A DNA stretch of 64,000 bases from an uncultured Nitrospirales bacterium (GTDB lineage Bacteria; UBA10199; JADGCS01): the NCBI GenBank assembly GCA_964609965.1, contig CAZSTS010000003.1, positions 199,537 through 263,536 on the forward strand, read 5' to 3'. Below the pieces are notes generated by a model. The model did no database searches. It was not told where the DNA came from and saw only the letters and a list, made by a program, of their open reading frames with translations. Shown here piece after piece: positions 1 to 64,000 of the stretch; the first letter of the stretch is position 1; each line of letters opens with the position of its first letter. The position numbers were made by a program, and so were the translations under genes.

Positions 1-87
1 ATAGAAGTAATTTTAAAAAAATCATCAAAAAGTATGGAGTAAAATAAAATCAGTTTTGATTATTGTATTTAGAAAAAGGACTATAAA

Positions 88-264
88 ATGAATCCCGTTA
101 GACCTTGGCACTATACATATGTTTTACTTAATGAGAAGGCAGGTAAATTTTATACAGGAGCTACATCTAATTTAAAAAATCGCCTCCACCCTGTTAGAGG
201 CTTTGCATCTAAGGGTGGTGGAGGCCTTGCCTCTAACGGGGTAAAAGGAGGTCTAACGGGATGA
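88..264 (+). other. 58-aa small ORF with a GIY-YIG-like N-terminal motif (YTYVLLNEKAGKFYTGATSNLKNRL). Possible nuclease remnant. Its stop overlaps the start of the next gene.
   Basis: Manual translation from ATG at 88. It is below the 60-aa cutoff of the ORF track. The motif resembles GIY-YIG/UPF0213 proteins, but the C-terminal half is glycine-rich, unlike the family, and spans a hairpin at 183-224. Confidence 0.25.
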
Positions 265-1634
265 ATAAGCAAACAGTAGTGATATCTGGAGATTGGGACG
301 AAGGGATAGATCTTGTAAAAGAGTGTCTTCAGGGATCAGCGTATGAAGCAATGATTACAGCACCATCAGAGGTGCGGGCGGTCTTAAAGAAGAGACTTTC
401 TGACATGTATATATTTTGCCTCAAAGGTGCCGTTGGAGACGTCTTTTTACGCATTAATGAACTAAGAAGAGCAAACGAATCTGTTCCCATATTTATATTT
501 TCAAAGGTCATTGATATCGAATTTATCGTTGCTAACATTAAAAATAATGTGAACGATTTTTTTGTACGTCCTTTAAATAAAGAAAAACTTTTAAATAAAA
601 TAGGAAGAGAGCTTCATCTTTACCAGCTCACAAAAAAAGTTTTTATGAGCACATCTTCATCTTTGGATGATAGTCATTTTGAGAACATGATAGGCTGTTC
701 TAAACAAATGCAAGACAATTTTCAGATGATCTCTGTTGTGGCAAAATCTAATGCTACTGTTCTTATCACAGGAGAATCTGGTGTTGGAAAAGAGTTGGTT
801 GCCAAAGCTGTGCATCGTTGCTCAGAGAGGGCAGGAAGTCGTTTTGTAGATTTAAACTGTGGCGCTATTCCCAAAGAACTATTAGAAAATGAACTTTTCG
901 GACATGAAAAGGGCGCATTTACGGGCGCGCATAGAAGGTATCAAGGAAGCTTTGAAACGGCACATCAAGGCACGCTTTTTCTAGATGAAATTAGCGAAAT
1001 GGATGTTATGTTGCAGGTTAAATTGTTACGTGTTTTGCAGGAGAGAACTATTACGCGCATTGGAAGTAATGAGAACATTAAGGTCGATGCTAGAATTATT
1101 GCTGCTACCAATCGAAAAATTCATAAACTTATCGAGGATGGCCTTTTTAGAGAAGACCTGTATTATCGTCTCAATGTGGTCAATATAGATATACCTCCTT
1201 TAAAGGAGCGCCGAGATGATGTTCCTTTGTTGGCTATGCATTTTTTGGAGTACTATTCTGCAAAGAATAACCGTATTTTTCTCGATTTTTCAAATGACGC
1301 TATGGAAGCTTTGATCAACTATGATTGGCCAGGCAATGTGAGAGAGTTAGAGAATACTATCGAACGTTTAGTGGTTCTCCATGATAGTTCTCAAGTTAAG
1401 GCTAGTCATTTGCCACCACATATTCAAAATGTGGATTGTGCTATTGGTTATAGTGATGAAGCTCAATCTTTGCAGGGTGATGGTAAGATTATTCCTTTAG
1501 AGGATTTAGAGCGGCAAGCCATTGAAGCGGCTCTTATGAAATTCCAAGGAAATATAACTATAGCGGCAAAAAAACTAAAGATAGGACAAGCAACGCTATA
1601 CCGCAAAGTTAAAAAGTTTGGTTTGCAAGTTTAA
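261..1634 (+). CDS. Sigma-54-dependent transcriptional activator (NtrC/Fis family) with an atypical N-terminal pseudo-receiver domain
   Basis: AAA+ sigma-54 interaction domain with Walker A GESGVGKE, the GAFTGA motif and an ESGVGKE/ELFGHEKGAFTGA region. C-terminal Fis-type HTH (AAKKLKIGQATLYRKVKKFGL). The N-terminal receiver-like fold lacks the canonical phospho-acceptor Asp. RBS AAGGAGG lies upstream. Confidence 0.9.
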   Translation: MNKQTVVISGDWDEGIDLVKECLQGSAYEAMITAPSEVRAVLKKRLSDMYIFCLKGAVGDVFLRINELRRANESVPIFIFSKVIDIEFIVANIKNNVNDFFVRPLNKEKLLNKIGRELHLYQLTKKVFMSTSSSLDDSHFENMIGCSKQMQDNFQMISVVAKSNATVLITGESGVGKELVAKAVHRCSERAGSRFVDLNCGAIPKELLENELFGHEKGAFTGAHRRYQGSFETAHQGTLFLDEISEMDVMLQVKLLRVLQERTITRIGSNENIKVDARIIAATNRKIHKLIEDGLFREDLYYRLNVVNIDIPPLKERRDDVPLLAMHFLEYYSAKNNRIFLDFSNDAMEALINYDWPGNVRELENTIERLVVLHDSSQVKASHLPPHIQNVDCAIGYSDEAQSLQGDGKIIPLEDLERQAIEAALMKFQGNITIAAKKLKIGQATLYRKVKKFGLQV

Positions 1635-1752
1635 CCCGCAGTGCGGACTAGTTAAAATCTTGGCGGCTTGTCTTCTTAAAGAAAGCTTAACTAGGTCGCT
1701 TGTGGTTGAGCAGTTAATTCACTGCAGTATTTTTATTTGAAAGAGGTTACTT

Positions 1753-2091
1753 ATGATTTCAGAAGTCAAAAAACAAAACGATGTTGCTATTGTAACTCTT
1801 AATGGTTCATTAGATGTTTCACATCAAAAAATGCTGAAAGACAAGCTTGTATCAGCATCTGATATACAAGATAATGATATAGTTTTAGATTTTTCCAAGG
1901 TGACATTTATAGATAGCTCTTGTTTGGGAACATTGGTTTCTTTGGCCAAAACTCTTAGAGAGAAAAAAGGAGATATTAAGCTTTCCAATTTGTCAGATGA
2001 TGTAAGATCGATATTTCAGATCACACGCCTTGATAGAGTTTTTGATATTTTTGATAATAATGAAGATGCGGTAACAGGTTTTTATAAGTAA
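1753..2091 (+). CDS. STAS-domain anti-sigma-factor antagonist (SpoIIAA/RsbV-like)
   Basis: 112 aa in a typical STAS layout (LDFSKVTFIDSSCLGTLVSL). Sits immediately upstream of a kinase/phosphatase partner. Confidence 0.8.
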   Translation: MISEVKKQNDVAIVTLNGSLDVSHQKMLKDKLVSASDIQDNDIVLDFSKVTFIDSSCLGTLVSLAKTLREKKGDIKLSNLSDDVRSIFQITRLDRVFDIFDNNEDAVTGFYK

Positions 2092-2096
2092 ATCCT

Positions 2097-3758
2097 ATGC
2101 GAGCAACAGTCCCCTTTAAAATCACCTCAGATAATGACATAATGAGCGTTTTTGAGAATTCATTTCAAAAGCTCCAAAAAGCTCAGGAAAAAATATTTTT
2201 TTCGAGCCGTCTTTGTAATGATATTAAAATAGCCTTTATCGAAGCTGTAGCAAATGCTGTCAAACATGCTGGAGAACTAAAGAAGCACGGTGCTGTCGAG
2301 GGTAAGTTTGTCTTGGATGATAAAGTCATTGGGTTTGAAGTCTACGATCACGGAGCAGGATTCGCTATTGACGAAATTCCCGTGCCCAATCTTAATGATC
2401 TTAAGGCTTCTGGCCGTGGTGTTTTTATGATGAAGCAACTTGGGGATATTGTGACTTATCGGGAGCAAAAAAATCACAACACTTTGCTTTTTAAAAGAAA
2501 TCTTGTTGGTCATCATGGGAGTTCTCGCGAGCTTGATTTACTTTATGATCTTAGCGAAGCCATTATTAGTAATGCGAGCAAAGAAGAAGTTTACCAAATT
2601 GTACTAGGACAGGCCTTAGAGCTGTTTCATGTAGAGAGAGCTTCGATCCTTATTTATGATGAAAAGGAAAAGGTGCTCAAAGTAGCTGCTAGCCGAGGGA
2701 TTCCTCAAAAAGTGCAGAAGCAAACATCGGTGCGCTCAGGTGAAGGCGTGAGTGGTTATGTTTTTCAACACTCAAGACCCTTGCTCATAGAAGATGTTGA
2801 TAGAAATACTCGCGGCATAGAAAAAAAGGAACATTATAAAACATCATCTTTTATTTCAGCTCCTATGATCTGTTCACCACTGAGGTTAGATGAGAAGCCC
2901 ATTGGTGTTATAAATCTCACAGATCGCATTGATGGCAAAAGCTTTACAAAAAAAGACCTCAAATTGCTTTCTACAATAGCCAATCAAGCGATGGCCTGTT
3001 TGTATATTAGGGGGTTGGTAGATGAAATCAAAGAAAAGAACAGGCTTGAACAAGAGATGGAGCAGGTTCGTGTTATTCAAAGTTCTTATTTGCCAATAAA
3101 GCCACCAAAAGTGCCAGGGTATAAAATAGCTGGTCGTTGTGAAATGGCTCAATCAGTTGGTGGAGATTATTTTGATTTTCTGTATTTTGATCCACTGCTG
3201 TATCTTGTTGTGGCCGATGTTTCTGGCCATAATACAAGCAGCGCTGTGACCATGGTCAATTTTCGTTCTCAGCTCAAAGCTTACCTTAATGAGTTGTCAG
3301 ATCCTGCCAATATATTAACTAAACTTAATAAATCCCTTTATCACGATCTCACTCATGCGGAGCAATTTGTATCATGTTTGCTGGTCAAAATTCATACAAA
3401 AACAGGGCAGTTTGAATTAGCTAATGCGGGTCATTATCCTCCTGTCTTTCTAAAAACTCATGTGCCCATTACTGAGGCAGGTATTGTGCTTGGTGTTCAA
3501 GAGAATGAGGAATACAAAACAATAAAAGGTAAGATCAATCAAGACGATGGCATGATTATGTACACAGATGGCGTGATCGAAAGCATGGATGGAGAGTGCA
3601 ATGTATTTGGTTTGAGTCGACTTCATGAGATAGTTTCAAACAAAAGTTCTGATGCCAGTCAGGTTTTAGTGGATCATATTATTGATTCTGTATTAGGCTA
3701 TAGAGCGAGTGCTGGTGTGTTGGATGACATTACTGTTGTGGGAGTGAGAAGAGGTTAA
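2097..3758 (+). CDS. Fused RsbW-like serine kinase (HATPase) / GAF domain / PP2C (SpoIIE/RsbU-like) phosphatase
   Basis: N-terminal N-box (EAVANAVKHAG), G1 (DHGAGF) and G2 (GRGVFMM) boxes. Central GAF-like region. C-terminal PP2C motifs (GDYFDF, ADVSGHN, YTDGV, DDITVVGV). Confidence 0.8.
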   Translation: MRATVPFKITSDNDIMSVFENSFQKLQKAQEKIFFSSRLCNDIKIAFIEAVANAVKHAGELKKHGAVEGKFVLDDKVIGFEVYDHGAGFAIDEIPVPNLNDLKASGRGVFMMKQLGDIVTYREQKNHNTLLFKRNLVGHHGSSRELDLLYDLSEAIISNASKEEVYQIVLGQALELFHVERASILIYDEKEKVLKVAASRGIPQKVQKQTSVRSGEGVSGYVFQHSRPLLIEDVDRNTRGIEKKEHYKTSSFISAPMICSPLRLDEKPIGVINLTDRIDGKSFTKKDLKLLSTIANQAMACLYIRGLVDEIKEKNRLEQEMEQVRVIQSSYLPIKPPKVPGYKIAGRCEMAQSVGGDYFDFLYFDPLLYLVVADVSGHNTSSAVTMVNFRSQLKAYLNELSDPANILTKLNKSLYHDLTHAEQFVSCLLVKIHTKTGQFELANAGHYPPVFLKTHVPITEAGIVLGVQENEEYKTIKGKINQDDGMIMYTDGVIESMDGECNVFGLSRLHEIVSNKSSDASQVLVDHIIDSVLGYRASAGVLDDITVVGVRRG

Positions 3759-3769
3759 GAAAAAAGAGA

Positions 3770-5020
3770 ATGGCAGATAATTTAAAATCTTTTTATCAGC
3801 ATCTTGATAAAATCAGTGACCGTGGTGTGCGGGCAGGTTTAGAACGCATAGAAAAGGCCATGCAGATATTAGGTCATCCTGATCGAAATTATAAAATCAT
3901 ACATATTGCGGGCACAAATGGAAAAGGAACCGTTTGCAGTTTCATTGCACAATTACTAGCGAAAAGTGGGTATAAGGTTGGTTTAACGTTGTCTCCTCAC
4001 GTAGATGACTACCAAGAGCGAATCCAGGTTTCTCATCAAACAAACTCAAAACTAGGTCTTATTCCAGAGCAGGATCTCATAGATACACATGAGGTTCTTC
4101 TGGACAAACTCCCAGATTCATTAGGGCTCACTTATTTTGAATGGGGTGTTTTGTTGGCATTACAATATTTTTCTGATCAATCAGTGGATTTTGCTGTTTT
4201 AGAAACAGGCTTAGGAGGGCGATGGGATGGCTCAAATGTCATCACTCACTCTGTTCTGTCCGGTATTACAAGTATTGGTCTGGATCACATGGATTACCTG
4301 GGTGAGACAACTCAAAAGATACTAATGGAAAAACTACAGATTGTGAGACCAAAATCAGATTTTCTCTTTTTTTCAACTGGTTCCAAAGAGGGGGATTTAT
4401 TAAATACAGCTAAGAAGTTTTGTGAGGAAAGAAATACAAAGATTCATTTTGCAAAAGAGCATTATCATTGCTTTGATCGGGAGCTTCCAAAAGATAATTT
4501 ACCAACGTGTTTTCGTGAAAATCTTTTATATGCCTTAGCAGCAGGCAAGATTTTGGAGAAACAGGGTTTTAATATTCAATACGATGATTTTTTAGAGGGT
4601 GACGTTTCATTGCCTCCAGCCAGGTTAGAAACCATATCAACTCACCCTTTGATCATTCGAGATGGAGCTCATAATGAACCAGCTCTTCGACTCTTAAAAG
4701 CATATCTTGAAGAAAAGCTTCACAATGATTATGATCTTGTTTTTGGTTGTTTGAAAAGTCGTGATTTTTTAAAGCTGGCTAAGATTGTTTTGTCCTCTCA
4801 TCAAAATTACTGGACTGAATTTGAGGCGGGTCCACGGACAGCATCCAAAGAGGTTTATGATAGGGCCAAAGCATTGTATGGAGGAGAGGTTGTATCCATA
4901 GGAAATCATTTAAAAAACCAGCTTCTTTCACGTAAAAAAAGTAGACCTGTACTCGTGTGCGGTTCGTTCTATTTATGTTCACAGTTTAAGGAAATGTGGG
5001 AAACTGGGTCGAAGGTCTAA
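3770..5020 (+). CDS. folC: Folylpolyglutamate synthase / dihydrofolate synthase (Mur ligase family)
   Basis: P-loop GTNGKGT, Mur ligase middle domain (LETGLGGRWD) and C-terminal DGAHN motif. Confidence 0.85.
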   Translation: MADNLKSFYQHLDKISDRGVRAGLERIEKAMQILGHPDRNYKIIHIAGTNGKGTVCSFIAQLLAKSGYKVGLTLSPHVDDYQERIQVSHQTNSKLGLIPEQDLIDTHEVLLDKLPDSLGLTYFEWGVLLALQYFSDQSVDFAVLETGLGGRWDGSNVITHSVLSGITSIGLDHMDYLGETTQKILMEKLQIVRPKSDFLFFSTGSKEGDLLNTAKKFCEERNTKIHFAKEHYHCFDRELPKDNLPTCFRENLLYALAAGKILEKQGFNIQYDDFLEGDVSLPPARLETISTHPLIIRDGAHNEPALRLLKAYLEEKLHNDYDLVFGCLKSRDFLKLAKIVLSSHQNYWTEFEAGPRTASKEVYDRAKALYGGEVVSIGNHLKNQLLSRKKSRPVLVCGSFYLCSQFKEMWETGSKV

Positions 5021-5066
5021 TGAGGGCTCAAGGCTCAGGGCTCAAGGTATAAGGTCAAAATTGGGG
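5008..5066. repeat. Degenerate tandem heptanucleotide array (gagggct caaggct cagggct caaggta taaggtc ...)
   Basis: Visible 7-nt periodicity directly after the folC stop codon. Confidence 0.7.
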
Positions 5067-5071
5067 GTTAA

Positions 5072-6073
5072 ATGAAAAAGATTATTATATTATTAGTGAT
5101 TAGTTTGCTTATTCCTTTTTCTGCTTATGCAGAAGTTTCACAAACTTTATTAGGTGCGGTTCAGCAGCTTTATAATTCTAATTTTAGCTCAGCTAAGAAA
5201 ACCGCTGATAATCATATTGCGGCTCATCCAGATGATCCAGCCGGGTATCTTGTGAGAGGGATGGCCAATGAGTGGTATCAGTTGGCTCGCAACAAAGGAA
5301 AAACCTTAAACAAGAAGATCATGTCTGATTATCAAAAAGCAAGGCGTCTTGCTGATGCAGCTCTTAAAAAGGATAAAAACAATTTAGACAAAAAAGTCAT
5401 GCTTGGGAATGCCTATGTTTATATCTCTAAAAAACAGATTGATACAGGTCATAAGATGCAGGCTGGTTTTAGTCTCAAACAAGCTAAAAATTTGATGAAT
5501 GAAGTTTTAGCATCAAATCCTGGAAATCAAGACGCTAATTTTGCTGTTGGATTGTTTAATTATTTTGCGGCGAGTGTTCCTCCGGGTTTTCGTTGGCTGG
5601 CCAACTTGGTAGGGTTTAAGGGGAATCGAGCCAAAGGTTTGAGTCATTTACAAAAAGCAGTTTCGACAAGAAGCCTCACACAAAACGATGCTCTTTATAT
5701 GTTGTTTTATATTTATGGTCGAAAAGAAGGGGCTTTTTCAACAGGGTTAAACTATGCTAGTCGTTTGTATAAGTCATTTCCTTCAAACAAAGTTTTTCTG
5801 TTCAATTATGCCGAAATGCTTTTCAGAACAAAAAAGATACAAGAGTCACGAGGCAAGTTTCAAGAGTATTTTGATTACTGTGGCTCACATAAAAACTATT
5901 GCAGTCGCAATTTTCTTTTTCTTTCAAATTATTTCATGGCCTGGAGTTATATGGATGAAAAAGACTACGCAGGGGCTAAGGGGTATTTGATTCAGGCTAA
6001 AAAGCTAGACAAAAAGAAATATAAAAGTAGGACTACTGATATTAAAAAGTGGTCAAAGAAGGCAGGGATATAA
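5072..6073 (+). CDS. Secreted TPR-like repeat protein
   Basis: N-terminal signal peptide (MKKIIILLVISLLIPFSAYA) and helical-repeat-like composition. No catalytic motifs. Confidence 0.5.
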   Translation: MKKIIILLVISLLIPFSAYAEVSQTLLGAVQQLYNSNFSSAKKTADNHIAAHPDDPAGYLVRGMANEWYQLARNKGKTLNKKIMSDYQKARRLADAALKKDKNNLDKKVMLGNAYVYISKKQIDTGHKMQAGFSLKQAKNLMNEVLASNPGNQDANFAVGLFNYFAASVPPGFRWLANLVGFKGNRAKGLSHLQKAVSTRSLTQNDALYMLFYIYGRKEGAFSTGLNYASRLYKSFPSNKVFLFNYAEMLFRTKKIQESRGKFQEYFDYCGSHKNYCSRNFLFLSNYFMAWSYMDEKDYAGAKGYLIQAKKLDKKKYKSRTTDIKKWSKKAGI

Positions 6074-6077
6074 TATT

Positions 6078-6225
6078 CGTACAACACTAGTTTTTCTTCA
6101 TTTGCTGCGTTGGCCGTAACCTTAATTTAAGGCAAGAATTAACAAAAAAGCTAATCTATCATAAAGACTAATTCGGGTTCGTTAGGCAGAACTTACAAAT
6201 TCAGAAAAACTAGTATTGTACGAAA
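6078..6225. mobile_element. MITE-like or structured element of about 148 bp bounded by 19-bp inverted repeats (tcgtacaacactagttttt / aaaaactagtattgtacga)
   Basis: Terminal inverted repeats at 6078-6096 and 6207-6225 with one mismatch. Located between convergent genes. Confidence 0.45.
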
Positions 6226-6241
6226 TGGTGTTGTTTGGGGA

Positions 6242-6460
6242 TTATTTATAGATATACTTTTCTTCTTCATCTTCAAAAAAACTTTTGATGTATGTGAGAA
6301 CGTTCTCCCACGCAGAAGCTTTTTCTTCTCCTTGGTCGGTGTATTTTTGTGCCTCAGGGTTTTCGTCTAGGATGTATTGATCGAGTTTTGGGAGAACATA
6401 GTAATGGAGGACGAGAAGACAAACAAAAATGAAAAGTAGCCATTTTTTCATGGCTTTCAC
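6242..6460 (-). CDS. Small exported protein (72 aa) co-transcribed downstream of the metalloprotease
   Basis: Signal-like N-terminus and acidic C-terminus. Its start abuts the stop of the upstream gene. Confidence 0.4.
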   Translation of the reverse strand: MKAMKKWLLFIFVCLLVLHYYVLPKLDQYILDENPEAQKYTDQGEEKASAWENVLTYIKSFFEDEEEKYIYK

Positions 6461-8032
6461 TTACATCGTTTTAGGAGATTCTTCAATTAACTTTCTTCTC
6501 CTTTGCAAGGGAACAAATATCAATAAAAGGCTGAGTAATATAAGAAAGAGAGTGTAATTTTGAGGGGTTGCTTTAGTTTTGAGTGAACAGCTTGATAGGT
6601 TTGTTGTTTCGTCGGTAGAGTTCAGTGAAGCAGAAATATCAATCTCATCAATCAAGCTAACTAGAGCTTTATTATTAAGGGATCCTTCAAGAGGGCAATA
6701 CATGTCATCGTCATCTGCCATGTGAAAATTAGAGTTTTCTTCAAAGTAAGTGTAGCTAATTCTGTCTAGAGAGGCATCAATAGCTGTCCGTGAAGCCAGT
6801 GTGATGTCGATGTTTTGAATGTTGCTACTATTAATTCTCACAAAACTGTAATTGTCATTATCTTCGTTTGACATATCATTTTCATTATAAAATTCAGCTC
6901 TTCCTTGAATGTCTGCTAAAGAAGAATCAAATCTTGCAATGGATGTGGCAAATAATTCCGGAATTTCTTGAACATCCACTGTATAATCTCCTGAATTCAG
7001 AAGGGGAATAATGTAAATCCCTAGGTCATCATCATCTAAACAGTTTTGAATATTAAAATGGCTTGAAGTGCCATTATTTGCTGTCGTGCTCGAATTGCTG
7101 CAGATAATACTAGTGGCTTGCGAATAAGTTTCGCAGAGAGGAGATTCGTTATTTCTGATACTCACAACAAGTGTATCCATGGGAGTTCCATTTGCATCAG
7201 TGACTTCGCCAGATATGCTGTTTTCGATTTCTGCACCGTACATCCATTGCAATGTGGCAATATCGTCAGGGTGAAGGCTAATGAGATGTGCACCAGTTCC
7301 TCTGATAAAGCGAGGAAACATGGTGGGGAGATAGCGAGCATAATGAGTATCGATTGTTCCAGAGAGAATATCCTGATACATTTGGTAATGCGAGAGAGTG
7401 TGATCAAGACCTATGACGTGGCCTAGTTCGTGTACGATGATGGCGAATAGATCTATGAGTTCCAAATCCTGGACAGCGTCTGATTGGTCATTATAGTAGA
7501 GTCCATTAATGAATAGATGGGAGCTGATAATGTACTCGGGATTATTGTAGGATCCTTTGATACCTGTTAAAGATTGAGCTCCAGAAGCTCCTTCACTTCC
7601 TTTGGCTTCCAAAATTTCACCGGTATTATCAAAGCCAATAACGATGTAATTATCTCTTTGTGAGTTTGTGGTGAGGTCTGTATTTGTGGGATTGGCTTCG
7701 GCGTAGATGTGATTGCCTGCGATTGATTCCCAATTATCGATTGTAATTTCTTCTTCTTCTGTTCCAATATATTCAAATTCAATGCCTGTATCAGAAACAC
7801 TTTCCCAGATACTAAAGGCTTCTTGTACGAGGGCGAGTGATTGTTCAAAACTCAATTTGCCTAAACCCTTTGGATCAACTTTGTATTTGATTGTTTTAGA
7901 AGTGTCCCAGACAAGAGGTGTGTCTTGGCTCGCCATGTAAAGAGGATTGCCTGCGTAAACTTTTGGAGTGCCGAGCACTGAAAAGAGTACGATAAAAATC
8001 ATCAATAAGAAAATGTGTGAAAATCGAACCAT
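6461..8032 (-). CDS. Secreted zinc metalloprotease of the metzincin type with a C-terminal hydrophobic anchor and basic tail
   Basis: Signal peptide. HELGHVIGLDH matches HExxHxxGxxH. The C-terminus ends in FLILLSLLLIFVPLQRRRK, which could be a sorting signal. Confidence 0.75.
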   Translation of the reverse strand: MVRFSHIFLLMIFIVLFSVLGTPKVYAGNPLYMASQDTPLVWDTSKTIKYKVDPKGLGKLSFEQSLALVQEAFSIWESVSDTGIEFEYIGTEEEEITIDNWESIAGNHIYAEANPTNTDLTTNSQRDNYIVIGFDNTGEILEAKGSEGASGAQSLTGIKGSYNNPEYIISSHLFINGLYYNDQSDAVQDLELIDLFAIIVHELGHVIGLDHTLSHYQMYQDILSGTIDTHYARYLPTMFPRFIRGTGAHLISLHPDDIATLQWMYGAEIENSISGEVTDANGTPMDTLVVSIRNNESPLCETYSQATSIICSNSSTTANNGTSSHFNIQNCLDDDDLGIYIIPLLNSGDYTVDVQEIPELFATSIARFDSSLADIQGRAEFYNENDMSNEDNDNYSFVRINSSNIQNIDITLASRTAIDASLDRISYTYFEENSNFHMADDDDMYCPLEGSLNNKALVSLIDEIDISASLNSTDETTNLSSCSLKTKATPQNYTLFLILLSLLLIFVPLQRRRKLIEESPKTM

Positions 8033-8195
8033 AGTATTAAAGTCAAACTACCTTAAATATTTAGTTATTAGATAGATACTTATCTTTTCGTCAATTTTCA
8101 CCAAAAGTTGTGTGAAGGACGTGATGTTTATAAAAAATGTGAATAACTATGTAACCAATTGATATTATTAAAATTAACAGGTGTCAATTTCTCGT

Positions 8196-8275
8196 TTTTC
8201 GTAGGGGTAGGCCTTGTGCCTACCCGAATATTATTATCAATTTTACGGGCGCCCACAAGGGACGCCCCTACAGTT
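8196..8275. ncRNA. Structured intergenic element with two adjacent hairpins (gggtaggc-cttgt-gcctaccc and gggcg-cccacaaggga-cgccc) whose loops are complementary (CTTGTG/CACAAG), enclosed by gtagggg/cccctac
   Basis: Base-pairing seen directly in the sequence. Located between the murJ stop and the metalloprotease start. Confidence 0.35.
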
Positions 8276-8304
8276 AATATCCAAGTTTATTCTTTTAATC
8301 TGAT

Positions 8305-9969
8305 TTATCGAGCCAGTTTTTTCAGTATCTTACTTAAGAAAAACTGAGCATCTTTGACTTTGAGAAGGTAGGCTGTTCCAAAATAAACAGGGAGAGCCAC
8401 AGCCATGGGGATGAGGACGTAAATGAATTTTTGAGAAAGCGATTCAGTGCCAAAGTGTTGCTGAAGATATTCCAGACTAAAGTAAACAGCTATTCCCATA
8501 ATAACAGCTGCTAAAACCGTTTTTAAAGTATTGAGCCAAAGGTTCATTGTCCACACGCCTTTCAATTTTTTTCTAAAAAAGAAAGCCTGCAAACTCACAT
8601 CAATAAAAGCCACAATAGCTGTGCAAAGGGCGATGGCCCAATGGTCAAGTCTGAGTACAAAAATAAAAATGCTGTTGATCAGAGCGTTAATCGCAATCGA
8701 CAAAAGTGAGATCTTCATGGGGGTCTTGGCATCATGAAAAGCTAAGTAGGCAGGTTGATAGATTTTGATTAATGCGTATGAAGAAATACCTAAGGCATAG
8801 GCCTTAAGGGCATAAGCTGTTTGGAAGGTGTCGTTTGAATCAAAATGACCATGTCCATAAATAAGAGAAATAATAGCTTGCCCGAGGATAATAAGCCCCA
8901 CCATTGAGGGCAGGGTGAGAAAGAGGCTCATTTGAATAGAGGACGTGATAGATTCACGGAATTTTGTTTCGTTTCTTTGGATGGTCATTTGAGCAAGAAC
9001 AGGGGCAAAGGCTGCGGCAATGGACACTCCAAAGAGTCCTAAGGGAAACTGCATGAGACGAAAAGAAAATTGGAGGTAAGACACAGAACCATCAGCGAGA
9101 AGTGAGGCAAATACTGTGTTAACAAGAACATTCACTTGAACAGCAGCACCAGCAATGATGGCAGGGCCTGTGAGCTTGAGAACTTTGATTAGGGCTGAAT
9201 CTTTAAGTTGAAAATTTAGTTTTGGGAAAAACCCCAATTTTGATGCACTTGGAATTTGAAAAAGAAACTGCCCCAGGCCTCCAAGCAATGTTCCAAAGGC
9301 CATGCCTGATATGGCAGATGATAGCGCAAGGTAGTCAGAGGTTTCAAAGGGAATTCCATTAAATATTCTATCAAAGGTGTTTGAAATGTAATCGGGTGAT
9401 AGCAGATAAGCTAATAGGAGCCCCACTGTAATGGAAATAAAATTACAAAACGTAGAAGCGCTAAAGGGGATAAAGAATTTCTTATTTGAGTTGAGGACTC
9501 CCATGAGAAGCGCTGCTAAAGAAACAAAAAAGATGTAAGGAAAAAGTATGCGCAAAAGATGAACTGTGAGATCAAATTTTTGAGGATCTCTCAGAAATCC
9601 TGCTCCAATTACGCTCACAATCTGTGGGGCGAAGATTTCTCCTAAAATGACGGTAACACCCATCACAAGGACGATGAAGGTAATCGTTTTATTGGCAAGA
9701 AGCCTGGCCTCTTCTTTTTGTCCTGTAGCGAGTTTTTGAGAGAAAATGGTGATAAAACTTTGTGACAAGGCTCCTTCAGCAGCCAGGTCTCTCAAAAGAT
9801 TTGGGATTCGAAAGGCTACATAGAATGCATCGAGCACTGCACCGGCCCCAAAAAAGAAGGCAAAAATCTGTTCACGGACAAGCCCAAGTATGCGACTTCC
9901 AAAAATCGCGATTGTAGCAATAAGAGCTCGTTTTTTTGTTCCTTTAGTATGGTCTGTGTCTATCGACAT
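8305..9969 (-). CDS. murJ: Lipid II flippase MurJ (MviN)
   Basis: 554-aa polytopic membrane protein with characteristic MurJ N-terminal motifs (GSRILGLVREQIFAFFFGAG, FRIPNLLRDL). Confidence 0.85.
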   Translation of the reverse strand: MSIDTDHTKGTKKRALIATIAIFGSRILGLVREQIFAFFFGAGAVLDAFYVAFRIPNLLRDLAAEGALSQSFITIFSQKLATGQKEEARLLANKTITFIVLVMGVTVILGEIFAPQIVSVIGAGFLRDPQKFDLTVHLLRILFPYIFFVSLAALLMGVLNSNKKFFIPFSASTFCNFISITVGLLLAYLLSPDYISNTFDRIFNGIPFETSDYLALSSAISGMAFGTLLGGLGQFLFQIPSASKLGFFPKLNFQLKDSALIKVLKLTGPAIIAGAAVQVNVLVNTVFASLLADGSVSYLQFSFRLMQFPLGLFGVSIAAAFAPVLAQMTIQRNETKFRESITSSIQMSLFLTLPSMVGLIILGQAIISLIYGHGHFDSNDTFQTAYALKAYALGISSYALIKIYQPAYLAFHDAKTPMKISLLSIAINALINSIFIFVLRLDHWAIALCTAIVAFIDVSLQAFFFRKKLKGVWTMNLWLNTLKTVLAAVIMGIAVYFSLEYLQQHFGTESLSQKFIYVLIPMAVALPVYFGTAYLLKVKDAQFFLSKILKKLAR

Positions 9970-10015
9970 GATATGTATTTAATGACTCAAAATTGTAACA
10001 ACGTAAAGTGAAAAT

Positions 10016-10750
10016 TTATTTGTTATTTAGTCGTTTTGGCAGGAAAAGAAGGGCTAGCACAACCATGAGCCAAATAAGATCCACGCTGAGTAATAGCCAT
10101 TGTTTTAAATAGATGGTGATACAGAGACCAAAACCAAAGATGCCAAAATAGAGGCCTAGAGCAAGGAGGTTGTTCAGGCGAGATGTTTTGCATTTTTTAT
10201 CAAAGCCAAGAATATAAACCCCAACAAGATTTATGAGAAGGCTGACTAAAAACCAGCCTGCAAAATTAGCTAATGTGATATCAAAATAAAAACCAGGTTC
10301 AGGATAATAATAAATTTCTCCCAAAAACCATTGTTTTCCCATATGTGTCACAGGGTCGATGATGATATCTAAAATCGTTACGAGTAGTGCCGAAATAATA
10401 ACAACCGTGATTTTGCGCATTGTGGACTTCGAACTCCTCAGTGCATAATTTGCGGCATATAATCCTGCAAAACACATAAACACATAAGAAACCGAGTCCC
10501 AAACAGGCACTCCATTATTGAGCCATTCGCCTTGGAGGTTTTCGTACTTGTAAAAATACCATCCATAGGGAAAACCATAATTAATAGATAAGTATTCACT
10601 GAAAAAAGCTATGGTATAACCAAAGATAAGATAAGAAAACATCCATCGCCAATTGACTGCCTTAGTGGCTATTATCATATAAGATAACAAAAAGAGAATG
10701 ACGTAAGGGCGTTTGATAATGGTTGTGATGAGAAAGTCCATAAAAATCAA
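10016..10750 (-). CDS. Polytopic integral membrane protein of unknown function
   Basis: About 7 predicted TM helices. No recognisable motifs. Confidence 0.5.
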   Translation of the reverse strand: MIFMDFLITTIIKRPYVILFLLSYMIIATKAVNWRWMFSYLIFGYTIAFFSEYLSINYGFPYGWYFYKYENLQGEWLNNGVPVWDSVSYVFMCFAGLYAANYALRSSKSTMRKITVVIISALLVTILDIIIDPVTHMGKQWFLGEIYYYPEPGFYFDITLANFAGWFLVSLLINLVGVYILGFDKKCKTSRLNNLLALGLYFGIFGFGLCITIYLKQWLLLSVDLIWLMVVLALLFLPKRLNNK

Positions 10751-10822
10751 TCCTTAGCAAACAGTTGACGACGTCACAGCTTAACAGGTATCGCATAATA
10801 TAAATATAAACAAAGGTTTTTT

Positions 10823-12367
10823 ATGCACGACAAATTAGAACTATTAAAACAATATAATGAGAAAGCGCTACTTGGGGGCGGACAAGCTCGTATAGACAAA
10901 CAACACGCAGCTGGAAAGATGACAGCACGAGAGCGAATAGAATTTTTGCTCGATGAAGGTTCTTTTGTAGAGGTTGATAAATTTGTGGCTCATAATTGCC
11001 AGGATTTTGGTATGGAAAAAAAGAAGGTTTTGGGTGACGGTGTTGTGACAGGGTATGGAACGGTTAACGGGCGTAAAATATTTGTGTTTGCCCAAGATTT
11101 CACTGCCTTTGGGGGCTCATTAGGTGAGGCTTTTGCTCAGAAAATATGCAAGATCATGGATATGGCAAAAAAGACCAATTCTCCTGTTATTGGTTTGAAT
11201 GATTCAGGTGGTGCTCGTATTCAAGAAGGAGTGGTAAGTTTAGCAGGGTATGCCGATATCTTTTTACGAAATGTCATGTCTTCGGGTGTTGTTCCACAAA
11301 TTTCGGTTATTATGGGGCCTTGTGCAGGTGGTGCTGTGTACAGTCCAGCCATGACTGATTTTATCATCATGGTGAAAAAAAGTTCACATATGTTTATCAC
11401 AGGTCCCGAAGTGATAAAAGCGGTTACCCACGAAGATGTGAATAAAGAAGACTTAGGTGGTGCCGAAGCCCATGCTACAAAAAGTGGTGTGGCACATTTT
11501 GTTGCTGAAGATGAGCAAGATGCCTTGAATATCGTAAAAGATGTTTTGAGTTATTCACCTTCGAGCAACTCAGAGAGAACTCCTGTTAGTGCTACTGATG
11601 ACCCCTGGGATCGTGAAGATGAGAGTTTAAATACGGTCGTCCCAAATAATTCTAAAAGGGCTTACGATGTTAAAGACATCATCACAAAGGTTGTTGATGA
11701 TGGAAGATTTTTAGAAGTCCACAAAAGTTACGCTCAAAACATGGTTGTGGGGTTTGCGCGATTTAAAGGGCGTTCTGTTGGTATTGTGGCAAATCAACCT
11801 TCTTTTTTAGCAGGGTGTTTAGATATTAAAGCTTCGGTGAAAGGGGCTCGTTTTGTTCGTTATTGCGACGCTTTTAATATCCCCTTGGTTACCTTTGTTG
11901 ATGTTCCTGGTTTCTTGCCAGGAATCCAACAAGAAGAGGGAGGTATTATTTTTAACGGTGCTAAACTTCTTTATGCTTTTTGTGAGGCGACAGTTCCCAA
12001 AATTACACTCATTCTTCGCAAGGCCTATGGTGGGGCCTATGATGTGATGAGTTCAAAGCATATTAGAGGCGACATCAATTACGCGTATCCTTCTGCTGAG
12101 ATTGCTGTTATGGGGCCTCAAGGGGCTGTGAATATTATTTTTCGTAAAGAGATAGCTGCTGCAGAGGATCCTGCTAAAACAAAAGAAGAACTCGTTGATC
12201 AGTATTGTGAAAAATTTGCTAATCCTTATAAAGCGGCTGAGCTAGGGTACATTGATGAAGTGATTTACCCTCAAGAAACGAGAAAAAAGATTGTACAGGC
12301 ATTAGAAATGCTAAAAGATAAGGTGGATAGTAATCCCAAGAAGAAACATGGGAATATACCTTTGTAG
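10823..12367 (+). CDS. Acyl-CoA carboxylase carboxyltransferase subunit (propionyl-CoA carboxylase beta / methylmalonyl-CoA carboxyltransferase 12S family)
   Basis: 514 aa with strong family resemblance along the whole length ([40 protein letters not shown]). Confidence 0.9.
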
Positions 12368-12399
12368 TGGGTTGTGGATAGTGGATTGTGGGTCGAGAA
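12365..12399. repeat. Tandem heptanucleotide array (tagtggg ttgtgga tagtgga ttgtggg)
   Basis: 7-nt periodicity starting at the stop codon of the carboxyltransferase gene. Confidence 0.65.
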
Positions 12400-12413
12400 G
12401 TTTAGGAGAAAAA

Positions 12414-12731
12414 ATGAAAAAAATTATTATAACATTATTTTTGATGGCCGTTTTTAGTTTTATCAGTTTTAATGCTTTTTCAAACGAGATTACACACGCT
12501 ATTGGTGATACCGGGTACATGATTCGAGAGGCTATGCACGAAAAAGCTTATATAACAGATTACAAAAAATATAAACTGGCTATAAAATTACAAAAAGAAG
12601 CTAAACAATATTTGCACGGAACCCATAAAAATGGGCGTAGTGTTTCCAAAGCCATGGCCCTAACAAAACAGGCTTATGCTTTAGCTAAGCAGGCTAGAGA
12701 CTCGGCGTTAGTGCAAAAGAAATATTGGTGA
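12414..12731 (+). CDS. Small secreted protein (106 aa from MKKIIITLF)
   Basis: Start moved from the track ORF (12348) to the ATG at 12414, which has an AGGAG RBS and a signal peptide. Confidence 0.5.
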   Translation: MKKIIITLFLMAVFSFISFNAFSNEITHAIGDTGYMIREAMHEKAYITDYKKYKLAIKLQKEAKQYLHGTHKNGRSVSKAMALTKQAYALAKQARDSALVQKKYW

Positions 12732-12735
12732 ATAT

Positions 12736-13635
12736 ATGTATGAATCAAATTTAAAACAGTTTCCTTTATTATTCAGAGGCAAAGTAAGAGATATGTATGA
12801 TTTGGGAGATGATTTGCTTATCATCGCCACAGATAGAATCTCGGCCTTTGATGTCATTCTTCCTAAGCCCATACTTGGAAAGGGTATTGTGCTCACAAAA
12901 CTTACTGAGTTTTGGTTAGAGCACTTTAAAAATATTGTGCCTTCGCATACATCAGAATTAAAACTTAATGATGTGATTTCTGATTCCAAGACTTTTGAAG
13001 AATTAAAAGACCGCACAGTGGTTGTTAAAAAAGCCAAACCTCTTCCTATTGAATGTGTGGTGAGGGGGTATCTCTTGGGTTCTGGTTATAAAGACTATCA
13101 AAACACAGGCACAGTTTGTGGTATTGAGCTTCCTAAAGGACTTAAGTTGGCCGAAAAACTTCCCGAACCTATTTTTACTCCTGCTACAAAGGCTGAACAG
13201 GGTGATCACGATGAAAACATCGATTTTGAAACAGCGAGCCAGCTTGTAGGGCATGCTTTGGCAAATAAGGTGCGAGATATTAGCATCCAGCTTTATAGCG
13301 AGGCAGCCAAGTACGCTGAAGAACGAGGTATTATTATCGCAGACACAAAATTTGAATTTGGCTTATTGGGTGATAAACTTATTATTATTGATGAGGTACT
13401 TACTCCAGATTCTTCACGTTTTTGGGATGCCAAAACCTATCAGGTTGGTGTGAGTCCACCTAGTTTTGACAAACAAATTATTAGAGATTACTTAGAAACA
13501 CTCGATTGGGACAAAAAGGCTCCAGGGCCTGAGTTGCCAGATGAGGTAGTTCAAAAAGCTTCACGAAAATACCAGGAGGTATTAGAAAAACTAACCCACA
13601 GTGTGGGTTTTATGCCCCGTCATTTGGAGCGTTGA
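12736..13635 (+). CDS. purC: SAICAR synthetase, long (ADE1-like) form
   Basis: LFRGKVRDMYDLGDDLLIIATDRISAFD and other conserved PurC motifs. Confidence 0.9.
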   Translation: MYESNLKQFPLLFRGKVRDMYDLGDDLLIIATDRISAFDVILPKPILGKGIVLTKLTEFWLEHFKNIVPSHTSELKLNDVISDSKTFEELKDRTVVVKKAKPLPIECVVRGYLLGSGYKDYQNTGTVCGIELPKGLKLAEKLPEPIFTPATKAEQGDHDENIDFETASQLVGHALANKVRDISIQLYSEAAKYAEERGIIIADTKFEFGLLGDKLIIIDEVLTPDSSRFWDAKTYQVGVSPPSFDKQIIRDYLETLDWDKKAPGPELPDEVVQKASRKYQEVLEKLTHSVGFMPRHLER

Positions 13636-13703
13636 CGTATTTTTTTTCAGATTGATACCCTGTAATTTATTGCGGGGTTATTTATTAACTAATAGGAGGC
13701 AAT

Positions 13704-14186
13704 ATGACAACAGAACCACAAGTCGTTATTCTCATGGGAAGCCAGTCAGATGAAGAAGTTATGGCGAAGGCCGCAGAGGTCTTGAGTAAATTTGATGTAT
13801 CCCATGAAGAAAAAATCATGTCAGCCCACCGTTTGCCAGAGCCTGTTGCTGAATACGCCACTCAGGCAAAAAGCAAAGGGGTCAAAATTTTTATCGCTGG
13901 AGCAGGACTTGCTGCCCATTTAGCAGGTGCAGTCGCCGCTCACACAACATTACCTGTCATTGGAGTTCCTTTAGATTCTGGAAAGGGTTTAGGCGGGCTC
14001 GATGCTTTGTTATCCACAATGCAAATGCCAAAGGGCGTTCCTGTAGCTACAGTAGCTATTGATGGAGCTGCCAATGCGGCTTTTCTCGCTATTCAAATTT
14101 TATCTCTCCAAGATGAGGCGCTTGCTGAAAGGTTTGAACATTATAGATCAGTACAAGCAGGAAAGCTTCTGAGAAACACCGGATAA
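13704..14186 (+). CDS. purE: N5-carboxyaminoimidazole ribonucleotide mutase
   Basis: VVILMGSQSD ... AGAGLAAHLAGAVAAHTTLPVIGVP is the classic PurE signature. Confidence 0.9.
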   Translation: MTTEPQVVILMGSQSDEEVMAKAAEVLSKFDVSHEEKIMSAHRLPEPVAEYATQAKSKGVKIFIAGAGLAAHLAGAVAAHTTLPVIGVPLDSGKGLGGLDALLSTMQMPKGVPVATVAIDGAANAAFLAIQILSLQDEALAERFEHYRSVQAGKLLRNTG

Positions 14187-14219
14187 GGATTCGCCAGCTC
14201 TTTAAAGTGTAAGAATCTT

Positions 14220-15314
14220 TCAAATAATTCCAAAAACGAGCATGATGATCAAGAGCATAGGTGCGGAAAGCAGAGGCATGACGAGGTTGTCGTCTAGCTT
14301 TTTGAATGAGGATTCAGCTATAGCACCAGCCAATCCAGCCATGATAGAAAAAGGAAGAGCGTAAAGAGGTTGTAGTGTGTTGCTAAATATAAAGGTGCTG
14401 CAGAGAGCAGCGAGCGAAGAACAGGCTATAAAGCATGCAAGAAACCCTTCTAAACTAACATGGGTTTTGATTTTTATTTTACCCCAGGTTGAACCAATTA
14501 TGCCTGCAATAGGATCAGCAACAGCGATGAAGAGCATGGTGAGTGTGGCTGTTTCTAGAGGGAAAACATAGTAAACAATTGCCATAGAAACAATGTAATG
14601 AGTAGCCGCTGTGACGCGCGTTTTTTCGTGTTCCCGCATGAGTGGTCCAAAAAAACGCCAAACGATTTTTTTTACAGTTTTGTTATTATGACGTAAAACT
14701 TCGACTGATAGACTGAGCGTGATAAAAAAAGTAGCGATAATATTTTTTACTAATGGAGGAAGTCCTGCATAAACAAAAAGAAAGAGAAAAGAGAGGCCCA
14801 TGAGAGTGTGAAAGATTTTTCTGCGCCATTGGAGGTTTGTGCGACACGAAAAAACAGCTTCTCCGCGCATGATTTTTTTGATTAAGGTATGTTCTTCGAG
14901 TTCAGACGTTTTATTGGCAATGTATTTGAGTTGGTCGTGAAATCGATTGATCTGGCTATCTAATTCTTGAAAATGACGATTAAGTGTTTGGCTAATGTCT
15001 GAAAAGGAAATATTTTTGATTTCAGACACAAAAGACTTCATTTCTGTGTCAAAACGGTCAAGGTCATTCAGAATGGATTTAATGATCTCGCGTTTGCGCA
15101 GGCCTTTTGGCATATTTTGCAGCGATACTCTATAACTAGCCATGACTTCGGGCCAATTAGCTCTCCACGAAGTCAGTATTTTTTGGCGATAATTTTGAAA
15201 AGTCTCTGAGGAGCCAATCGATAACCCCTTGATGTCCTTTTTTAATTGATCAAGAAGCTCTGCAAAATTAAGGCTCGCTTTTGGAAAGGTTGTTGTCATA
15301 AGGCTTTTTGACAT
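14220..15314 (-). CDS. Membrane protein with an N-terminal cytoplasmic coiled-coil domain and a C-terminal polytopic domain resembling the CTP-dependent lipid kinase / cytidylyltransferase family (dolichol-kinase-like)
   Basis: Composition and TM pattern only. The family call is weak. Confidence 0.35.
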   Translation of the reverse strand: MSKSLMTTTFPKASLNFAELLDQLKKDIKGLSIGSSETFQNYRQKILTSWRANWPEVMASYRVSLQNMPKGLRKREIIKSILNDLDRFDTEMKSFVSEIKNISFSDISQTLNRHFQELDSQINRFHDQLKYIANKTSELEEHTLIKKIMRGEAVFSCRTNLQWRRKIFHTLMGLSFLFLFVYAGLPPLVKNIIATFFITLSLSVEVLRHNNKTVKKIVWRFFGPLMREHEKTRVTAATHYIVSMAIVYYVFPLETATLTMLFIAVADPIAGIIGSTWGKIKIKTHVSLEGFLACFIACSSLAALCSTFIFSNTLQPLYALPFSIMAGLAGAIAESSFKKLDDNLVMPLLSAPMLLIIMLVFGII

Positions 15315-15414
15315 GTTAGTCTGGTAGCAGATGAGGGGGGTTTAAACAAAGGGAAAAGGACAAAGGGAAAGCTCTTTGTCTTTTCTGTAGAAAAAACAAA
15401 AGGTTATCAAGTTT

Positions 15415-16122
15415 ATGAAAAATGTTAAATTAAAATTCGAAGACTGTGAATGGGCCTCAAATCCTATTTTTGAGAAACTTCTTCCCAGTGAAATTCAACT
15501 TATTGAAGAAAACAAAGTTTGTAATATCTATAAGAAAAGTCAGGCGATTTTTCATGAAGGAAATCCCCCTTTGGGTTTGTATTGTGTTCATGAGGGAAAT
15601 GTAAAAGTTTTTAAAACTGGAGTGGATGGACGTGAACAAATTGTGCGAATGGCCAAAAAGGGTGACATCATTGGTTACCGTGCTTTGATAGGAAAGGAGA
15701 TTTACACTGCCACTGCTTCGGCTATTGTTGATTCAAAAATTTGTTTTATTGAAAAGCAGGTATTTTTTGATATTATTAATTCTAATCAAGAAATGCTTTG
15801 GGCTATGATGCGTTTACTCGCTCACGAGTTACATGCTGCAGAAGATTTTTTGGCTGACATGGCTCAAAAAACAGTGCGTGAAAGACTTGCCGAAGTTCTC
15901 ATCCTTCTCAAAAACAAATATGGTTGCCAAGAGGTAGATGATGAAACATTGAATGTGATTTTATCACGCGATGAGCTCGCGAGTATTGTGGGTACAGCTA
16001 CTGAGACTCTTATCCGGCATCTATCAGATTTCAAGGATGAAGGTGTGATTCAAGTGAAGGGTCGCAAAATCAAAATTGTCGATTCAGAAAAGCTTATTGG
16101 TATAGCTAATATTAGTTTGTGA
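15415..16122 (+). CDS. Crp/Fnr-family transcriptional regulator
   Basis: cNMP-binding beta-roll (FHEGNPPLGLYCVHEGNVKV ... DIIGYRAL) plus a C-terminal HTH (RDELASIVGTATETLIRHLSDF). Confidence 0.85.
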   Translation: MKNVKLKFEDCEWASNPIFEKLLPSEIQLIEENKVCNIYKKSQAIFHEGNPPLGLYCVHEGNVKVFKTGVDGREQIVRMAKKGDIIGYRALIGKEIYTATASAIVDSKICFIEKQVFFDIINSNQEMLWAMMRLLAHELHAAEDFLADMAQKTVRERLAEVLILLKNKYGCQEVDDETLNVILSRDELASIVGTATETLIRHLSDFKDEGVIQVKGRKIKIVDSEKLIGIANISL

Positions 16123-16165
16123 GGACGTCTAGAGTCTTGCGTCTAGTGTCTAGCGTCTGGCGTGA
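16123..16165. repeat. Tandem heptanucleotide array (gtctaga gtcttgc gtctagt gtctagc gtctggc)
   Basis: 7-nt periodicity immediately after the Crp stop. Confidence 0.7.
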
Positions 16166-16189
16166 AAAGCTATCTAGTATTCCAAGACG

Positions 16190-17692
16190 TTATTTCTTCG
16201 CTTCTTTTTCCAACAACTCGTTAATCGCTTTAGCAGCTCTTCGACCCTCACCCATAGCGAGAATGACAGTAGCTGCTCCTAAAACGATATCGCCACCAGC
16301 GTAGACTTTTTCGACTTTTGTTTTCTGCGTATCATCTACAAGAATATTGCCCCATTTATTAGTCTCAATTTCTGGGGTTGTAGCAGCAATAAGAGGATTG
16401 CTGTTATTGCCAATAGCCACGATCACTGTATCAACGTCCAAAATAAATTCACTGCCAGGGATAACAACAGGGCGACGTCGTCCTGATTCGTCTGGCTCTC
16501 CTAGTTCGTACTTTAAACATTCCATGGCTTTGACATGGGTTTTTTCGTCACCCAAAATCCGCTTCGCATTATTGAGGAAGTGAAAAATAATGCCTTCTTC
16601 TTTAGCATGTGCCACTTCTTCGACTCGGGCAGGCATTTCCTTCTCAGTTCTACGGTAAACAACAAAGACTTCTTCGGCCCCAAGACGCTTTGCCATACGT
16701 GCAGAATCCATGGCAACATTACCACCACCCAAAACAGCCACACGTTTTGATTTAAAGATAGGTGTGTCAGCTTTTTCTTTGTCAAAGGCTCGCATGAGAT
16801 TGGCTCGAGTTAGATACTCGTTAGCAGAAAAAACGCCCACGAGATTTTCACCCTCAATACCCATGAACATAGGAAGACCAGCGCCTGTGCCTACAAAAAC
16901 AGCATCAAAGCCGTCTTTTTTCATAAGATCTTTGAGTTTGCGCGTGCGACCAACAACGTAATTCATTTTAAATTCCACACCCATAGCGTGTAATGTCTCA
17001 ATCTCTTGATCAACTATGCTGTTTGGGAGTCGAAATTCGGGAATACCATAGACCATGACCCCGCCCATTTTATGAAAGGCTTCAAAAATAGTAACTGAAT
17101 GACCTTCACGTCTTACGTCGGCAGCCACAACTAAACCAGCAGGTCCACTTCCAACAATAGCGACTTTTTTACCTGTTTCGGGTTTAACCTGAGGTGTTTC
17201 GATTGTGCCTTGTCCTCTTTCCCAGTCAGCAACAAAGCGTTCGAGTCGACCAATAGAAACAGCTTTATCAACACTCTTGAGAGATTTTCCAATGGTGCAT
17301 GTTTCTTGGCATTGGGTTTCTTGTGGGCAGACACGACCACAAATAGCAGGGAGCAAGCTGTTTTCTTTGATGGTGTTAATGGCGGCTTGAAAATCACCGT
17401 CTGCAATTTCTTTAATGAACCGAGGGATATCGATTTGAACGGGACAACCATCAATGCATGGTTTATTTTTACACTCAATGCAACGCATGGCTTCGACCAC
17501 GGCCTGAAGAGGTGTGTAGCCTAGGGCAACTTCTTCGAGATTTGTGGCTCTTACCTTAGGGTCTTGAGAAGGCATGTCTTGCGAAGGAATTTTGAGACGA
17601 TCTTTAGGCTTGAGCTCGTCTTTTTTGTCCTTGAGTTCGTTGTAAATTGATTCAGCTTCTTTTGTGATTTGTTCTGCTGTTTTATGAGTCAT
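16190..17692 (-). CDS. GltD-family NAD(P)H oxidoreductase: glutamate synthase small-subunit-like (NfnB / SudA-type)
   Basis: N-terminal Cys clusters (CIECKNKPC, CPVQ). Two dinucleotide-binding motifs (VAIVGSGPAG, VAVLGGGNVAMD). Confidence 0.8.
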   Translation of the reverse strand: MTHKTAEQITKEAESIYNELKDKKDELKPKDRLKIPSQDMPSQDPKVRATNLEEVALGYTPLQAVVEAMRCIECKNKPCIDGCPVQIDIPRFIKEIADGDFQAAINTIKENSLLPAICGRVCPQETQCQETCTIGKSLKSVDKAVSIGRLERFVADWERGQGTIETPQVKPETGKKVAIVGSGPAGLVVAADVRREGHSVTIFEAFHKMGGVMVYGIPEFRLPNSIVDQEIETLHAMGVEFKMNYVVGRTRKLKDLMKKDGFDAVFVGTGAGLPMFMGIEGENLVGVFSANEYLTRANLMRAFDKEKADTPIFKSKRVAVLGGGNVAMDSARMAKRLGAEEVFVVYRRTEKEMPARVEEVAHAKEEGIIFHFLNNAKRILGDEKTHVKAMECLKYELGEPDESGRRRPVVIPGSEFILDVDTVIVAIGNNSNPLIAATTPEIETNKWGNILVDDTQKTKVEKVYAGGDIVLGAATVILAMGEGRRAAKAINELLEKEAKK

Positions 17693-18546
17693 TATTTTTT
17701 CTCCTTAGCATCTTCCACTTGTTTATCGAGATTGCAGGAATGTTTTTCTTCTTCGATATCTTTGTATGAATTCAATCTGGCCATCATATTATCAAAATCC
17801 ACAAGATGACCATCAAACTCTGGTCCATCTACACAGACAAATTTTACATCATCTCCAATATTAACACGACACCCGCCACACATACCGGTTCCATCAACCA
17901 TGATCGTGTTTAAAGAGACTTGGGTAAAAACTTTGTATGGCCTGGTTGTTTCAGCACAAAACTTCATCATAATGGGAGGGCCAATAGCTATAGCCATTTC
18001 TGGTTTGGGGGATCTTTCACAGATTTCTTTAAGAGGTTCTGTGACAAGAGCTTTTCTTCCATATGAACCATCGTCTGTGCAGACAATGAGTTCATCTGCA
18101 ATAGCCTTCATTTCTTCTTCTAATATAATAAGATCTTTTGTCCGTGCTCCAATAATCGTGATAACGTGATTCCCGGCCTTTTTTAGGGCTTGAGCAATAG
18201 GATGAAGGGGGGCCACGCCAATACCACCGCCCACGCAGACCACAGTGCCTATTTTTTCGATATGCGTTGGGTTGCCCAAAGGGCCAACAACTGTGTTGAT
18301 GTCGTCTCCCACATTCATTTTAGAAAGATCTGTTGTGGTTTTACCAACAACCTGAAAAATAATGGTAATAGTACCTTCTTTTTCATTAGCATCAGCTATG
18401 GTGAGCGGGATGCGCTCGCCAAATTCATCATCAAGTTGTAAAATAACAAACTGACCTGGTTGTCTTTCTTCGGCAATAAGAGGTGTATCAAGTGTCATGA
18501 GATAGACATCTTTAGATAACTGCTTTTTAGTGATGATTTTACTCAT
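17692..18546 (-). CDS. PyrK-like FAD/NAD-binding [2Fe-2S] electron-transfer subunit (NfnA / SudB-type)
   Basis: Ferredoxin-NADP-reductase fold motifs and a C-terminal Cys cluster (GMCGGCRV ... C...C). Start overlaps the stop of the GltD-like gene. Confidence 0.75.
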   Translation of the reverse strand: MSKIITKKQLSKDVYLMTLDTPLIAEERQPGQFVILQLDDEFGERIPLTIADANEKEGTITIIFQVVGKTTTDLSKMNVGDDINTVVGPLGNPTHIEKIGTVVCVGGGIGVAPLHPIAQALKKAGNHVITIIGARTKDLIILEEEMKAIADELIVCTDDGSYGRKALVTEPLKEICERSPKPEMAIAIGPPIMMKFCAETTRPYKVFTQVSLNTIMVDGTGMCGGCRVNIGDDVKFVCVDGPEFDGHLVDFDNMMARLNSYKDIEEEKHSCNLDKQVEDAKEKK

Positions 18547-18733
18547 TTTTTACCCTTTTTGTGATTGAAGGTTATGTTAGGGTGCTTTAGCTAACATACC
18601 CAATATTCAGTTGGCAACCGTGACGTATGAAAGTTTTTCAATTTCTAGACTTGTCTCGATGAATAGTTTAATATAGTAAAATAACTCAGAAATTTATTAT
18701 TTTTTCCAATAATGAATTACAAAAGGGTATTTT

Positions 18734-19117
18734 ATGGCAGACAAAAGAAAAGTTTTAGTTGTTGATGATGATGTAGACCTTGTTGGGCTCATTCGCGAAT
18801 ATCTTGAAGCCTGTGGATACGAAACCTTTGAAGCCTTTGAAGGGGTTCGTGCTATCGAATTGGTGCGTAAAATTAAACCCGACGTTATTCTTTTAGATAT
18901 CATGATGCCAGCAGGAAGGGGCGATGAGGTCATGCATAATCTTCATCACCATTACGAAACGTCAAACATACCAGTGATTATCATTTCTGGGGTCACTGAT
19001 GCTGTCTTGCAAGAAAAGGTCATGTCTGAAGGGGCAAAAATCTTTTTGAAAAAGCCTTTTGAATTAGATGAGGTTGTTGAGGCTATTGAAAAGGTTATTG
19101 GAAAACCCGTCGACTAA
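18734..19117 (+). CDS. Single-domain CheY-like response regulator
   Basis: VLVVDDD ... LDIMMP ... a canonical receiver of 127 aa with no output domain. Confidence 0.85.
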   Translation: MADKRKVLVVDDDVDLVGLIREYLEACGYETFEAFEGVRAIELVRKIKPDVILLDIMMPAGRGDEVMHNLHHHYETSNIPVIIISGVTDAVLQEKVMSEGAKIFLKKPFELDEVVEAIEKVIGKPVD

Positions 19118-19123
19118 TTTTTT

Positions 19124-20089
19124 CTATTCCATATCTGCAATTCCCGTACCTTCTGTGTTAGAAGCTTGTCTGTTATCGCTAATAGGATGTTTTCCAAAAA
19201 CAGTGTGGCGTGTTCGTGATTTTCCTGATTCTCGTTGTGGAGAATCTAGAACATTAAGAGTTGGACCGTTTCGTGTTTGATACGTGGTGAGGCTTTGGCC
19301 AAGTGTTCCATCAATCCCTTCGGTCAATTCATCGAGTTCCATTGCAAGAGCTAATGTTTCGGGACGATATTCAGTGTTCGAAAGATTTTCATAGGGTTCT
19401 TCGAGTTCAATTGATTCAGCACCAGGAAAATCTGCAAAGGCATCAAAGGGTTCTACATCAGTAGCATCTGCGAGGGCATCAAGGGGTTCAGCATCAGGAA
19501 CAGCCAAACCGCGAGCTTCAACCAGCGCATCATGGGATGTGTAAAACGAAAGTGAACCTGTGAGATATTCAAATCCTTCGTTTTCTCCGTTTCCTTTGTT
19601 TGGTTTTTGAATAATATAAGCAGCAGCGCCGTATTCTTCAGTGTTTCTTCCCAGATCTCTTTCTAAAACACCTAGGAGGCCTTCTGCTGGAATGGTTGTT
19701 GCGGTTAAAGTATAGCCTCCATCCTCTGGTTGATAATCTGCAAATCTTGTTAATTCGAGATCCATGAAGTTAGATATATCATCGGCAAAAATAGTTGTGT
19801 TGAAGGGCCTGTCTAGATTTGAAAATTCACCATCAGTTCGGGTCATTGTGACAGTTGCGCCTTCTTTGAGTGATTTTTGTCTAGCGCCGTTTGAGTCAGT
19901 GTACCATGTGTAGGCATCTGAGTTTGCTGATAAGGTACTGGGATCAACACCGTTTAATTCGGCAAGTCTTTCAAGGCTTGAATAATCCCAAGCCAAATTA
20001 GCTACGCTTTCAGCAGTAACTTCTTGATCACTATCTCTGACCATGTCTTCAAACTGTTCTCTAGTTGGTATTGTAAATTCTATTTGCAT
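19124..20089 (-). CDS. Hypothetical acidic protein (321 aa); distal gene of the unknown cluster
   Basis: ORF only, no recognisable domains. Convergent with the response regulator, with a 6-bp gap. Confidence 0.45.
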   Translation of the reverse strand: MQIEFTIPTREQFEDMVRDSDQEVTAESVANLAWDYSSLERLAELNGVDPSTLSANSDAYTWYTDSNGARQKSLKEGATVTMTRTDGEFSNLDRPFNTTIFADDISNFMDLELTRFADYQPEDGGYTLTATTIPAEGLLGVLERDLGRNTEEYGAAAYIIQKPNKGNGENEGFEYLTGSLSFYTSHDALVEARGLAVPDAEPLDALADATDVEPFDAFADFPGAESIELEEPYENLSNTEYRPETLALAMELDELTEGIDGTLGQSLTTYQTRNGPTLNVLDSPQRESGKSRTRHTVFGKHPISDNRQASNTEGTGIADME

Positions 20090-20319
20090 AATATCTCCTA
20101 ATCCTGTTTTTTAGCCCTGATTTTATGCCCTGTAGCGCTTGTTCTAAACAAGCTGTCACTATTTATATAAGCAAGATGCGTGCCAAAGTGACAAGTTTTA
20201 AGTTACTGTAATTACTTGTTAATTAATGTGGTGATTTGTTAAGAGATGTCTAAAGACCCCAAATTACAGAAAAAGAGGAGAAAATTGTCTGCAGGGTGTT
20301 GAAAATGTATATCTACGCG

Positions 20320-21807
20320 TCAGTAGTAGAGATAGGCTTTATTTTCATACGATTTAATGATGTCACCAAAGCAGTGTTGCTCAGAGAAGTAGGGTGTGAA
20401 ATGATTTGCCATGTCTTTTAAAAAACGACCATCGTAATATTCCTGGGCAGCATCAATTCCTTCTAAGTAAAATATTAGACAAAGGGCATTCATGCGATCA
20501 GTCATGTATTGATTTGCTTCTTTCATGGAACAGAACTCAGGTTTTTTATTGCCAGAGATTTTGGGCTCTGTTTTTTTCCACTCTTCTGCTGCCAATTCTT
20601 GAAAACGCTCGTCTCCATATAATTGACGTTGTTTCTCAAACAGGTAAACAGTATTTTCTATTAAATCTTGTGTTATGTCTAAAACATTTGAATAGCTGAA
20701 TTCGGATAAGGCTCTTTGACGTAGCTTCTTTGCTGGTTTTCCGCTGTGCAATTCTCTCCAGGCTATTTGATACATGCGTGGCTGATAAGGTTTGGGCATA
20801 TGCCTTGATTGAGAATCATAAAACACTCTCATGGGTGTATTGAAAAGAGGGCTTTCTTGAAAATTTTGATAGGAATTTTCGCTTAAGGTTTCTTGTCTAG
20901 CAAAGTCTCCTCTAAATTCATAAAAATCAGCATCTCTAAAGCCTTTGGTCATGATGTATACTTTAGTGCATAGAATTTCGGCATCAACTTCAGCTTGCAT
21001 GAGATTAGTTTCAGCTCCAGTTTCTGACATTTGGTATTCGTGATAACATTCATGGGCAAAAGCTGGAATAAAAGGGATGAGCGTTAATTCAGGATCGAAT
21101 GCCTTTAAAGGGTCAGTGAAATAAGGTTTTGGAAAATCAATGCGTCTTTGATGAGGGTTATAACTTGATTGGACAGCGATTACCCGGTGTGAGTCTTCGT
21201 CATAAGCAATTTTACCATCGAGAGCTCCAAAATTAAAGCGTCCTGACTCTATCCACTGTAATGTATAATCAAGAAAAGAATCGAATTCTCCATCAGGGAG
21301 GATGGCTTTGTTTCCTTGGGCTACCCAATGATCGTGAGTTTCTTTCACATTATTCATGGCCAGCCATGCAAGAGCAACAACTTGGGCTCCATTTTGATTG
21401 ATGCCGTGATAAGTGAGGAGAACAGGGATAAGTCTTTCTACAAGGTTTACAATATTGGAAATGCCTTCTGACGTTTTTTCGATGACTTGTGCGAGTGTGC
21501 CTAAGTCAAAATCTTCCCAACGTTCAAGTAAGGGATCAACTTGTCTTTTGAGAATTTTTTCTATGATTTCTAATCGCCAATTTCTAAAAGTGGGAGGGCC
21601 TGTTGGAGAACCTGATAATTCGTTAAGAATAGGGTTCCTATAATCACCCATATTCTTAAAATCATCCATCTCAAAGATGATGTCACCGTCATTCAACCTT
21701 GAAATTTCCAAGGCGGCCATCTCAATAGGAGATGCAATATTGCCAGCTTCTAGCGTAGCTTCAACATAGCCAAGATCTATGGATAATAAGTCTGAAGAAT
21801 ATGTCAT
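20320..21807 (-). CDS. Hypothetical 495-aa protein with a single HExxH motif (AHECYHEYQ); possible metallopeptidase-like
   Basis: ORF plus motif only. No signal peptide. Confidence 0.45.
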   Translation of the reverse strand: MTYSSDLLSIDLGYVEATLEAGNIASPIEMAALEISRLNDGDIIFEMDDFKNMGDYRNPILNELSGSPTGPPTFRNWRLEIIEKILKRQVDPLLERWEDFDLGTLAQVIEKTSEGISNIVNLVERLIPVLLTYHGINQNGAQVVALAWLAMNNVKETHDHWVAQGNKAILPDGEFDSFLDYTLQWIESGRFNFGALDGKIAYDEDSHRVIAVQSSYNPHQRRIDFPKPYFTDPLKAFDPELTLIPFIPAFAHECYHEYQMSETGAETNLMQAEVDAEILCTKVYIMTKGFRDADFYEFRGDFARQETLSENSYQNFQESPLFNTPMRVFYDSQSRHMPKPYQPRMYQIAWRELHSGKPAKKLRQRALSEFSYSNVLDITQDLIENTVYLFEKQRQLYGDERFQELAAEEWKKTEPKISGNKKPEFCSMKEANQYMTDRMNALCLIFYLEGIDAAQEYYDGRFLKDMANHFTPYFSEQHCFGDIIKSYENKAYLYY

Positions 21808-21933
21808 GTTTGTATACCCTGTATTTAGCCCCTGAGTAAAACCTGTATCGGGAGAGGGTTTGAGAAGTTGTGTGTTTTTTACAAGGTGCGTAAAAATATG
21901 GTTTTACTACATTTTTGGGATAGTTGGAGGGGG

Positions 21934-22398
21934 TTAGGCAGCTTTCTTAAAAACAATGTCTACAGTGCAATCCAGTGCTGAAAGTAATTTAATCATCTGA
22001 TCGATAGATTTGTTGTAAAAGGTTTGATCCAAAAGACGGTAGAATTGTGTGGGTGATGTTTGCATGCGTCTAATGATTTCGCGTTTATTGACTTTGTTTT
22101 TCTTAATAAGCTGTTGTGCTTTGAGAGTAAGCTTATAGAGAAGCATATTTGTTAAATAATCTAGGTCTGCATTATAGTCTAGTACCTGATCGATATGAAT
22201 CGTGTCTTCCTTTCCTGATTCTAAGGTATATGTAAAAGCCTCGTTTCCTAATTCGCTGTCAACGTATACATCACTAATTTTATTAGTAAGAGTAGGTTTT
22301 AATTTTAGACGAGAATAGGGGAATACGTATTCTTTGCTACTTGTTGTTAATTCGAAATGTTTTTTTTTGTTATTATATGTGATATTTTTAATCTTCAT
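21934..22398 (-). CDS. DUF2442-like N-terminal domain fused to a C-terminal HTH-like region
   Basis: N-terminal pattern (VDSELGNEAFTYTLESGKEDTIHIDQVLDY) resembles DUF2442. C-terminal region (REIIRRMQTSPTQFYRLLD...) is HTH-like. 4-nt ATGA overlap with the upstream DUF4160 gene. Confidence 0.5.
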   Translation of the reverse strand: MKIKNITYNNKKKHFELTTSSKEYVFPYSRLKLKPTLTNKISDVYVDSELGNEAFTYTLESGKEDTIHIDQVLDYNADLDYLTNMLLYKLTLKAQQLIKKNKVNKREIIRRMQTSPTQFYRLLDQTFYNKSIDQMIKLLSALDCTVDIVFKKAA

Positions 22399-22598
22399 AA
22401 TAAACCTTCTTTTTGTAATTCTACTATAATTTTTAATACACGTTTTGATGGGGTTCCGACCATGGCTTTGTTTTCATCAAGATCCCATTTGAGAATCAGT
22501 TTCTTATTATGATAAACATGAACATGGTTCCCATGATCGCCAATCCAACTTAGGAAAATGTAATTTCCTCTTTTTATTTTGCCCATAAATAGTACCAT
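22395..22598 (-). CDS. DUF4160-family small protein
   Basis: GKIKRGNYIFLSWIGDHGNHVHVYHNK closely matches the DUF4160 signature (..DHNPPHFH..). An alternative start lies at the second Met. Confidence 0.6.
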   Translation of the reverse strand: MVLFMGKIKRGNYIFLSWIGDHGNHVHVYHNKKLILKWDLDENKAMVGTPSKRVLKIIVELQKEGLL

Positions 22599-22786
22599 AT
22601 ATGTAACTATTTGTCAAAATAGTTCTTGTTGATATTCCTGCTGGTAGAGTGTTTTGCAAGGATGATGCCAAGAGATGAATATAATTAAAATCAATTAAAA
22701 CAACATTTTAAAGCGCTGGGTCATTTGAGTGAGTCTCATGAGATTGGGCGAGTCCCATTTTTGGGACTGATGGGACTAAAGTGGGA

Positions 22787-23614
22787 CTAATATAAAATCA
22801 AATATCCAGCTATAAATAGCCATGCCAGAAGATCAAATAGTCCTAAGGTAAGAAAAATAATAGACCAGATCACAGCAGATGTGCCTCTAAAGATGTTTGT
22901 TTCCCATTCACCAGGGATTCTAATTTCTTTTTTAAGGAAACCAATCAGAGCATAAAGAAAAAACCATGCATGAAGACCGATGAGCATGATACTAAAACTG
23001 AATCCAAAAAGTTTTAGTGCCAAAGGAGAGGTGAAAAAGAAAAAGAAGGCTGCCATGATAAGAAACAAAACAATTCCACAAAGAGATGCTTTTCTAAAAA
23101 TCAATTTTAAGTTTTGAAGTCTTGTGATTTTATTCTTTGAGGCAAGGGGTTTTAATTTATCAAGTCGTTTCAGTTCTCGTTCTTTATAGGCTTGTAGATC
23201 AAAGGTTCTAATGGCATCCCATTTTCTATCACTAATTTTCTTTATGTATTTAAGATCAGTTTTTCTCAAAAATCCTAAAACTTCAAAAAGCACAGATTCT
23301 CTGATTTTGTCTTCTGTGCTCAAAGGTGTTGTCTTGTTTTTGACCATCATGCCACAGCCAATAAAGATGCTGGCTAGAAACAGACCAAAGAAGAGGGCGA
23401 TTATTAAATAGATGAGACTGTCTGCTTTGTCTTGATAGCCAGTAAAGCCAAGATAGAGGCAAAAGAAGAAAACCAGTCCACCAAATAATAAACCAGTCCA
23501 ATACGCGTGTTTTCCAAAGCGTGTTTCTGCCCAGGCTACATATTTTTCGACTTCCACGTTTTGATTTTCTAAAATGGTTTGGGCTTGTTTTGAAAAAAGA
23601 TTTTTTAAGGACAT
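22787..23614 (-). CDS. Integral membrane protein (275 aa, about 5 TM helices with a basic cytoplasmic loop)
   Basis: Hydropathy pattern only. Confidence 0.5.
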   Translation of the reverse strand: MSLKNLFSKQAQTILENQNVEVEKYVAWAETRFGKHAYWTGLLFGGLVFFFCLYLGFTGYQDKADSLIYLIIALFFGLFLASIFIGCGMMVKNKTTPLSTEDKIRESVLFEVLGFLRKTDLKYIKKISDRKWDAIRTFDLQAYKERELKRLDKLKPLASKNKITRLQNLKLIFRKASLCGIVLFLIMAAFFFFFTSPLALKLFGFSFSIMLIGLHAWFFLYALIGFLKKEIRIPGEWETNIFRGTSAVIWSIIFLTLGLFDLLAWLFIAGYLILY

Positions 23615-23637
23615 GGTATTGTTTAATCAGAGATACA

Positions 23638-24669
23638 TTAGTCTTCGAAGAAAGTATCAATCCAAGGTGATTCTGGTTTTGAATTATCCCAAGGTCTCAG
23701 GCCTAAAAACTCTTCAGTAAAAGCCCAGGGGTTAATGCTAGAACCTGTTATCCCGTCTATCCAAAACTCTGTTACTTTATCACCTGCTTCTGGTACTGTG
23801 GCCATTTCAAGTGTAGGGTCCATGTCATCATCTTCAAGTGTAGGTACTCGAGTTGTTGGTGCAATCATAGATACATTGGTTGGAGTATGTCTGAAGCGCA
23901 TTTTGTCTCCAAATTGGACAATATCTCCTGTTTTAAGAGTCCATGCATAATACCCAGTTACTTCCTTAATCACAGATGCTGTCATCGTATATGGGTCAAT
24001 TTGAGTAATTCTAATATGATCGTTTAGCATTTCTTCCACGCTAGCTGGCTTATCGCGCGTTCTTTCATATTCTATCACATATATTTCAGTTGGTCTTGAG
24101 CGGCTTTTTAAATTGCGGATAATGTAAATAGGGATATTTTTGCTGAAAGTAGTTATACTGAATTCATCTTTTTTCTCCTCATATTGCATTGCCAATAAAT
24201 TACCTGAGCGTTGGAAGGAATAGCCCCCACGTTTTCTGAGATATCTAAAAATGGATTGTTTAAGAGGACCTACATCAGGTGTTAACAGGATGGGCACATA
24301 GCCTTTTTGTAAAGCCCTAGTTGTGAAAGCGCTAGAAGCCAGGTCTTTTATTTCAATTTGTGTGGGGAGAGTTGCGTGCCATGTACCAGCGGCGATGGCG
24401 CCAGCTGGTTCGGGGACAGCATGAGCTGATGACGCGACACCACGTTTGCTAGCGTCAGCTGCTAAACCTGGTGCGTCCGGGACAGCGCGAGCGGGACCTG
24501 ATCCACTGGGACCTACTAAAACAAAACCATCACTGTCTTCGTTGCACAAATTCGTTGATCCGTATTGGAGCAACCATTGCATTTTGGTGGGCATAGTTTG
24601 AAATACATCAGCTCCTGGCAAAGCAGTATTTCCAAAACCAAGAGTAGGATTTAAAGTTAAATAACTCAT
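23638..24669 (-). CDS. Hypothetical cytoplasmic protein (343 aa) with an internal Gly/Ala/Pro-rich linker encoded by a GC-rich patch
   Basis: No signal peptide. Degenerate P-loop-like string VLVGPSGSGPARA. Lies 23 bp upstream of the membrane protein gene. Confidence 0.5.
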   Translation of the reverse strand: MSYLTLNPTLGFGNTALPGADVFQTMPTKMQWLLQYGSTNLCNEDSDGFVLVGPSGSGPARAVPDAPGLAADASKRGVASSAHAVPEPAGAIAAGTWHATLPTQIEIKDLASSAFTTRALQKGYVPILLTPDVGPLKQSIFRYLRKRGGYSFQRSGNLLAMQYEEKKDEFSITTFSKNIPIYIIRNLKSRSRPTEIYVIEYERTRDKPASVEEMLNDHIRITQIDPYTMTASVIKEVTGYYAWTLKTGDIVQFGDKMRFRHTPTNVSMIAPTTRVPTLEDDDMDPTLEMATVPEAGDKVTEFWIDGITGSSINPWAFTEEFLGLRPWDNSKPESPWIDTFFED

Positions 24670-24671
24670 AA

Positions 24672-25331
24672 TTAAATAAATGTAGGCAGAACAAACGCTA
24701 CTACTTTTCCGTCATTTCTATTTTGTTTTAATTTGATTCTCTCTCCAGGAAATAAAGCAATGCTTTGTCCAGGTGTGAGTGGGAGCCATGTGCCAAGGTC
24801 ATCCATGAAATAAAAGATAAGATCACCCGAACGGTTTGTATTATGGTCTGTGTTAGTGAGGATCCATCTTGCTTTTCTTGTTCCTTTTGCTCTGTGTGGA
24901 TCGAGTTCAAAACTCACATCAAATTCTCTAAGAGAATTAAAGTCTGTTTTTAGAAGACGTTGACCAGTTCGTTCTGATTTTCTTCTTCTCGCTCTTATTT
25001 CTGTAGTGAGTAAGCCAATGAGTTGTTCACTCAATGTCATTCTTATTTCTGGTTCTAGATCCCAATACGAAGTTCCTCCAGAAGCATCAGGTCCTTGTTC
25101 TCCATATCTTTGCCTTACTCCAAAATCTAAATCATTTTCTGTATCCTCACATACAAATGAATCAAGACAGGCAAGTGGTAGTCTTGTTTGAGGTGTGTCT
25201 TGAAATAGAGCAGGATCAACTAATTGAAAGGCCTGTACGGTTTGTTCTCCTGTGCCTAGCCATTGAGCCATGTTAAGATAAAATAAACTCCCAGTGGCTT
25301 CGGGTCTAAAATTGGACATGTAACTGGACAT
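24672..25331 (-). CDS. Hypothetical cytoplasmic protein (219 aa), translationally coupled to the 343-aa protein
   Basis: 2-bp gap to the downstream gene. No known motifs. Confidence 0.5.
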   Translation of the reverse strand: MSSYMSNFRPEATGSLFYLNMAQWLGTGEQTVQAFQLVDPALFQDTPQTRLPLACLDSFVCEDTENDLDFGVRQRYGEQGPDASGGTSYWDLEPEIRMTLSEQLIGLLTTEIRARRRKSERTGQRLLKTDFNSLREFDVSFELDPHRAKGTRKARWILTNTDHNTNRSGDLIFYFMDDLGTWLPLTPGQSIALFPGERIKLKQNRNDGKVVAFVLPTFI

Positions 25332-25443
25332 TTTTCTCTAAAATTCCTTAGCTAACAAATTATTAACGGGTACACCTTGAACACAAATGATTTAGTCAAC
25401 TTATCGGTATATTAAACCATTTGTTTCGATGGGAAGGGAGATT

Positions 25444-25463
25444 TCGTGTCCTTGGGGACACGA
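25444..25463. promoter_or_regulatory. Perfect palindrome TCGTGTCC-TTGG-GGACACGA; candidate operator or UAS (internal copy)
   Basis: 8-bp perfect arms with a 4-bp spacer, about 115 bp upstream of the start of the 24672-25331 gene. Same motif as 27626-27645 and 27658-27677. Confidence 0.6.
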
Positions 25464-25465
25464 AG

Positions 25466-25505
25466 GAGTTTGGAGTGATGAGTAATGAGCGATGAGAAAT
25501 GACAT
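25466..25505. repeat. Tandem heptanucleotide array (ggagttt ggagtga tgagtaa tgagcga tgagaaa tgacata)
   Basis: 7-nt periodicity directly adjoining the palindrome. Confidence 0.6.
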
Positions 25506-25519
25506 AAGGCATATGTCTT

Positions 25520-26062
25520 TTATATCAATTCATAATAGAAATAACATGTCGAGTAAGTATTAGAAGGTTCGCAGACGCATTCAATGGATTCATCTGAGTG
25601 TTCTATGTTATAAATTTCACATTCACAGGGAAAAATAACAGAAGGGTGGCCATACCAGTCTAGGTAATTTGTTTCGAATTCAAATGTGTCGTCAGAATAA
25701 ATCACCGCATTCCATATGAGTTGGCCTGAGCTTGTTTCAAAGTCCATCATGTCATCATAGGAATAAACATCTAAGTATGTTGGTAATTCCAAATCAGGAT
25801 CATCATACCCGTAGTCATCGCATGTAGAATAATATTCATTAAGCTCATACGATCCAAAAAAGCTACGAGATGAACCCTTATAATAACTAGACCAATAGTC
25901 TAGGCCGCCTGAGGGATCATCTTCATCACAATCATCGTATTCCTCGTAGATGTACTCTGTTTCGGTGTATGAATAGACTTCATCATCATGCCAGTACTCA
26001 TGACAAGATGTGAGCATAAAAAATGAGATCAAACAGAAGCTTAATAATATATTTTTCATCAT
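25520..26062 (-). CDS. Extremely acidic Tyr/Asp/Glu/Cys-rich lipoprotein (180 aa)
   Basis: Lipoprotein signal (LTSC). The mature part is dominated by Y, D, E and 9 Cys (ECVCE, CEC). Confidence 0.55.
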   Translation of the reverse strand: MMKNILLSFCLISFFMLTSCHEYWHDDEVYSYTETEYIYEEYDDCDEDDPSGGLDYWSSYYKGSSRSFFGSYELNEYYSTCDDYGYDDPDLELPTYLDVYSYDDMMDFETSSGQLIWNAVIYSDDTFEFETNYLDWYGHPSVIFPCECEIYNIEHSDESIECVCEPSNTYSTCYFYYELI

Positions 26063-26086
26063 ATTTCCCTCACCTTGGAATCATGG

Positions 26087-26386
26087 TTACAAAATGATGT
26101 GCAAAAATCCAAACAACCCACAGTTTCTGTGGTGGTGTCGATTATAGCAGGGGTAAGAGCAACCATGTCCATGGCAACAACTTCTGTGGGAGTAGCGTGA
26201 GTAATGACGATGGTGTGATTTGTAATGTTTGACGTGTTTGGTTACATGTTTGTGGACATGTTTTTTATGGACGACGTGACTTTTATGGCTATGTTTGTGG
26301 TGTTTTTTAGCATAGCTGTCTGGGCTATGAAGCATGAGCATCGAAAAAACGACTATAACACTAATAATGAGTAGTACTTTCTGCAT
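26087..26386 (-). CDS. Hpn-like His-rich, Cys-containing secreted protein (99 aa)
   Basis: Signal peptide, then KKHHKHSHKSHVVHKKHVHKHVTKHVKHYKSHHRHY ... SCCHGHGCSYPC. Resembles His-rich Ni/Zn-binding proteins such as Hpn, including the CC-HGH element. Confidence 0.55.
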   Translation of the reverse strand: MQKVLLIISVIVVFSMLMLHSPDSYAKKHHKHSHKSHVVHKKHVHKHVTKHVKHYKSHHRHYSRYSHRSCCHGHGCSYPCYNRHHHRNCGLFGFLHIIL

Positions 26387-26577
26387 GATTCCCTCCTATT
26401 GTTAAAATCCCCTTAATTTCTGTGTTCTGAAAAGGTTAATCGATGGGAGGGCTGAAATAGTTTTAATTAATTGAGATTGATGTATTTATAGCGGAATATC
26501 GTAAATTATGCGAAGTTGTTGCTTGAGTGAGAAGTTAGCGCGGTTCTTTTTTCAACAAAAGAGATCCTTAAACAAGA

Positions 26578-27015
26578 TTAAAACTTCTTACCAGGTCCAC
26601 CGTGAATTTCAGGATATTTGGTTTTTTGAGTTTCTGAAGCAGCTTCTTCAGCTGGAAAAAATTCTGCGCCACCATTTGCTTTAAAGGCTCTTCGAGCACG
26701 CCAGTCTAGAATCCTGGTCACGTAATCTTGAGCAACTGATCTGGATTTTGTTTTTAATACAGCAGCTAGGTCTTGAGAGGCTCTGGCTAAACACTCAGCT
26801 TGTGAGGGATCTGCTTCAGGATCCTCTTTCACTAATTTACTACGACCATAATCAATGAATTCTTTTTTTTCTACATCTTCGTTGATGCCCCAGGTAGTAA
26901 AACCTTTTCCATTGTCAAAGAGTATAAGCTCAGGATGTAGGTCGTAATAATCGGTTTCTTTACTAGCTGCTGTTTCAAACGAAGCAAAGTTTACACATGG
27001 AAATTGGTCATACAT
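26578..27015 (-). CDS. Hypothetical 145-aa protein, paralog B of a tandem pair
   Basis: Shares blocks YYD..P.L..FDNG.G.TWG.N.DVEK.E...YGR, ARASQDLA.VL.TK..SVA.DYVTRILD and FKANGGA.FFPAEEAA with the neighbour. Confidence 0.55.
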   Translation of the reverse strand: MYDQFPCVNFASFETAASKETDYYDLHPELILFDNGKGFTTWGINEDVEKKEFIDYGRSKLVKEDPEADPSQAECLARASQDLAAVLKTKSRSVAQDYVTRILDWRARRAFKANGGAEFFPAEEAASETQKTKYPEIHGGPGKKF

Positions 27016-27083
27016 GGCATTTTTCCTTTACAATTTAGGAGATTGTTTTTTTGTTTAAAAACAAAAAGATGTCTAATAATATT

Positions 27084-27539
27084 TTACCATTTACGTGAGT
27101 TTTGTGGTGCAAAAAGTTCTGTGCCAGAATGACTAGGTTCGTCAGCTGCTTCTTCAGCAGGAAAAAACGCTGCACCACCATTTGCTTTAAATACTGTGGC
27201 TGCGTCTTTGTCTAGAATTCTGGTAACATAATCAGTGGCAACGCTTTTAGGTTTAGTTTGCAAAACCAGAGCCAGATCTTGAGAGGCCCTTGCTAAAGCT
27301 TCGGCATCTGTGACTTCTTTATCAGAATCACTAGCTTGCAATGCTTTTCTTCCGTATGCGGTAAGTTCACGCTTTTCTACATCACTATTGAGACCCCAGG
27401 TAAAAGCACCATCACCATTATCAAAGGGTTTGAGGTCAGGATTTTGGTCGTAATAACTAAGTTGCTTTTCAGCAGGGTTGTTAGCGACTTCAGGTGCAGT
27501 TTCATTTCTATATTGTGCGGATAGGGCTTCATCTAACAT
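27084..27539 (-). CDS. Hypothetical 151-aa protein, paralog A of a tandem pair; first gene of the cluster
   Basis: See paralog B. No signal peptide. Confidence 0.55.
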   Translation of the reverse strand: MLDEALSAQYRNETAPEVANNPAEKQLSYYDQNPDLKPFDNGDGAFTWGLNSDVEKRELTAYGRKALQASDSDKEVTDAEALARASQDLALVLQTKPKSVATDYVTRILDKDAATVFKANGGAAFFPAEEAADEPSHSGTELFAPQNSRKW

Positions 27540-27625
27540 AGTATTTCTCCTTCTAACGGGCTGACATTAATACAAGTGCCTTACTAGTATATTTATCGCA
27601 TGAAAAAAACTGAAGTTACGCGGGT

Positions 27626-27645
27626 GATGCAATTTTCGTGTCCTT
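27626..27645. promoter_or_regulatory. Palindrome TCGTGTCC-TTTG-GGACACAA; candidate operator or UAS (proximal copy)
   Basis: About 95 bp upstream of the start of the first cluster gene. One mismatch in the right arm. Confidence 0.55.
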
Positions 27646-27657
27646 TGGGACACAAGA

Positions 27658-27677
27658 TTTGAAGAAATCGTGTCCTC
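27658..27677. promoter_or_regulatory. Palindrome TCGTGTCC-TCAA-GGACACGC; candidate operator or UAS (distal copy)
   Basis: 32 bp centre-to-centre from the proximal copy, which is three helical turns. Confidence 0.55.
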
Positions 27678-27915
27678 AAGGACACGCCTGATAGCGTTAA
27701 AGCTGTTAAATATTGTTGTATCTTGTTGAAATATTATGCTGATTTCCTATTGCCATTACGACAAATTCTGTTTTTTGACGCCCAAAATTTATGATTTAAT
27801 AAGCAACACAGATGAAATATAAGCCGATAAATAAAGTATAACGAAGAGTGAAGAAAGCGATACATTAGCATATAGGGTGCCAAAAATCGCAACAATTTAA
27901 AGCATATAGGATACC

Positions 27916-28839
27916 ATGAATAAGCAAAAATCACTTAAAACGCTTAATGTGTTTCAATATGATGATTACCGCCAATTTTTAGCTGATTTTTATGAGCTGA
28001 AAAAGAAGGAAATGCCCACTAAGTTCTCATATCGTTTTTTGAGTCAAAAAGCTGGGTTTCAAACATCTACTTTTTTTCATCGTGTTATTATTGGTAAACG
28101 TAATCTCACTTTAGAGAGTATACGTAAAATCGCTGCTATTATTCCTCTTACTGGACGTCCTTATCAATATTTTGAAACACTTGTTCTCTTTAATCAGGCC
28201 AAAACAGAAGAAGAGAGAATGATTCATTTTGATGCTCTTAAAGAATTTAAAGAATTCATAGCTCTCAGACTCATTAACGAAGATCAATCGACTTACTTAT
28301 TAAAATGGTATTACCCAGTTGTGAGAGAGATGATTAAATGGGATGGTTTTAAACCTGATGCTAGTTGGATAGCCAACAAGATTAGACCTAGAATATTTGT
28401 TAAGCAGGCTGAAGAAGCTATGGAAGTTTTGCTTAAACTTAAATTAGCAACAGTTTTAGCTGATGGTACGTGGGAACAATCTTATCCAAAAATTATGACT
28501 GAAGAAGAAGGTTTAGGCCAAGAAGCCATTAGCTATCATAAAAATGCAATTCACTTAGGCCAACAGGCTCTGACTTTACCAGCCAAAGATAGACATGTAA
28601 GTGCCATGACTATTTCCATGTCTCCTGCGTTGTTTGAATTGATGCGCCAGAAAATTTACATCTTTCATAAAGAGATGTCTGGTCTTATTTCAAAAAAACT
28701 CGATAAAACACTTTTAAGAAAAAACAATATTGATGAAGAAATGATTAACTCTAAGGGATTTTTAGATGTCTCAGAGGTTTGTCAGTTTAATATGCAAATG
28801 TTTAAGGTGGCTAAAACAGGGAGAAAAGATGAAGAATAA
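27916..28839 (+). CDS. Putative HTH transcriptional regulator (TIGR02147-like family), divergent from the unknown operon
   Basis: N-terminal YRQFLADFYE...FSYRFLSQKAGFQTSTFFHRVIIGKRNLT pattern. The family assignment is from memory and is weak. Confidence 0.4.
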   Translation: MNKQKSLKTLNVFQYDDYRQFLADFYELKKKEMPTKFSYRFLSQKAGFQTSTFFHRVIIGKRNLTLESIRKIAAIIPLTGRPYQYFETLVLFNQAKTEEERMIHFDALKEFKEFIALRLINEDQSTYLLKWYYPVVREMIKWDGFKPDASWIANKIRPRIFVKQAEEAMEVLLKLKLATVLADGTWEQSYPKIMTEEEGLGQEAISYHKNAIHLGQQALTLPAKDRHVSAMTISMSPALFELMRQKIYIFHKEMSGLISKKLDKTLLRKNNIDEEMINSKGFLDVSEVCQFNMQMFKVAKTGRKDEE

Positions 28840-30922
28840 ATTATATACGATCATGGGTGTCCTCATTACTGTATTTTGTGTTTCTTGCTTTGGATCAGGC
28901 ATGTCTGATTCTTTAGACACAGGCACAGGTCTTGATGATGAAGGTTCAACAACAAGTATTACGGTCATTGGTAATCCTTCGCTCAAAGTGAATAACACAG
29001 GGACTGTTTATCTTATTGATAACCTAGACTCAGACAATTTTAAGTTCTTTAGCGATACAAGTATTGAAAGTGTTTTGAGTCTCACAGTAGCAAATACAGA
29101 TTTAGCTGAAGACGCGATTCTTGACACTCCTGTTCCAGCTATTGATGGTTTTGTTCTTAGTCCAAACAATGAAACTGAAATGGTTTTTGTTCTTGAGGCG
29201 TCATTCGTAGTTAATGACCAAAATTGCTTTGTTGTTTTTGTTGATAGCGCAGAAGAAAAATGTATTCACGAAGCTAAAATTCAAGACAAACCTCAGTTTG
29301 ATGCAAATGGAAATGTGTATTTCTATGATAATAATTTAGAATTAGGTACAGAGGGGCTTGTAAAGTGGGCTAAGGCCACTGGCGAAAAAATCTACATTAC
29401 TAATCCTAATTTTGAACTTGCACAGCAGATGGTACACGCTGATGGCACAGTCTATCTGACTGATACAGCGGGATCTTTAAGAACAGTGAGCCCTGATAAT
29501 ATACTCAGTAATCGTCTTTCGGGTGATCGTGTTGATTCATTTAATATTGTAGATGCCAATATTCTCTTGCTTCAAGGTGAGATTACTTTTGAAGAAGAAC
29601 AGAGCTATGGGTATTATTTTTATGATCATACGGAGAAAGAAATTATCGCGGTTTTAGATTACAATGGCAATGCTGACCTTTCATCCTCTATGTATGTTGA
29701 TGGTGAAAATAGGATCTTGGTTCAAGATGGTGACAGTATAATCAAGATTTATCCTGGTGTGTCTGAAATAATTGAGCTTGGTTTAACTCAAATTAATTTT
29801 AGCATAGTTCATGATAATACCCTTTTTGCCTCTGGTAGGGTAGAAGGCACGCAAAAGTTTGTTAAACTTGACTTAAGTGATGAAGAGGCTGCTCCTGTGA
29901 CAGTGCTCAGTGGTCACGAAGTGTATAATGCAGAACTCGGTTCTAACTCTAATCTATACTATGATGCGCAGAACTTTAATACTAATCAGTACTATCTTGG
30001 TATTTTAGACGTCACAACCAATGATGTGATTTTTACTGAAGAGGTTTTAGATGGTTCTGTTGTTAATATTGATTCTGTTTATTCAATCAATAATAATTCA
30101 TTTTCTGAAATCACGTTTGAAACAAATACACCTTACGCTCTTGTGAGAGCTGCCACTGCGCAACGTGGGGAATTTGTTAAAGGCAGACTATTAGAAGATG
30201 TTGATCTCACAATTGATTTTGATGCTGAAATCTATCGCAAAAGATTTCAGAATGGTAAGCTACGCTTCACTGTTGACAGTGCTGCTAGTATAAGAGTGAT
30301 TAAGCCAAGATTGAACTGGGTTTATGAAGTAGAATCAGATGCAACCGACACTCAGGACTTAAGCCATTTGAATATTGATAAAATCACATTGTTATCTGCT
30401 TCAGAAAACCTCGTTGGTATTTTGGCAACAAGAAAAATCTATGGCGATCAAGTGTTTAAAATCTACTCTTATGAGGTTAATGAGTCTGAGAGATCTGTGA
30501 GCTTTACTTTTGAAAAATCTATCATGCTAGATGATAGGGTGTATAATGTTAAAGCAAGCGAAACTGCTGATCGTATCCATTTAGTAAGTCGTCGTGGTGA
30601 TATTACGATGTATAATTTTGATCTAGAATTATTGGCTGAATCGCGTGTGTTTTTTGGACGAGGTAATGTGAGTATTGTTTCTGATACAAATGGTTTCTTA
30701 TTACTCAGAAGCAGCTTCATGACTTCGGCAAATATCTTAAGATCAAAACTATTGATTTTAGATGTGAGCGCTGGTGACTACAATCACATTCAAACAATCA
30801 GAGTAAAAGCAAACAGACACTTACTAAATGCTTCACTGTATGACTCTGAAACAATGGCTATAAAGACTTACTCGCGAACCACTGATATGATCGAATATTA
30901 TATTCTAGAAGAAAACGAGTAG
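28829..30922 (+). CDS. Large lipoprotein (698 aa from MKNKLYT), possibly a beta-rich or propeller-like surface protein
   Basis: Start moved to the ATG at 28829, which has a GGGAGAAAAG RBS. Lipobox VSCFGSG. No catalytic motifs. Confidence 0.5.
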   Translation: MKNKLYTIMGVLITVFCVSCFGSGMSDSLDTGTGLDDEGSTTSITVIGNPSLKVNNTGTVYLIDNLDSDNFKFFSDTSIESVLSLTVANTDLAEDAILDTPVPAIDGFVLSPNNETEMVFVLEASFVVNDQNCFVVFVDSAEEKCIHEAKIQDKPQFDANGNVYFYDNNLELGTEGLVKWAKATGEKIYITNPNFELAQQMVHADGTVYLTDTAGSLRTVSPDNILSNRLSGDRVDSFNIVDANILLLQGEITFEEEQSYGYYFYDHTEKEIIAVLDYNGNADLSSSMYVDGENRILVQDGDSIIKIYPGVSEIIELGLTQINFSIVHDNTLFASGRVEGTQKFVKLDLSDEEAAPVTVLSGHEVYNAELGSNSNLYYDAQNFNTNQYYLGILDVTTNDVIFTEEVLDGSVVNIDSVYSINNNSFSEITFETNTPYALVRAATAQRGEFVKGRLLEDVDLTIDFDAEIYRKRFQNGKLRFTVDSAASIRVIKPRLNWVYEVESDATDTQDLSHLNIDKITLLSASENLVGILATRKIYGDQVFKIYSYEVNESERSVSFTFEKSIMLDDRVYNVKASETADRIHLVSRRGDITMYNFDLELLAESRVFFGRGNVSIVSDTNGFLLLRSSFMTSANILRSKLLILDVSAGDYNHIQTIRVKANRHLLNASLYDSETMAIKTYSRTTDMIEYYILEENE

Positions 30923-30927
30923 GATCT

Positions 30928-30975
30928 ACCTCTCCCCCCCTTCGGGTACCCTCTCCTTACAAAGGAGAGGGGGTA
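30928..30975 (+). terminator. GC-rich stem-loop (cctctccccccc / taccctctcc ... ggagagggggta) after the lipoprotein gene
   Basis: Strong complementarity with no clear U-tract. Confidence 0.45.
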
Positions 30976-31038
30976 TAACTAATCTCTCTTGCTAACTTCT
31001 CCCTCTTATTCTATCACCTGTGAAAGCAGGTAATTCTT

Positions 31039-31656
31039 ATGAAAAATATCTACATCGATTTTGATGATGTTCTTTGCGAAACAGCGAATGCTATTATTGA
31101 ATTAGTTGAGAAAGAGTTTGGTATTAAGCGTCAATTTGAGAACATTTCTGATTTTAATCTTCAAAAATCTTTTGGCCTGTCTGATACACAGTTTAAGCAA
31201 CTTCTCGATTTTGCCCATGACCCCGATGTGGTGTATAATATGCAACCTATTGAAGGCGCTGTTGAAGCTATAAAAAAACTCAAGGGCATGGGGTATGGTA
31301 TTTCGATCATGACAGGGCGTCCGCCTTCTACACGTGAGGATTCCATAAAATGGTTAAAAGATTATCAGGTCCCGTATGATAGTCTCACCTTTGTCGATAA
31401 ATATTCACGTTTTATTTCTGGTTTAGATAAAGATGTTGCGATTACTTTAGATCAGTTACAAGAATTAGAGTTTGCTTTTGCTATAGAAGATTCTGGGCAC
31501 ATGGCTTTGTGTTTGGCCAATCAAATGAATGTACCAGTCTTTCTCCATGACCGACCTTGGAATCGTTTTATTGAAGAACACGAGGAATTAAAATCCGATA
31601 AGATTCACCGTTGTTCAGATTGGAAGGAAATTCTTAATAAGCTTCAATCTCTATAG
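31039..31656 (+). CDS. HAD-superfamily 5'(3')-deoxyribonucleotidase-like protein (NT5C family)
   Basis: N-terminal DxDxV motif (IDFDDVLCE) with HAD-like spacing. Confidence 0.6.
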   Translation: MKNIYIDFDDVLCETANAIIELVEKEFGIKRQFENISDFNLQKSFGLSDTQFKQLLDFAHDPDVVYNMQPIEGAVEAIKKLKGMGYGISIMTGRPPSTREDSIKWLKDYQVPYDSLTFVDKYSRFISGLDKDVAITLDQLQELEFAFAIEDSGHMALCLANQMNVPVFLHDRPWNRFIEEHEELKSDKIHRCSDWKEILNKLQSL

Positions 31657-32353
31657 AATGGATTCTGACTCTTGCATCTTCGGTATACAAACCAATTGTA
31701 CCTGCTTGATCTAAAACAGGGATGGCTTCTTCATCTCCATCATAGGTGAATGCAAAAATACCGTCGATAGTCACGCTTACAATCTGTCCGATTTTTTCTA
31801 AAATGATTTCATGTTGAGTGTTGATGAAAGCAAAAGCTTCTGAACCAGTATACAAAAAGGTTTCGCCAACAACATCGTCCGAAATGGCTAACTGAGTGCC
31901 ATTAGTTTTTAAAATAAAATAGTTTGTGAGTTCTGCATTATTTTCATCAAATGTAGCATTAAAGAATAACCAAAAAACTTCCCATTCGTTTGGAATAGGG
32001 GTTCTGAGTTGTTCTTCGTTGGTCACTGCGATTGTGACTTTAAAGTCTGAGATAGGATTTTCTTGGGTGGGGATGTGTGTGACTAAGGAAGAATGTGTTT
32101 CGCTGAGAACGGTTGAAGCCATGGGCTCTAGGACAATGCCCGTTTCTTCAAAGTCTACAGATCCGTAGCCAGTCCACTTTACTTCCCAGTCTTCTTCAGC
32201 AATGGAATTCCAAACCGTGCCAGTGGTTTCAGTTTCAGCTTCTGATTCAGATTCAGATTCAACCCCAGGACTACTTTCAAAAGTGCTTGAGCTGCAGGCT
32301 ATGAATAGAAAACAAATAAGGGTGATGTATGTGAGATGTCTTTTCATGTTCAA
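31634..32353 (-). CDS. Secreted or lipoprotein of unknown function (239 aa)
   Basis: Lipoprotein-like signal (FIACSSS). Its 3' end overlaps the convergent gene by 23 bp. Confidence 0.5.
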   Translation of the reverse strand: MNMKRHLTYITLICFLFIACSSSTFESSPGVESESESEAETETTGTVWNSIAEEDWEVKWTGYGSVDFEETGIVLEPMASTVLSETHSSLVTHIPTQENPISDFKVTIAVTNEEQLRTPIPNEWEVFWLFFNATFDENNAELTNYFILKTNGTQLAISDDVVGETFLYTGSEAFAFINTQHEIILEKIGQIVSVTIDGIFAFTYDGDEEAIPVLDQAGTIGLYTEDARVRIHSIEIEAY

Positions 32354-32457
32354 GTACCTTCTATTACTAGTATCGGGTGCTTCCTACAGAAAGTTGTTCT
32401 AAAAAGAAATTTTGCTGAATTCTTTGTACACGCTGATTAGTGTATAAAATCGAATGG

Positions 32458-33522
32458 TTAAGAAGATGGTTTTTTGATATGGATATGTTTTTTTGATTTC
32501 TTTCTGAGTTCCCATTGCTCAAGGGCGAATTTTCGCATGTCTTCCACCGAATCAAATTCATCTACAATCTCAACACCCAGCAATGTTTCGATCACATCCT
32601 CTAGCGTAATAATACCAGCTGTTCCCCCGTGTGATTCATTTACAATAAATATATGTTCACGTTTTTTAATAAATTCGTCGAGGATAGTTGCTACAGGTTT
32701 TTCTTCTAAAACAGTGTGAATGGGCATGATGAGGTCTTCGATTTTGCAGTCATGACAATCATGGGCTGACATTTCGATGATCTTAAAACGCAAGACCATG
32801 CCAATGATGTCGTCGATGTCTTTGTCATAAACTGGAATGCGTGAAAAAAGAATGGGAGAATTATTTTTAAGTATTTGACCAACTGTCATGTCTTTTTGAA
32901 GAGCAAAGACAACAGATCGTGGTGTCATAACATCTTCGGCAAGAATCAAATTCAGCCGGAGAAGATTTTTTATAATGCGAGATTCTTTGTCGACAAGCAC
33001 GCCTTCTTCAGCGCCTGTTTCTGCAGCGACTATCATTTCTTCGCGGGACATTGTTTCTTCTTGAGATTTATTTGGTACAATGAGTTTAGAAATCACTTCA
33101 AATAAAAGTCCAAAGGGATACGTGATGTAAATAAGATAGTTTGTGAGATACGCACAAAAGGGTGCGAGTTTTTTCCAGTAAACAGCACCCAGATTTTTTG
33201 GGATTATTTCAGAAAAAATCAGAATAGCTAAAGTCAGTAAAATACTTGCAAGAGCTACCCATTTGTTTCCGTAAATTTTGAGAACTTGAGCGCCCACACC
33301 AGCTGCGCCTATTGTGTGGGCAATAGTGTTGAGGGTGAGGATGGCAGCTAATGGTTTATCGATATTTTCTTTTAGATTTTTGAGTGATCTTCCACCGCGC
33401 TTGTTTTCTTTAATGAGTAAATTTACATGAGAGTGTGTGACAGATAAAATAACGGATTCAAGTAAGGAACAAAGAAAAGAAACAAAGAGTGCGAGAAATA
33501 AATATAGAAATAAGAGAGTCAT
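32458..33522 (-). CDS. CNNM / CorC-HlyC family transporter (DUF21 TM domain, CBS pair, CorC_HlyC domain)
   Basis: Domain order, and the conserved ILAEDVMTPR motif at the start of the CBS pair. Confidence 0.85.
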   Translation of the reverse strand: MTLLFLYLFLALFVSFLCSLLESVILSVTHSHVNLLIKENKRGGRSLKNLKENIDKPLAAILTLNTIAHTIGAAGVGAQVLKIYGNKWVALASILLTLAILIFSEIIPKNLGAVYWKKLAPFCAYLTNYLIYITYPFGLLFEVISKLIVPNKSQEETMSREEMIVAAETGAEEGVLVDKESRIIKNLLRLNLILAEDVMTPRSVVFALQKDMTVGQILKNNSPILFSRIPVYDKDIDDIIGMVLRFKIIEMSAHDCHDCKIEDLIMPIHTVLEEKPVATILDEFIKKREHIFIVNESHGGTAGIITLEDVIETLLGVEIVDEFDSVEDMRKFALEQWELRKKSKKHIHIKKPSS

Positions 33523-33523
33523 A

Positions 33524-33560
33524 AATTGTGGGTCGTGTGTTGTGGGTCGTGATTCGATCT
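33524..33560. repeat. Tandem heptanucleotide array (ttgtggg tcgtgtg ttgtggg tcgtgat)
   Basis: Immediately upstream of the corC-like start codon. Confidence 0.6.
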
Positions 33561-33664
33561 AATGAATACACGGAATTAACAATAAAAAAACTTATATCTA
33601 AATAGCAAAAAATAATCCAATATTTTCTTAGAGTTAGGGGAGGGGGTTTGTGAGAATCAAAAAA

Positions 33665-33676
33665 TGAGAATTCTCA
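33665..33676. promoter_or_regulatory. Perfect 12-bp palindrome TGAGAATTCTCA upstream of fadA/fadN; candidate operator
   Basis: A TGAGAAT half-site is repeated again 7 bp upstream. About 150 bp before the thiolase start. Confidence 0.35.
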
Positions 33677-33821
33677 ATAAATCAGTCATTGATCATAGAG
33701 AAAATGTATGACACAGAATGTTAAATGAATGAGTATTCATAAGATAGATTTTGCTAATAGCGCGAAACTATTGTTCTATTACAAGGGTTTTTTGAATTAT
33801 TAATTAAAGAAAGGGTATTTT

Positions 33822-34979
33822 ATGAAAGAAGTAGTCATTGTATCCGCAGTTCGTTCACCAATGGGACGTGCTCACAAAGGTAATTATGTTTTTACGAGAG
33901 CTGATGACCTCGCTGCTGATGTTATCAAGGGTTGTTTAGCACAAGCTCCAAAGCTCAAACCTGAAGATATCGAATATCTCTATTTGGGTTGTGCTATGCC
34001 AGAAGGTGAGCAAGGAATGAATGTGGCTCGTAATGTTGTTTTCTTATCAGGGCTTCCCATCACTGTTCCGGCAGCAACCGTAAATAATTTTTGTTCATCT
34101 TCTTTGGTAACAATCATGATGGCGGCTCAAGCCATTATGGCTGGTCAGGGCGATGTCTATCTTTCAGCTGGTGTAGAATCTATGACTCACGTTCCCATGG
34201 GTGGTTATAATCCAAGTCTTAATCCAAAACTCATGAAGGACGGTGCCCCTCAAGCTTATGTTTCTATGGGAGTCACAGCAGAAAATCTTGCTGACAAATA
34301 CAAAATCTCTCGCACGGAACAGGATGAGTTTGCATATAATTCTCATCAAAAAGCAGTCAAAGCTCAAAAAGAAGGTTTGTTTAAAGATGAGATTGTTCCT
34401 GTCACTGCTTATGCCAAAGATGGCAGTAGGGCAACAGTCGATACAGACCAAGGGCCCAGAGCTGAGTCCACATTAGAAAAACTCGCTACATTAAAACCAG
34501 TTTTTAAAGAAGGTGGTTCAGTGACTGCGGGTAATTCCAGTCCTCTCACAGATGGGGCTTCGGCAACATTAATCATGTCTGCTGACAAAGCAAAAGAACT
34601 AGGTCTTAAGCCTCTTGCCAAAATAGTTGGTATGGCTGCTGCTGGTTGTGCACCAGAGATTATGGGAATTGGTCCCGTACCTGCGATTCAAAAGGTTCTG
34701 AAAAAAACAGGTATGACAATAGATCAAATCGATATTTTTGAACTTAACGAAGCCTTTGCTGCACAATCCTTGGCTGTGATTAAGGAACTTAAATTAGATC
34801 TAAATAAAGTGAATCCCAAAGGTGGAGCCGTGGCTCTAGGACATCCTTTAGGTGGTACAGGTGGTCGCATTATGGCAACCCTTGTGCATGGTCTTCATAA
34901 ATTCGACAAGAAGTACGGATTAGAAACCATGTGCGTTGGTGGTGGCCAGGGCGCTGCTATGATTATTGAAAAAATGTAA
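33822..34979 (+). CDS. fadA: Acetyl-CoA C-acyltransferase (thiolase)
   Basis: Thiolase signatures (catalytic Cys region NNFCSSSL, C-terminal GHPLGGTGGRI, CVGGGQG). Confidence 0.9.
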   Translation: MKEVVIVSAVRSPMGRAHKGNYVFTRADDLAADVIKGCLAQAPKLKPEDIEYLYLGCAMPEGEQGMNVARNVVFLSGLPITVPAATVNNFCSSSLVTIMMAAQAIMAGQGDVYLSAGVESMTHVPMGGYNPSLNPKLMKDGAPQAYVSMGVTAENLADKYKISRTEQDEFAYNSHQKAVKAQKEGLFKDEIVPVTAYAKDGSRATVDTDQGPRAESTLEKLATLKPVFKEGGSVTAGNSSPLTDGASATLIMSADKAKELGLKPLAKIVGMAAAGCAPEIMGIGPVPAIQKVLKKTGMTIDQIDIFELNEAFAAQSLAVIKELKLDLNKVNPKGGAVALGHPLGGTGGRIMATLVHGLHKFDKKYGLETMCVGGGQGAAMIIEKM

Positions 34980-35007
34980 GGATGTTAACACAAATAGGAG
35001 AAACACT

Positions 35008-37449
35008 ATGCAAATTAAAAAAGCTGCTGTATTAGGCTCTGGTGTCATGGGCGCTGCTATTGCTGCCCACCTTGCTAATGCAGGGATTCCCTCGATTCTG
35101 CTCGATATTGTGCCACCTAAATTTACAGATGAAGATAAAAAAGCTGGTTTGACTGAAGATTCACCAGGATTTCGCAACAAGTTTGCTTTGAATGCTATCA
35201 ACAATGGTTTGCCCAAACAAAAGCCTTCGCCCATCTTTGATAAACGCGTTTTAAAATTAATGACGGCAGGCAATTTTGAAGACGACATGGATAAACTTAA
35301 AGATTGTGATTGGGTGATCGAGGTTGTTGTCGAGCGTTTAGACATCAAACAAAAAGTGTTTACGAATGTCGAAAAACACATGAAGCCCGGTGCCATTATT
35401 TCATCTAACACTTCAGGGATTAAATTAGTTGATATGATTGAAGGCCGTAGTGAAGAGTTTGCAAAAAACTTTATCATCACACATTTTTTCAACCCTGTTC
35501 GTTACATGAAGCTTGTCGAAATCATCACATCTGACAAAACAAATCCAGAAGTCACATCATTTATGGCTGAGTTTTTGGAAGACACACTTGGCAAAGGTGT
35601 TGTGTATGCCAAAGATACTACGAGTTTTATTGCTAACCGCATTGGTATTTACGGTTTTATGGCCATCATGCATGAGGCCATTAAAGCGGGTTTAAGTGTT
35701 GAAGCTGTTGATAAAATCACAGGCCCAGCAACGGGCAAACCAAAGTCAGCTACGTTTCGTACAGGCGATTTGGTTGGTCTTGATACCTTGGCGCATGTGG
35801 CAAATAATAGTTATGAACAGTTGCCTGATGATGAAGGGCGCGAGATTTTTAAACTGCCTGAGATTGTGAAGCAATTGATCAAAAAGAATTGGCTTGGCGA
35901 TAAAACCAAGCAGGGCTTTTATCAAAAATCGCGTGATGCAGAAGGCAAGCGGTTGATTCTTTCTGTTGATCTCAAAACATGTGAGTACACGCCTCAAGAA
36001 AAAGTTCGCTATGACAGCCTTGGTCTTGCCAAAAATACTGAGAATGTCGGAGAGCGCATCAAGATGATGGTAAATGCTGAGGATGAAGCAGGTAAGTTTG
36101 CTTGGGTAACCACGCGCGCGGCGTTAACTTATTCGGCCAATCGCATTCCAGAAATTGCTGACGATGTTGTTAATATCGACAATGCCATGAAATGGGGTTT
36201 TAATTGGGATCTGGGTCCTTTTGAAATCCTTGATGCCATTGGTGTTAAAGAGTTTGCTAGTCGTCTAGAAATTGATGGCGTGAAAGTGCCTCCTATTATT
36301 TCTTCAGTTCTTACAGATGGCGAAGGTGTTTTTTACAAATCAGAAAAAGGTGTTCGCTATTACTTTGATATAGCTTCCAAGGCCTATCAACCTGTAAAAA
36401 CCAGATCTACTTCGCTTGTGATTAAATCACTCAAAGATCAGGACAAAGTATTAAAGTCTAATGATGGGGCTTCAATCGTCGATCTCGGTGATGGTGTTGT
36501 GAACGTAGAGTTTCACAGCAAGATGAATGCCATTGATAATGACATTGGTGAGATGATCAATGCAGCCATTGATTTGGTTGAAACAGATGATGCGTACAAG
36601 GGTATTGTTATTTCAAACGATGCTCAGCATTTTTCTGTTGGAGCAAATCTCATGTTGATTTGGATGGAATCGCAACAAAAAAATTGGGAAGGCATTGAAG
36701 CCATGATCAAAGGGTTTCAAGATGTTTGCATGCGTCTCAAGTATTCAAAAAAACCAGTTGTCGCAGCACCCGCAGGCATGGCGCTTGGTGGTGGTTGTGA
36801 AATTGTTTTAGGTTGTGATGCTGTTCGGGCATATTCTGAAACCTACATTGGTCTTGTAGAGTTTGGCGCTGGTCTTATTCCCGGTGGTGGCGGCAATAAA
36901 AACTTGCTGCTTAACCTCGAAGCCAATCTTAAAGAAAAGGGACCCAAAGGTTGGGCAGGTAAATCAGATGGTGGGCCATTTCCAAAAGTGCAACAAACGT
37001 TCGAAAAAATTGGCTTTGCCAAAGTGGCTACAAGTGCTTCTGAGGCCATGACATTTGGTTATCTTCCAGGACAAAAGAAAACAAAGGTGACTTTATCTCG
37101 TGATCGCTTGCTTTATGATGCCAAGCAAGACGTTTTAGAGCTCGCTAAAAATTACGAGCAACCTGTTCAACGAGAAGATATTCTTGTTCCTGGTATGGGT
37201 GGTAAGATGGCCATGTATTCAGCGATAGATGGTTATTTATTGCAAGGCTTGATTTCTGCACATGATGCTAAGATTGCCAAAAAATTAGCCCATGTTTTAG
37301 CGGGTGGTGATTTGCCAACGCAAGGTTACGTGACCGAACAAGAACTTTTAGACATTGAACGCGAGGCTTTTATCAGTCTTTGCGGCGAAGAAAAAACTCA
37401 AGCCAGAATGCAGCACCTGCTCATGAAGGGAAAGCCTTTGCGTAATTAA
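35008..37449 (+). CDS. Fused 3-hydroxyacyl-CoA dehydrogenase (N-terminal) / enoyl-CoA hydratase (C-terminal), FadN-type
   Basis: Start moved to the ATG at 35008 (RBS AGGAG). N-terminal Rossmann motif AAVLGSGVMGAAIA. C-terminal crotonase fold. Confidence 0.85.
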   Translation: MQIKKAAVLGSGVMGAAIAAHLANAGIPSILLDIVPPKFTDEDKKAGLTEDSPGFRNKFALNAINNGLPKQKPSPIFDKRVLKLMTAGNFEDDMDKLKDCDWVIEVVVERLDIKQKVFTNVEKHMKPGAIISSNTSGIKLVDMIEGRSEEFAKNFIITHFFNPVRYMKLVEIITSDKTNPEVTSFMAEFLEDTLGKGVVYAKDTTSFIANRIGIYGFMAIMHEAIKAGLSVEAVDKITGPATGKPKSATFRTGDLVGLDTLAHVANNSYEQLPDDEGREIFKLPEIVKQLIKKNWLGDKTKQGFYQKSRDAEGKRLILSVDLKTCEYTPQEKVRYDSLGLAKNTENVGERIKMMVNAEDEAGKFAWVTTRAALTYSANRIPEIADDVVNIDNAMKWGFNWDLGPFEILDAIGVKEFASRLEIDGVKVPPIISSVLTDGEGVFYKSEKGVRYYFDIASKAYQPVKTRSTSLVIKSLKDQDKVLKSNDGASIVDLGDGVVNVEFHSKMNAIDNDIGEMINAAIDLVETDDAYKGIVISNDAQHFSVGANLMLIWMESQQKNWEGIEAMIKGFQDVCMRLKYSKKPVVAAPAGMALGGGCEIVLGCDAVRAYSETYIGLVEFGAGLIPGGGGNKNLLLNLEANLKEKGPKGWAGKSDGGPFPKVQQTFEKIGFAKVATSASEAMTFGYLPGQKKTKVTLSRDRLLYDAKQDVLELAKNYEQPVQREDILVPGMGGKMAMYSAIDGYLLQGLISAHDAKIAKKLAHVLAGGDLPTQGYVTEQELLDIEREAFISLCGEEKTQARMQHLLMKGKPLRN

Positions 37450-37453
37450 TGGG

Positions 37454-37488
37454 GCGTGGATCGTGGGTCGTAGGTCGTGGATAGAGGT
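37454..37488. repeat. Tandem heptanucleotide array (gcgtgga tcgtggg tcgtagg tcgtgga tagaggt)
   Basis: Directly after the fadN stop. Runs into a terminator hairpin. Confidence 0.65.
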
Positions 37489-37520
37489 AGGGGCGACCCC
37501 CTGTGGTCGCCCGTTTATTG
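37489..37520 (+). terminator. Rho-independent terminator (gggcgacc-ccctgt-ggtcgccc then gtttattg)
   Basis: 8-bp GC stem followed by a T-rich tract. Confidence 0.6.
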
Positions 37521-37657
37521 CTGGATCAATAATCCTGGTAGGACCTGTCGGACATATATTTCAAAGAAAATCAAGGGTTACCCTTGTCAGTACAAAATAG
37601 TCCCCCCTCACAACTTCCCTTGCCTTCTATAGAGCAATTCAATAGAGAAAAGCTGCC

Positions 37658-38311
37658 ATGGTCATGGAAAAGGTAAAATATATCGCTGTAGATGGTCCAA
37701 TAGGGGTGGGAAAAACCAGTCTCACCCAGATGCTTGCTTCTGATTTTGATGGCAAAATCATTTATGAAAATCCAGATGAGAATCCCTTTATTCAAAATTT
37801 TTACGATGATACAAATCGTTATGCTTTTCAAACGCAGCTTTTTTTCCTTTTGTCACGTTACCGTCAACAAATGGAACTCAAACAACAAGATCTTTTTGAG
37901 CAAAAGATTGTTTGTGATTATGTTTTTTCAAAAGACTTAGTTTTTGCAAGACTTAATTTATCTGATGATGAATACGCATTGTATTCTCAAATTTACACTT
38001 TATTAGATCAACGTCTGCCAAAACCAGATGTTGTGATTTTTTTGCAAGCCAGTCCCGAGATTTTGATGAAGCGAATCAAAAAACGCAGCAAAGATTATGA
38101 GCGCCATATTTCTCCAGACTATATTTTAAAGGTGTCACAGGCTTATAGTCAGTTTTATTTTCAATACACCGAAACACCACTTTTGGTTGTGAATACTTCG
38201 GGATTAGATTTTGTAAAGCATCCAAAAGATTATGAATTGTTTAAAAAGGAACTTTTTTTCTTATTAAAGACTGGTAAAGATAAGCACTATGTAACCATTG
38301 CACCGAGGTAA
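37658..38311 (+). CDS. Deoxynucleoside kinase (dCK/dGK family)
   Basis: P-loop VDGPIGVGKTS plus ERS-like and Arg-rich motifs of the dNK family. Confidence 0.8.
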   Translation: MVMEKVKYIAVDGPIGVGKTSLTQMLASDFDGKIIYENPDENPFIQNFYDDTNRYAFQTQLFFLLSRYRQQMELKQQDLFEQKIVCDYVFSKDLVFARLNLSDDEYALYSQIYTLLDQRLPKPDVVIFLQASPEILMKRIKKRSKDYERHISPDYILKVSQAYSQFYFQYTETPLLVVNTSGLDFVKHPKDYELFKKELFFLLKTGKDKHYVTIAPR

Positions 38312-38314
38312 GTT

Positions 38315-39157
38315 TTGAACACAGAAAAACTCACAATCAATGACCTTCGTGATTTGTACCACAAAGGGGAGAAGATCACATCCATAACAGCCTACGATTA
38401 TACTATGGCACGTATGTTTGATAGTGCTGAGATCGATGTTATTCTTGTAGGTGATTCACTTGGCATGGTGGTTCAAGGAGAAGAAAACACTTTACCAGTT
38501 AATATTGAGCATATCGAATACCACACGCGCTGTGTGGTCAAAGGTGTTAAGCGCGCGCACGTGATGGCAGACATGCCTTTTATGTCGTATCAATCAAGTC
38601 TAGAAACTGCAGTGAGTAACGCTGGAAAATTAATCAAAGCAGGTGCTGAATCAATAAAGCTTGAGGGCGGCGAAGAAATGTCAGATCTCATCTGGTATTT
38701 GCAAAAGATAGGCATCCCCGCTGTGGCACACATCGGTCTCAAACCACAATCGATTCATCAGATGGGTGGATATAAGATTCAAGGGAAATCAAAATTAGCT
38801 GCCGAGGAAATTATTTCCGAAGCTAAAATATTAGAAGAGGCTGGAGCATTTGCTCTTTTACTCGAAGGCATTCCCATGGAAGTGGCAAAAGAAATTACAG
38901 ATTCAGTTTCTATCCCTACTATTGGGATTAGCAGTGGGCCTTATTGCAGTGGGCAAATATTGGTCAGCTATGATTTATTGGGTGCAAATCCAGATTTTAG
39001 TCCTAAGTTTGTTAAAAAGTACATGGATCTCAATGATTCTATTCAAAATGCTGTGAGATCTTATTGCCAAGATGTTAAATCCGAGGACTTTCCTACCGAA
39101 GAATACAGCTTTCACCGAAATCTTGTTGAGGTGAAGCAGTTCACGCAGAAGAGTTAG
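38315..39157 (+). CDS. panB: 3-methyl-2-oxobutanoate hydroxymethyltransferase
   Basis: ITAYDYTMARMFD ... VILVGDSLGMVVQG is the PanB signature. TTG start, 4 nt after the dNK stop, with a GAGGT RBS. Confidence 0.85.
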   Translation: MNTEKLTINDLRDLYHKGEKITSITAYDYTMARMFDSAEIDVILVGDSLGMVVQGEENTLPVNIEHIEYHTRCVVKGVKRAHVMADMPFMSYQSSLETAVSNAGKLIKAGAESIKLEGGEEMSDLIWYLQKIGIPAVAHIGLKPQSIHQMGGYKIQGKSKLAAEEIISEAKILEEAGAFALLLEGIPMEVAKEITDSVSIPTIGISSGPYCSGQILVSYDLLGANPDFSPKFVKKYMDLNDSIQNAVRSYCQDVKSEDFPTEEYSFHRNLVEVKQFTQKS

Positions 39158-39175
39158 ATTTCTATTAATTTCATC

Positions 39176-40150
39176 CTACTCAGAATTCACTAGATCCTTA
39201 AGATCCTGAATCTCTTTTTCGAGTTTAATATTCGTTTTGAGAAGATCGTTGTGCTTCTTTTTAAGGGCCATGTGTTCTTTTTGAAGTTTTCTGAACTCTT
39301 CATCAGCTTTTTGGATGCTCTCAAGATAAGGGCCAGACGAGGTTTGCTCGGGTTTGTCTTGAGTTTTTGATTCGATCTTCTTTTTTGGTGGGGTCTTTTT
39401 TTCGACAACAACAGTTTCTGTTTTGATAACTTCTTTTGGTTTTTTGCTGTCTCTTACTTGTTTGTCTACGCTCTTATTCTTATCGGTCTTTGTGTCATTT
39501 TCTTTCTTATCTGTTTCTGATCCATCCAATATTTTAATGCCTTCATGAAGTGTTGCTTTGATTGGTGTGTCATTTGATTTTTGCAATAAATAGCCTTGTT
39601 GTGGAAAGAATTTTGTAATGAAGGATGTATCAAAACTCGAATTAAAACCGCTATAGATTAATAAACCAACAATGAGAGTGTTGAGAAACACCAAAAGCCA
39701 AGAGATAAGAAGGATGAGGCGATTAAACTTTTTGAGAGGGCTGATGAGATAGGGGGCAAGGTATACAACAATGGGGACAATCCATGGCCACACAGGAAAC
39801 CCAGTGAGGAACTGAAGGCTAAACGCGATAGCAGCACAGAGGATGAGATAGCCAAAGAGTTTAAAAAATCTTGAGTTAATATGGTTTTCGATCTTCAGGG
39901 GATCAAGAAGAATAAACAGCGCTATCACCAAGGTTACAAGACTAATAAAAAGACTTATGGGCACGCGGTAATAGAGGATTCCAAAAACACCAACATGAAA
40001 AGTCATGGCTCCGATTGTTTCGATAACTTTGCGTGTTTTATCTGAAAATTTAAACCCTAAGATGATAATAAAAAAACCAGCGATTATAAATACTGAAAAT
40101 AGAATTAGATTTTGTTCCAACACTTGACCTCCTTTTATGGGTTTGTCCAA
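39176..40150 (-). CDS. Membrane protein with a C-terminal Lys/Glu-rich coiled-coil tail
   Basis: N-terminal polytopic region. C-terminal low-complexity K/E-rich segment. Confidence 0.4.
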   Translation of the reverse strand: MDKPIKGGQVLEQNLILFSVFIIAGFFIIILGFKFSDKTRKVIETIGAMTFHVGVFGILYYRVPISLFISLVTLVIALFILLDPLKIENHINSRFFKLFGYLILCAAIAFSLQFLTGFPVWPWIVPIVVYLAPYLISPLKKFNRLILLISWLLVFLNTLIVGLLIYSGFNSSFDTSFITKFFPQQGYLLQKSNDTPIKATLHEGIKILDGSETDKKENDTKTDKNKSVDKQVRDSKKPKEVIKTETVVVEKKTPPKKKIESKTQDKPEQTSSGPYLESIQKADEEFRKLQKEHMALKKKHNDLLKTNIKLEKEIQDLKDLVNSE

Positions 40151-40170
40151 AAATGCACATCTACTGCGTT

Positions 40171-40231
40171 GGATATAAAATTTAATTCAATTACGTACTC
40201 TACGTACGCGCATTCATTAAATTTTATATCC
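40171..40231. promoter_or_regulatory. Perfect 16-bp inverted repeat (ggatataaaatttaat ... attaaattttatatcc) with a 29-nt spacer, in the 5' region of the membrane/coiled-coil gene
   Basis: Seen directly in the sequence. Confidence 0.4.
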
Positions 40232-40343
40232 GCCTTGTATCTGCTACTTTTTTGAACAAACCCTAGTGGTTCTGTTTTTCAACAGTCACTTTTTCGAGGA
40301 ATTATTTACAAAGAATCGAGGAAAATGGCAATTCTATTTAAAA

Positions 40344-40462
40344 GGTTACGGTTAGGGTCACGAGGCCCGTTTCGTCTTTCGGTTACGGTTACGTGTTCAT
40401 GCTCTGACGTAACCCATACCGCTAAACGATACGGGCTTCGTAACCGATACACGCTACCTGTA
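40344..40462. repeat. Extended heptad-periodic array rich in ggttacg/cgtaacc units
   Basis: 7-nt periodicity. Partly palindromic (ggttacg vs cgtaacc). Confidence 0.45.
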
Positions 40463-40538
40463 CTAGTAATCAGATGAATGAATTGACGTAGGAAGGGGGC
40501 GATGATAACCAAACTTCGCGATTTTATGAGACCAAATC

Positions 40539-41537
40539 ATGAATTTTAATAAGATAAAAAGTAAACTTTCCCTCATTTTTTTCATTATTGGTATTGTCCT
40601 GCTTATTTCCTTAATCAAAAAAGTGGGGTGGCACGAGGTCTTGTCTTATTTTAAAAAATTAGATTACAAGATAATCTATGTTTTTCTCTTTCCCATGACT
40701 TGGTATTCCATTCAAAGTTTTGCCTGGTGGCGGGTTCTCACTGATGATGGTGTTAAGGTTTCTCTAATTCATGTCTTTCTGACAAAAATAACAGGCGAAG
40801 CTGTAAACACGGTTACTCCTTTGAGTTTTTTTGGAGGAGACCCTTATCGCATTTATCTTTTACAGAAAAAGATTTCAAAAACAGATAGTGCCTCATCAGT
40901 GGTCATTGATCGGACAATGTATTTTTTGGGCGTGTTTTTATTGCTTTTCGTTACGTTTTTTGTAGCCTGGTTTAGGTTGCCATTGCCTGGTCATTGGAGG
41001 GTTTTATTCCCAGCCATTATTGTTTTATTTTTTATTATTTTTTTCCTATTAATAAAGATTCAGAAGAAGGGAATGTTTACGTTTATCAGTCGTCTTGTCC
41101 TGAAAACAGGTATTCAAAGAGATCGCATTGAATCGTATTCGGATAAAATAGCTGATTTAGACCAGCAGATAGGGGGGTTTTATAAAAAACATAAGCTGCA
41201 TTTTTTTGAAATCTTGGGTCTTCATTTTTCAGGGCGTATCTTAGGAGCTTTCGAAATCCTCATTATTGCAAATCTTTTGGGGCTCCCAATTGAATTCTAT
41301 CATTGTCTCTACTTGGCTTCACTCACTGTGCTTATCAACGTCATGTTTGTTTTTATTCCAGGGAGCATGGGTGTGATGGAAAGTGGTTATGGAGCTCTTT
41401 TTTATCTTCTCAACATTGCTTGGGAACACGGCGTTGCGCTTCAACTCGTTCGTCGTATCCGTGCCTTTTTCTGGATCGGCATTGGGCTTCTCATCATATT
41501 GTTTTATAAACCAAAGAAAGACAGTTTGGGCGTCTAG
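40539..41537 (+). CDS. UPF0104 / lysylphosphatidylglycerol-synthase-TM-like flippase-family membrane protein
   Basis: The N-terminal KLSLIFFIIGIVLLISLIKKVGWHEV motif is typical of this family. Lies upstream of plsB. Confidence 0.55.
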   Translation: MNFNKIKSKLSLIFFIIGIVLLISLIKKVGWHEVLSYFKKLDYKIIYVFLFPMTWYSIQSFAWWRVLTDDGVKVSLIHVFLTKITGEAVNTVTPLSFFGGDPYRIYLLQKKISKTDSASSVVIDRTMYFLGVFLLLFVTFFVAWFRLPLPGHWRVLFPAIIVLFFIIFFLLIKIQKKGMFTFISRLVLKTGIQRDRIESYSDKIADLDQQIGGFYKKHKLHFFEILGLHFSGRILGAFEILIIANLLGLPIEFYHCLYLASLTVLINVMFVFIPGSMGVMESGYGALFYLLNIAWEHGVALQLVRRIRAFFWIGIGLLIILFYKPKKDSLGV

Positions 41538-41610
41538 AGTCTAGCGTCTAGCGTATTGACCTATCAGTTATCGCCTATCGTGTCTTGTAACCTGCGTCCT
41601 GTAACCCCCT
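41530..41610. repeat. Tandem heptanucleotide array (gtctaga gtctagc gtctagc gtattga cctatca gttatcg cctatcg ...)
   Basis: Spans the stop codon and the whole spacer before plsB. Confidence 0.7.
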
Positions 41611-41649
41611 CAAATCATTCAACTTTGCGTCAAAAACCTGGTATAACGC

Positions 41650-44445
41650 TTGTCTGAATGGGCTTCATACAGTATATTAGTGGATATGAAAAAGGTAATA
41701 TATGTCATTGGAAAGAATATCCTCATTCTTTTGAGAAAGCCTCTTACATGGCTATTATTGCGTAATAGAGAGCGTGTTGAACAGTATGGCACGCAGGTTA
41801 AGAATAAAACGCTTTCGGGCATGGTATTAGAGTTCAATTTTTGGCACAGAATCATCTTTTTGCCCTTTTTTCGAAGAGTCCAAGTTCTTTCCTCAGATAT
41901 TAGCACGATCAAATCTCTCAATGGGCCTGTTGTTTTTGTCATGAAAAACAGAGGACAACTTGAGTATCATTATTTTAATTATCTTTTCCTCAAAGAAAAA
42001 ATCTCACCTATTCACTTTGCCAATGGTTGCCTGACCGTTCACTGGTTGCCTTTTAAGAAATTATGGCAACACCTTGTTTGCCGTCTTGATCGTTTTTACA
42101 AAGAACTCAAAGAGGACAGTGTAGAAGAAAAAACTTACCTTACAGAATTGTTTCAAGAAGGAAAAAATACCCTGGTCAATTTAAGCATTTCTCGCGATTA
42201 CCTATTTGGATTGATCAAAACTAACCCCATAGATGCTCTCACGCCTCTGACAAGCATTCAAAGTCAAATTAAACAACCTATCCACGTTGTGACTCTTCAA
42301 TTTCACTTTGATAAGCATCCGGGTAAAACAGAGCTGTCTTATTTTGATCTTCTTTTTGGCGAAAAGTCTCAACCAGGGGCGATCCGAAAAATCCTTCTCT
42401 TCCTCATGAATTATAGGAGAAAGCCTAGAGTAAAATTTGGAAAGCCTATTAATTTACAAGAATACTTGAATGATAAATCTAATCTATCAGAAGACAAACA
42501 AACCGAATCTCTTTTTCACGTGATCGAAGATGACTTACGCATAGAGCACGCCAGAATTACAGGGCCAAAGCTTAGGTCAAAAGAGAATTTTATTACCGAG
42601 ATCATGGCTGATGAGGCTTTTTTGGAAAGCATTCATTCTCATGCAGATAGAAACAACAAAAAATTTGTAGATTGTAAAAATCAGGTTTTGCGCTATCTGA
42701 ACGAAATAGGGGCTGATGTAAATTACAGTTATATTCATTTTGCGCACATTACGCTCAGACATGTGTGGGAAAAAATCTTCAATGGTCTTGTGGTCAAGCA
42801 TGATCAGCTCAACCAGGTTAGAGAGGTCGCAGGGAAAAATCCTATTGTCCTTGTTCCCATGCACCGTTCCCACATTGATTACCTGCTCATCTCAGATCTG
42901 TTTTATGAATACAATATTACGTTTCCTTATATTTGTGCAGGCATAAACCTCAATTTTTGGCCAGTGGGCAAACTCATTCGAAAATGTGGCGGATTTTTCA
43001 TCCGTCGTAGATTCCGTGGCAATTATCTGTATAAAGAATCACTTTATGCTTATGTGAAATCATTGATTAGCAAGCAACATGGACTCGAATTTTTTATCGA
43101 AGGCACGCGCTCACGCACAGGCAAGCAATTAAAGCCCAAGATGGGTATTTTGAGCATGGTGATGAGGGCCTATCTTGAGGGCGCTTGTGATGATATTTAC
43201 TTTGTTCCCATAGCTGTTAATTATGATCACATACTCGAGCAAAGGGAATACCAAAAAGAGACTAAAGGTGATGAGAAAAAGAAGGAAAATGCTGGAGAAT
43301 TATTTAGAGTTCGCAAAATATTTAAAAGAAAATACGGAAAGGTGTATGTAGAGTTTGCTAAACCTCTTTCTCTCAAACAATACTGTGCAGACAATAAGAT
43401 TAAAACAGCGCCAATAGATACGTTAAAGAAAGAAGTCGCTGTTTTTGCCAATCACCTTACTCATCGCATGACCGATGTGGCAATAGTCACACCTATTTCT
43501 CTCGCTTCTTTGGCGATTCTGTCTATGAATAAGAAGGCCTTTAACTTTGATCAGCTCGAAAAGCGTATCCACGTCTTAAAGGATTATCTTGAGCACAAAG
43601 AAGCAGTGTTCTCTGACCTTATTAATTACAATGAGAGCTATGCTTATCATGAGGCGGTCAAAAAACTCTCTGGCAGGGGCATGCTTAAAGAAGTGGAATC
43701 TTTTGAAGAGACCTTTTTCTCATTTGATGACCGTCGTCGACAGGATTTTGATTATTATAAGAATAACATCGTTCATTTCTATGTCCTTCTCACATGTTTT
43801 TGTAAGGTTGTCGGCCAAATACCCAATCAGGCTAAAATCACTGTAGATGAACTTCTCAAGAGATTCGGTATTCTCAAAAATCTCTTTTCACATGATTTTA
43901 TTTTTAGTGAAGATGAGGCTATAAAAAATGAGTTTATTGAGGTCATTCATTATGCGGTGACAAAAGAGTTTGTGGCTTATGATGAAAAGACTCAAACTAT
44001 CACAAAGAGTATTACAGAACAGAATTATAGTGACTTTTTGACCTTTTATTCATTGTTAGACAATTTCCTAGAATCTCACCTCATTGCTTTGCGTTATCTC
44101 AAATACAATAAGGTAGAGGCAAGTGATGCCAAGTCGCTCACAAAAGACATACTTGTCAAAGCCAAGCCCATGTATCTCAGAGATGATCTCGCGCATCCAG
44201 AATCTTTGTCGCGCTTTAATCTCGAAAGCTCGTACAAGGTGTTGGCTGATCTAGGTATTCTCAATATCCAAAGAAAAGAAGGGCAGAGAGGTGTTTATTC
44301 CTCAAACCAAGATCTCGAACAAATCAATCAATGGATTAATTCCATTTCACAGTTTCTCAAAGTTTCACCTACTATTGGCGGAGCGCCCGTCAGCCTGATC
44401 GACTCACCTGAGGTTGTTAAAGAATCCCAAGATTGGCAGCATTGA
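41650..44445 (+). CDS. plsB: Glycerol-3-phosphate acyltransferase
   Basis: HRSHIDYLL, FFIRR, EGTRSRTG and IPI motifs collinear with E. coli PlsB. The start may instead be at 41686. Confidence 0.9.
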   Translation: MSEWASYSILVDMKKVIYVIGKNILILLRKPLTWLLLRNRERVEQYGTQVKNKTLSGMVLEFNFWHRIIFLPFFRRVQVLSSDISTIKSLNGPVVFVMKNRGQLEYHYFNYLFLKEKISPIHFANGCLTVHWLPFKKLWQHLVCRLDRFYKELKEDSVEEKTYLTELFQEGKNTLVNLSISRDYLFGLIKTNPIDALTPLTSIQSQIKQPIHVVTLQFHFDKHPGKTELSYFDLLFGEKSQPGAIRKILLFLMNYRRKPRVKFGKPINLQEYLNDKSNLSEDKQTESLFHVIEDDLRIEHARITGPKLRSKENFITEIMADEAFLESIHSHADRNNKKFVDCKNQVLRYLNEIGADVNYSYIHFAHITLRHVWEKIFNGLVVKHDQLNQVREVAGKNPIVLVPMHRSHIDYLLISDLFYEYNITFPYICAGINLNFWPVGKLIRKCGGFFIRRRFRGNYLYKESLYAYVKSLISKQHGLEFFIEGTRSRTGKQLKPKMGILSMVMRAYLEGACDDIYFVPIAVNYDHILEQREYQKETKGDEKKKENAGELFRVRKIFKRKYGKVYVEFAKPLSLKQYCADNKIKTAPIDTLKKEVAVFANHLTHRMTDVAIVTPISLASLAILSMNKKAFNFDQLEKRIHVLKDYLEHKEAVFSDLINYNESYAYHEAVKKLSGRGMLKEVESFEETFFSFDDRRRQDFDYYKNNIVHFYVLLTCFCKVVGQIPNQAKITVDELLKRFGILKNLFSHDFIFSEDEAIKNEFIEVIHYAVTKEFVAYDEKTQTITKSITEQNYSDFLTFYSLLDNFLESHLIALRYLKYNKVEASDAKSLTKDILVKAKPMYLRDDLAHPESLSRFNLESSYKVLADLGILNIQRKEGQRGVYSSNQDLEQINQWINSISQFLKVSPTIGGAPVSLIDSPEVVKESQDWQH

Positions 44446-44503
44446 GGGTTGGTCGAAGGTCAAAAGTCTAAGGTCAGGGGAGCTGATGGGAAGGGTTAAG
44501 CTG
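44446..44503. repeat. Tandem heptanucleotide array (ggtcgaa ggtcaaa agtctaa ggtcagg ...)
   Basis: Between convergent plsB and the XRE gene. Confidence 0.65.
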
Positions 44504-44798
44504 TTTTTTCAATCATATTTATGCGTTTTCGAATGGCTTCGAGCTTTGATTTGAGTTTTGGTCTTTCAAAACCATTTGGGAAGAGAATAAACTGAGGTTT
44601 GATGCCTAGGGCTTCGGCGATAAGAATAGCACGTTCTTCTCCAAGCTGAGAGCGTTCGTTTTCGATATTCGAAATATTAGCCACAGCAATACCTGTGATC
44701 ATTGATAGTGTTGCTTGTGTCCAGCCTTTCTTGATTCTTAATTCTTTAACAACCTCTCCTGGGGTTAATGTTATTTGTTTTATTCTTCTTTTTTTCAT
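44496..44798 (-). CDS. XRE-family HTH DNA-binding protein (100 aa)
   Basis: WTQATLSMITGIAVANISNIENERSQ is an HTH_3 signature. Confidence 0.7.
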   Translation of the reverse strand: MKKRRIKQITLTPGEVVKELRIKKGWTQATLSMITGIAVANISNIENERSQLGEERAILIAEALGIKPQFILFPNGFERPKLKSKLEAIRKRINMIEKTA

Positions 44799-45051
44799 GG
44801 TCTTTTAGCTCTAAAACGCTTAAGTTATAGTATAGTATAACTTATACTGTGATATAAGTCAAAAAATATCAGAATTATTTTAACTTATTCAAGACACAAA
44901 AAAATCCCCGAAAGGGGATTAATAAAATAGCCCAGGGTTAAGAAAGCCTGAAAGGCTTTTCCTACCCTGGGATTGAAGATAATTTATAACATCTGATTAG
45001 ACATAAAGCTCCAAGTATTCGCTTTATGTTTTCATATTACTATCGCGCTGA

Positions 45052-45076
45052 TCTGGGCTCGTAAAACTCACCCATG
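45052..45076. repeat. Copy of the 25-nt motif CTGGGCTCGTAAA(A/G)CTC(A/G)CCCA(T/C)GC; second copy at 57500-57524
   Basis: 22/25 identity between the two intergenic copies. Confidence 0.5.
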
Positions 45077-45081
45077 CTTAA

Positions 45082-45636
45082 TTAAAAGTGATAATTAAAA
45101 TTTACGCGGACATTTGGAGTGATGAGGTGACCGCTTGCTATATAAGTGTAATTCACACCTACTTGTGGGGCTACAGTCCAGTTATCAGTAATGTAGTATT
45201 CATAACCAAGACCGCCGTCTCCACAAAAACCATGGTACCAACTAGAACCAGTAATGGTGAGGCCTGCAGCTGTGACACCGCCCCAAGCATACATACCAGC
45301 ATAACCACCACCAGCATAAAAGTACAATGTTTCATAAACATTTACTTTTAATGTGGGCATAAAGTTGGAAGCCAAGAAATTAATACCACTATCATTTGTG
45401 TAGTAGGCATCTGATTGAACATAAAGGGCTAGGTATTCATTTAGCTTGTAACCAGCTTGCCAGGTAAGTCCACCGCCAATGGCTCTGAGTTCATTGACTT
45501 CGTAACCTCCAACAAGACCACCAACACCCAGGAACCAACCTGTGTCTTGAGTGTGACCAATCTCTGCTTTAGCAGGAGTGCTAACAAAGAAACCTAAGCA
45601 AATTATCAGACAAATTAAGAGTGTAATTTTTTTCAT
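45082..45636 (-). CDS. Small outer-membrane beta-barrel protein (OmpA-N/OmpW-like)
   Basis: Signal peptide, alternating amphipathic strands and a C-terminal aromatic residue (..NYHF). Confidence 0.6.
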   Translation of the reverse strand: MKKITLLICLIICLGFFVSTPAKAEIGHTQDTGWFLGVGGLVGGYEVNELRAIGGGLTWQAGYKLNEYLALYVQSDAYYTNDSGINFLASNFMPTLKVNVYETLYFYAGGGYAGMYAWGGVTAAGLTITGSSWYHGFCGDGGLGYEYYITDNWTVAPQVGVNYTYIASGHLITPNVRVNFNYHF

Positions 45637-45748
45637 GAAACTCTCCTTTTATAAGGTTTGGGGTAGAGTAATTAAGGGGGGGGTGGAATGCAAGAGATTT
45701 TGGAGGGAGGGCCTTAGGGCCTTGGTGTCTTGGAATATTATTCTGCAC

Positions 45749-45764
45749 GGACACATTTGTGTCC
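45749..45764. promoter_or_regulatory. Palindrome GGACACA-TT-TGTGTCC between the divergent OMP gene and a hypothetical gene
   Basis: Same GTGTCC/GGACAC half-site as the operon palindromes, but in the everted arrangement. Confidence 0.4.
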
Positions 45765-45855
45765 ATTTTATGCTTAGAAACGCAACAAAAGCTGTATTAA
45801 TTTCGATAATGGAGTCAAATGATATTCATGAATCATTACGAATAGGAGTTGCTAG

Positions 45856-46512
45856 ATGATGAGGCCAGTTTTAGGTTTAAGCTCATTTTCAAGATTATAC
45901 TCTACACTCATAGCGGGCGCAGAAACGCCAACAGTGAGAGTAGGTAGTCCTAGAATACATGATTTCTCAAAGACTGTTGGGCTTGATAGTTTTTGTAATA
46001 CTGCTATTGAGGATTATTGGTCTTCACTAGGAGGCGCTCCTGTTCAAAGAGATTCCCAGGTCATAATGCTACAAGAAGCGCCTTGGCAATTGAGCGTTCT
46101 TGATCCTTCTGAATTTCAAGCAGGGCAAAGACAACCAAGTTTTGTTTCTGTCACACTACCTCATACGCCTATGGTGGAAGCCAGAAAACCATTTGTTGTT
46201 CAAAGAGAAGAGCGCAATCGTGATGTGCGAATTGAAGATTTTTTAATCGCTACTAGAGATCTGAGATTTGCCACTATTATGCGTGAGTTACTCACAGTAG
46301 CTCGTCAACATGGTCATGCTTTTATTTCTGGTAGAACGTTTAGGTATAAGCAAACTGTTCCATTTCGTGAAAGGGTTACATTAGCTCAAATAGAACATGC
46401 CCTTGATCGAGAACATGTACCAGGTTCCACGTACACCTTAGAAGCTCAGTATCATAGGTATGATTTTTATGATTTAGCTAATTGTGAAGTGGGGCATCCC
46501 AGGGTTTCTTGA
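45856..46512 (+). CDS. Hypothetical protein (218 aa)
   Basis: ORF only. Arg-rich, no motifs. Confidence 0.4.
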   Translation: MMRPVLGLSSFSRLYSTLIAGAETPTVRVGSPRIHDFSKTVGLDSFCNTAIEDYWSSLGGAPVQRDSQVIMLQEAPWQLSVLDPSEFQAGQRQPSFVSVTLPHTPMVEARKPFVVQREERNRDVRIEDFLIATRDLRFATIMRELLTVARQHGHAFISGRTFRYKQTVPFRERVTLAQIEHALDREHVPGSTYTLEAQYHRYDFYDLANCEVGHPRVS

Positions 46513-46729
46513 TAAATCTTGGTAAAATTACAGGATCAAATTTTTCCCTCCCTTGCGACAGGATAAATCCTTCAAGTTTGTTTAAAGCAGATGGAAGCCT
46601 TTCAAATCATTAATGTTTTTATGTATGTCTGGGCACAAAAGTGCCCAAAAAGATTTTAAACTGGCAACAGTGGGTGTCTTATTGCCGAAAAATAGAACAT
46701 AAATAGAAAAGAATATTAAAGGAGTTTTT

Positions 46730-47236
46730 ATGGCAGAAACCAGCTTTGATCCTAATCAAACAAGAGATGTTCAGTATCCTGAAACAGCACCTGCTTCTGA
46801 ACTAGCAGTTACTTCTGAACTAGGAGTTACTTTTGAACTAGCGCCTGCTTCTGAAGCAGTACCTGCTTCTGAACCAGAGGTTGATAATGCGGTTAATAAT
46901 CCAGATGTATCAGAGTATGGTAGTTATGACGTGTCACAGTCTTTGAGTGAATGGCCTAATGGTTTTTCTTTTCCCATGCAGCTGGGGTGTGCTGCGTCTG
47001 AAAGAAATTCTACTTCCGAGCAACACTTTGCTAAAGCTCAGCTTATTTCAGTAGGTCTTGGTTATTTGGACATTAATGCAGCGAGTATTATACGTGGTGA
47101 AACGACTGTAGAGTTTAGTTCATGTTCAGGCTCAGCATTTAGTATTGATACTTATACTGGGGCGGTAAGCAAAAATGTTGCGTTGCTGCCGCTAATAGAA
47201 GTGGATCGATTGGTTGTAATTCTTGGAGAAGAGTAG
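46730..47236 (+). CDS. Hypothetical protein (168 aa) with N-terminal PASE/TSEL mini-repeats
   Basis: ORF with an AGGAG-like RBS. Internal repeat APASELAVTSELGVTFELAPASEAVPASEPEV. Confidence 0.4.
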   Translation: MAETSFDPNQTRDVQYPETAPASELAVTSELGVTFELAPASEAVPASEPEVDNAVNNPDVSEYGSYDVSQSLSEWPNGFSFPMQLGCAASERNSTSEQHFAKAQLISVGLGYLDINAASIIRGETTVEFSSCSGSAFSIDTYTGAVSKNVALLPLIEVDRLVVILGEE

Positions 47237-47270
47237 GGGCGCAGGTTATGAATCTAGCATGTTATTAGGT

Positions 47271-47690
47271 TTATTCACTACCACGCTCACCAGTGCTCTG
47301 TTGGCCTTCATAGTCAGATACAAGGATGACTCCATATTTCGTGTCAGAATAATCATTTCGGGTGGCTTTTGCTTCTTCGGCAATCCTTCCTTTTGTTACA
47401 CATATCCACCAATTTAAGTACATTTCCATAATGCCCGCGTTTTCCTTTTGATCAACAACATGATATCGTTTCACCAAAGAACTGTTTGCATTAGCGGGTA
47501 CAAGTAGGGTGCCGTTAATGACGACACCTTTGTATTTTTTTGATAGAGTGCTTTTTTTATATCCGAGTGATGTCAATGTACCGCAGATAGGAAGCTGTGA
47601 TTTTGCAAATAACTGAACAGGTAAAGATATGGAGATAATCAAACATAATCCAAATAATAAATGAAGCTGAAATAATCTAAAAATATTCAT
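47271..47690 (-). CDS. Hypothetical secreted protein (139 aa)
   Basis: Signal peptide. Confidence 0.4.
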   Translation of the reverse strand: MNIFRLFQLHLLFGLCLIISISLPVQLFAKSQLPICGTLTSLGYKKSTLSKKYKGVVINGTLLVPANANSSLVKRYHVVDQKENAGIMEMYLNWWICVTKGRIAEEAKATRNDYSDTKYGVILVSDYEGQQSTGERGSE

Positions 47691-47809
47691 AGTGTTATCT
47701 TAAACAAGTCTCCATCACTTTTTGCTTCTAATCCCATACAATAAAGGGTTCAATTTAAAAAAGATGATGGCATAGAGAGGACGCGTCGGACAGGGTGTAG
47801 GTCGGAAGA

Positions 47810-49276
47810 CTAAAACAACGGCGTAGCAGCAATCTTAGCCAGTTTGACAAAGGCATCAGGGGCAACGCCTAAGAAGATAACGAGGAAGGCACAGATAGTC
47901 ATGGAAATGCAGGCGGTGAGAGGGATTTCGTTTACAGGGGTTGGTGCATTCTCATCTTTAGCAAAAAACATATACACAGAAGGTCTTAAGTAATAATAAG
48001 CAGAAACAACCGACATGAGAACCGCAACGACCGAAAGAAGAATGTGACCGTTGTGTACGGCCATGGAAATAATGTTGAATTTAGCAGCAAAACCCACTGT
48101 GCCTGGAATCCCAATCAGCGAAATCATGAAAAGCGTGAACACCCCAGCCAAGACAGGATGCTTCTTTGCAAGCCCACGCATGTCAGTGAGCTGATCTGCC
48201 TCAGACTTTTCGCGTATCAATAATGATAAAACAGCAAATGCCCCCAACGTCATGAGGAGATAGCCGAGTAGGTAAAAAAGAACCACATGCGATGAAAAGG
48301 GCATGTACGTGCCTTTCACATACCCTGCAATGATTCCAAACAAAAGAAAACCAGCGTGTGAGATAGATGAATACGCGAGCATCCTCTTTACGTTATCTTG
48401 CACGAGAGCCAAGAGATTTCCAACCAAGAACGTGGCAATAACTAATGTGTTAAGTAAGAAATAAACCTGTTTTAAATCCAAAACATTCAGACTAATGAAA
48501 AGTCGCAATGCAAATCCAAACGCCGCAATCTTCACACCTGTTGCCATAAAACCTGTGACCGGTGCTGGTGCGCCTTCATAAACATCAGGTGCCCAAAAAT
48601 GAAAAGGCACGATGGCTAGTTTGAAAAACACACCTACTAATATGAGGGAAACAGCGATTTTTGGGAGATAGGCAAGGCTTGGTGTTGAAAGCATGGTGCC
48701 AAGCTGGCTGAGCTTGAATGTGCCAAAAGCCCCGTAAAACAGAGCAATACCGTAGAGTAAAATCGCCGAAGCCACACCACCGATGATAAAGTATTTGATG
48801 GCTGCTTCGTTGCTCTTATAGCTTTTCTTGTGTGAGGCCACGAGCACATAAATAGAAAGAGACATGGTCTCAAGGCCGATAAAGTTCACAAAGAGATGGT
48901 CAGAGGCAAACAAGAACACCATGCCTGTGATCGAAAAAAGGACGAGTGAACAAAACTCAGCAGTGAGAGTCTTGTGGATCTTCATGTAGCCCAAGGCATT
49001 GAAGAGTGTGATGATGCCCACAGCAATAACCAAGAACAAAAAGAAGAGAGTAAGGAGGTCAATCACTAATAGGCTTTGCGTGAGGGTGGTTGTAAAAGAA
49101 GCCCATTGTTTAAACCCTGTGAAGAGCGAAGCAAAAAGAGTTAAGATGCCTACGGCATACACAAGAGAGGTCATCTTTTTTGGCCAGATACAGTCGATGA
49201 GTAGGCAAAGAATGGCACCGCCAAATAAGATCCAAATCGCAATTCCTGCAGATAAAATGTTCATTAATTCGGTCAT
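47810..49276 (-). CDS. nuoN: NADH-quinone oxidoreductase subunit N
   Basis: Polytopic antiporter-like subunit. Its position after nuoM. Confidence 0.9.
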   Translation of the reverse strand: MTELMNILSAGIAIWILFGGAILCLLIDCIWPKKMTSLVYAVGILTLFASLFTGFKQWASFTTTLTQSLLVIDLLTLFFLFLVIAVGIITLFNALGYMKIHKTLTAEFCSLVLFSITGMVFLFASDHLFVNFIGLETMSLSIYVLVASHKKSYKSNEAAIKYFIIGGVASAILLYGIALFYGAFGTFKLSQLGTMLSTPSLAYLPKIAVSLILVGVFFKLAIVPFHFWAPDVYEGAPAPVTGFMATGVKIAAFGFALRLFISLNVLDLKQVYFLLNTLVIATFLVGNLLALVQDNVKRMLAYSSISHAGFLLFGIIAGYVKGTYMPFSSHVVLFYLLGYLLMTLGAFAVLSLLIREKSEADQLTDMRGLAKKHPVLAGVFTLFMISLIGIPGTVGFAAKFNIISMAVHNGHILLSVVAVLMSVVSAYYYLRPSVYMFFAKDENAPTPVNEIPLTACISMTICAFLVIFLGVAPDAFVKLAKIAATPLF

Positions 49277-49277
49277 A

Positions 49278-50828
49278 TTATTTTTCCAATGCTACTACGT
49301 CTTCAGCTTTTATCACTTCGTTCGTGTCTTCAAACTTTGCCATTGTTCTCTCATCATCTAATTTAAGTAAAATCGTTTCAGCTGATCTTTCAATCTTGTT
49401 CAAGAAAGGTTTTGGGTAAATGCCAAGCCAGAAGATAAAGATCACAATCACAGCCATCACAAGACATTCTCTCAAGTTGAGATCTTTTCCAAGTCCCTTT
49501 GTTTCTTTTGGTTTTCCAAAAAACACACGTTCAACAAGCCAGAGCATGTAAATAGCTCCTAAAACCACTCCAGTTGCCCCGAGAATCGCGAACACGGGTT
49601 TTGTTTGATAAGTTCCGAGTAAAGTGAGGAATTCGCCAACAAAACCGTTTGTGAGCGGCACACCAATGGATGAGAGGGTCACAATAATAAAAAACACAGT
49701 GTACACAGGCATGGCCTTAGCAAGTCCTGAATAATCTTTGATCATGCGCGTGTGCGTTCTGTCGTAAAGCATTCCAATGAGAAGAAAGAGGGCGCCAGTT
49801 GAAATACCATGATTAAAAATTTGATACAGGCCACCTGTCATCCCTGTTTTATTCAGCGAGAACAAACCAATCATCACAAGTCCCATGTGCGACACAGATG
49901 AATAAGCGATAAGCTTTTTCATATCAGGCTGCACCATGGCAACAAGGGCACCGTAGATGACCCCAATGGCAGCGAGAATCATGAGATAGTTTTGAAGGTA
50001 TTGCATGGCATCAGGAAAAAGAGGAATACCAAAGCGAAAGAAACCATACGTTCCCATTTTAAGCAAAATACCTGCTAGGATTACGGAACCTGCTGTGGGT
50101 GCTTGAACATGAGCGTCGGGCAACCACGTGTGAAAAGGAAACATAGGCACTTTAATCGCAAAGGCTAAAGCCATGGCCAAAAAGACCCAACACTGCGCAC
50201 CAAAAGTGAGTCGGTAATTATAGAGTTCTAAGAGGTTAAAACTCTGTCCTGCTCTAAAATAGAGATACAAAATAGCCACCAGCATGATCACAGAACCAAG
50301 CATGGTGTAGAGAAAGAATTTGAGAGAGGCATAAATACGGTTTTCACCACCCCAGACCCCAATGAGAAAATACATGGGGATGAGCATGATCTCCCAAAAG
50401 ACATAGAATAAGAAGAGATCAAGCGCGCAAAAAACACCAATCATGCCAGTGAGCAGGAACATTAGGCAGAGGAGGTAGAATTTGAGGTTGTTTTGAACAG
50501 AGTTCCAGGTGCCTAAGAGAACAAGGGGCATGGTGATGGTTGTGAGCATGATGAGTAAAAGACTCACACCATCGATTCCCAAAAGATAATGGATGTTCCA
50601 TTGCTCTATCCAAGGGATGTCGATCATGAACTGGTCGATCACACCCGTATTATTAAAGTTAAAGTAGAGTTTAAGTGAGATAAGTACTTCTAAACCAAAG
50701 ACAATAAGAGCTATTGCTTTTAACAGTACAGGACGATTTTTTGGGATAAATGCCAAGACAAGGACCCCCAAGAGAGGGAGAAAGATCAAAAGTGTGAGTA
50801 GGGGCTGATTAACGAGTTGAGTTATCAT
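49278..50828 (-). CDS. nuoM: NADH-quinone oxidoreductase subunit M
   Basis: Antiporter-like complex I subunit motifs. Confidence 0.9.
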   Translation of the reverse strand: MITQLVNQPLLTLLIFLPLLGVLVLAFIPKNRPVLLKAIALIVFGLEVLISLKLYFNFNNTGVIDQFMIDIPWIEQWNIHYLLGIDGVSLLLIMLTTITMPLVLLGTWNSVQNNLKFYLLCLMFLLTGMIGVFCALDLFLFYVFWEIMLIPMYFLIGVWGGENRIYASLKFFLYTMLGSVIMLVAILYLYFRAGQSFNLLELYNYRLTFGAQCWVFLAMALAFAIKVPMFPFHTWLPDAHVQAPTAGSVILAGILLKMGTYGFFRFGIPLFPDAMQYLQNYLMILAAIGVIYGALVAMVQPDMKKLIAYSSVSHMGLVMIGLFSLNKTGMTGGLYQIFNHGISTGALFLLIGMLYDRTHTRMIKDYSGLAKAMPVYTVFFIIVTLSSIGVPLTNGFVGEFLTLLGTYQTKPVFAILGATGVVLGAIYMLWLVERVFFGKPKETKGLGKDLNLRECLVMAVIVIFIFWLGIYPKPFLNKIERSAETILLKLDDERTMAKFEDTNEVIKAEDVVALEK

Positions 50829-50843
50829 ATTCTAATATTTTTC

Positions 50844-52802
50844 TTAGGTTAGTACCAATGTAATCAGAACCAACCAAAGTCCTATTAATAAATAAAAAAC
50901 ATAATGGTTAATATAGCCTGTTTGAATAATCGAGAGCGAACGGGCAAAAAACCGTGAAGCATGGGCCAAACCATTGACCATGAGACCATCGATAATTTTA
51001 GCGTCAAAAATCTTATTTAAGAAACAATCAGAAATCACTTTTATGGGGGTGATGATCAGGGCATTGTAGAGTTCATCAACTTTAAATTTGTTATAAACTA
51101 AATTGTAGAGAAAGCTTAAGCTCTTCTTAATGGGGGCTGTAAAGTTAAGGTTCTTAGTGTAGAGGCGATAGGCCATATAAAGACAGAAAACAGCCCAAGC
51201 AGTCGAGATAAGCATGAGGTGGCCTTCTTGTAAGAACGAACCGTCAATGTGATGAGGTGTGTGTTGTCCTAAAGAGTTAAGCCAATGTCCAAACCAATTA
51301 TGACCAAAGATATGGGGGAGTCCAATAAAACCAACGAGTGACGCAAACACAGCTAATATGATGAGAGGGTAAGTCATCACAGCAGGTGATTCATGGATTT
51401 TTTCTGGGTGTTTGTAGCGAGTCTCACCCATGAATGTATAGACGAAAGCGCGCATCATATAAAAGGCAGTGATGCCAGCAGTGAGCAATCCTAACCAATA
51501 GTAAATGGGGTGCTGGCCATTGGCGTACGTCATGTAAAGGATCTCATCCTTACTAAAAAAACCAGAAAACGGAGGAATGCCAGAGATAGCCAAAGTGAAG
51601 AGCAAAAACGTGATAGCTGTTATTGGCATCTTCTTCCACAGCCCACCCATTTGTCTTATATCTTGTTCATGATGGAGAGAGTTAATCACAGAACCAGCGC
51701 AAAGGAAAAGTCCTGCTTTAAAGAAGGCGTGTGTAAAGACGTGAAAGATGGCTCCCGAAAAAGCACCCACACCTAGGGCCAAGAACATATAACCCAGCTG
51801 ACTTACAGTCGAGTAGGCCAGGACTTTTTTAATATCGTACTGTGTGAGACCAATGAGCGCGGCAATAAAGGCTGTTGAGACTCCCACAATAGCAATGACG
51901 TGCAGGGTAATGGGGGCTAAGACAAAGAGAAAACTCAATTTGGCGATCATGTAAATGCCTGCTGTGACCATTGTGGCAGCGTGGATGAGAGCTGATACAG
52001 GAGTAGGGCCTGCCATGGCATCGGGGAGCCATATATAGAGAGGGATTTGAGCAGACTTTCCTGTGGCGCCAAAGAAAAGACAAAGCGTGATCAGTGTGAT
52101 ACCTGGGCCAAGTAAGTGGGCGTTTTGTGAGAGAGTGGCAATGTCCAAGAAATTCGTACTGGTTGGACTAGCATCGCCTTGGATTCCCACTAAGGTGGCC
52201 ACGATCATGAACATGCCAAGCAAAAAACCAAAATCACCAATGCGGTTCACAATAAAGGCTTTTTTACCTGCCACGGCTTTTTCTTTATCGGTAAACCAAA
52301 AGCCAATGAGAAGATAAGAACAAAGCCCAACGCCTTCCCAACCCACAAAGAGAAAAACAAGAGAGTCGGCCAGAACAAGAATAAGCATGAAAAAGAGAAA
52401 GAGATTTAAGTACGCCATGTATCTGGCATAAGCTTCGTCTTCTTTCATATAACCGATCGAATACACATGGATGAGGAATCCAACTCCAGTAATGAAAAGA
52501 AGCATGATGCTTGTGAGGTGGTCGATACAGAAGCCAAAGGAAAGAGAGAATTCTTCTAAGATCATCCAGTCTAAAAGATTGCTGGCTTTGAGGGAGACAA
52601 GATCAGGGTTTTGAAAAAGGGTTATGAATGCAAAAACTGATATGAGAAAGGCCAGAAAAGTTGAAGAACAGGCAATGAAAGATGTGATCTTAGTGCTAAA
52701 AAAGCCTTTGCCCCGAGATTGTTGAAAGGCAATGATCCCGTTCATGAAAAAACCGAGTAGAGGAAGAAGGGGGATGAGGGTTATGTATAAGCTGTTAGTC
52801 AT
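50844..52802 (-). CDS. nuoL: NADH-quinone oxidoreductase subunit L
   Basis: 652 aa with a long C-terminal extension typical of NuoL. Confidence 0.9.
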   Translation of the reverse strand: MTNSLYITLIPLLPLLGFFMNGIIAFQQSRGKGFFSTKITSFIACSSTFLAFLISVFAFITLFQNPDLVSLKASNLLDWMILEEFSLSFGFCIDHLTSIMLLFITGVGFLIHVYSIGYMKEDEAYARYMAYLNLFLFFMLILVLADSLVFLFVGWEGVGLCSYLLIGFWFTDKEKAVAGKKAFIVNRIGDFGFLLGMFMIVATLVGIQGDASPTSTNFLDIATLSQNAHLLGPGITLITLCLFFGATGKSAQIPLYIWLPDAMAGPTPVSALIHAATMVTAGIYMIAKLSFLFVLAPITLHVIAIVGVSTAFIAALIGLTQYDIKKVLAYSTVSQLGYMFLALGVGAFSGAIFHVFTHAFFKAGLFLCAGSVINSLHHEQDIRQMGGLWKKMPITAITFLLFTLAISGIPPFSGFFSKDEILYMTYANGQHPIYYWLGLLTAGITAFYMMRAFVYTFMGETRYKHPEKIHESPAVMTYPLIILAVFASLVGFIGLPHIFGHNWFGHWLNSLGQHTPHHIDGSFLQEGHLMLISTAWAVFCLYMAYRLYTKNLNFTAPIKKSLSFLYNLVYNKFKVDELYNALIITPIKVISDCFLNKIFDAKIIDGLMVNGLAHASRFFARSLSIIQTGYINHYVFYLLIGLWLVLITLVLT

Positions 52803-52897
52803 AGGTTACAGGTTACAGGCTTCAGGTTACAAGTCACGGGATACGATAATCGATAGGTTTTCAGTCGACCCACAATTCACTATCTACGATCCACTAG
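52803..52897. repeat. Heptanucleotide array filling the entire nuoK-nuoL spacer (gttacag gttacag gcttcag gttacaa gtcacgg gatacga ...)
   Basis: About 13 consecutive 7-nt units. Confidence 0.75.
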
Positions 52898-53206
52898 TCA
52901 TCCTTTCATAGCCTTTAAATCATCTGTTTTAATCGTCTCTCTATTTCTAAAAAGCGCGATCACAATACCAAGTCCAATGGCTGCCTCCACAGCAGCAATA
53001 GCCATCACAAAAATAGAAATCACATGCCCATCTATATTATTATAATAACGCGCGAGGGCAATAAAGGTGAGATTAACTGCATTCATGAGCACTTCGATGC
53101 ACATGAGTACAATAAGAATATTTCTTCTGATAATAATGCCAATAAGACCCAAGCAAAATAACAATGCTGATAAAATGAGGTAATGATGTATCGAAATAGA
53201 AGTCAT
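52898..53206 (-). CDS. nuoK: NADH-quinone oxidoreductase subunit K
   Basis: 102 aa, three TM helices, NuoK-like. Confidence 0.9.
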   Translation of the reverse strand: MTSISIHHYLILSALLFCLGLIGIIIRRNILIVLMCIEVLMNAVNLTFIALARYYNNIDGHVISIFVMAIAAVEAAIGLGIVIALFRNRETIKTDDLKAMKG

Positions 53207-53220
53207 AAAAAAAAGTACCT

Positions 53221-53715
53221 CTACGATTCCTTTCTTCCTAATAAGACAGCCCCCACAATACCCACGAGGAGCAAGACTCCAATGAGTTCAAAGGGGATGA
53301 CATATTTTGTAAACATGAGTTCGCCTATTTGCTCAGCTGTGCCAAACTCTGGTGCTAGTTCTGGAAGGTGTATTAATGGCAATAAGAGAAATTCAATGGC
53401 AAAAAAGGCAAATAACCCAAGGCCTATGAGTATGGCTATGATTCGGCCTAGGTTAAGCTTATCGCGAATATAATCATTCTTTTTGAGATTAAGGAGCATG
53501 ATAACAAAAACAAATAAGACCATGACAGCGCCTGCGTAGACGAGGATTTGTAAAACAGCTACAAAATGAGCGCTGAGTAATGCGTAGAGTGCTGCCAGTG
53601 AGAAGAAGGAAATAATAAGACAAAAGGCGCTTGAGATAGGGTTCTTTTGAAGAATCATTAAGATGACAGTGGAAACCGTGATAAAAGAAAATATGTAGAA
53701 TAGATACACGTCCAT
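53221..53715 (-). CDS. nuoJ: NADH-quinone oxidoreductase subunit J
   Basis: 164 aa, NuoJ-like TM pattern. Confidence 0.85.
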   Translation of the reverse strand: MDVYLFYIFSFITVSTVILMILQKNPISSAFCLIISFFSLAALYALLSAHFVAVLQILVYAGAVMVLFVFVIMLLNLKKNDYIRDKLNLGRIIAILIGLGLFAFFAIEFLLLPLIHLPELAPEFGTAEQIGELMFTKYVIPFELIGVLLLVGIVGAVLLGRKES

Positions 53716-53756
53716 ATAATTTGGTCAAAGGTCTAAGGTCAAAAGTCAAATGTCAG
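53716..53756. repeat. Heptanucleotide array filling the nuoH-nuoJ spacer (ggtcaaa ggtctaa ggtcaaa agtcaaa tgtcaga)
   Basis: Seen directly. It occupies the position where nuoI would normally be. Confidence 0.75.
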
Positions 53757-55006
53757 AGGGCCATTCGTAAGGCCGTAATCACAATATTTACCATAGCCAA
53801 AGGTAATAAAACTTTCCAACCCAGGTTCATGAGTTGGTCATATCTAATTCGGGGTACTGTCCAGCGGATCCAAATAAAAACCCAACACATGAAAAGAGTT
53901 TTTGCTAAAAAGATACCTGCTTGAATGAGTGCTGTGATCCACAGGCCAGCACTTTGGGGTAAAGGTATTTTACCAAAGAAGATGATTGCGATGATGAGGG
54001 CAACACCAACAAAGAGTGCAGGGAGTCCCCAAACGAGAACCTCATAATCACGTTTGTCTCCGTAATGCCCTTTTTTGAATTTAAGACTTAAGTAAATCCC
54101 TACAATGATGGCAATCAAAGCTGTGCCAGATAAAAGGGCGAATAATACTTGGCTCGCGTTGCTGCGCATGAACTCGGTTGAGATAAAGGGAACCTGCCAG
54201 CCACCAAAGAACAAAGTAACGATTAAAGCTGAGGCAATAACCATGTTCACGTATTCAGCCATAAAGAACATAGAGAATTTGAGAGAAGAATATTCCACAT
54301 GATAGCCAGCTACAAGTTCGGATTCGCCTTCTGGGAGGTCAAAGGGGGTTCTGTTAGTTTCGGCAAAGGCTGATATAATAAAGATAATACAGGCTATGGG
54401 ATCAAAAAAGCAGTGCCAGCGCCAAACATTGGCGGTTTGGGTGAGGACCATATCATTTAAGGAGAGAGATCCCGTCCACATGACGATTGAAATGATGGCC
54501 AGTCCCATGGAGAGCTCATAACTGATCATTTGGGCGCTTGATCTTAAGCCCCCCAAAAGAGCGTATTTATTATTAGAGGACCATCCAGCCAACATAATGC
54601 CATATACACCCAGGCTAGTGATCGCTAATATATATAAGACACCGACATTGAGGTTAGCAGCCTGGAAATGGAAGAAATTGCCAGTAAATTCAGCAGGTTC
54701 GGCAAAAGGGATGACCATAAAGGTCACACAGGCCACAAAGAGGGCGATAAAGGGAGCAATTGTATAGTAGAACTTGTTTGCCTGGGAGGGGATGATGTCT
54801 TCCTTAAAGATGAGTTTGACCACATCGGCTATGGGGTGAACAAGGCCTCCAAGACGGACCCCTAATACAGCGGCTCTATTTGGCCCACGACGATCTTGAA
54901 TATAGGCAGATCCTTTGCGCTCTAGCCAGACGAGTAAAGGCACAAATGAGAAAATGATGGCAAAGGGAATGAGGATTTTGAGTAGGACTATGAGTATTTC
55001 AGACAT
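53753..55006 (-). CDS. nuoH: NADH-quinone oxidoreductase subunit H
   Basis: NuoH/ND1 signatures (...GWSSNNKYALLGGLR...). Confidence 0.9.
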   Translation of the reverse strand: MSEILIVLLKILIPFAIIFSFVPLLVWLERKGSAYIQDRRGPNRAAVLGVRLGGLVHPIADVVKLIFKEDIIPSQANKFYYTIAPFIALFVACVTFMVIPFAEPAEFTGNFFHFQAANLNVGVLYILAITSLGVYGIMLAGWSSNNKYALLGGLRSSAQMISYELSMGLAIISIVMWTGSLSLNDMVLTQTANVWRWHCFFDPIACIIFIISAFAETNRTPFDLPEGESELVAGYHVEYSSLKFSMFFMAEYVNMVIASALIVTLFFGGWQVPFISTEFMRSNASQVLFALLSGTALIAIIVGIYLSLKFKKGHYGDKRDYEVLVWGLPALFVGVALIIAIIFFGKIPLPQSAGLWITALIQAGIFLAKTLFMCWVFIWIRWTVPRIRYDQLMNLGWKVLLPLAMVNIVITALRMAL

Positions 55007-55089
55007 AGATCTCTATATATATACTTCTGGTTTTCGTATTCTGTACTCTAACAGGGCGGTTCATAACTAATAATATATATGATGACAAT

Positions 55090-55185
55090 TAAAAAAGAGG
55101 TCAAAGGTCTAAGGTCGAAAGTCGAAAGTCAAAGGTCATGGGGATTTCTTCTGACATTTGACCTTAGACTTTAGACTTTTGACCA
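55090..55185. repeat. Long imperfect palindrome made of two opposed heptanucleotide arrays (ggtcaaa ggtctaa ggtcgaa agtcgaa agtcaaa ggtcatg ... catttga ccttaga ctttaga cttttga cc)
   Basis: The arms are reverse-complementary over about 35 nt. Located upstream of nuoH. Confidence 0.75.
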
Positions 55186-55186
55186 A

Positions 55187-55744
55187 CTACAACTTATGCT
55201 TCTGCAATTCTTCACCCATGTATTTATCAAAAAGAATATGCCATTCAGCTGTACCAGGTACCACGTTCTTTTTAAGAGTCGCGATTTTCTTTATCACCAC
55301 ATCTTCTAGTCGGTCCCGGGTTGTCACAAATTCATTAATATCCTTTTGTATTTGACTCAATGCTTCTTCTTCATCTGTATAATTTACATCTTCATCCAAA
55401 TAGAGCTTATCATGAATCTTAAGCGCAATTGATTTAATATGGTCTTCGGAATAATTTATTTCGCTGTGATGGAGGCCTTCTTGTTTAAGGAGCTGAGTTT
55501 TGATCATTGAGAACATCTTTTGATAGTCAATTTCGCCAGACTCGATTTTATCGCGATACTGTTCTGTCATTTCTTTTGCCTTTTTGTTTATGGCATCAAA
55601 TTTAGCTGAATCAGCTAGAAAAACAGACTCAATCTTCTTTTTTATCTCAGCATCTGTTGAGATCAGCTTGATGAGCTTGTGGCCTACAAGAGAATTAAAA
55701 ATAATTTGAGAGAGTTTGACAAAGTGTTCTTTTTTGTATTTCAT
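55187..55744 (-). CDS. Hypothetical cytoplasmic helical protein (185 aa)
   Basis: ORF only. Confidence 0.4.
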   Translation of the reverse strand: MKYKKEHFVKLSQIIFNSLVGHKLIKLISTDAEIKKKIESVFLADSAKFDAINKKAKEMTEQYRDKIESGEIDYQKMFSMIKTQLLKQEGLHHSEINYSEDHIKSIALKIHDKLYLDEDVNYTDEEEALSQIQKDINEFVTTRDRLEDVVIKKIATLKKNVVPGTAEWHILFDKYMGEELQKHKL

Positions 55745-55814
55745 AAATATTCCTTTTCAAGCTCTAAGGCGTAAGATATAAGTATTAAAGATCGCAGAAC
55801 ACATAGGAGATTAC

Positions 55815-56834
55815 ATGATAGTTGTCATGCAAAAAGGGGTGAGCAAAGCCCAGGTTAAAAAGGTCGAAAAAAAGGTACAAGAGTTTGGTTTTACACCTCA
55901 TCCAATATTTGGTGAAGAACGAACTGTTGTGGCTTGTGTGGGCACAGGTAATCGCAAAGATCTCGAAGCGCTGCGTCTCATTGATGGTGTTTCTGATCTT
56001 GTGGCTATATCCAAACCATATAAACTAGCGAGTACTGAGGTAAGACAACAACGCACACTGATAACCCTCTTGGATGGAAAAATAACAATAGGAGGAAAAG
56101 AGATTGTTGTTATTGCAGGTCCTTGTTCTGTAGAGTCTGAAGAACAGATTCTCACAACGGCTCGAGCAGCAAAAAAAGCTGGTGCTCAAATTTTACGAGG
56201 AGGAGCTTGGAAGCCACGCACAAGTCCGTATAGTTTTCAGGGGCTCGCTGAAGATGGGTTAAAGCTATTAGATTTAGCTAGAAAAGAAACAGGCTTAGCA
56301 GTGATCACAGAAGTGATGAATCCTAGAGATATCGAGTTAGTCGAAAAATACTCTGATATTATGCAAGTAGGGGCTCGTAATGTGCAAAACTTTGCCATGT
56401 TAAAGGAATTAGGCCAATGTCAAAAGCCTGTGTTCCTAAAACGGGGTATGGCCACCACAATTCAAGAGTGGTTGATGAGTGCTGAATATATTATTTCTTC
56501 TGGAAACCCAGATGTTATTCTTTGTGAAAGAGGTATTCGGACTTTCGAAACAGCCACAAGAAACACATTAGATTTAAATGCTGTTCCTGTTCTTAAAGAA
56601 CAAACTCATCTACCTATCTTTGTTGATCCCGCACATGGAACAGGTTACTGGCAATACGTATCGCCTATGGCATGCGCTGCTGTTGCTGCTGGGGCCGATG
56701 GTCTTATGATCGAAGTTCATCCCGATCCTGCAAATGCATGGAGTGACGGTGGACAATCACTAAAATTTGAAACTTTTTCAACGCTCATGAAAAAAATTCG
56801 TCAAGTTGCGAGGGCAATAAATAGAGAACTATAA
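55815..56834 (+). CDS. 3-deoxy-7-phosphoheptulonate (DAHP) synthase, type I-beta with an N-terminal ACT/ferredoxin-like regulatory domain
   Basis: Resembles Thermotoga-type DAHPS (KDO8PS-like TIM barrel; ...GARNVQNF..., KRG...) with an extra N-terminal domain of about 90 aa. Confidence 0.8.
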
Positions 56835-57082
56835 TTATAAAATGAACATTTAGATAGAAAATTGAAAAAAAAATTAAAAAATTTTTTTCTGCGTTAAAAA
56901 AAACAAAAAGGGATCAAATTTTAGAAAAATATATTGAAGCAAGCTTTTGAGTATGGATATGATCCAAGTTTGCCAAGTGTTTGGCGATGTCAATAAAAAA
57001 ATATCACACCTAGTTTGACAGCTCTGTTTAAGCAAAAAAACACATCGAAACTGCCAAGTCTTTGAAAACTAATAAAATTAAT

Positions 57083-57112
57083 TTGACACAACAAAAAAAA
57101 ACCAAATATAAT
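57083..57112 (+). promoter_or_regulatory. Near-consensus sigma-70 promoter (TTGACA-N18-TATAAT) for the histone-like gene
   Basis: TTGACA at 57083-57088 and TATAAT at 57107-57112. An A-rich UP-like region lies upstream. Confidence 0.55.
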
Positions 57113-57171
57113 TAGATTATGAAGTTAAATCTAGATTTAACTTGAACAACCCACACCAAAAAGGAGGCGTA

Positions 57172-57387
57172 ATGGCCGTTAAAAAGAAAAAAAAGGTAGT
57201 AAGAAAGAAAAAAGCAACTAAGAAAAAAGCAGCTCCTAAAAAAAGAAAAACAGCAAAAAGAAAACCAGCTAAAAAGAAAAAAGCTGCTAAGAAAAAACCA
57301 GCTAAAAAGAAAAAAGCTGCTAAGAAAAAACCAGCTAAAAAGAAAAAAGCTGCTAAGAAAAAACCAGCAAAAAAGAAAAAGAAATAA
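57172..57387 (+). CDS. Histone H1-like Lys/Ala-rich DNA-binding protein (71 aa)
   Basis: Start set to the ATG at 57172, which has a perfect AGGAGG RBS. Composed of KKKPAKKKKAA repeats, comparable to Hc1/BpH1-type bacterial histone-like proteins. Confidence 0.7.
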   Translation: MAVKKKKKVVRKKKATKKKAAPKKRKTAKRKPAKKKKAAKKKPAKKKKAAKKKPAKKKKAAKKKPAKKKKK

Positions 57388-57412
57388 CAAAGCAATTGTT
57401 GGTAAAAAAATT

Positions 57413-57456
57413 AAAAAAAGCTCCGGGGTTTACGCCTTTAGGAGCTTTTTTTTTGG
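57413..57456 (+). terminator. Rho-independent terminator (agctcc ... ggagct then TTTTTTTTT)
   Basis: Stem-loop followed by a 9-T run. Confidence 0.8.
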
Positions 57457-57486
57457 CACAAGGCTCGCGCCTTGTGTTTTGTTTTA
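57455..57486 (+). terminator. Second tandem terminator hairpin (cacaaggc-tcgc-gccttgtg then ttttgtttt)
   Basis: 8-bp stem plus a T-tract. Confidence 0.65.
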
Positions 57487-57499
57487 ACTAACGCGCTTA

Positions 57500-57524
57500 C
57501 CTGGGCTCGTAAAGCTCGCCCACG
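57500..57524. repeat. Copy of the 25-nt motif CTGGGCTCGTAAAGCTCGCCCACGC (see 45052-45076)
   Basis: Sequence identity to the other copy. Confidence 0.5.
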
Positions 57525-57594
57525 CTTTTTTTTTACCCTACAATATGAGTAAGGCCTTAAATTAGTTATTGCTCCTGTCTCCACTTGTCGTTAT

Positions 57595-58767
57595 TTGACG
57601 GACATGAGTCATTCCCTACCTTTAAAAGGCATTCAGATACTCGATTTCTCCAGGCTTGTTCCTGGCCCATTCTGTACAAAAATCCTTTCTGATTTTGGAG
57701 CCACTGTTATTAAAATAGAGGATTTGTTTAAGGGCGATTATCTCAGTCAATGGGGCTCTCGTATCGGTAATAAAGAAAGCCTCTTAGATGTGTATTTTAA
57801 TAAAAACAAAAAGCGATTGGCTTTGGACTGTTTTTCTGCAGAAGGTCTTAAGGTTATTTATGACTTGGTAAAAAAATCTGATGTATTTATCGAATCAAGC
57901 AGACCAGGTATTTTGGCTAAAAAAGGTTTAGGATCTCCCAAGCTTCATCAAATTAATTCTAAACTCATCTACGTTTCTTTAACTGGCTACGGAAAAGACA
58001 AAAAAAGAAGTCAAAAAGCAGGGCACGATATCAACTTTATGGCGACTTCGGGTATTTTGTCGCATTTTATCCCAGAGCCTTCCCAAGTATCATCAAAAAA
58101 AGCAGAGCTTTCTATGCCAAAGTATCCCTTAGCTGATTTTGTAGGAGGAGGGCTTTTTTCCGCCATGATGATTATGGTGCAACTTACGAATCCAGATAGA
58201 AAAAACATCAAATGTGACGTTTCAATGGTAGAAGCGTTAGCGTATCTCAATCATCACAACTTGTTTTATAAAGAAGCACGAGACTTGAGTATGATTGAGG
58301 GCGATCTGGCTCGTTATCGTCTCTATATCACAAAAGATAATCAATGGGTGGCTTTAGGGGCCTTGGAAGACAAGTTTTGGTCTCAGTTTTGTGATGTGGT
58401 GAGTTTGCCACGTCTTAAAGGTATTGGCTTTAATCTTAATAAGAATAAGAAGGCTATTCTCATTCTGAAGAAGCTGTTTCAAAGTAAAACACGTCGTTAT
58501 TGGGAAAAATTCAGCATGAAGCACGATGTGTGCTTGAGCGTTCTCTCTCATAAGCAAGATTTGGTTCAAGAAGGTTATTTAAGTCCTCAGGCATTATCTC
58601 TGGGTAAAAGAGAGATAAAAACCCATGAGCTGAATTCACTGAAATCTCAAAAAAAGCAATATTATCATACAAAAGGACAAGACACTGTTGCCATTTTAAA
58701 AGGTCTTGGTTACAGCAGCCAAAAAATCAAACATCTGATACAAAAGGGTGTTCTCAAAACAGGGTAA
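57595..58767 (+). CDS. Family III CoA-transferase (CaiB/BaiF / alpha-methylacyl-CoA racemase-like)
   Basis: N-terminal LKGIQILDFSRLVPGPFCTKILSDFGA is the CoA_transf_3 signature. Confidence 0.8.
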   Translation: MTDMSHSLPLKGIQILDFSRLVPGPFCTKILSDFGATVIKIEDLFKGDYLSQWGSRIGNKESLLDVYFNKNKKRLALDCFSAEGLKVIYDLVKKSDVFIESSRPGILAKKGLGSPKLHQINSKLIYVSLTGYGKDKKRSQKAGHDINFMATSGILSHFIPEPSQVSSKKAELSMPKYPLADFVGGGLFSAMMIMVQLTNPDRKNIKCDVSMVEALAYLNHHNLFYKEARDLSMIEGDLARYRLYITKDNQWVALGALEDKFWSQFCDVVSLPRLKGIGFNLNKNKKAILILKKLFQSKTRRYWEKFSMKHDVCLSVLSHKQDLVQEGYLSPQALSLGKREIKTHELNSLKSQKKQYYHTKGQDTVAILKGLGYSSQKIKHLIQKGVLKTG

Positions 58768-58771
58768 TTCA

Positions 58772-59452
58772 ATGGAACCTGGATCATTATACATAGTAGC
58801 GACTCCAATAGGAAACCTGGGCGATATGACTCAGAGAGCCTCAGATATCCTTAAGTTGGTTGATTATGTTCTCGCTGAAGATACGCGTGTGACCTTAAAA
58901 TTAACCAACCACTTAGGTCTTAAAAAAAGGATGTTTGCCTATACAGATCATGCCTCAGAAGCTCAGGAAGAAAAGATTATTCAAGAACTTCAGTCAGGAA
59001 AAAACATTGCTCTGGTTTCAGATGCAGGGACCCCTTGTATTTCGGACCCCGGAGCTCAGTTACTCAAAAAGGTTTTGGCTGAGGATATCGAAGTCATACC
59101 CGTGAGTGGGCCAAGTTCGGTATCAACACTGATCTCTGTGTTTGGTGCGCCGAGTTTGTCTTATCACTTTTGGGGTTTTTTCCCGATCAAAAGAAAGAAA
59201 CAGCGCGATCTCATGGATCGCATAGATTCAATTCCCGGAATTCATGTTTTCTTTGAATCTCCTTATAGGATATTAAAGACCTTAGATAAGTTTTTTCTTA
59301 CAAAGGATAATTACCATATGGTGATTGGGCGAGAGATGACAAAATTACACGAGACCTATTACAGAGGGACGCCTAAAGAAGTTTTAGATCAGCTGGGTCG
59401 CGATAAAGTCAAAGGTGAGTTTTGTGTTGGTGTGATGAAGGGGGAAAAGTAA
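58772..59452 (+). CDS. rsmI: 16S rRNA (cytidine1402-2'-O)-methyltransferase
   Basis: Starts LYIVATPIGNLGDMTQRA, followed by the tetrapyrrole-methylase-like fold. Start placed after the upstream stop. Confidence 0.85.
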   Translation: MEPGSLYIVATPIGNLGDMTQRASDILKLVDYVLAEDTRVTLKLTNHLGLKKRMFAYTDHASEAQEEKIIQELQSGKNIALVSDAGTPCISDPGAQLLKKVLAEDIEVIPVSGPSSVSTLISVFGAPSLSYHFWGFFPIKRKKQRDLMDRIDSIPGIHVFFESPYRILKTLDKFFLTKDNYHMVIGREMTKLHETYYRGTPKEVLDQLGRDKVKGEFCVGVMKGEK

Positions 59453-60352
59453 ATGGAATATAAGTGGAGAGTAAAAAAGAGCGAGCGTGGAATTAGTCTC
59501 GAAAACTTTATCTACAAAAAACTCGGTGATTGGTCTCATAAGCAGGTCAAAACTTCTATCGATAATAAGCGGGCTTTTATCAATGGTCGCAATGTCTTTA
59601 TTTCAAAGTGGAATCTTAAACCAAATGACTTGGTTCTTTTTGCACCTGCCAAAGGAGATCTTCAAAAGACGCAAAAAGGCCGTTATCGCTTTATTGATGT
59701 TTTGTATGAAGATTCTTACCTTATTTCTACAAACAAGCCAGCTTACGCCGAGTTTGAGGAATACGCAGGGGCTGTGCAAGATTATTTAAAGCGAAAAAAC
59801 AAAGTAAAAAGCTATCCTTATTTGGGGCAGATGCATCGCTTGGACAAAGAAACCACAGGTGTGATGATTTATACTAAGAAGAAGTCTGCTAATTCATTGG
59901 CAGATCAATTCCGAGCGCATAAGATTAGTAAAAGTTATCTGGCTTTGGTTGATGGGCGTGTTTCAAAGGAGCAGGGCACAATCAAAAAGTTTCTTGAAAA
60001 GGGTGATTTTGAAGAAGGGAAAAAGGTGCGTATTGCCCAGAAGCCTTCAAAGGGTTTGTCAGCTGTGACGATTTTTCAAGTTGTTGAGCGGTATGCAAAT
60101 GCGACCTTGTTGCAGGTTGAGATTCTCACAGGGAGGACTCACCAGATTCGAGTTCACTTAAGTGATATGGGGCACCCTATTGTGGGAGATAAGCTGTATG
60201 GCAACCCAGAGGGGATAGATTTTAGAAGGCAGGCTTTGCATGCTGAGAAACTTGCTTTTAAGCACCCTGTGACACATCAAAAAACAAAAATCATAGCTCC
60301 AGTTGCTGAAGATATGGCTAAACTTATAGATGAATTGAGAGATGCGGCGTAG
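59453..60352 (+). CDS. RluA-family pseudouridine synthase with an N-terminal S4-like domain
   Basis: HRLDKETTGV catalytic motif. GRTHQIRVHL motif. Confidence 0.85.
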   Translation: MEYKWRVKKSERGISLENFIYKKLGDWSHKQVKTSIDNKRAFINGRNVFISKWNLKPNDLVLFAPAKGDLQKTQKGRYRFIDVLYEDSYLISTNKPAYAEFEEYAGAVQDYLKRKNKVKSYPYLGQMHRLDKETTGVMIYTKKKSANSLADQFRAHKISKSYLALVDGRVSKEQGTIKKFLEKGDFEEGKKVRIAQKPSKGLSAVTIFQVVERYANATLLQVEILTGRTHQIRVHLSDMGHPIVGDKLYGNPEGIDFRRQALHAEKLAFKHPVTHQKTKIIAPVAEDMAKLIDELRDAA

Positions 60353-60372
60353 AGTCTTGTGTCGAAGGGCAT

Positions 60373-60406
60373 AAAAAAAACGCTCATCAATGATGAGCGC
60401 TTTTTG
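60373..60406. terminator. Bidirectional rho-independent terminator (A-run, gcgctcatc-aat-gatgagcgc, T-run)
   Basis: 9-bp perfect stem flanked by A and T tracts between convergent genes. Confidence 0.8.
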
Positions 60407-60455
60407 GGGTTTGGGAGTTAAGGGTTTACTTCATATTTAACGATGTAAGAAAAAC

Positions 60456-62003
60456 TTACATAGTAGGCAATACATACCCTGAATCATCAATAGTCTCTTC
60501 AATGGTTTCTATTGTATCCGAGTCAGTATCAATACCAACTTCAAGATCCATGGTTCCTGAGGCAATTGTGATGTCTAAAGTAGTCACTTCGTCTGTTAAA
60601 AGACCATCAGCATCAGTATCAAAGAGGAAGCTGCCAGTTCCGTCATATTCACAGCTTACTGTTGGTGCATAGGTTATGTAGGCTAGGTCTGAAGATACTA
60701 CACCAGTAGTGCTTACGCTCATTTCTTGATATTGAGCATATTCTACTATTGTGTGGTTAGAATTTGGTCCCGCCCAGTTACAGATAAAGCCATCGATACT
60801 ACCGTCAGTAGTCTCAACATCTTCACCATAACCATAGAAGGCAAATGCTGATGCGCCACTGTTTTCAAGCGCAAGGTTAAAGACACGAGAATTGCCATCG
60901 TGATGACCAGCTTGCCATGAAAAGGCATAGGTTCCTACTAAATCAGCAGGGTCAAAGTTTCCTGTAAAGATACTGAAGTTGTCGCCCCAGCCAGTTGGAG
61001 TAGTTGCTGAATATTTCAGACTTGGATCAACAAGTTGTGTAACAGTATCGCGACCATCTGAATCATGTTCACAGAAAACTGCGCTTCTGACTTCTTGGGC
61101 CATGTCTGTTGATGATGCGGCATCATATTCAATCGAACCGTTGTGAGTTACGTCAGAGGCAGGGCAATTTCCACCGGTGAATGAATCATTCACGAGAAAA
61201 GAGGCCACTCCTGAGTAAACAGCGGGATTAGATGTAGGAACGTGTTCCATATCAACAACAATATCATAAGAATCAGCAAGAGGTGCGTATGTGAATTCTA
61301 AATTATATGAATAAACATCATAACTGCCAACTGATGCATAACTCATGATAGCTGCTGTAAACGTTGTATCAGTGATACCAAGTGCGTTCATTTCGGTTAA
61401 GAGATTCACACTGGGATTAGTAGCGCTAGGGAGTGAAAGGCCATTGGCAATAGCTGTGCAGACCATGCTAGCTAAGCCTGATAAAGTTGCATTGGATTTA
61501 TCTTGTGCGCTAGTCATACGTGCATTGAGTTGCGCGGCCGAACAGGCATTTAAAGTAGTAGGGTCAGTTTCGAGCCAAATACCGACATCGCCAGTTGGTA
61601 ATGTTCCCGAATTTGGTATGCTTGAGCCATCAGGGTGATCTTCATAAGCAACTAAAGGGCCATAGCAATCAGCATCGGCTTCTAAAGTGAGAAAATCCGC
61701 GGGATCAAAAGTACAGGAAGCAATGCTTCCAGCAGTGAGTAGATTATTTATCTCTTCAGACACTTGTTGGTATGTAGGAACAAATGCACTTGAAGTGGCA
61801 TACTTGACACTTGAAGAAACGCTAGCAGATGTGCTTTCTGTGAGAGACAGAGGTGAAGATACTGCTAAAGTACTTGGAAAAATTGAGGACCCAGCAGAAC
61901 TTGATGTAGAACTGTCAGTAGTATTACATGCAACACAAACCATAGGTATGAGAACTATTGAGAATAGTGTTTTTAGGTATTTTTTGATGTTAAATTTTTT
62001 CAT
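60456..62003 (-). CDS. Ser/Thr-rich secreted lipoprotein (515 aa) with an Asp/Thr-rich C-terminus
   Basis: Lipobox (MVCVAC). Low-complexity S/T-rich N-terminal third. Confidence 0.45.
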   Translation of the reverse strand: MKKFNIKKYLKTLFSIVLIPMVCVACNTTDSSTSSSAGSSIFPSTLAVSSPLSLTESTSASVSSSVKYATSSAFVPTYQQVSEEINNLLTAGSIASCTFDPADFLTLEADADCYGPLVAYEDHPDGSSIPNSGTLPTGDVGIWLETDPTTLNACSAAQLNARMTSAQDKSNATLSGLASMVCTAIANGLSLPSATNPSVNLLTEMNALGITDTTFTAAIMSYASVGSYDVYSYNLEFTYAPLADSYDIVVDMEHVPTSNPAVYSGVASFLVNDSFTGGNCPASDVTHNGSIEYDAASSTDMAQEVRSAVFCEHDSDGRDTVTQLVDPSLKYSATTPTGWGDNFSIFTGNFDPADLVGTYAFSWQAGHHDGNSRVFNLALENSGASAFAFYGYGEDVETTDGSIDGFICNWAGPNSNHTIVEYAQYQEMSVSTTGVVSSDLAYITYAPTVSCEYDGTGSFLFDTDADGLLTDEVTTLDITIASGTMDLEVGIDTDSDTIETIEETIDDSGYVLPTM

Positions 62004-62204
62004 ATCTTTCTCCTTTTATTATGTTCATTAAGTGTACATGCAAATTGCCTGCCATAAGGCCAATAAAATTATATACAATTGAAATAATTGATGTTTTATC
62101 TGACTTGATATTAACACGCAGACCATTCAATCCCGTTTAAATACATTTAAATGAGATTCTCTGTGTACATAATCGGTTAAATGTGTATTCGAGAGAGAAG
62201 GAAA

Positions 62205-63605
62205 TTAGAGGCTATTCATGGCTATTTTTGAGCTCAGAACAGCTGATTCAATCGTGGGCGGGAGGTTTGTTTGGGTCCAATCACCGACGATACTGAAATT
62301 CTCGAGGACCTTTTGCCTTGGTCTGATCTCATCAATTTCAGGACTACAGTTTATGGTCGCATCTCTTTCAATATTAACAAGTGAATGTGTGAGTTTTGCT
62401 TCTTTCACTTTCGGATAAATTCTTTCCAGGTCCTTCATGGCAAGGGCAACAATTTCTTCTTTGCTTTTATCTAGAAAATCATAGGCGCCACTGATGGTGC
62501 CTACTACGTGCCTCGTGCTTCGTTCTTCGTTCCTCGTGCTTCGTCCCTCGTCGGACTTATTAAAGAACCAGTGGACTGTTGTAGAGGAGCTGCCGATAAA
62601 GAAATCTGTCATCACAGGACGGTCAAAGAAAAGGTTTAAGGAAACAATAGGAGAGCCTGTGAGTTGTTCGAGATTTTTAAAGGATTCATCTGTGTCGACA
62701 ATGGTTCGAGGGAGGGCATTCAAGAGAGCTCTCGGTGGCAAAGCAGATATATAGAGAGACGCCTTGAGTTCTGTGTTGTCCGCAAGATGAAAGGCCTGCA
62801 CTTTGTTGTCTAAAATACGGATTTCTTTAAGCCCAAGGTCTGTAATGATTTTATGACCACGGAGTTCAAGATACTTTCTTATAGGGTTGGCAAAAACATT
62901 TGAGAGACCTTCTTTTGGAAAGATCAAAAAACCATCTCTTTTCTGGGCAAAAAAACTGTTTATGAGGACTTGAACCAAAGAATTGGCTGAGGCAGCTTCC
63001 ACGCTGTTATTCAGGGTGGCCATTGTGAATGGTTCCCAAAAGCTGTTTATGGCTTTCTCCCCTTGCGCGTGTTTTTGGAGCCATTTTGACACTGTGAGGT
63101 TTAGGGGAGGATCTGATTTACCTGTATTAATTTTTTTGAGTTCTCGAGAAAGACCTATCAATCCAAATTTTTCTTTTATACTCATGCCGCCAAAAAACAA
63201 AATTGCTAAAGCGAGATTTAAAGGAGCGGGTAATAATCTCAGACAGAAAACATTTCTTTTAAACTTTGAGTCTAATAAAGGGACGATAGTTGGGATTTGG
63301 TATTTGATCTTGTGTTTTGCTCCTACGCGTTCAAGAAGCTTAATGGTTTCGTGGTAAGCTCCGATCATGAGGTGTTGTCCATTGTCGATTGTCTTCCCAG
63401 TTTTTTTATCTGTAAATGAGTATGTTCTTCCGCCCAAAATAGATTTTCGTTCAATCAATGTTACTTTGTAACCCAATTCATCGAGCATGACAGCTGCAGC
63501 AAGGCCTGCCAGACCTCCTCCAGCAATGAGGGCAGAGTTAGGGTGTGCCTCGTGGATCGTGCCTCGTTCTTCGTGGGGTGAGGGTTGTGGATCGGAGTGT
63601 TGCAT
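62205..63605 (-). CDS. FAD-dependent amine-oxidase/phytoene-desaturase family oxidoreductase (HpnE-like squalene-associated desaturase) carrying two repeat-derived insertions
   Basis: GxGxxG (IAGGGLAGLAAA). Family similarity and its position next to a squalene/phytoene synthase gene. Confidence 0.75.
   Translation of the reverse strand: MQHSDPQPSPHEERGTIHEAHPNSALIAGGGLAGLAAAVMLDELGYKVTLIERKSILGGRTYSFTDKKTGKTIDNGQHLMIGAYHETIKLLERVGAKHKIKYQIPTIVPLLDSKFKRNVFCLRLLPAPLNLALAILFFGGMSIKEKFGLIGLSRELKKINTGKSDPPLNLTVSKWLQKHAQGEKAINSFWEPFTMATLNNSVEAASANSLVQVLINSFFAQKRDGFLIFPKEGLSNVFANPIRKYLELRGHKIITDLGLKEIRILDNKVQAFHLADNTELKASLYISALPPRALLNALPRTIVDTDESFKNLEQLTGSPIVSLNLFFDRPVMTDFFIGSSSTTVHWFFNKSDEGRSTRNEERSTRHVVGTISGAYDFLDKSKEEIVALAMKDLERIYPKVKEAKLTHSLVNIERDATINCSPEIDEIRPRQKVLENFSIVGDWTQTNLPPTIESAVLSSKIAMNSL
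62508..62556. repeat. Heptanucleotide array (gtgcctc gtgcttc gttcttc gttcctc gtgcttc gtccctc gtcggac) inside the hpnE-like CDS
   Basis: 7 in-frame units that encode SDEGRSTRNEERSTRH. Confidence 0.7.
63545..63602. repeat. Heptanucleotide array (gtgcctc gtggatc gtgcctc gttcttc gtggggt gagggtt gtggatc) encoding the N-terminal 20 aa of the hpnE-like ORF
   Basis: The annotated N-terminus MQHSDPQPSPHEERGTIHEAH maps onto the repeat. Confidence 0.65.
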
Positions 63606-63610
63606 TCTAT

Positions 63611-64000
63611 TTAGTTCCTGGATCGTTTGAAAAACAGAGGAATGATAATCAAAGCCTTTTCAAAGTAATTCAAGGAGACTTTTTTTCTCAAAACAGGAAA
63701 GTTCTGCTTTTTCATTTTTTTGAAAATCTTAAAATAAGTCTTTGCCATCACTTTGGCAGCAATGAGTTTGCCTTCTTTATCTCGAGCAAATTCCTCAAAA
63801 GCGCTCTTGTAGTACTCCAGAGCTCTGCTGTAATAAAGCTTCATCAACTCTTTGAAGGCCTCATTATCTGTAAGATTTAAAAGCTCTTCTTCTGAATACC
63901 CAAATTTCTCTATGTCTTCCTGAGGGAGATAAACCCGGTTAAGTTTAATGTCATCCCTAATGTCTCTCATGATGTTAGTCAGTTGAAAGGCTAGACCAAG
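63611..64000 (-). CDS. Squalene/phytoene synthase family protein (HpnD/CrtB-like), 5'-truncated by the window edge
   Basis: The reading frame continues to the window edge. The conserved motif LGLAFQLTNIMRDIRDD...RVYLPQED matches the second Asp-rich region of squalene/phytoene synthases. Confidence 0.8.
   Translation of the reverse strand, partial: LGLAFQLTNIMRDIRDDIKLNRVYLPQEDIEKFGYSEEELLNLTDNEAFKELMKLYYSRALEYYKSAFEEFARDKEGKLIAAKVMAKTYFKIFKKMKKQNFPVLRKKVSLNYFEKALIIIPLFFKRSRN

Follow-up and report, generated by a model that had tools for sequence, protein, structure and literature searches.

Short, degenerate tandem arrays of 7 nt units recur at gene boundaries throughout the window, a 64,000 nt stretch of DNA from an uncultured bacterium. 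With about even confidence, these are regarded as heptanucleotide simple-sequence repeats resembling the STRR of cyanobacteria, which would be born in place by slippage, drift, be quickly replaced and remain largely neutral.

Period-7 arrays at gene boundaries

Period 7 is the sole short period enriched in the window. A lag-7 detector, requiring at least 16 matches in 21 positions, identified 11 segments where local shuffles predict 0.52, while the same shuffle-based approach returned zero to two segments for each of the other periods from 4 to 12. Lowering the cut-off to 15/21 matches gave 15 segments (1.5 expected), of which 14 were already among the loci listed in an initial annotation, making that list all but complete; the one addition is T-rich sequence within a gene. 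The same annotation had named the lack of a period-7 excess over shuffled intergenic sequence as grounds for abandoning the idea, and across 6.5 kb of intergenic sequence an excess was found, with autocorrelation raised at lags 7 (z = 5.1) and 14 (z = 3.3) and |z| < 2 at the remaining lags between 3 and 22. The period-7 tandem-repeat search it proposed, run on the window with Tandem Repeats Finder, reported arrays at 12 of the 14 listed loci, with unit-to-unit matches of 70-88% within arrays.

Thirteen of these loci are true degenerate arrays (at least 15/21 lag-7 matches), the exception being 40344-40462, which is an imperfect palindrome. Two of the thirteen are double, 52803-52897 comprising two different arrays and 55090-55185 two arrays in opposite orientation. 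Arrays consist of four to seven units, rather than the five to 17 originally claimed, and approximately 30% of window spacers of at least 25 nt contain one. They are not assembly artefacts, since 24 contigs assembled independently of one another carry them unchanged. Scanning the whole window with Rfam 15 found nothing at or above any family's gathering threshold. The arrays and adjoining structures are as follows, with the labels F1, F2 and F3 denoting unit families.

5008-5059, + strand: array of GTCGAAG and GTCTAAT, then three GGCTCAA, GGTATAA and GGTCAAA, in sense orientation; overlaps the folC stop (TAA, 5018-5020) and fills the 51 nt spacer to the ATG at 5072
12365-12396, + strand: F3 array TAGTGGG TTGTGGA TAGTGGA TTGTGGG TCGA; the carboxyltransferase gene (10823-12367) ends with its first TAG, and an AGGAG ribosome-binding site and an ATG at 12414 follow
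16123-16165, + strand: F2 array of six (N)GTCT(N)G units, directly after the Crp/Fnr gene stop in a 67 nt convergent spacer
25466-25505, - strand: array reading GAGTGAT GAGTAAT GAGCGAT GAGAAAT on the + strand, between two co-directional minus-strand genes; adjoins a small hairpin, CGTGTCC-TTGG-GGACACG
33524-33560, + strand: weaker F3-type array (15/21 matches) GTGGGTC GTGTGTT GTGGGTC GTGATTC, in a divergent spacer, abutting the start codon of the minus-strand CNNM gene
37450-37488, + strand: F3-type array GTGGATC GTGGGTC GTAGGTC GTGGATA, between the stop of a fadB-like gene (37447-37449) and a terminator-like hairpin
37491-37512, + strand: terminator-like hairpin GGGCGACC-CCCTGT-GGTCGCCC, followed by a T-rich tail
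40344-40462, unstranded: imperfect 119 nt palindrome in a divergent spacer, with no tandem array and short heptamer runs only (CGGTTA CGGTTAC)
41528-41610, + strand: F2 array GCGTCTA GAGTCTA GCGTCTA GCGTATT, then three looser xxxCTAT and two TGTAACC units; the TAG at 41535-41537 is the stop of an HpnL-like gene; not structured (z = +0.6)
44446-44480, + strand: weaker F1 array (15/21 matches) GTTGGTC GAAGGTC AAAAGTC TAAGGTC AGGGG, beginning 2 nt past the plsB stop codon in a 50 nt convergent spacer
52803-52840, - strand: array of five GTAACCT units (minus, sense strand), ending directly at the nuoL ATG (52802), without a Shine-Dalgarno sequence
52865-52897, - strand: F3 array TAGTGGATCGTAGATAGTGAATTGTGGGTCGA (minus, sense strand), beginning 1 nt past the nuoK stop codon; 88% match to 12365-12396 (as the reverse complement on the + strand)
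53720-53757, + strand: F1 array GGTCAAA GGTCTAA GGTCAAA AGTCAAA TGTCAGA, filling the 37 nt nuoH-nuoJ spacer antisense to the operon, its end overlapping the nuoH stop
55095-55143, + strand: F1 array of six units, the distal hairpin arm in the spacer upstream of nuoH
55148-55186, - strand: F1 array of five units in the opposite orientation (sense TTGGTCAAAAGTCTAAAGTC...), directly after the DUF507 gene stop
62502-62554, - strand: array of six to seven GTGCCTC/GTGCTTC/GTTCTTC units inside the hpnE reading frame, encoding ..DEGRSTRNEERSTRH..
63545-63602, - strand: looser array GTGCCTC GTGGATC GTGCCTC GTTCTTC ..., spanning the first ~19 codons of the hpnE ORF

These positions bear out the earlier description of a repeat class at gene boundaries, often beginning at or a few bases from a stop codon, or ending just before a start. 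Twelve of the 14 loci lie in spacers, which constitute 10% of the window, and the other two in hpnE. By setting, eight arrays are found between co-directional cistrons, two in convergent spacers, two in divergent spacers and one in a mid-gene loop; only that at 63545-63602 is at the 5' end of a gene. Sense-oriented arrays start 0-3 nt past the stop codon or supply the stop themselves, and the terminator-like hairpin at 37491-37512 places the array at 37450-37488 in a 3' untranslated region. The arrays at 55095-55143 and 55148-55186 pair with one another, leaving one unit bulged out (MFE -32.6 kcal/mol, z = -4.3). The palindrome at 40344-40462 folds strongly (z = -5.9), with a lag-7 match of 0.39 and a score of 11 for its best 21 nt stretch.

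Birth and turnover of arrays in related lineages

The nearest named relatives are MAGs labelled Deltaproteobacteria, Nitrospirales or UBA10199.

Orthologous nuo spacers from three related lineages all contain arrays, but these differ in period (7 or 8) and orientation, and their units are unrelated. In the nuoJ-nuoK spacer, one lineage (L090) has a single AAGTACT (..CTAAGTACT-CTTTATATG..), and another (L001) has AAGTACT together with five degenerate copies, the flanks of the spacer being conserved and the NuoH proteins 92% identical. The L001 array is thus visibly an expansion of the resident heptamer, not a foreign insertion. Its units are already ~23% diverged from one another though the expansion is recent, so that copies must either be imperfect from the outset or accumulate mutations quickly. 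Array units are wholly different between species at this level of NuoH identity, and base composition on the sense strand is balanced.

A comparable pattern is evident within a protein. The array at 62502-62554 encodes part of a HpnE loop that varies in length among homologues, and this same loop is encoded by a 7 nt array in the window and an 8 nt array, four copies of GCCCCCTC, in a further lineage (L185). A slipped-strand origin, one of those initially suggested, fits both these observations and the single-copy and expanded forms of the nuoJ-nuoK site. The second hpnE array, at 63545-63602, would be either an N-terminal extension absent from homologues or, if the true start is downstream, a 5' leader.

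Under the favoured explanation, a resident 7 nt, or sometimes 8 nt, string would be duplicated head-to-tail in place through replication slippage or template switching. The copies would then drift apart, with whole arrays being quickly replaced on an evolutionary scale, and would survive only where a change in length is harmless: in short stop-to-start spacers, in 3' untranslated regions, and in tolerant protein segments as long as the net length stays in frame. On gaining a nearby inverted copy, probably via strand switching, a spacer would become a long imperfect hairpin. Whereas the periodicity, the array positions, their constancy among strains, their rapid turnover between species and one site in both single-copy and expanded form are demonstrated directly, slippage as the mechanism, why seven is preferred and the largely neutral status of the arrays are what we infer. 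Two of the above observations count against in-place slippage: the divergence between units of the L001 expansion, and the presence of an array in the nuoK-nuoL spacer of all three lineages, a retention that could reflect selection.

Transcribed arrays and their distribution in unrelated bacteria

Being part of operon transcripts, the arrays would have a generic effect, if any, through providing a structure-free spacer or a hairpin, rather than that of a tuned switch. Their occurrence inside operons and in 3' untranslated regions nevertheless raises the prospect, which we consider unlikely, that they are cis-acting RNA elements, with inverted pairs forming REP-like hairpins that would protect mRNA upstream, attenuate read-through or couple translation by juxtaposing a stop codon and the next start codon, and single arrays, their units unable to self-pair, serving as structure-free ribosome landing pads in places lacking a Shine-Dalgarno sequence. 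Inverted pairs do fold strongly (z from -3 to -8), often extending exactly from stop codon to start codon, and the nuoK-nuoL spacer is less structured than shuffles (z = +2.7), with both nuoL and nuoJ lacking a Shine-Dalgarno sequence. The persistence of arrays in the same nuo spacers of three lineages points in the same direction, as does the translational role proposed for the TAACTGA repeats of Beggiatoa (PMC4679880). However, there is no G.U wobble signature of selection acting on sense RNA: hairpins gain no stability in the sense over the antisense form, the antisense strand being the more stable in 9 of 12 (P = 0.15). F1 arrays, moreover, run both with and against the direction of transcription. 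Shine-Dalgarno sequences precede one of five array-preceded genes against 24 of 58 genes overall, and their absence downstream of arrays is uninformative because just these 24 genes have a clear one.

Further evidence comes from a survey of 2 Mb of unrelated bacterial loci from many uncultured phyla, all of them nuo-operon neighbourhoods and the sample therefore biased towards co-directional spacers. This contained 93 period-7 arrays where 4.3 were expected, and a weaker excess at period 8. The ~9% of the sequence that is non-coding accommodated 61 of the 93, and 43% had an inverted partner with which to make a long hairpin. Hence the suggestion that the class is genome-specific applies to the unit sequences, which are specific to lineages, but not to the class itself, which is widespread and had already been described (PMC4679880, PMC4692102). 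Arrays in this biased sample were depleted from divergent promoter spacers (3 against ~15 expected by length), as RNA elements might be; no such depletion is seen in the window alone, and the trend was set aside. The proximity of survey arrays to start codons is in part produced by a crude ORF caller. Stop triplets within units (31 of 44 sense-strand units against 19 expected) were likewise rejected as evidence, because this crude caller absorbs stop-free arrays into ORFs.

A broader proposal, and a decidedly unlikely one in our assessment, is that heptamer arrays, above all the inverted pairs forming long hairpins with periodic mismatches from stop to start codon, represent a functional intercistronic class found across phyla and maintained by a conserved factor or process having a 7 nt step. 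A core motif shared across phyla was sought, and GGTCA, present at six loci against 1.5 expected, was unconvincing after multiple testing.

Unit families and likeness between loci

The recurring unit families are GGTCNAA, GTCTAGN, TNGTNNN and GTAACCT, each of the four being found at two to six loci in 74 kb (the window and a 10 kb upstream extension). GTCTAGC units also occur in a sister species, at other spacers. Pure local slippage predicts neither of these recurrences. Across the loci of a family, three to five of the seven columns are invariant; six F3 arrays, for instance, share T.GT, and GTC is constant in both F1 and F2. Substitutions are somewhat concentrated, with 143 variable columns against 172 expected in a detection-conditioned simulation (combined P ~0.05), again counter to in-place slippage. 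The hypervariable columns apparent by eye, one or two per array, proved a weak effect in simulation (37 columns of at least three states against 31) and are not relied on. When viral contigs were scanned with the F2 and F1 patterns, matches were found, including some long perfect arrays, the F1 count being near chance by a rough estimate.

Such invariant columns, the weak concentration of substitutions and the sharing of families between species at different loci would all be expected if a protein bound the arrays by reading one unit every 7 nt. The heptamer preferred by the cold-shock protein CspB begins GTCTTT, and omega repressors bind arrays of 7 bp heptads. Candidate readers would be a cold-shock-domain protein, binding single-stranded RNA or DNA, or an omega-type ribbon-helix-helix protein, binding double-stranded DNA. 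CspB binds heptamer repeats with one protein per heptamer, according to work cited in PMC4679880. Protein binding is nonetheless improbable, since the 64 kb contain four or more unrelated unit families, units are replaced entirely between species with 92% identical NuoH, no k-mer core is convincingly common to lineages, orientation relative to transcription is mixed, and no candidate binding-protein gene adjoins the arrays in the window.

Certain arrays that lie far apart are 88-90% identical across 27-37 nt, even in the order of variant units and in their odd terminal units (53721-53757 and 55150-55186; 12365-12396 and 52865-52896; 16123-16149 and 41528-41554). This too runs against in-place slippage, and could be explained by small mobile or gene-converting elements (REP, MITE or small dispersed repeats) inserting at the ends of genes and carrying stops in all three frames; sense-oriented copies lying so close to stop codons, or supplying them, and a niche shared with REP elements are consistent with this. 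Yet three to five invariant columns per unit would themselves lead to 70-85% identity within a family, such that the excess similarity is modest. Alignment of family members with their flanks found conservation confined to the periodic part, with neither common flanks or defined ends nor terminal inverted repeats or duplicated targets. In L001, the filled site is an expansion of the heptamer already resident there, and no transposase or RAYT gene was found in the window or its 10 kb upstream extension. The mobile micro-element originally envisaged is therefore very improbable.

Stability among strains

The initial annotation had also suggested phase variation, to be checked through unit-number polymorphism between strains. 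In 59 array-by-contig comparisons across 24 strain contigs, no array differed, although a 33 nt coding repeat varies by plus or minus one unit among the same contigs; the test has low power, as no more than 10 substitutions per 20 kb separate the strains (at least 99.8% identity), and this absence of copy number change is also a point against in-place slippage. While a unit length not divisible by three is the classical substrate of a switch, and one array lies in a reading frame and another at a gene's 5' end, it is scarcely credible that these are contingency loci turning neighbouring genes on and off through frequent changes in unit number, given units only 70-88% alike rather than near-perfect, locations mostly between cistrons rather than in promoters or early coding sequence, and the stability of every array compared.

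Relation to known repeats and implications

Repeats of this kind are already known from cyanobacteria, Xanthomonas and Beggiatoa; the lineage is new. Cyanobacterial STRR, in Calothrix and Anabaena, have the units CCCCAGT, TTGGTCA and CAACAGT. As in those genomes, several heptamer families coexist here, both intergenically and inside operons; the host, however, is no cyanobacterium, and although F1 arrays begin TTGGTCA, their repeat unit is (A/G)GTC(A/T/G)AA. REP sequences and BIMEs of enterobacteria similarly occupy intercistronic spacers and 3' ends and form hairpins when paired, but each REP is a fixed imperfect palindrome of ~35 nt, dispersed by a RAYT transposase, in contrast to the mostly unpaired arrays of the window, which have no fixed sequence and no transposase nearby.

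Long simple-sequence repeats with heptanucleotide units are over-represented in prokaryotes, mainly in intergenic regions, and slippage has been proposed as their origin (Mrazek et al. 2007, as summarised in PMC4679880 and PMC4692102). The arrays described here share the head-to-tail 7 nt units, far commoner than other lengths not divisible by three, and the mostly intergenic location reported in those summaries; by contrast with the near-perfect repeats of cultured genomes surveyed there, they are short (four to seven units), degenerate, of several families and from an uncultured lineage. In Xanthomonas (GGGAATC) and Nostoc (GGGGA(C/T)T), both strands of the repeats are transcribed (Rehm et al. 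2015, PMC4692102). These are also intergenic heptamer arrays at many loci, often in pairs of opposite orientation able to form stem-loops and with positions conserved between related species despite differing lengths, but they have one dominant, G-quadruplex-capable unit with a G-tract, whereas the window has at least four families without G-tracts and just one clear inverted pair. The TAACTGA repeats of marine Beggiatoaceae (MacGregor 2015, PMC4679880) likewise form short arrays, of two to six copies, a few nucleotides upstream of start codons, apparently replacing the Shine-Dalgarno sequence, and are found in essential operons; they differ in being a single exact unit present in ~170 sets, the arrays of the window being degenerate, of several families and more often beside the upstream stop codon.

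The excess of intergenic 7 nt repeats in bacteria has been known since 2007 without an accepted cause or function. To this the window adds an uncultured lineage, and its related contigs a clean example of the birth of an array from a resident heptamer, as well as complete turnover of arrays between species with 92% identical NuoH. In practice, gene starts are harder to place where such arrays occur, and proteins gain short insertions of low complexity, hpnE being a case in point. With the survey spanning many uncultured phyla and identifying hairpin pairing, questions of origin and function can be tested with existing metagenomes and metatranscriptomes. Were the arrays to prove a functional class maintained across phyla, this would explain both the long-noted heptanucleotide excess of bacteria and the retention of arrays by the same nuo spacers despite replacement of their sequences.

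Host and gene content

The window, with a G+C content of about 39%, is not cyanobacterial, and encodes sigma-54 activators, FolC, MurJ, a NuoHJKLMN cluster, PlsB, a FadB-like protein and hopanoid genes. Its nearest genomic relatives are uncultured MAGs, among them isolate Modern_marine.mb.68 ('bacterium'), whose NuoH is 78% identical; in other near MAGs, labelled Deltaproteobacteria, Nitrospirales or UBA10199, this protein is about 60% identical.

Features of the window other than heptanucleotide arrays
6076-6104 and 6196-6224: inverted repeat without heptamer periodicity, 29-nt arms 90% complementary and 91 nt apart, lying in the convergent spacer of 387 nt that follows gene 5072-6073
19124-27539, minus strand: about ten genes without a Pfam hit on record; the paralogues 26578-27015 and 27084-27539 in this run have a common 57-nt stretch, 84% identical
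45020-45079 and 57468-57527: two 60-nt non-coding stretches, 80% identical, with the common block CTGGGCTCGTAAA(A/G)CTC(A/G)CCCA(T/C)GCTT
46762-46900: 18-nt (6-codon) tandem repeat of about five copies within ORF 46730-47236
47810-55006: nuoH-J-K-L-M-N only, without nuoI between nuoH and nuoJ and without nuoA-G in the vicinity; genes for a DUF507 protein and a DAHP synthase precede the cluster, and the gene order is the same in the sister lineages
57142-57387: small lysine/alanine-rich ORF of 33-nt (11-codon) repeats (57204-57380), resembling a histone H1-like protein

The 60-nt pair is possibly a small RNA or regulatory site; a scan of 44800-45100, spanning the first copy, did not reach the Rfam threshold, and the second was covered only by a scan of the whole window, in which no Rfam family was matched.

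Period-7 signal

The heptamer arrays described in the initial annotation are real, their repeats reading as reported and an excess of period 7 being found by both a repeat finder and a lag detector. Of the 14 loci listed there, Tandem Repeats Finder recovered 12 as period-7 arrays. When at least 16 of 21 matches were required, with expectations from shuffles preserving local composition, the lag detector found 11 period-7 segments against 0.52 expected, and between none and two at each other period from 4 to 12. Relaxing the threshold to 15 of 21 gave 15 segments (1.5 expected), 14 of which were already listed, so the list is essentially complete. Autocorrelation of the 6.5 kb of intergenic sequence, in which a lack of period-7 excess over shuffled DNA had been suggested as grounds for abandoning the claim, instead peaked at lag 7 (z=5.1) and lag 14 (z=3.3), every other lag between 3 and 22 having |z|<2; coding sequence exhibited a period of three only.

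Tandem arrays were borne out at 13 of the loci, two of which (52803-52897 and 55090-55185) each comprise two different arrays, while 40344-40462 proved to be an imperfect palindrome with no tandem array. Arrays consist of four to seven units, rather than the 5 to 17 originally claimed.

Placement and unit families

Of the 40 spacers of at least 25 nt in the window, 12 contain an array: 8 of the 26 between co-directional genes, 2 of the 6 convergent ones and 2 of the 8 divergent ones. The proposed siting at gene boundaries holds for these spacers, but 62508-62556 lies within the hpnE reading frame and 63545-63602 over the first codons of hpnE. The usual starting point is the preceding gene's stop codon and, as had been suggested, several arrays start at or near a stop codon or end at a start codon; nuoL and nuoJ start directly after arrays that reach them, without a Shine-Dalgarno sequence. 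Array 37454 follows a stop codon and precedes its region's best terminator-like hairpin, and so belongs to a 3' untranslated region.

Recurrent families of 7-nt units, and arrays at stop codons
F1, (A/G)GTC(A/T/G)AA: arrays 5008, 44446, 53720, 55095 and 55148
F2, (N)GTCT(N)G: arrays 16123 and 41528
F3, T(N)GT(NNN): arrays 12365, 52865, 37450, 33524, 63545 and 62502
GTAACCT units: array 52803; also within 10 kb upstream of the window
Array 5008: internal TAA is the folC stop codon
Array 12365: its TAG terminates the carboxyltransferase gene
Array 41530: internal TAG terminates the HpnL-like gene
Arrays 16123, 44446, 52896 and 55186: beginning 0-3 nt past a stop codon

Some pairs of arrays are 88-90% identical across 27-37 nt, and in these family comparisons within the window the similarity does not reach beyond the arrays into their flanks.

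Arrays in unrelated bacteria

A survey of 2.0 Mb, comprising 160 unrelated loci that surround nuoH homologues in many phyla (an operon-biased sample), contained 93 period-7 arrays against 4.3 expected, comparable in size to the signal at the coding periods 6, 9 and 12. Period 8 was also enriched, with 32 arrays where 5.3 were expected; periods 5, 10 and 11 were at background. The non-coding sequence, about 9% of the total, held 61 of the 93. In this operon-biased sample 51 lay in co-directional, 12 in convergent and 3 in divergent spacers, for which length predicts about 38, 13 and 15. The window carries 0.17 arrays per kb, about four times as many as the survey loci do on average, and more distant relatives have few or no arrays. 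Long perfect GGTCNAA-type arrays, with three to four consecutive 21-nt pattern matches, were also observed on the viral-class contigs L218, L244, L254 and L252.

Turnover between lineages

The sister lineages represented by contigs L001/L091 and L090, whose NuoH sequences are 78% identical to that of the window and 92% to each other, have arrays in the same nuo spacers, composed of unrelated units with a period of 7 or 8 and either single or inverted. Between nuoJ and nuoK, where the window has no array, L090 has one AAGTACT and L001 has AAGTACT together with five degenerate copies, with conserved flanks; the L001 array is a direct case of outgrowth from a resident heptamer. Units of the F2 type, GTCTAGC, also occur in L001, at spacers other than those of the window. 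The array within hpnE contributes DEGRSTRNEERSTRH to a loop of variable length among homologues; in L185, with an HpnE 59% identical, the loop carries an 8-nt array, GCCCCCTC x4.

Period-8 arrays were observed in heptamer niches at L090 490-540 and 1895-1955, and at L185 about 4145-4180; those of L090 are a perfect (CCCATCGA)x6 behind the DUF507 stop codon and an inverted pair of 8-nt arrays in the nuoH-nuoJ spacer, and that of L185 is the GCCCCCTC x4 of the hpnE loop. Of two contigs of the hpnE relative, L186 has a DDE transposase gene (157-1665) upstream of its squalene synthase genes that L187 lacks, a strain-level insertion polymorphism unrelated to the arrays.

RNA structure and possible readers

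A cis-acting role of the arrays in RNA is considered rather unlikely. Upstream of nuoH, two opposed F1 arrays pair into a hairpin (z=-4.3) from which one unit bulges, and 38 of 88 non-redundant survey arrays have a reverse-complement partner within 250 nt, compared with 0-2 in reversed, complemented and direct controls; such inverted pairs fold at z of -3 to -8 and often cover the entire stop-to-start spacer. Two unrelated arrays share the nuoK-nuoL spacer, which has less structure than its shuffles (z=+2.7). Sense RNA was not favoured in the 12 hairpins from co-directional contexts, the antisense being more stable in 9 of them (P=0.15), so no G.U signature points to selection on the transcript.

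Reading by a putative heptamer-binding protein is more doubtful still. The TAACTGA arrays of Beggiatoaceae lie immediately upstream of start codons, and S1, cold-shock or CsrA proteins have been suggested as their readers (MacGregor, PMC4679880). Substitutions are only weakly concentrated by column, 143 columns being variable where 172 were expected (P about 0.05), and no convincing core motif common to several lineages emerged.

The suggestion of phase-variable spacers found no sign in 59 array-by-contig comparisons, none of which differed in array length or sequence, although the 24 strain contigs compared, from other samples and covering 9 of the 14 loci, are too alike (99.8-100% identity) for a strong test. 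This constancy across samples indicates that the arrays are not assembly artefacts. The only length differences between strains were ±33 nt in the lysine-rich coding repeat of the small ORF (around 57273) and, in contig L084, 3 nt with an N-stretch near 47166-47173 in ORF 46730-47236.

Origin of the arrays

The arrays have the head-to-tail 7-nt units, the excess specific to period 7 and the mainly non-coding location of known heptanucleotide simple-sequence repeats, with four unit families at 2-6 loci each in 74 kb. They lack the defining features of contingency loci and, as judged from their ends and flanks and from the nuoJ-nuoK comparison, those of REP/MITE elements; no transposase gene lies in the window or in the 10 kb upstream of it. 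According to the summary in PMC4679880 of work by Mrazek et al., heptanucleotide units are the commonest class of long simple-sequence repeat in most prokaryotic genomes, and polymerase slippage was put forward to explain this abundance. In Xanthomonas, around three quarters of GGGAATC arrays are in inverted pairs; the two species compared have arrays at conserved positions and of variable length, transcription runs through both strands, and related arrays are found in Nostoc (Rehm et al., PMC4692102).

The best-supported account, to which we give roughly even credence, is birth in place by slippage, length-tolerant survival and fast turnover: an array would arise where it stands, would persist only at positions tolerating changes in length and would soon be replaced, with inverted copies now and then generating hairpins. 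Slippage alone does not explain why a few unit families recur, why the same nuo spacers retain arrays or why inverted pairs are so frequent in many phyla. The arrays of the window are genuine, and they extend a known kind of repeat to a new lineage.

Follow-up and report, generated by a model that had tools for sequence, protein, structure and literature searches.

Gene content and transcription units

Eleven consecutive minus-strand open reading frames (A to K) occupy positions 19124 to 27539 of the 64-kb stretch of marine bacterial DNA analyzed here, which we call the window, and they raise the question of whether their products work together. The initial annotation had seen in them a self-contained module, controlled by a dedicated operator, that comprises a structural pair, a metal-binding pair, and a membrane part and serves in metal handling, as a nanocompartment, or in predation. 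We favor, with a probability of roughly one-half, a different reading: these are lineage-restricted genes forming a patch in the chromosome, and two of their units would belong to an activator-gated, FliA-type regulon.

All eleven reading frames were present with the coordinates and lengths first reported. In-frame coding was backed by codon-usage log-likelihood for every one except C. The GC content of the genes is 0.33 to 0.42, and both GC content and codon usage are indistinguishable from those of host genes. Searches of Pfam, NCBIfam, PHROGs, PADLOC, and PDB sequences gave no match for any cluster protein other than the helix-turn-helix (HTH) domain of I, and the earlier statement that no family or catalytic signature could be assigned thus held, with that one exception, in four HMM libraries and the PDB. 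An exhaustive HMMER search of 1.84 billion representatives provided the results on homologues reported below for A/B, E, F, and J. A hydrophobicity scan marked the N termini of C and D as hydrophobic and found five to six spans in G; the seven other proteins tested, in a set without H and I, had no hydrophobic span.

The genes from A to G had been described as seven tightly packed genes. They are indeed co-directional, but the packing was overstated, with successive gaps of 68, 191, 24, 188, 2, and 23 nt that separate three subclusters, A-B, C-D, and E-F-G. On our reading, the region is not one operon, and its genes fall into five or more predicted transcription units (A-B, C-D, E-F-G, H-I, J and K). 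Promoter assignments throughout are consensus matches. Because at least three promoter types occur across the cluster, the eleven genes are unlikely to be transcribed or regulated together as one set. Nor does the cluster appear to be a multiprotein system conserved elsewhere. At nine loci carrying A-, F-, or J-family homologues, mostly on short contigs with a reach of 2 to 10 kb, no second cluster member was found by tblastn at an E value of ≤0.5.

A composite promoter shared with an unrelated contig

Three palindromes lie in the cluster. Palindrome 1 (TCGTGTCCTCAAGGACACGC, 27668 to 27687) is centered 32 bp upstream of palindrome 2 (TCGTGTCCTTTGGGACACAA, 27636 to 27655), and palindrome 3 (25444 to 25463) lies between D and E. 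All had been called perfect, which is true of palindrome 3 (TCGTGTCCTTGGGGACACGA, a perfect TCGTGTCC-N4-GGACACGA) but not of the two upstream sites, each of which has one mismatch; the core GTGTCC-N4-GGACAC is perfect in all three. These are the only copies in the 64-kb window, the approximately 18 kb past either end having none, and shuffled sequences are expected to contain none (occurrences expected by chance in the window, ∼1e-3). The palindromes are thus real sequence elements and not products of chance.

On the minus strand, palindromes 2 and 3 are each followed by exactly 37 nt and then CGATAA. Ahead of A, this forms part of GCGATAA (27593 to 27599, minus strand), a sigma-28/FliA-like −10 element of the A-B promoter that stands 54 nt before the start codon; the promoter, TAAC-N15-GCGATAA, spans 27618 to 27593. 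Ahead of E, the corresponding −10 element of the E-F-G promoter is CCGATAA (25401 to 25407, minus strand), 70 nt before the start codon. The −35 elements, read by eye, match the FliA consensus poorly (2 to 3 of 5 positions). A-B and E-F-G therefore have in common a composite promoter consisting of (TT)TCGTGTCC-N4-GGACACGA(AA), 37 bp, and CGATAA. The center of the palindrome falls 47 bp before the −10 box, which would place it at about −60, and the second copy at A lies three helical turns further upstream.

The same arrangement was found in a distant organism, on an unrelated metagenomic contig, L127, of which 11.8 kb was recovered and which carries P0054, the only homologue of F detected in the whole-library HMMER search. 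The relationship is remote (E value, 1.2e-5; 28% identity over 212 amino acids by BLASTP). The contig has three core palindromes, compared with 2e-4 expected, and their spacings are N37-CGATAA, N37-CGATGA, N48-CGATAA, and N37-AGATAA, each directed at the adjoining gene. The genes so preceded encode P0054, an 804-amino-acid protein, a 2,272-amino-acid protein, and one further gene product. The probability of a common offset arising by chance is ∼2e-6. Since palindrome-N37-CGATAA (once N48) recurs around the homologue of F, the composite promoter is, on sequence grounds, a real and conserved cis element, carried by two organisms in our data set. It is not the dedicated operator originally envisaged, as the genes behind it on L127 extend beyond the F homologue. 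In addition, a 15-mer upstream of A, comprising flank and palindrome start, is identical upstream of an A-family homologue on contig L134.

The remaining units have other upstream sequences. C-D is preceded by a sigma-70-like match only. Two perfect sigma-54 consensus sequences occur on the minus strand: TGGCATcatccTTGCA (22655 to 22670), 57 nt ahead of the start codon of H, and TGGCACgcatcTTGCT (20170 to 20185), 81 nt ahead of that of K. The window contains three such matches in all, against 0.1 expected. Four sigma-54 activator genes are nearby, and the consensus matches suggest that H-I and K would use sigma-54-type promoters.

Candidate regulators

A divergent HTH regulator gene (27916 to 28839, plus strand), here REG, had been noted beside the cluster, and its product scored 214 bits against a cutoff of 50 as a member of TIGR02147/DUF4423. 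Its own GCCGATAA lies at 27823 to 27830. The gene for a 697-amino-acid lipoprotein follows (28829 to 30922, plus strand; the reading frame opens at 28766) and is probably co-transcribed with REG because the two overlap by 11 nt. A gene for a CRP/FNR-family regulator with cNMP_binding and HTH_Crp_2 domains (15415 to 16122, plus strand) is located 3 kb from the cluster.

The position of the palindrome near −60, the second copy three turns upstream, and the poor −35 elements together suggest the geometry of an activator rather than of a promoter-occluding repressor. The palindrome may thus serve as a class-I-type site at which an HTH dimer binds as activator. REG is the likeliest binder by position only, and the CRP/FNR-family protein is the alternative; the 11.8 kb of L127 holds neither a TIGR02147 nor a CRP gene. 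A TIGR02147 member does adjoin a J-family homologue on another contig, L133. TIGR02147/DUF4423 is a family of paralogous putative HTH regulators in Fibrobacter and Bdellovibrio. One member, Bd3700, is upregulated during growth of B. bacteriovorus within prey (PMC12546842). A full-text search on TIGR02147/DUF4423 returned no described target site or function, Bd3700 appearing only in a proteome table (PMC12546842).

Proteins encoded in the cluster

Gene A (27084 to 27539), the first of its unit, encodes an acidic protein of 151 amino acids without a signal peptide. Gene B (26578 to 27015; 145 amino acids) is its tandem paralogue, as previously proposed, with 62% identity over 112 amino acids (E value, 8e-46). 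Their family has about 14 members and the invariant motif Y-x5-L-x3-DNGxG...N...E...G. In the E-F-G unit, E (24672 to 25331; 219 amino acids) had no homologue outside its own species among the 1.84 billion representatives. F (23638 to 24669; 343 amino acids) starts 2 nt past the E stop codon. The two had been described as translationally coupled cytoplasmic proteins; both are soluble, but given the 2-nt gap, their genes do not overlap. G (22787 to 23614; 275 amino acids), starting 23 nt past F, agrees with its description as a multispan membrane protein, with five to six hydrophobic spans where 5 had been counted, and has a charged loop of about 75 amino acids.

ORF C (26087 to 26386; 99 amino acids) has a signal-peptide-like start, and the remainder is 22% His with 5 Cys; the composition reported earlier was reproduced (22 His and 5 Cys among the 99 residues; pI 10.1). 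Its in-frame codon score is negative (−0.20), and its exact sequence is absent from a 15-billion-protein collection, where gene callers never called it. Whether C is a real gene is uncertain, despite a strong Shine-Dalgarno sequence (AGGAGGG) and the signal-peptide-like start. Gene D (25520 to 26062; 180 amino acids) encodes a predicted lipoprotein (LTSC lipobox) as acidic and as rich in Tyr and Cys as described (41 Asp plus Glu, 25 Tyr, and 9 Cys; pI 4.05). D would be an exported, extremely charged protein, and so would C if it is a real gene. The proposal that they are a metal-binding pair gained no support, having composition as its basis and including an ORF that may not be a gene. C resembles Hpn-like His-rich metal-binding proteins in its 22% His and its Cys pairs, but it has no sequence homology to them. 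Hpn is a cytoplasmic protein, whereas C carries an export signal and is possibly untranslated.

Genes H (22395 to 22598; 67 amino acids) and I (21934 to 22398; 154 amino acids) overlap by 4 nt and form a two-gene unit, previously labeled a DUF4160/DUF2442-HTH pair. The C-terminal Cro/C1-type HTH of I was recovered (HTH_26, 22.8 bits against a cutoff of 22; HTH_37, E value of 7.7e-5), but neither DUF4160 nor DUF2442 was detected with Pfam, even at an E value of ≤1. Gene K (19124 to 20089; 321 amino acids) encodes a very acidic, soluble protein (pI 4.1) for which no family was found in the HMM libraries or the PDB.

Gene J (20320 to 21807; 495 amino acids) encodes a protein in which the reported HExxH motif is present as HECYH. 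The family has about 19 members with an invariant HExxH-x16-E, and H252, E253, H256, and E273 are invariant across 20 sequences. An AF2 model built with the family alignment (pLDDT, 82.6; pTM, 0.84) is mostly alpha-helical; a small beta-sheet (strands at 192 to 226) precedes the HExxH helix, the helices spanning 246 to 263 and 269 to 288. The model had no significant structural neighbor, solved or viral, and hints of a SprT-like relationship in the family were weak (Pfam, 2 of 20 members, E value of 0.012; also BFVD). Gluzincin zinc metallopeptidases have HExxH plus a downstream Glu, and SprT-like proteins are minimal zincins. Like the thermolysin-like gluzincins, J has HExxH and an invariant Glu 17 residues past the second His, and its modeled order of beta-sheet, HExxH helix, and Glu-bearing helix is that of gluzincins and SprT-like minimal zincins. 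We consider J a putative zincin-like hydrolase, predicted to depend on Zn and to represent a new family.

Alternative explanations

That the eleven genes constitute one functional module is suggested by their co-directional, contiguous arrangement in well-annotated housekeeping surroundings, by the operator common to two units, by the export signals and opposite extreme charge of C and D, and by the divergent regulator. We nevertheless find it quite improbable. Homologues of A, J, and F each occur alone in unrelated contexts at the loci recovered (up to 10 kb), the units differ in promoter type, the operator also precedes unrelated genes on L127, and the gene status of C is doubtful. There is no match to a shell, ferritin, transporter, or chaperone family; a nanocompartment in particular finds no support, as there is no shell-protein or cargo match, whereas a predator-prey role may still be conjectured from the FliA-type promoter, its one footing. 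Acquisition of the region as a horizontally transferred island (a degraded prophage, defense island, or mobile element) might explain eleven consecutive genes with no Pfam match, apart from the HTH of I, among annotated neighbors and the small toxin-antitoxin-like pair H-I. It is highly improbable given host-like GC content and codon usage, promoters with host-type alternative sigma consensus sequences, the absence of a tRNA and of PHROG or PADLOC matches, and the lack of any A-family relative in viral contigs.

The palindromes themselves could be read in other ways. Local repressors are classically encoded divergently, with a palindromic site nearby, and palindromes 1 and 2, in tandem ahead of A, may cooperate. 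On this view, a TIGR02147 or other HTH dimer might repress A-B and E-F-G, and perhaps also its own gene, pending a signal. This is unlikely: none of the sites overlaps the core promoter, all being farther upstream than the −35 element; the −35 boxes are weak, a trait of promoters that depend on an activator; and the spacing is either identical to the base pair or one helical turn off (N37 or N48), which points to RNA polymerase being contacted on one face of the helix. Very unlikely, in our view, is a role as RNA hairpins (terminators, insulators, mRNA-stabilizing stem-loops, or REP-like elements) instead of protein-binding DNA. If transcribed, the palindrome would form a stable hairpin (−13.8 kcal/mol; z, −5.6), one copy was flagged by a terminator scan, palindrome 3 is 56 nt past the D stop codon and the third L127 site is 10 nt past that of P0054, and the same 20-mer is multicopy in unrelated high-GC genomes. 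However, palindrome 3 is followed by no U-tract, the two A-side copies lie in a divergent promoter region, where there is no transcript to end, the sequence is kept between organisms along with its unpaired flanks (TTTC...GAAA), and a hairpin acting in RNA would not explain why CGATAA follows at exactly 37 nt.

Relation to known regulatory systems

The proposed activator-gated, FliA-type regulon has its closest points of comparison in Bdellovibrio promoters and in class I activation. In B. bacteriovorus, TTAAG-N16-CCGATA occurs in 66% of attack-phase promoters (Karunker et al. 2013, PMC3627812). CCGATA(A) is found exactly before E and on L127, with GCGATAA before A, and as in two-thirds of the attack-phase promoters, the genes behind are nonflagellar and uncharacterized (PMC3627812). 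The promoters here differ in their poor −35 elements, in being known from sequence alone, and in the 20- to 26-bp palindrome 37 bp upstream, which is undescribed in that study. FliA-type promoters define the attack-phase program in Bdellovibrio. If the organism is Bdellovibrio-like, as hinted by the TIGR02147 paralogue family and the low GC content, A-B and E-F-G might be expressed in the attack or motile phase, subject to an additional gate set by the activator.

Dimers of the CRP/FNR family activate class I promoters from a textbook layout, with the half-site geometry GTGA-N6-TCAC (4-N6-4). The palindrome half-sites, TGTC-N6-GACA, have this same geometry, but their sequence is unlike that of CRP, FNR, or MrpC, whose motif is TGTYN8RAC (PMC4320627). 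Moreover, the partner sigma factor here is apparently sigma-28-like and not sigma-70. In common with class I promoters, the composite promoter has a two-fold symmetric site near −60 and, at A, another some three helical turns further up, and a CRP/FNR-family gene lies 3 kb away.

Gene content of the cluster

The eleven minus-strand open reading frames from 27539 down to 19124, here called A to K in that order, have the positions and lengths given in the initial annotation, and all but C can be taken as real genes. Codon usage, scored as a log-likelihood trained on the 22 Pfam-confirmed genes of the window, gave 0.10 to 0.33 per codon in frame for every cluster gene but C, with the other five frames negative; the training genes scored 0.17 to 0.42. 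Gene C scored -0.20 in frame and its exact sequence was not found in a collection of 15 billion proteins, whereas its Shine-Dalgarno sequence is strong, so that its status as a gene is uncertain. Several properties first read from the sequence were borne out. A and B are paralogs (62% identity); among the 99 amino acids of C are 22 His and 5 Cys; D, of 180 amino acids, contains 41 acidic residues together with 25 Tyr and 9 Cys; and K has a pI of 4.1. The topologies proposed are consistent with hydrophobicity, C and D having hydrophobic N termini, G five to six hydrophobic spans, and A, B, E, F, J, and K none; an LTSC lipobox is present in D. The GC content of the cluster agrees with that of its surroundings, the neighboring genes are housekeeping (MurJ, complex I, β-oxidation, purine synthesis, and sigma-54 activators), and searches of the window found no tRNA and no Rfam family.

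No significant match to A through H, J, or K was found in Pfam, NCBIfam, PHROGs, or PADLOC, and PDB sequence searches with A, E, F, J, and K gave no genuine match; the cluster proteins cannot be assigned with current libraries. Genes H and I had been read as a DUF4160 (PF13711) and DUF2442 (PF10387) pair. Neither Pfam family matched, even at an E value of ≤1, and I matched only HTH_37 and HTH_26 in Pfam, which leaves the HTH as the sole supported part of that assignment. The idea of a nanocompartment found no support either, as none of the eleven proteins matched an encapsulin (HK97-fold) or BMC shell protein or a targeted cargo protein in Pfam, NCBIfam, or PHROG.

A word-indexed search of 5.8 billion proteins returned only F itself for F, and A itself and B for A; the 90% identity clusters of the remaining cluster proteins held same-species variants alone. 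Exhaustive phmmer against 1.84 billion representatives, with concatenated E, F, J, and A as the query, yielded about 19 homologs of J (23 to 27% identity, 410 to 652 amino acids long), about 14 of A (31 to 42% identity over about 100 amino acids, many with an extra C-terminal domain), a single one of F, P0054 (E value of 1.2e-5 by phmmer; 28% identity over 212 amino acids by BLASTP), and none of E. A metagenome scan with a family alignment matched one short contig, and a viral-contig scan with the A-family alignment found no relative. E was considered as a paralog of F and rejected, the comparison giving no support. Six contigs (L001 to L006), from six independently assembled samples in JGI, ENA, and Logan, were 99.98 to 100% identical to window positions 13638 to 34669 and represent one clonal population. 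A conserved 500-amino-acid enzyme has no relative with at least 90% identity outside this population, and the lineage looks clonal and poorly sampled.

A palindrome and a CGATAA-type box

The initial annotation had described perfect palindromes, two ahead of the cluster and one within it. With up to two mismatches allowed, TCGTGTCC-N4-GGACACGA has three copies in the window, none being expected in shuffles; the copy at 25444-25463, between D and E, is perfect as claimed, whereas those upstream of A, at 27636-27655 and 27668-27687, have one mismatch each. Across the 64-kb window, these three cluster sites are the only occurrences of the core, GTGTCC-N4-GGACAC (about 1e-3 expected by chance), and it is absent from about 18 kb past either window end. 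It is found three times in 11.8 kb of L127, a recovered locus (GC content of 0.40) that encodes the F homolog with 28% identity, against about 2e-4 expected. These sites, at 2864-2879, 9793-9808, and 10989-11004, are all intergenic, around the F homolog, and the core is also present at 1007-1022 of L128, the other locus recovered for F. Two of the L127 and L128 sites are within a repeated 54-nt promoter segment, the copies of which are 89% identical. On L127, the core palindrome also flanks a 2,272-amino-acid protein in which a HELTH motif is combined with an ABC1 kinase domain at the C terminus.

In the direction of the downstream gene, a CGATAA-type box comes at a fixed distance after the 20-bp palindrome. 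The arrangement is N37-CGATAA from 27636-27655 toward A, from 25444-25463 toward E, and from L127 site 2864 toward an 804-amino-acid protein gene; it is N37-CGATGA from L127 site 9793 toward the gene for the 2,272-amino-acid protein and N37-AGATAA from site 10989 toward the next gene. Toward the F homolog, site 9793 has N48-CGATAA, one more helical turn. The chance probability of the common offset between palindrome and box is about 2e-6. The palindrome would also fold stably if transcribed, and its action as a hairpin is retained as a rival reading of these sites. A literature search for the palindrome found nothing relevant.

The boxes of the cluster are sigma-28/FliA-like -10 boxes, GCGATAA at 27599-27593 for A and CCGATAA at 25407-25401 for E, each facing its gene. 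In B. bacteriovorus, the FliA consensus TTAAG-N16-CCGATA, in which CCGATA is the -10 box, is found in 66% of attack-phase promoters (PMC3627812). The -35 elements are weak, TAAC-N15 for A and GAAA-N15 for E matching 2 to 3 of 5 positions of the TTAAG/TAAA element expected 15 to 16 nt ahead of the -10 box. The palindrome is centered 47 bp ahead of the -10 box, with another copy 32 bp farther upstream in the case of A, and would act as a class I type activator site. Sequence comparison favors a composite promoter, activator-type and FliA-like, shared by A-B and E-F-G and conserved in a distant organism.

Similar sequences were also observed in other settings. Upstream of an A-family homolog on L134 (organism GC content of 0.46), positions 3878-3937 contain an inverted repeat, GATGCAATTTTCG-N31-CGAAAATTGCTTCATC, and a 15-mer of that repeat, GATGCAATTTTCGTG, recurs unchanged at window 27626-27640, where it covers the flank and the beginning of the palindrome at 27636-27655 (about 3e-4 such matches expected by chance). 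The exact 20-mer TCGTGTCC-N4-GGACACGA is, among the matches listed, multi-copy in a Latescibacterota MAG, Butyricicoccus, and many Gemmatimonadaceae, the loci including L012, L028, L038, and others (OZ252100.1) and L008, L047, L063, L074, and L085 (Butyricicoccus pullicaecorum). Its copies there are presumably repeats or terminators of an unrelated kind.

Candidate regulators and other promoters

Two proteins encoded in the window would be candidates for binding the palindrome, the divergent TIGR02147/DUF4423 protein (27916-28839, plus strand) and a CRP/FNR-family protein at 15415-16122. The divergent regulator matches TIGR02147 in NCBIfam with 214.1 bits (cut-off of 50) over residues 11 to 264 of 307 and DUF4423 with 90.5 bits. 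The adjoining 697-amino-acid lipoprotein has an open reading frame that, taken from 28766, begins within the 3' part of the regulator gene (which runs to 28839); the start used by metagenome gene callers, 28829, gives an 11-nt overlap, and the two genes therefore probably form one operon. On the minus strand at 27867-27915, GG(T/C)A(T/C)CCTATATGCT is present as a direct repeat, the two copies 33 nt apart; one overlaps the start codon of the regulator, and the other (TGGCACcctatATGCT) deviates from the sigma-54 consensus at a single position.

The remaining genes of the cluster have promoter matches of other types. When the sigma-54 consensus TGGCAC-N5-TTGCW was scored, with GG and GC 10 nt apart, three perfect matches were found in the window against 0.1 expected, all on the minus strand: TGGCACgcatcTTGCT at 20170-20185, 81 nt upstream of K; TGGCATcatccTTGCA at 22655-22670, 57 nt upstream of H and thus of the H-I pair; and a site at 36517-36532, antisense within a fatty-acid oxidation gene. 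There are four Sigma54_activat genes within 30 kb. On L135, which runs into the window (its positions 5727-11374; window 261-1634), a PAS histidine kinase gene is followed by three tandem sigma-54 enhancer-binding protein genes and then by genes for an anti-sigma-antagonist (STAS) and a SpoIIE/GAF phosphatase. C-D has a sigma-70-like match only, and an exact CCGATA precedes the ATG of J by about 44 nt, with no palindrome. The cluster is therefore not uniformly regulated.

One module or several transcription units

The cluster had been proposed to be a self-contained module. Its intergenic gaps, from A to K, are 68, 191, 24, 188, 2, 23, 188, -4, 126, and 230 nt, by which the seven genes described as tightly packed are in fact three sub-clusters. 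Neighborhood conservation was checked in nine loci of 1.8 to 12 kb that bear homologs of A (L129, L130, L132, and L134), J (L126, L131, and L133), or F (L127 and L128) by tblastn, the queries being every cluster protein together with the regulator and lipoprotein. A conserved cluster did not emerge; each locus was matched by its seeding family alone, with the one exception of a DUF4423 paralog (32% identity to the divergent regulator) beside the J homolog on L133, and the neighbors were unrelated housekeeping or orphan genes. Since the loci are short, this null result is evidence against tight linkage only. On L133, the DUF4423 gene is at 2300-3139, 0.65 kb from the J-family homolog, and immediately upstream of it there is a palindrome of 30 bp (3170-3199), AAAGGATGCCCCCTTAAGGGGACATCCTTT, whose half-sites resemble TGYCC/GGACA; it may serve as an operator or may terminate the gene before it. 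Overall, the palindromic operator of the cluster is real, and the evidence speaks less for a self-contained module than for lineage-restricted genes that form a patch of several transcription units.

A broader reading is unlikely as a whole, with roughly one chance in five of being correct. Palindrome-N37-CCGATAA would define an undescribed regulon of uncultured marine Bdellovibrio-like bacteria, in which the TIGR02147/DUF4423 protein gates a FliA-dependent attack-phase subset that encodes the new A/B and F families, and J, with CCGATA and no palindrome, would be a zincin-like hydrolase without a structural neighbor. The attack-phase part is conditional, because a Bdellovibrio-like taxonomy is hinted only by TIGR02147 and low GC content. 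If the promoter is confirmed, TCGTGTCC-N4-GGACACGA-N37-CGATAA would provide a sequence handle for listing co-regulated genes in uncultured predators or their relatives, and the orphan TIGR02147/DUF4423 family would gain its first candidate target site. No long-standing question is opened directly by these results; the methodological lesson is that an orphan cluster, however tidy it looks, can consist of several units under independent regulation and be no system.

The J family as putative zincin-like hydrolases

In the alignment of 20 J-family sequences, H252, E253, H256, and E273 are invariant, the first three belonging to the HExxH motif and E273, the candidate third zinc ligand, being on the next predicted helix (269-288). 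The AF2 model of J from the single sequence had a pLDDT of 35.6; with the family alignment, the pLDDT was 82.6 and the pTM 0.84. Foldseek searches with the model returned no PDB match below an E value of 0.5, no solved zincin resembling the catalytic core, and nothing significant in BFVD; J matched no curated peptidase family in Pfam or NCBIfam, and J-family profiles found nothing in PDB and Pfam except weak SprT-like hints, at an E value of 0.012, in 2 of the 20 relatives.

Two other assignments were rejected. A PDB match of J to TAL-effector repeats, with an E value of 1.5e-13, is one weak 45-amino-acid match summed 21 times. Per domain, its i-Evalue is at least 10, and pairwise alignment scores 27 bits; the stretch, J residues 104 to 147, has 18 of 45 positions identical over about one and a half repeats, is not kept in the relatives of J, and no longer matches when the family profile is used. 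We judge this sequence resemblance to be due to chance. A J domain within the 2,272-amino-acid protein of L127 was likewise discarded, the alignment being limited to the HExxH motif. Within the family, the member P0029 has an N-terminal extension of about 240 amino acids (residues 1 to 240), and one of the 20 members weakly matches the Autotransporter beta-domain (E value of 0.022). If that member is P0029, some species may export the domain of the J family.

We regard J as a putative hydrolase, zincin-like and belonging to a new family; with its confident model, its HExxH...E pattern, and no solved structural relative, the family is a candidate new metallohydrolase clan. In thermolysin, 19 residues separate the second His from the downstream Glu; in J, 16 residues separate H256 from E273. 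The J model is large and mostly helical, with strands at 192-196, 215-217, and 222-226 ahead of the helix that carries HExxH (246-263), and its predicted elements follow the same order as those of the zincin core, strands, then the HExxH helix, then the helix with E273.

Follow-up and report, generated by a model that had tools for sequence, protein, structure and literature searches.

The window (the whole stretch of 64,000 nucleotides that was analyzed) contains an island of orphan genes, in which two putative operons on the minus strand lie next to a divergent gene of the TIGR02147/DUF4423 family. Three palindromic sites are located in the intergenic regions. The features by position are:

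22787-25331, minus strand: putative target operon 2, from open reading frames; control by site 1 is suggested by position
22787-23614, minus strand: operon 2, gene of a 275-aa membrane protein
23638-24669, minus strand: operon 2, 343-aa gene
24672-25331, minus strand: operon 2, 219-aa gene
25444-25463: site 1, TCGTGTCC-TTGG-GGACACGA, perfect palindrome with 0 mismatches
25520-27539, minus strand: putative target operon 1, from open reading frames; control by the sites is suggested by position
25520-26062, minus strand: operon 1, acidic lipoprotein-like 180-aa protein
26087-26386, minus strand: operon 1, secreted His/Cys-rich 99-aa protein
26578-27015, minus strand: operon 1, 145-aa paralogue of the 151-aa protein
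27084-27539, minus strand: operon 1, 151-aa gene
27636-27655: site 2, TCGTGTCC-TTTG-GGACACAA, core perfect, one outer-arm mismatch
27668-27687: site 3, TCGTGTCC-TCAA-GGACACGC, core perfect, one outer-arm mismatch
27781-27832, plus strand: block conserved upstream of the regulator gene, from an alignment of the window with the loci L138 and L273
27916-28839, plus strand: candidate cognate regulator, TIGR02147/DUF4423, 307 aa, from profile matches, model and fold search
28829-30922, plus strand: conserved operon partner, lipoprotein-like, about 700 aa, which follows every orthologue examined

We searched the window for TCGTGTCC-N4-GGACACGA, allowing up to three mismatches, and obtained exactly three matches. 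A preliminary description of this DNA had reported three perfect copies. Three copies do exist, but only the one at 25444-25463 is perfect, and sites 2 and 3 (full sequences TCGTGTCCTTTGGGACACAA and TCGTGTCCTCAAGGACACGC, respectively) carry one arm mismatch each. Moreover, these two had been placed at 27626-27645 and 27658-27677, and their actual positions are 10 nt higher. The reported distances to the genes (about 95, 128, and 115 bp) are close to the measured ones: site 2 lies 97 nt and site 3 129 nt upstream of the ATG of the 151-aa gene (27539), and site 1 lies 113 nt upstream of the ATG of the 219-aa gene (25331). The site search also returned the described spacing of 32 bp, or three helical turns, between the centers of sites 2 and 3. 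The stop codon of the 180-aa gene precedes site 1 by 57 nt, and the arms of this site extend to 9 bp when the flanking T/A pair is counted (TTCGTGTCC/GGACACGAA). The start codon of the TIGR02147 gene, on the opposite strand, is 229 nt downstream of site 3. Perfect in all three sites is TCGTGTCC-N4-GGACAC with the symmetric core GTGTCC-N4-GGACAC, and the unit common to them is yGTGTCC-N4-GGACACr.

The palindrome is real and far beyond chance, as the preliminary description had argued. Shuffled sequences gave 0.10 expected matches, and none of 100 shuffles reached three. The hexamer GTGTCC/GGACAC occurs only 12 times on the plus strand in 64 kb; eight of these occurrences, all intergenic, fall in the three sites and in an everted palindrome, GGACAC-ATTT-GTGTCC, at 45749-45764. 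This everted palindrome is present as had been stated. It was, however, also said to be related to the sites, and this does not hold since it is a member of another motif family, TGGrCAC-N4-GTGyCCA, in which GGGCAC is tolerated.

The divergent protein at 27916-28839 is a member of the TIGR02147/DUF4423 family, with scores above the curated cut-offs of both NCBIfam TIGR02147 (214.1 bits, cut-off 50) and Pfam DUF4423 (90.5 bits, cut-off 30). It has an N-terminal XRE-like HTH, with the predicted recognition helix within residues 49-59 (QTSTFFHRVII). In the AF2 model (pLDDT 90), the XRE-like HTH is accompanied by a winged-helix-like domain and C-terminal helices. All fold-search matches are HTH regulators, with weak E-values (above 0.3); for the N-terminal domain, the best are C.BclI, C.AhdI, C.Esp1396I, SinR, HigA, and lambda repressor (E above 0.3). 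Judged by the model and the fold matches, the protein would be a credible DNA binder. The start of the partner gene overlaps the end of the TIGR02147 gene, and the partner has no Pfam or NCBIfam match. The block at 27781-27832 reads ..AAGCAAC..CGATAA..GTATAAC and is conserved in three species. It likely serves the regulator operon as a promoter of its own and is preceded by sites 2 and 3 at a distance of about 160-195 bp.

The family comprises 15,518 clusters at 50% identity (E <= 1e-10) and occurs in Bdellovibrio, Fibrobacter, and many uncultured bacteria. To our knowledge, no member has been characterized, and neither a function nor a DNA target is on record. A literature search on DUF4423 returned a mention only as a proteomics hit, in the table of one Bdellovibrio paper, and a search with the motif strings returned only unrelated eukaryotic papers.

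The genes of the island gave no match in Pfam, NCBIfam, PHROGs, or PADLOC. For the 151-aa protein, there is no homologue besides its own paralogue among 5.8 billion proteins, and all contigs with its gene match the window at 99.8-100% identity. This left no basis for phylogenetic footprinting with the putative target genes. On the gene strand, a sigma-70 scan gave no promoter in the vicinity of the three sites.

The comparison covered about 104 kb of source-genome sequence and, for each relative, 10-21 kb. In the former, all copies of the inverted motif, the three described above, are found no further than 2.5 kb from the TIGR02147 gene. It recurs beside TIGR02147 orthologues in two other marine species, at the loci L138 and L149. 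In L138, where the regulator is 71% identical, there are six copies within 4.4 kb, and three of them follow one another at a period of exactly 32 bp, in an array 224 nt ahead of the regulator start. In L149 (regulator 57% identical), there are two perfect copies with arms of 10 and 11 bp. Both begin 2-4 nt after a consensus TATAAT, which is the position of a repressor operator over the transcription start. Apart from the motif yGTGTCC-N4-GGACACr, no GC-containing palindrome recurs in these loci. In an alignment, sites 2 and 3 correspond to the two proximal sites of the L138 array, and hence, the array was inherited with the regulator side of the intergenic region. The flanking genes in L138 and L149 are orphans unrelated to those of the window, and the only genes common to all three loci are the TIGR02147 gene and its partner of about 700 aa. 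The linkage of sites and regulator gene is kept across species while the putative target genes change. The distances from site to start codon range from 66 to 129 nt, with arrays further upstream, and there is no single consistent promoter geometry.

It is very improbable that the sites are a REP-like dispersed palindrome or mobile-element remnants devoid of a regulatory role. They are indeed short GC-rich palindromes in AT-rich intergenic DNA, and the tandem units of L138 are nearly identical, which points to recent duplication. However, a ubiquitous dispersed repeat, which the preliminary description had named as the case against its reading, does not agree with only three copies in 104 kb, all beside one gene. 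No transposase or RAYT-like gene is nearby, and the motif is conserved at 57-71% regulator identity where the surrounding intergenic DNA and genes are not. In a scan of a genome collection that does not include the source genome, the perfect palindrome with 9-bp arms was found as 13 unrelated singletons. A 14-base pattern searched on viral contigs gave at least 120 matches, which are chance singletons, so patterns this short carry no information in large collections.

In the 11 sites of the three species, TGTCC is invariant in all 22 half-sites, and position -7 of the half-site is C or T. The half-site centers are 10 bp apart, i.e., one helical turn. The spacers vary freely, with 10 distinct 4-nt sequences among the 11 sites and only CTGA occurring twice. 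Conserved half-sites around a free spacer are typical of a site that would be read by a protein, and the description of the sites as operator-like is upheld by this pattern across three species.

Alternatively, the palindromes could act as RNA or single-stranded DNA hairpins, e.g., as attenuators, terminators, 5' stabilizers, cistron processing sites, or targets of RNA-binding proteins. If transcribed, the hairpins would be stable (-10.8 to -13.8 kcal/mol). Site 3 was flagged as terminator-like; a T-run on the coding strand follows this site and also several L138 copies (in L138, GGACACGCTTTTTTCA twice, GGACACGTTTTTTTCA, and GGACACGGTTTTGTTATAGTTTT). Furthermore, site 1, L138 site b, and both L149 sites are located between genes of the same strand. 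We nevertheless regard the hairpin function as quite unlikely. The five inner pairs never vary in the 11 sites, so there is no covariation, and the symmetry of the outer arms is no better than the half-site consensus predicts (24 within sites vs. about 21 expected across sites, permutation p = 0.23). The arrays and L138 site a are placed between divergent genes, where there is no upstream gene to terminate, and sites 1 and 2 of the window have no T-run after them. For L149, transcription from the TATAAT is predicted to begin within the left arm, and the hairpin would thus not be fully transcribed. A search with Rfam over the whole window matched no family.

To relate the motif to the regulator, we compared seven orthologue loci, three positive and four negative for the motif. 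The helix S-T-[FY]-[FL]-H-R-V-I-I is present only in the proteins P0003, P0004, P0005, and P0011. The motif is found in all three loci which have the HRVII helix and enough upstream flank (P0003, P0004, and P0011), and in none of the four orthologue loci with other helices, within a flank of 1-10 kb per side. In a neighbor-joining tree calculated without the HTH region, P0011 is basal to a clade of motif-negative and motif-positive proteins. For P0007, whose helix is NFIYLVIQ, the equivalent place is occupied by a variant palindrome, CGTGCC-TAAT-GGCACG. In this small sample, the presence of the motif appears to track the recognition helix (STFFHRVII) and not the overall phylogeny.

The sites might also be operators of another, unlinked transcription factor, with the proximity to the TIGR02147 gene incidental to the location of the island. 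All evidence for operators read by a protein applies equally to such a factor. Moreover, the comparison covers limited stretches of each genome, and the four orthologue loci mentioned above are devoid of the motif. However, only the TIGR02147 gene and its partner are common to the three motif-bearing loci, the motif follows the recognition helix rather than overall relatedness, and the tandem array is inherited with the upstream region of the regulator. We consider an unlinked factor rather unlikely. The divergent HTH protein at 27916, which was already among the candidate regulators of the preliminary description, is the best candidate by linkage and helix correlation.

A further alternative is that the sites are upstream activating sequences for a sigma-54 activator, either the one at 261-1634 (its gene is present as described) or one elsewhere in the genome, whose hexamers would contact sigma-54 RNA polymerase downstream. 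The classic enhancer layout, known from the NtrC sites at glnAp2, consists of palindromes in tandem at about -90 to -130 relative to the gene, with three turns between them. Sites 2 and 3 and the three-copy array of L138, both with 32 bp between units, conform to the tandem arrangement. The source genome is rich in activators and has canonical sigma-54 promoters, some of them in the same gene island (20185-20170 and 22670-22655). In addition, the identical yGTGTCC-N4-GGACACr pair is a genuine enhancer in high-GC metagenome contigs. There, the pair directly follows an orthologous NtrC-type activator gene in 49 loci, and a sigma-54 promoter comes after the pair in 44 of these, with offsets that step by about 11 bp. 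The HTH of this motif-using activator class contains ..SDHASLLKIMRRHGI.., and none of 120 metagenome loci has a TIGR02147 gene. As the same pair serves as a sigma-54 enhancer in many contigs, the resemblance is not fanciful, and the use of the identical pair by an unrelated activator family makes an unlinked regulator of this kind elsewhere in the genome conceivable.

At this locus, however, the sigma-54 enhancer reading is unlikely. Between the window sites and their genes there is no GG-N10-GC, in agreement with the preliminary description, which had found no convincing -24/-12 element; the best candidates in the window, GGCACTTGTATTAAT and GGTGTACCCGTTAAT, both lack the -12 GC. In 12 kb of L138, with its six sites, there is no sigma-54-like promoter, and downstream of the two L149 sites there is none in the 66 nt before the ATG. 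Six of the 11 sites are single and not paired, and in L138 and L149 the motif has no activator gene linked to it. The HTH helices of the three activators compared are unlike those of the motif-using class, with an overall identity of only 35%. We rejected the activator at 261-1634 as the regulator on these grounds (35% identity, unrelated HTH), and likewise the two activators just upstream of the window, whose HTH helices are also unlike those of this class. A candidate sigma-54 promoter at 27882-27867 (TGGCACCCTATATGCT), the one good match in the intergenic region, was discarded as well: it is placed upstream of the sites, within what is likely the 5' leader of the regulator gene (opposite strand), and neither L138 nor L273 conserves it.

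The explanation which we favor, at a probability of roughly 50%, is that the three palindromes are operators of the divergent TIGR02147 protein, which would gate the variable island of orphan genes. The motif, its conservation, its linkage to the regulator gene in several species, and its co-variation with the recognition helix are observations, whereas binding, stoichiometry, and direction of regulation we infer as follows. One dimer of the HTH regulator would occupy each palindrome, and the recognition helix (..STFFHRVII..) of one subunit would read each half-site yGTGTCC. As 32 bp correspond to three turns, two dimers at 27636-27687 would be on the same face of the DNA and could bind cooperatively. 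In this way, the two operons next to the regulator gene, which consist of lineage-specific orphan genes with several secreted products, would be gated by the regulator. The regulation might be a repression which is relieved by a signal; this sign is a guess and the weakest step of the proposal. The identity of the motif alone does not identify the regulator because the identical pair serves an unrelated sigma-54 activator family in other phyla.

If the TIGR02147 protein is indeed the regulator, the sites are the first candidate DNA target for this large family of about 15,500 clusters. The locus offers a concrete prediction consisting of a protein, a 16-bp operator, and a specificity helix. 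It also suggests how a lineage-specific block of orphan genes in an uncultured marine, deltaproteobacterium-like organism is controlled. More tentatively, and with doubt prevailing, the TIGR02147/DUF4423 proteins may form a distinct class of local regulators with two domains, an XRE-HTH and a winged helix. Each would have a secreted lipoprotein partner of about 700 aa and would control a hypervariable island whose orphan genes are partly secreted, with the short operator copied before newly arrived genes and with helix 49-59 and operator co-evolving among orthologues.

Compared with known systems, the sites share the core palindrome, its Y/R flank, and the tandem arrangement at about three turns with the high-GC NtrC-type enhancer. 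They differ in spacing (32 bp here vs. 33-35 bp there, with a peak at 34), in having no downstream -24/-12 element and no linked activator, and in that many sites are single. Convergence is the best reading of the sequence that they share.

NrdR boxes, which are read by a repressor, occur in tandem upstream of nrd genes, as 16-bp palindromes at a distance of about 31-32 bp. The likeness lies in the two 16-bp palindromes at an integral number of turns. In contrast, the sequence, the regulator family (ATP-cone/zinc ribbon in NrdR), and the regulon differ, and there are no nrd genes here.

With intrinsic terminators and REP hairpins, the sites have in common a GC-rich stem of 6-11 bp, a tetraloop, and T-runs after some copies. 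Unlike these, the stem sequence is invariant and not covarying, and the copies are few and occur also in promoter regions between divergent genes.

From Cro/CI (XRE) repressors, including the C proteins of restriction-modification systems, the TIGR02147 protein differs in its length of about 300 aa, in its additional winged-helix-like domain and C-terminal helices (DUF4423), and in having the conserved lipoprotein partner of about 700 aa. Furthermore, the sites here are spread over several promoters of a variable island and not confined to one switch region. The common traits are a dimeric HTH protein on a palindrome with half-sites one turn apart, which is predicted here, adjacent palindromes bound cooperatively, as proposed for sites 2 and 3, and a regulator gene located beside its targets.

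We scanned the window with the pattern TCGTGTCC-N4-GGACACGA, allowing up to three mismatches, and obtained exactly three matches, which share the core GTGTCC-N4-GGACAC.

Palindrome copies in the window
25444-25463: site 1, perfect match
27636-27655: site 2, TCGTGTCCTTTGGGACACAA, one mismatch
27668-27687: site 3, TCGTGTCCTCAAGGACACGC, one mismatch

In the preliminary description, all three copies were called perfect, and sites 2 and 3 were placed 10 nt too low; the three copies exist, but only site 1 is perfect. For sites 2, 3, and 1, the measured distances to the genes are 97, 129, and 113 nt; these had been given correctly, as had the 32 bp between sites 2 and 3. A chance origin is implausible, as had been argued: shuffling predicts 0.10 matches, and 0 of 100 shuffles reached three. 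The core hexamer is rare: the plus strand of the window has it 12 times, eight of them in the three sites and an everted site at 45749-45764, all intergenic. No further inverted copy was found in an additional 20 kb on either side.

The everted site (GGACAC-ATTT-GTGTCC), which had been called related, is present and groups with four to five similar sites under the consensus TGGrCAC-AwwN-GTGyCCA.

Everted family (L274, DNA just upstream of the window; L141, a locus with a regulator orthologue)
Window 45748-45765
Window 46631-46648: TGGGCACAAAAGTGCCCA
L274:2731-2748: TGGGCACAAATGTGTCCA
L275:1883-1900: TGGGCACAAACGTGCCCA
L141:19880-19897 and L141:19957-19974: upstream of a second DUF4423 paralogue

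Every copy precedes a gene start by 68-240 nt, and four occur in ~104 kb of the source genome. This family tolerates GGGCAC, whereas TGTCC is kept without exception in the inverted family. Hence, we regard the two as distinct motifs, despite the look of a common hexamer.

Statistics were compiled over 22 half-sites. TGTCC is invariant (22/22), with G (19) or A (3) just before it and C (16) or T (6) at position -7; the 4-nt spacer is free. Symmetry of the outer flanks is not higher within sites than between them (24 vs. ~21 matches, p = 0.23). This combination is the signature of a protein-read site, not of a structure kept by compensatory change. Some copies may have a terminator-like side role, as the hairpins would be stable if transcribed (-10.8 to -13.8 kcal/mol) and T-runs follow site 3 and several copies at L138, an orthologue locus; such a role, however, cannot account for arrays in divergent promoter regions.

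The genes downstream of the sites are orphans.

Genes downstream of the sites, minus strand, in order
151-aa and 145-aa paralogues
26087-26386: 99-aa protein, secreted, with a very high His, Lys, and Cys content
25520-26062: 180-aa protein, acidic, Cys/Tyr-rich, lipoprotein-like
219-aa, 343-aa, and 275-aa proteins

None of the seven proteins has a match in Pfam, NCBIfam, PHROGs, or PADLOC, and the 151-aa protein has no homologue besides its own paralogue among 5.8 billion proteins. The gene behind one L138 site (L138:7853-8488) encodes a MopE-like copper-binding protein; with the 99-aa and 180-aa proteins, this may point to a metal-related theme. The locus comes from an uncultured marine population with 39% GC, whose NuoL has its nearest matches in MAGs labelled Deltaproteobacteria (55-66% identity). 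As every contig carrying the locus is essentially identical to the window, comparison was made through the regulator, a TIGR02147/DUF4423 protein encoded divergently from the orphan genes (27916-28839); the next gene, which overlaps, encodes a ~700-aa lipoprotein-like partner.

Orthologues of the regulator are 42-73% identical to it, and seven loci with usable flanks were compared. L138 (regulator 71% identical) is syntenic on the regulator side (partner, NT5C, CNNM, thiolase) and carries different orphan genes on the other. Six core-motif copies occur there within 4.4 kb. Three form an array repeating every 32 bp exactly, whose end lies 224 nt before the regulator start (229 nt for its window equivalent); the others are single, 74 nt upstream of a divergent gene, 88 nt upstream of the MopE-like gene, and between another pair of divergent genes. 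The two proximal sites of this array align with the window pair, and so does some of the sequence between them. L149 (57% identical) carries two copies, both perfect, whose arms measure 10 and 11 bp. They precede two paralogous genes, located downstream of the regulator operon, by 66-67 nt and start 2-4 nt past a consensus TATAAT. No copy was found at L141, L144, L146, and L147. No other GC-containing palindrome recurs in the compared loci. L146 carries a perfect palindrome of different sequence, CCTGGAAC..GTTCCAGG, in two copies (3442-3465 and 4636-4659) that flank AbiEii-like toxin-antitoxin genes.

The TIGR02147 gene and its partner are a conserved pair: the partner follows every orthologue with an overlapping or adjacent start, has 420-745 aa and a lipoprotein-type signal, and received no family assignment.

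Partner orthologues
Window 28829-30922, plus strand
L138:10911-12992
L149:4269-6332
L141:10915-12186

Only these two genes are common to the three motif-bearing loci. Hence, the divergent TIGR02147 protein is, in this small sample, the best candidate for reading the sites.

The family HTH varies in the segment flanked by the conserved motifs KAGF and GKRNLT. In an AlphaFold model (pLDDT 90), this segment is the third helix of an XRE-like HTH (residues 53-58, N-cap 49-52). Foldseek gave weak matches (E above 0.3), every one an HTH DNA-binding protein: the N-terminus matched C-proteins, SinR, HigA, and lambda repressor, and the middle domain MarR, TcaR, and Stl. Among the compared orthologues, only P0003, P0004, P0005, and P0011 carry S-T-[FY]-[FL]-H-R-V-I-I, and the motif is present in all three of these with enough flank; loci of orthologues with FHNVIK, FIYLVIQ, FFPLVIA, or FIPSILA contain none. 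When the HTH region was left out of a neighbour-joining tree, P0011 fell outside the clade holding the other positives and the negatives; thus, the motif tracks the helix, not overall relatedness. Upstream of P0007 (NFIYLVIQ) lies a single variant palindrome, (T)CGTGCC-TAAT-GGCACGA, ~190 nt from the start (L147:854-871, L148:220-237), which matches the placement of the arrays; it may represent an operator that has diverged at the orthologous position.

All metagenome contigs were searched for two GTGTCC-N4-GGACAY copies 4-34 nt apart, giving at least 120 loci (L153-L272). Among the matches listed, the dominant class comprises at least 60 loci of 60-75% GC with yGTGTCC-N4-GGACACr twice, 33-35 bp apart. 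The module order (e.g., L174:3836-8447) is histidine kinase, NtrC-type activator, two sites, sigma-54 promoter, and TPR lipoprotein gene. In at least 49 of 60 loci, the pair comes after an orthologous activator gene (57-80% mutual identity, with a histidine kinase in front) and mostly lies within ~100 nt of it where the alignment reaches the activator C-terminus. At least 44 of these 49 have a sigma-54 promoter (TGGCC..CTTGCC) after the pair, then the TPR lipoprotein gene. Promoter offsets cluster at 62-64, 72-75, 84-88, and 95-99 nt; the steps of ~11 bp, one helical turn, indicate helical phasing. Given the activator and phased promoter, the same pair of palindromes does function as a sigma-54 enhancer in these contigs. 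The module is widespread and apparently unnamed; no NCBIfam equivalog reaches cut-off for its activator. Separately, L156, L165, L169, L200, L201, L231 (period 19-24 bp), and L213 (36 bp) are unrelated tandem arrays, in diverse contigs, of a hairpin-forming repeat unit that includes GGTGTCC-N4-GGACACC between G/C runs.

The window sites could accordingly be read by an unlinked sigma-54 activator, which we consider unlikely: the search was conditioned on the motif, so that finding a motif-using regulon is weak evidence about this locus. A TIGR02147 gene occurs in 0 of the 120 loci among the matches listed, and we read the palindrome identity as convergence. The high-GC activator HTH (..SDHASLLKIMRRHGI..) is unlike that of the only activator encoded in the window, at 261-1634 as previously described (35% identity overall), and unlike those of two activators just upstream. 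Canonical elements can be expected in this organism, since the window holds three canonical promoters.

Sigma-54 promoters, minus strand, intergenic
20185-20170: TGGCACGCATCTTGCT, perfect, 81 nt upstream of a 321-aa orphan gene
22670-22655: TGGCATCATCCTTGCA, upstream of a 67-aa/154-aa (HTH) gene pair
62054-62039: TGGCAGGCAATTTGCA, 36 nt upstream of a 515-aa gene

Sigma-54 thus probably drives part of the same orphan island, via other enhancers. Between the sites and their genes, no -24/-12 element was found, in line with the preliminary description; the best candidates, GGCACTTGTATTAAT and GGTGTACCCGTTAAT, are without the -12 GC. Its enhancer reading is thus not borne out at this locus. A good match at 27882-27867 was rejected as a promoter served by the sites, lying on their wrong side and overlapping the regulator gene leader; the orthologous L138 region reads ATGCACCCAATATACA. 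L274:5727-9787 and window 261-1634 hold an unusually dense cluster of regulatory genes: a histidine kinase gene and three consecutive sigma-54 activator genes, followed by genes for a STAS anti-anti-sigma protein and a GAF-SpoIIE phosphatase/HATPase protein.

We therefore return to the TIGR02147 protein, and give a probability of about one half to the following reading. A dimer would bind each palindrome, the 32-bp tandem sites would allow same-face, cooperative binding, and the regulator would control two orphan-gene operons in the variable island beside its own gene. The L149 sites lie over the predicted start right after TATAAT, and the promoter-proximal L138 site lies 178 bp from the array; both point to repression, perhaps with looping. 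Activation would be compatible as well with the window sites, which lie at about -65 to -120 relative to any plausible start. For the TIGR02147 family (~15,500 sequence clusters, without a characterised member), this gives a candidate DNA target and specificity helix; in kind, the proposed system is an ordinary regulator-operator pair.
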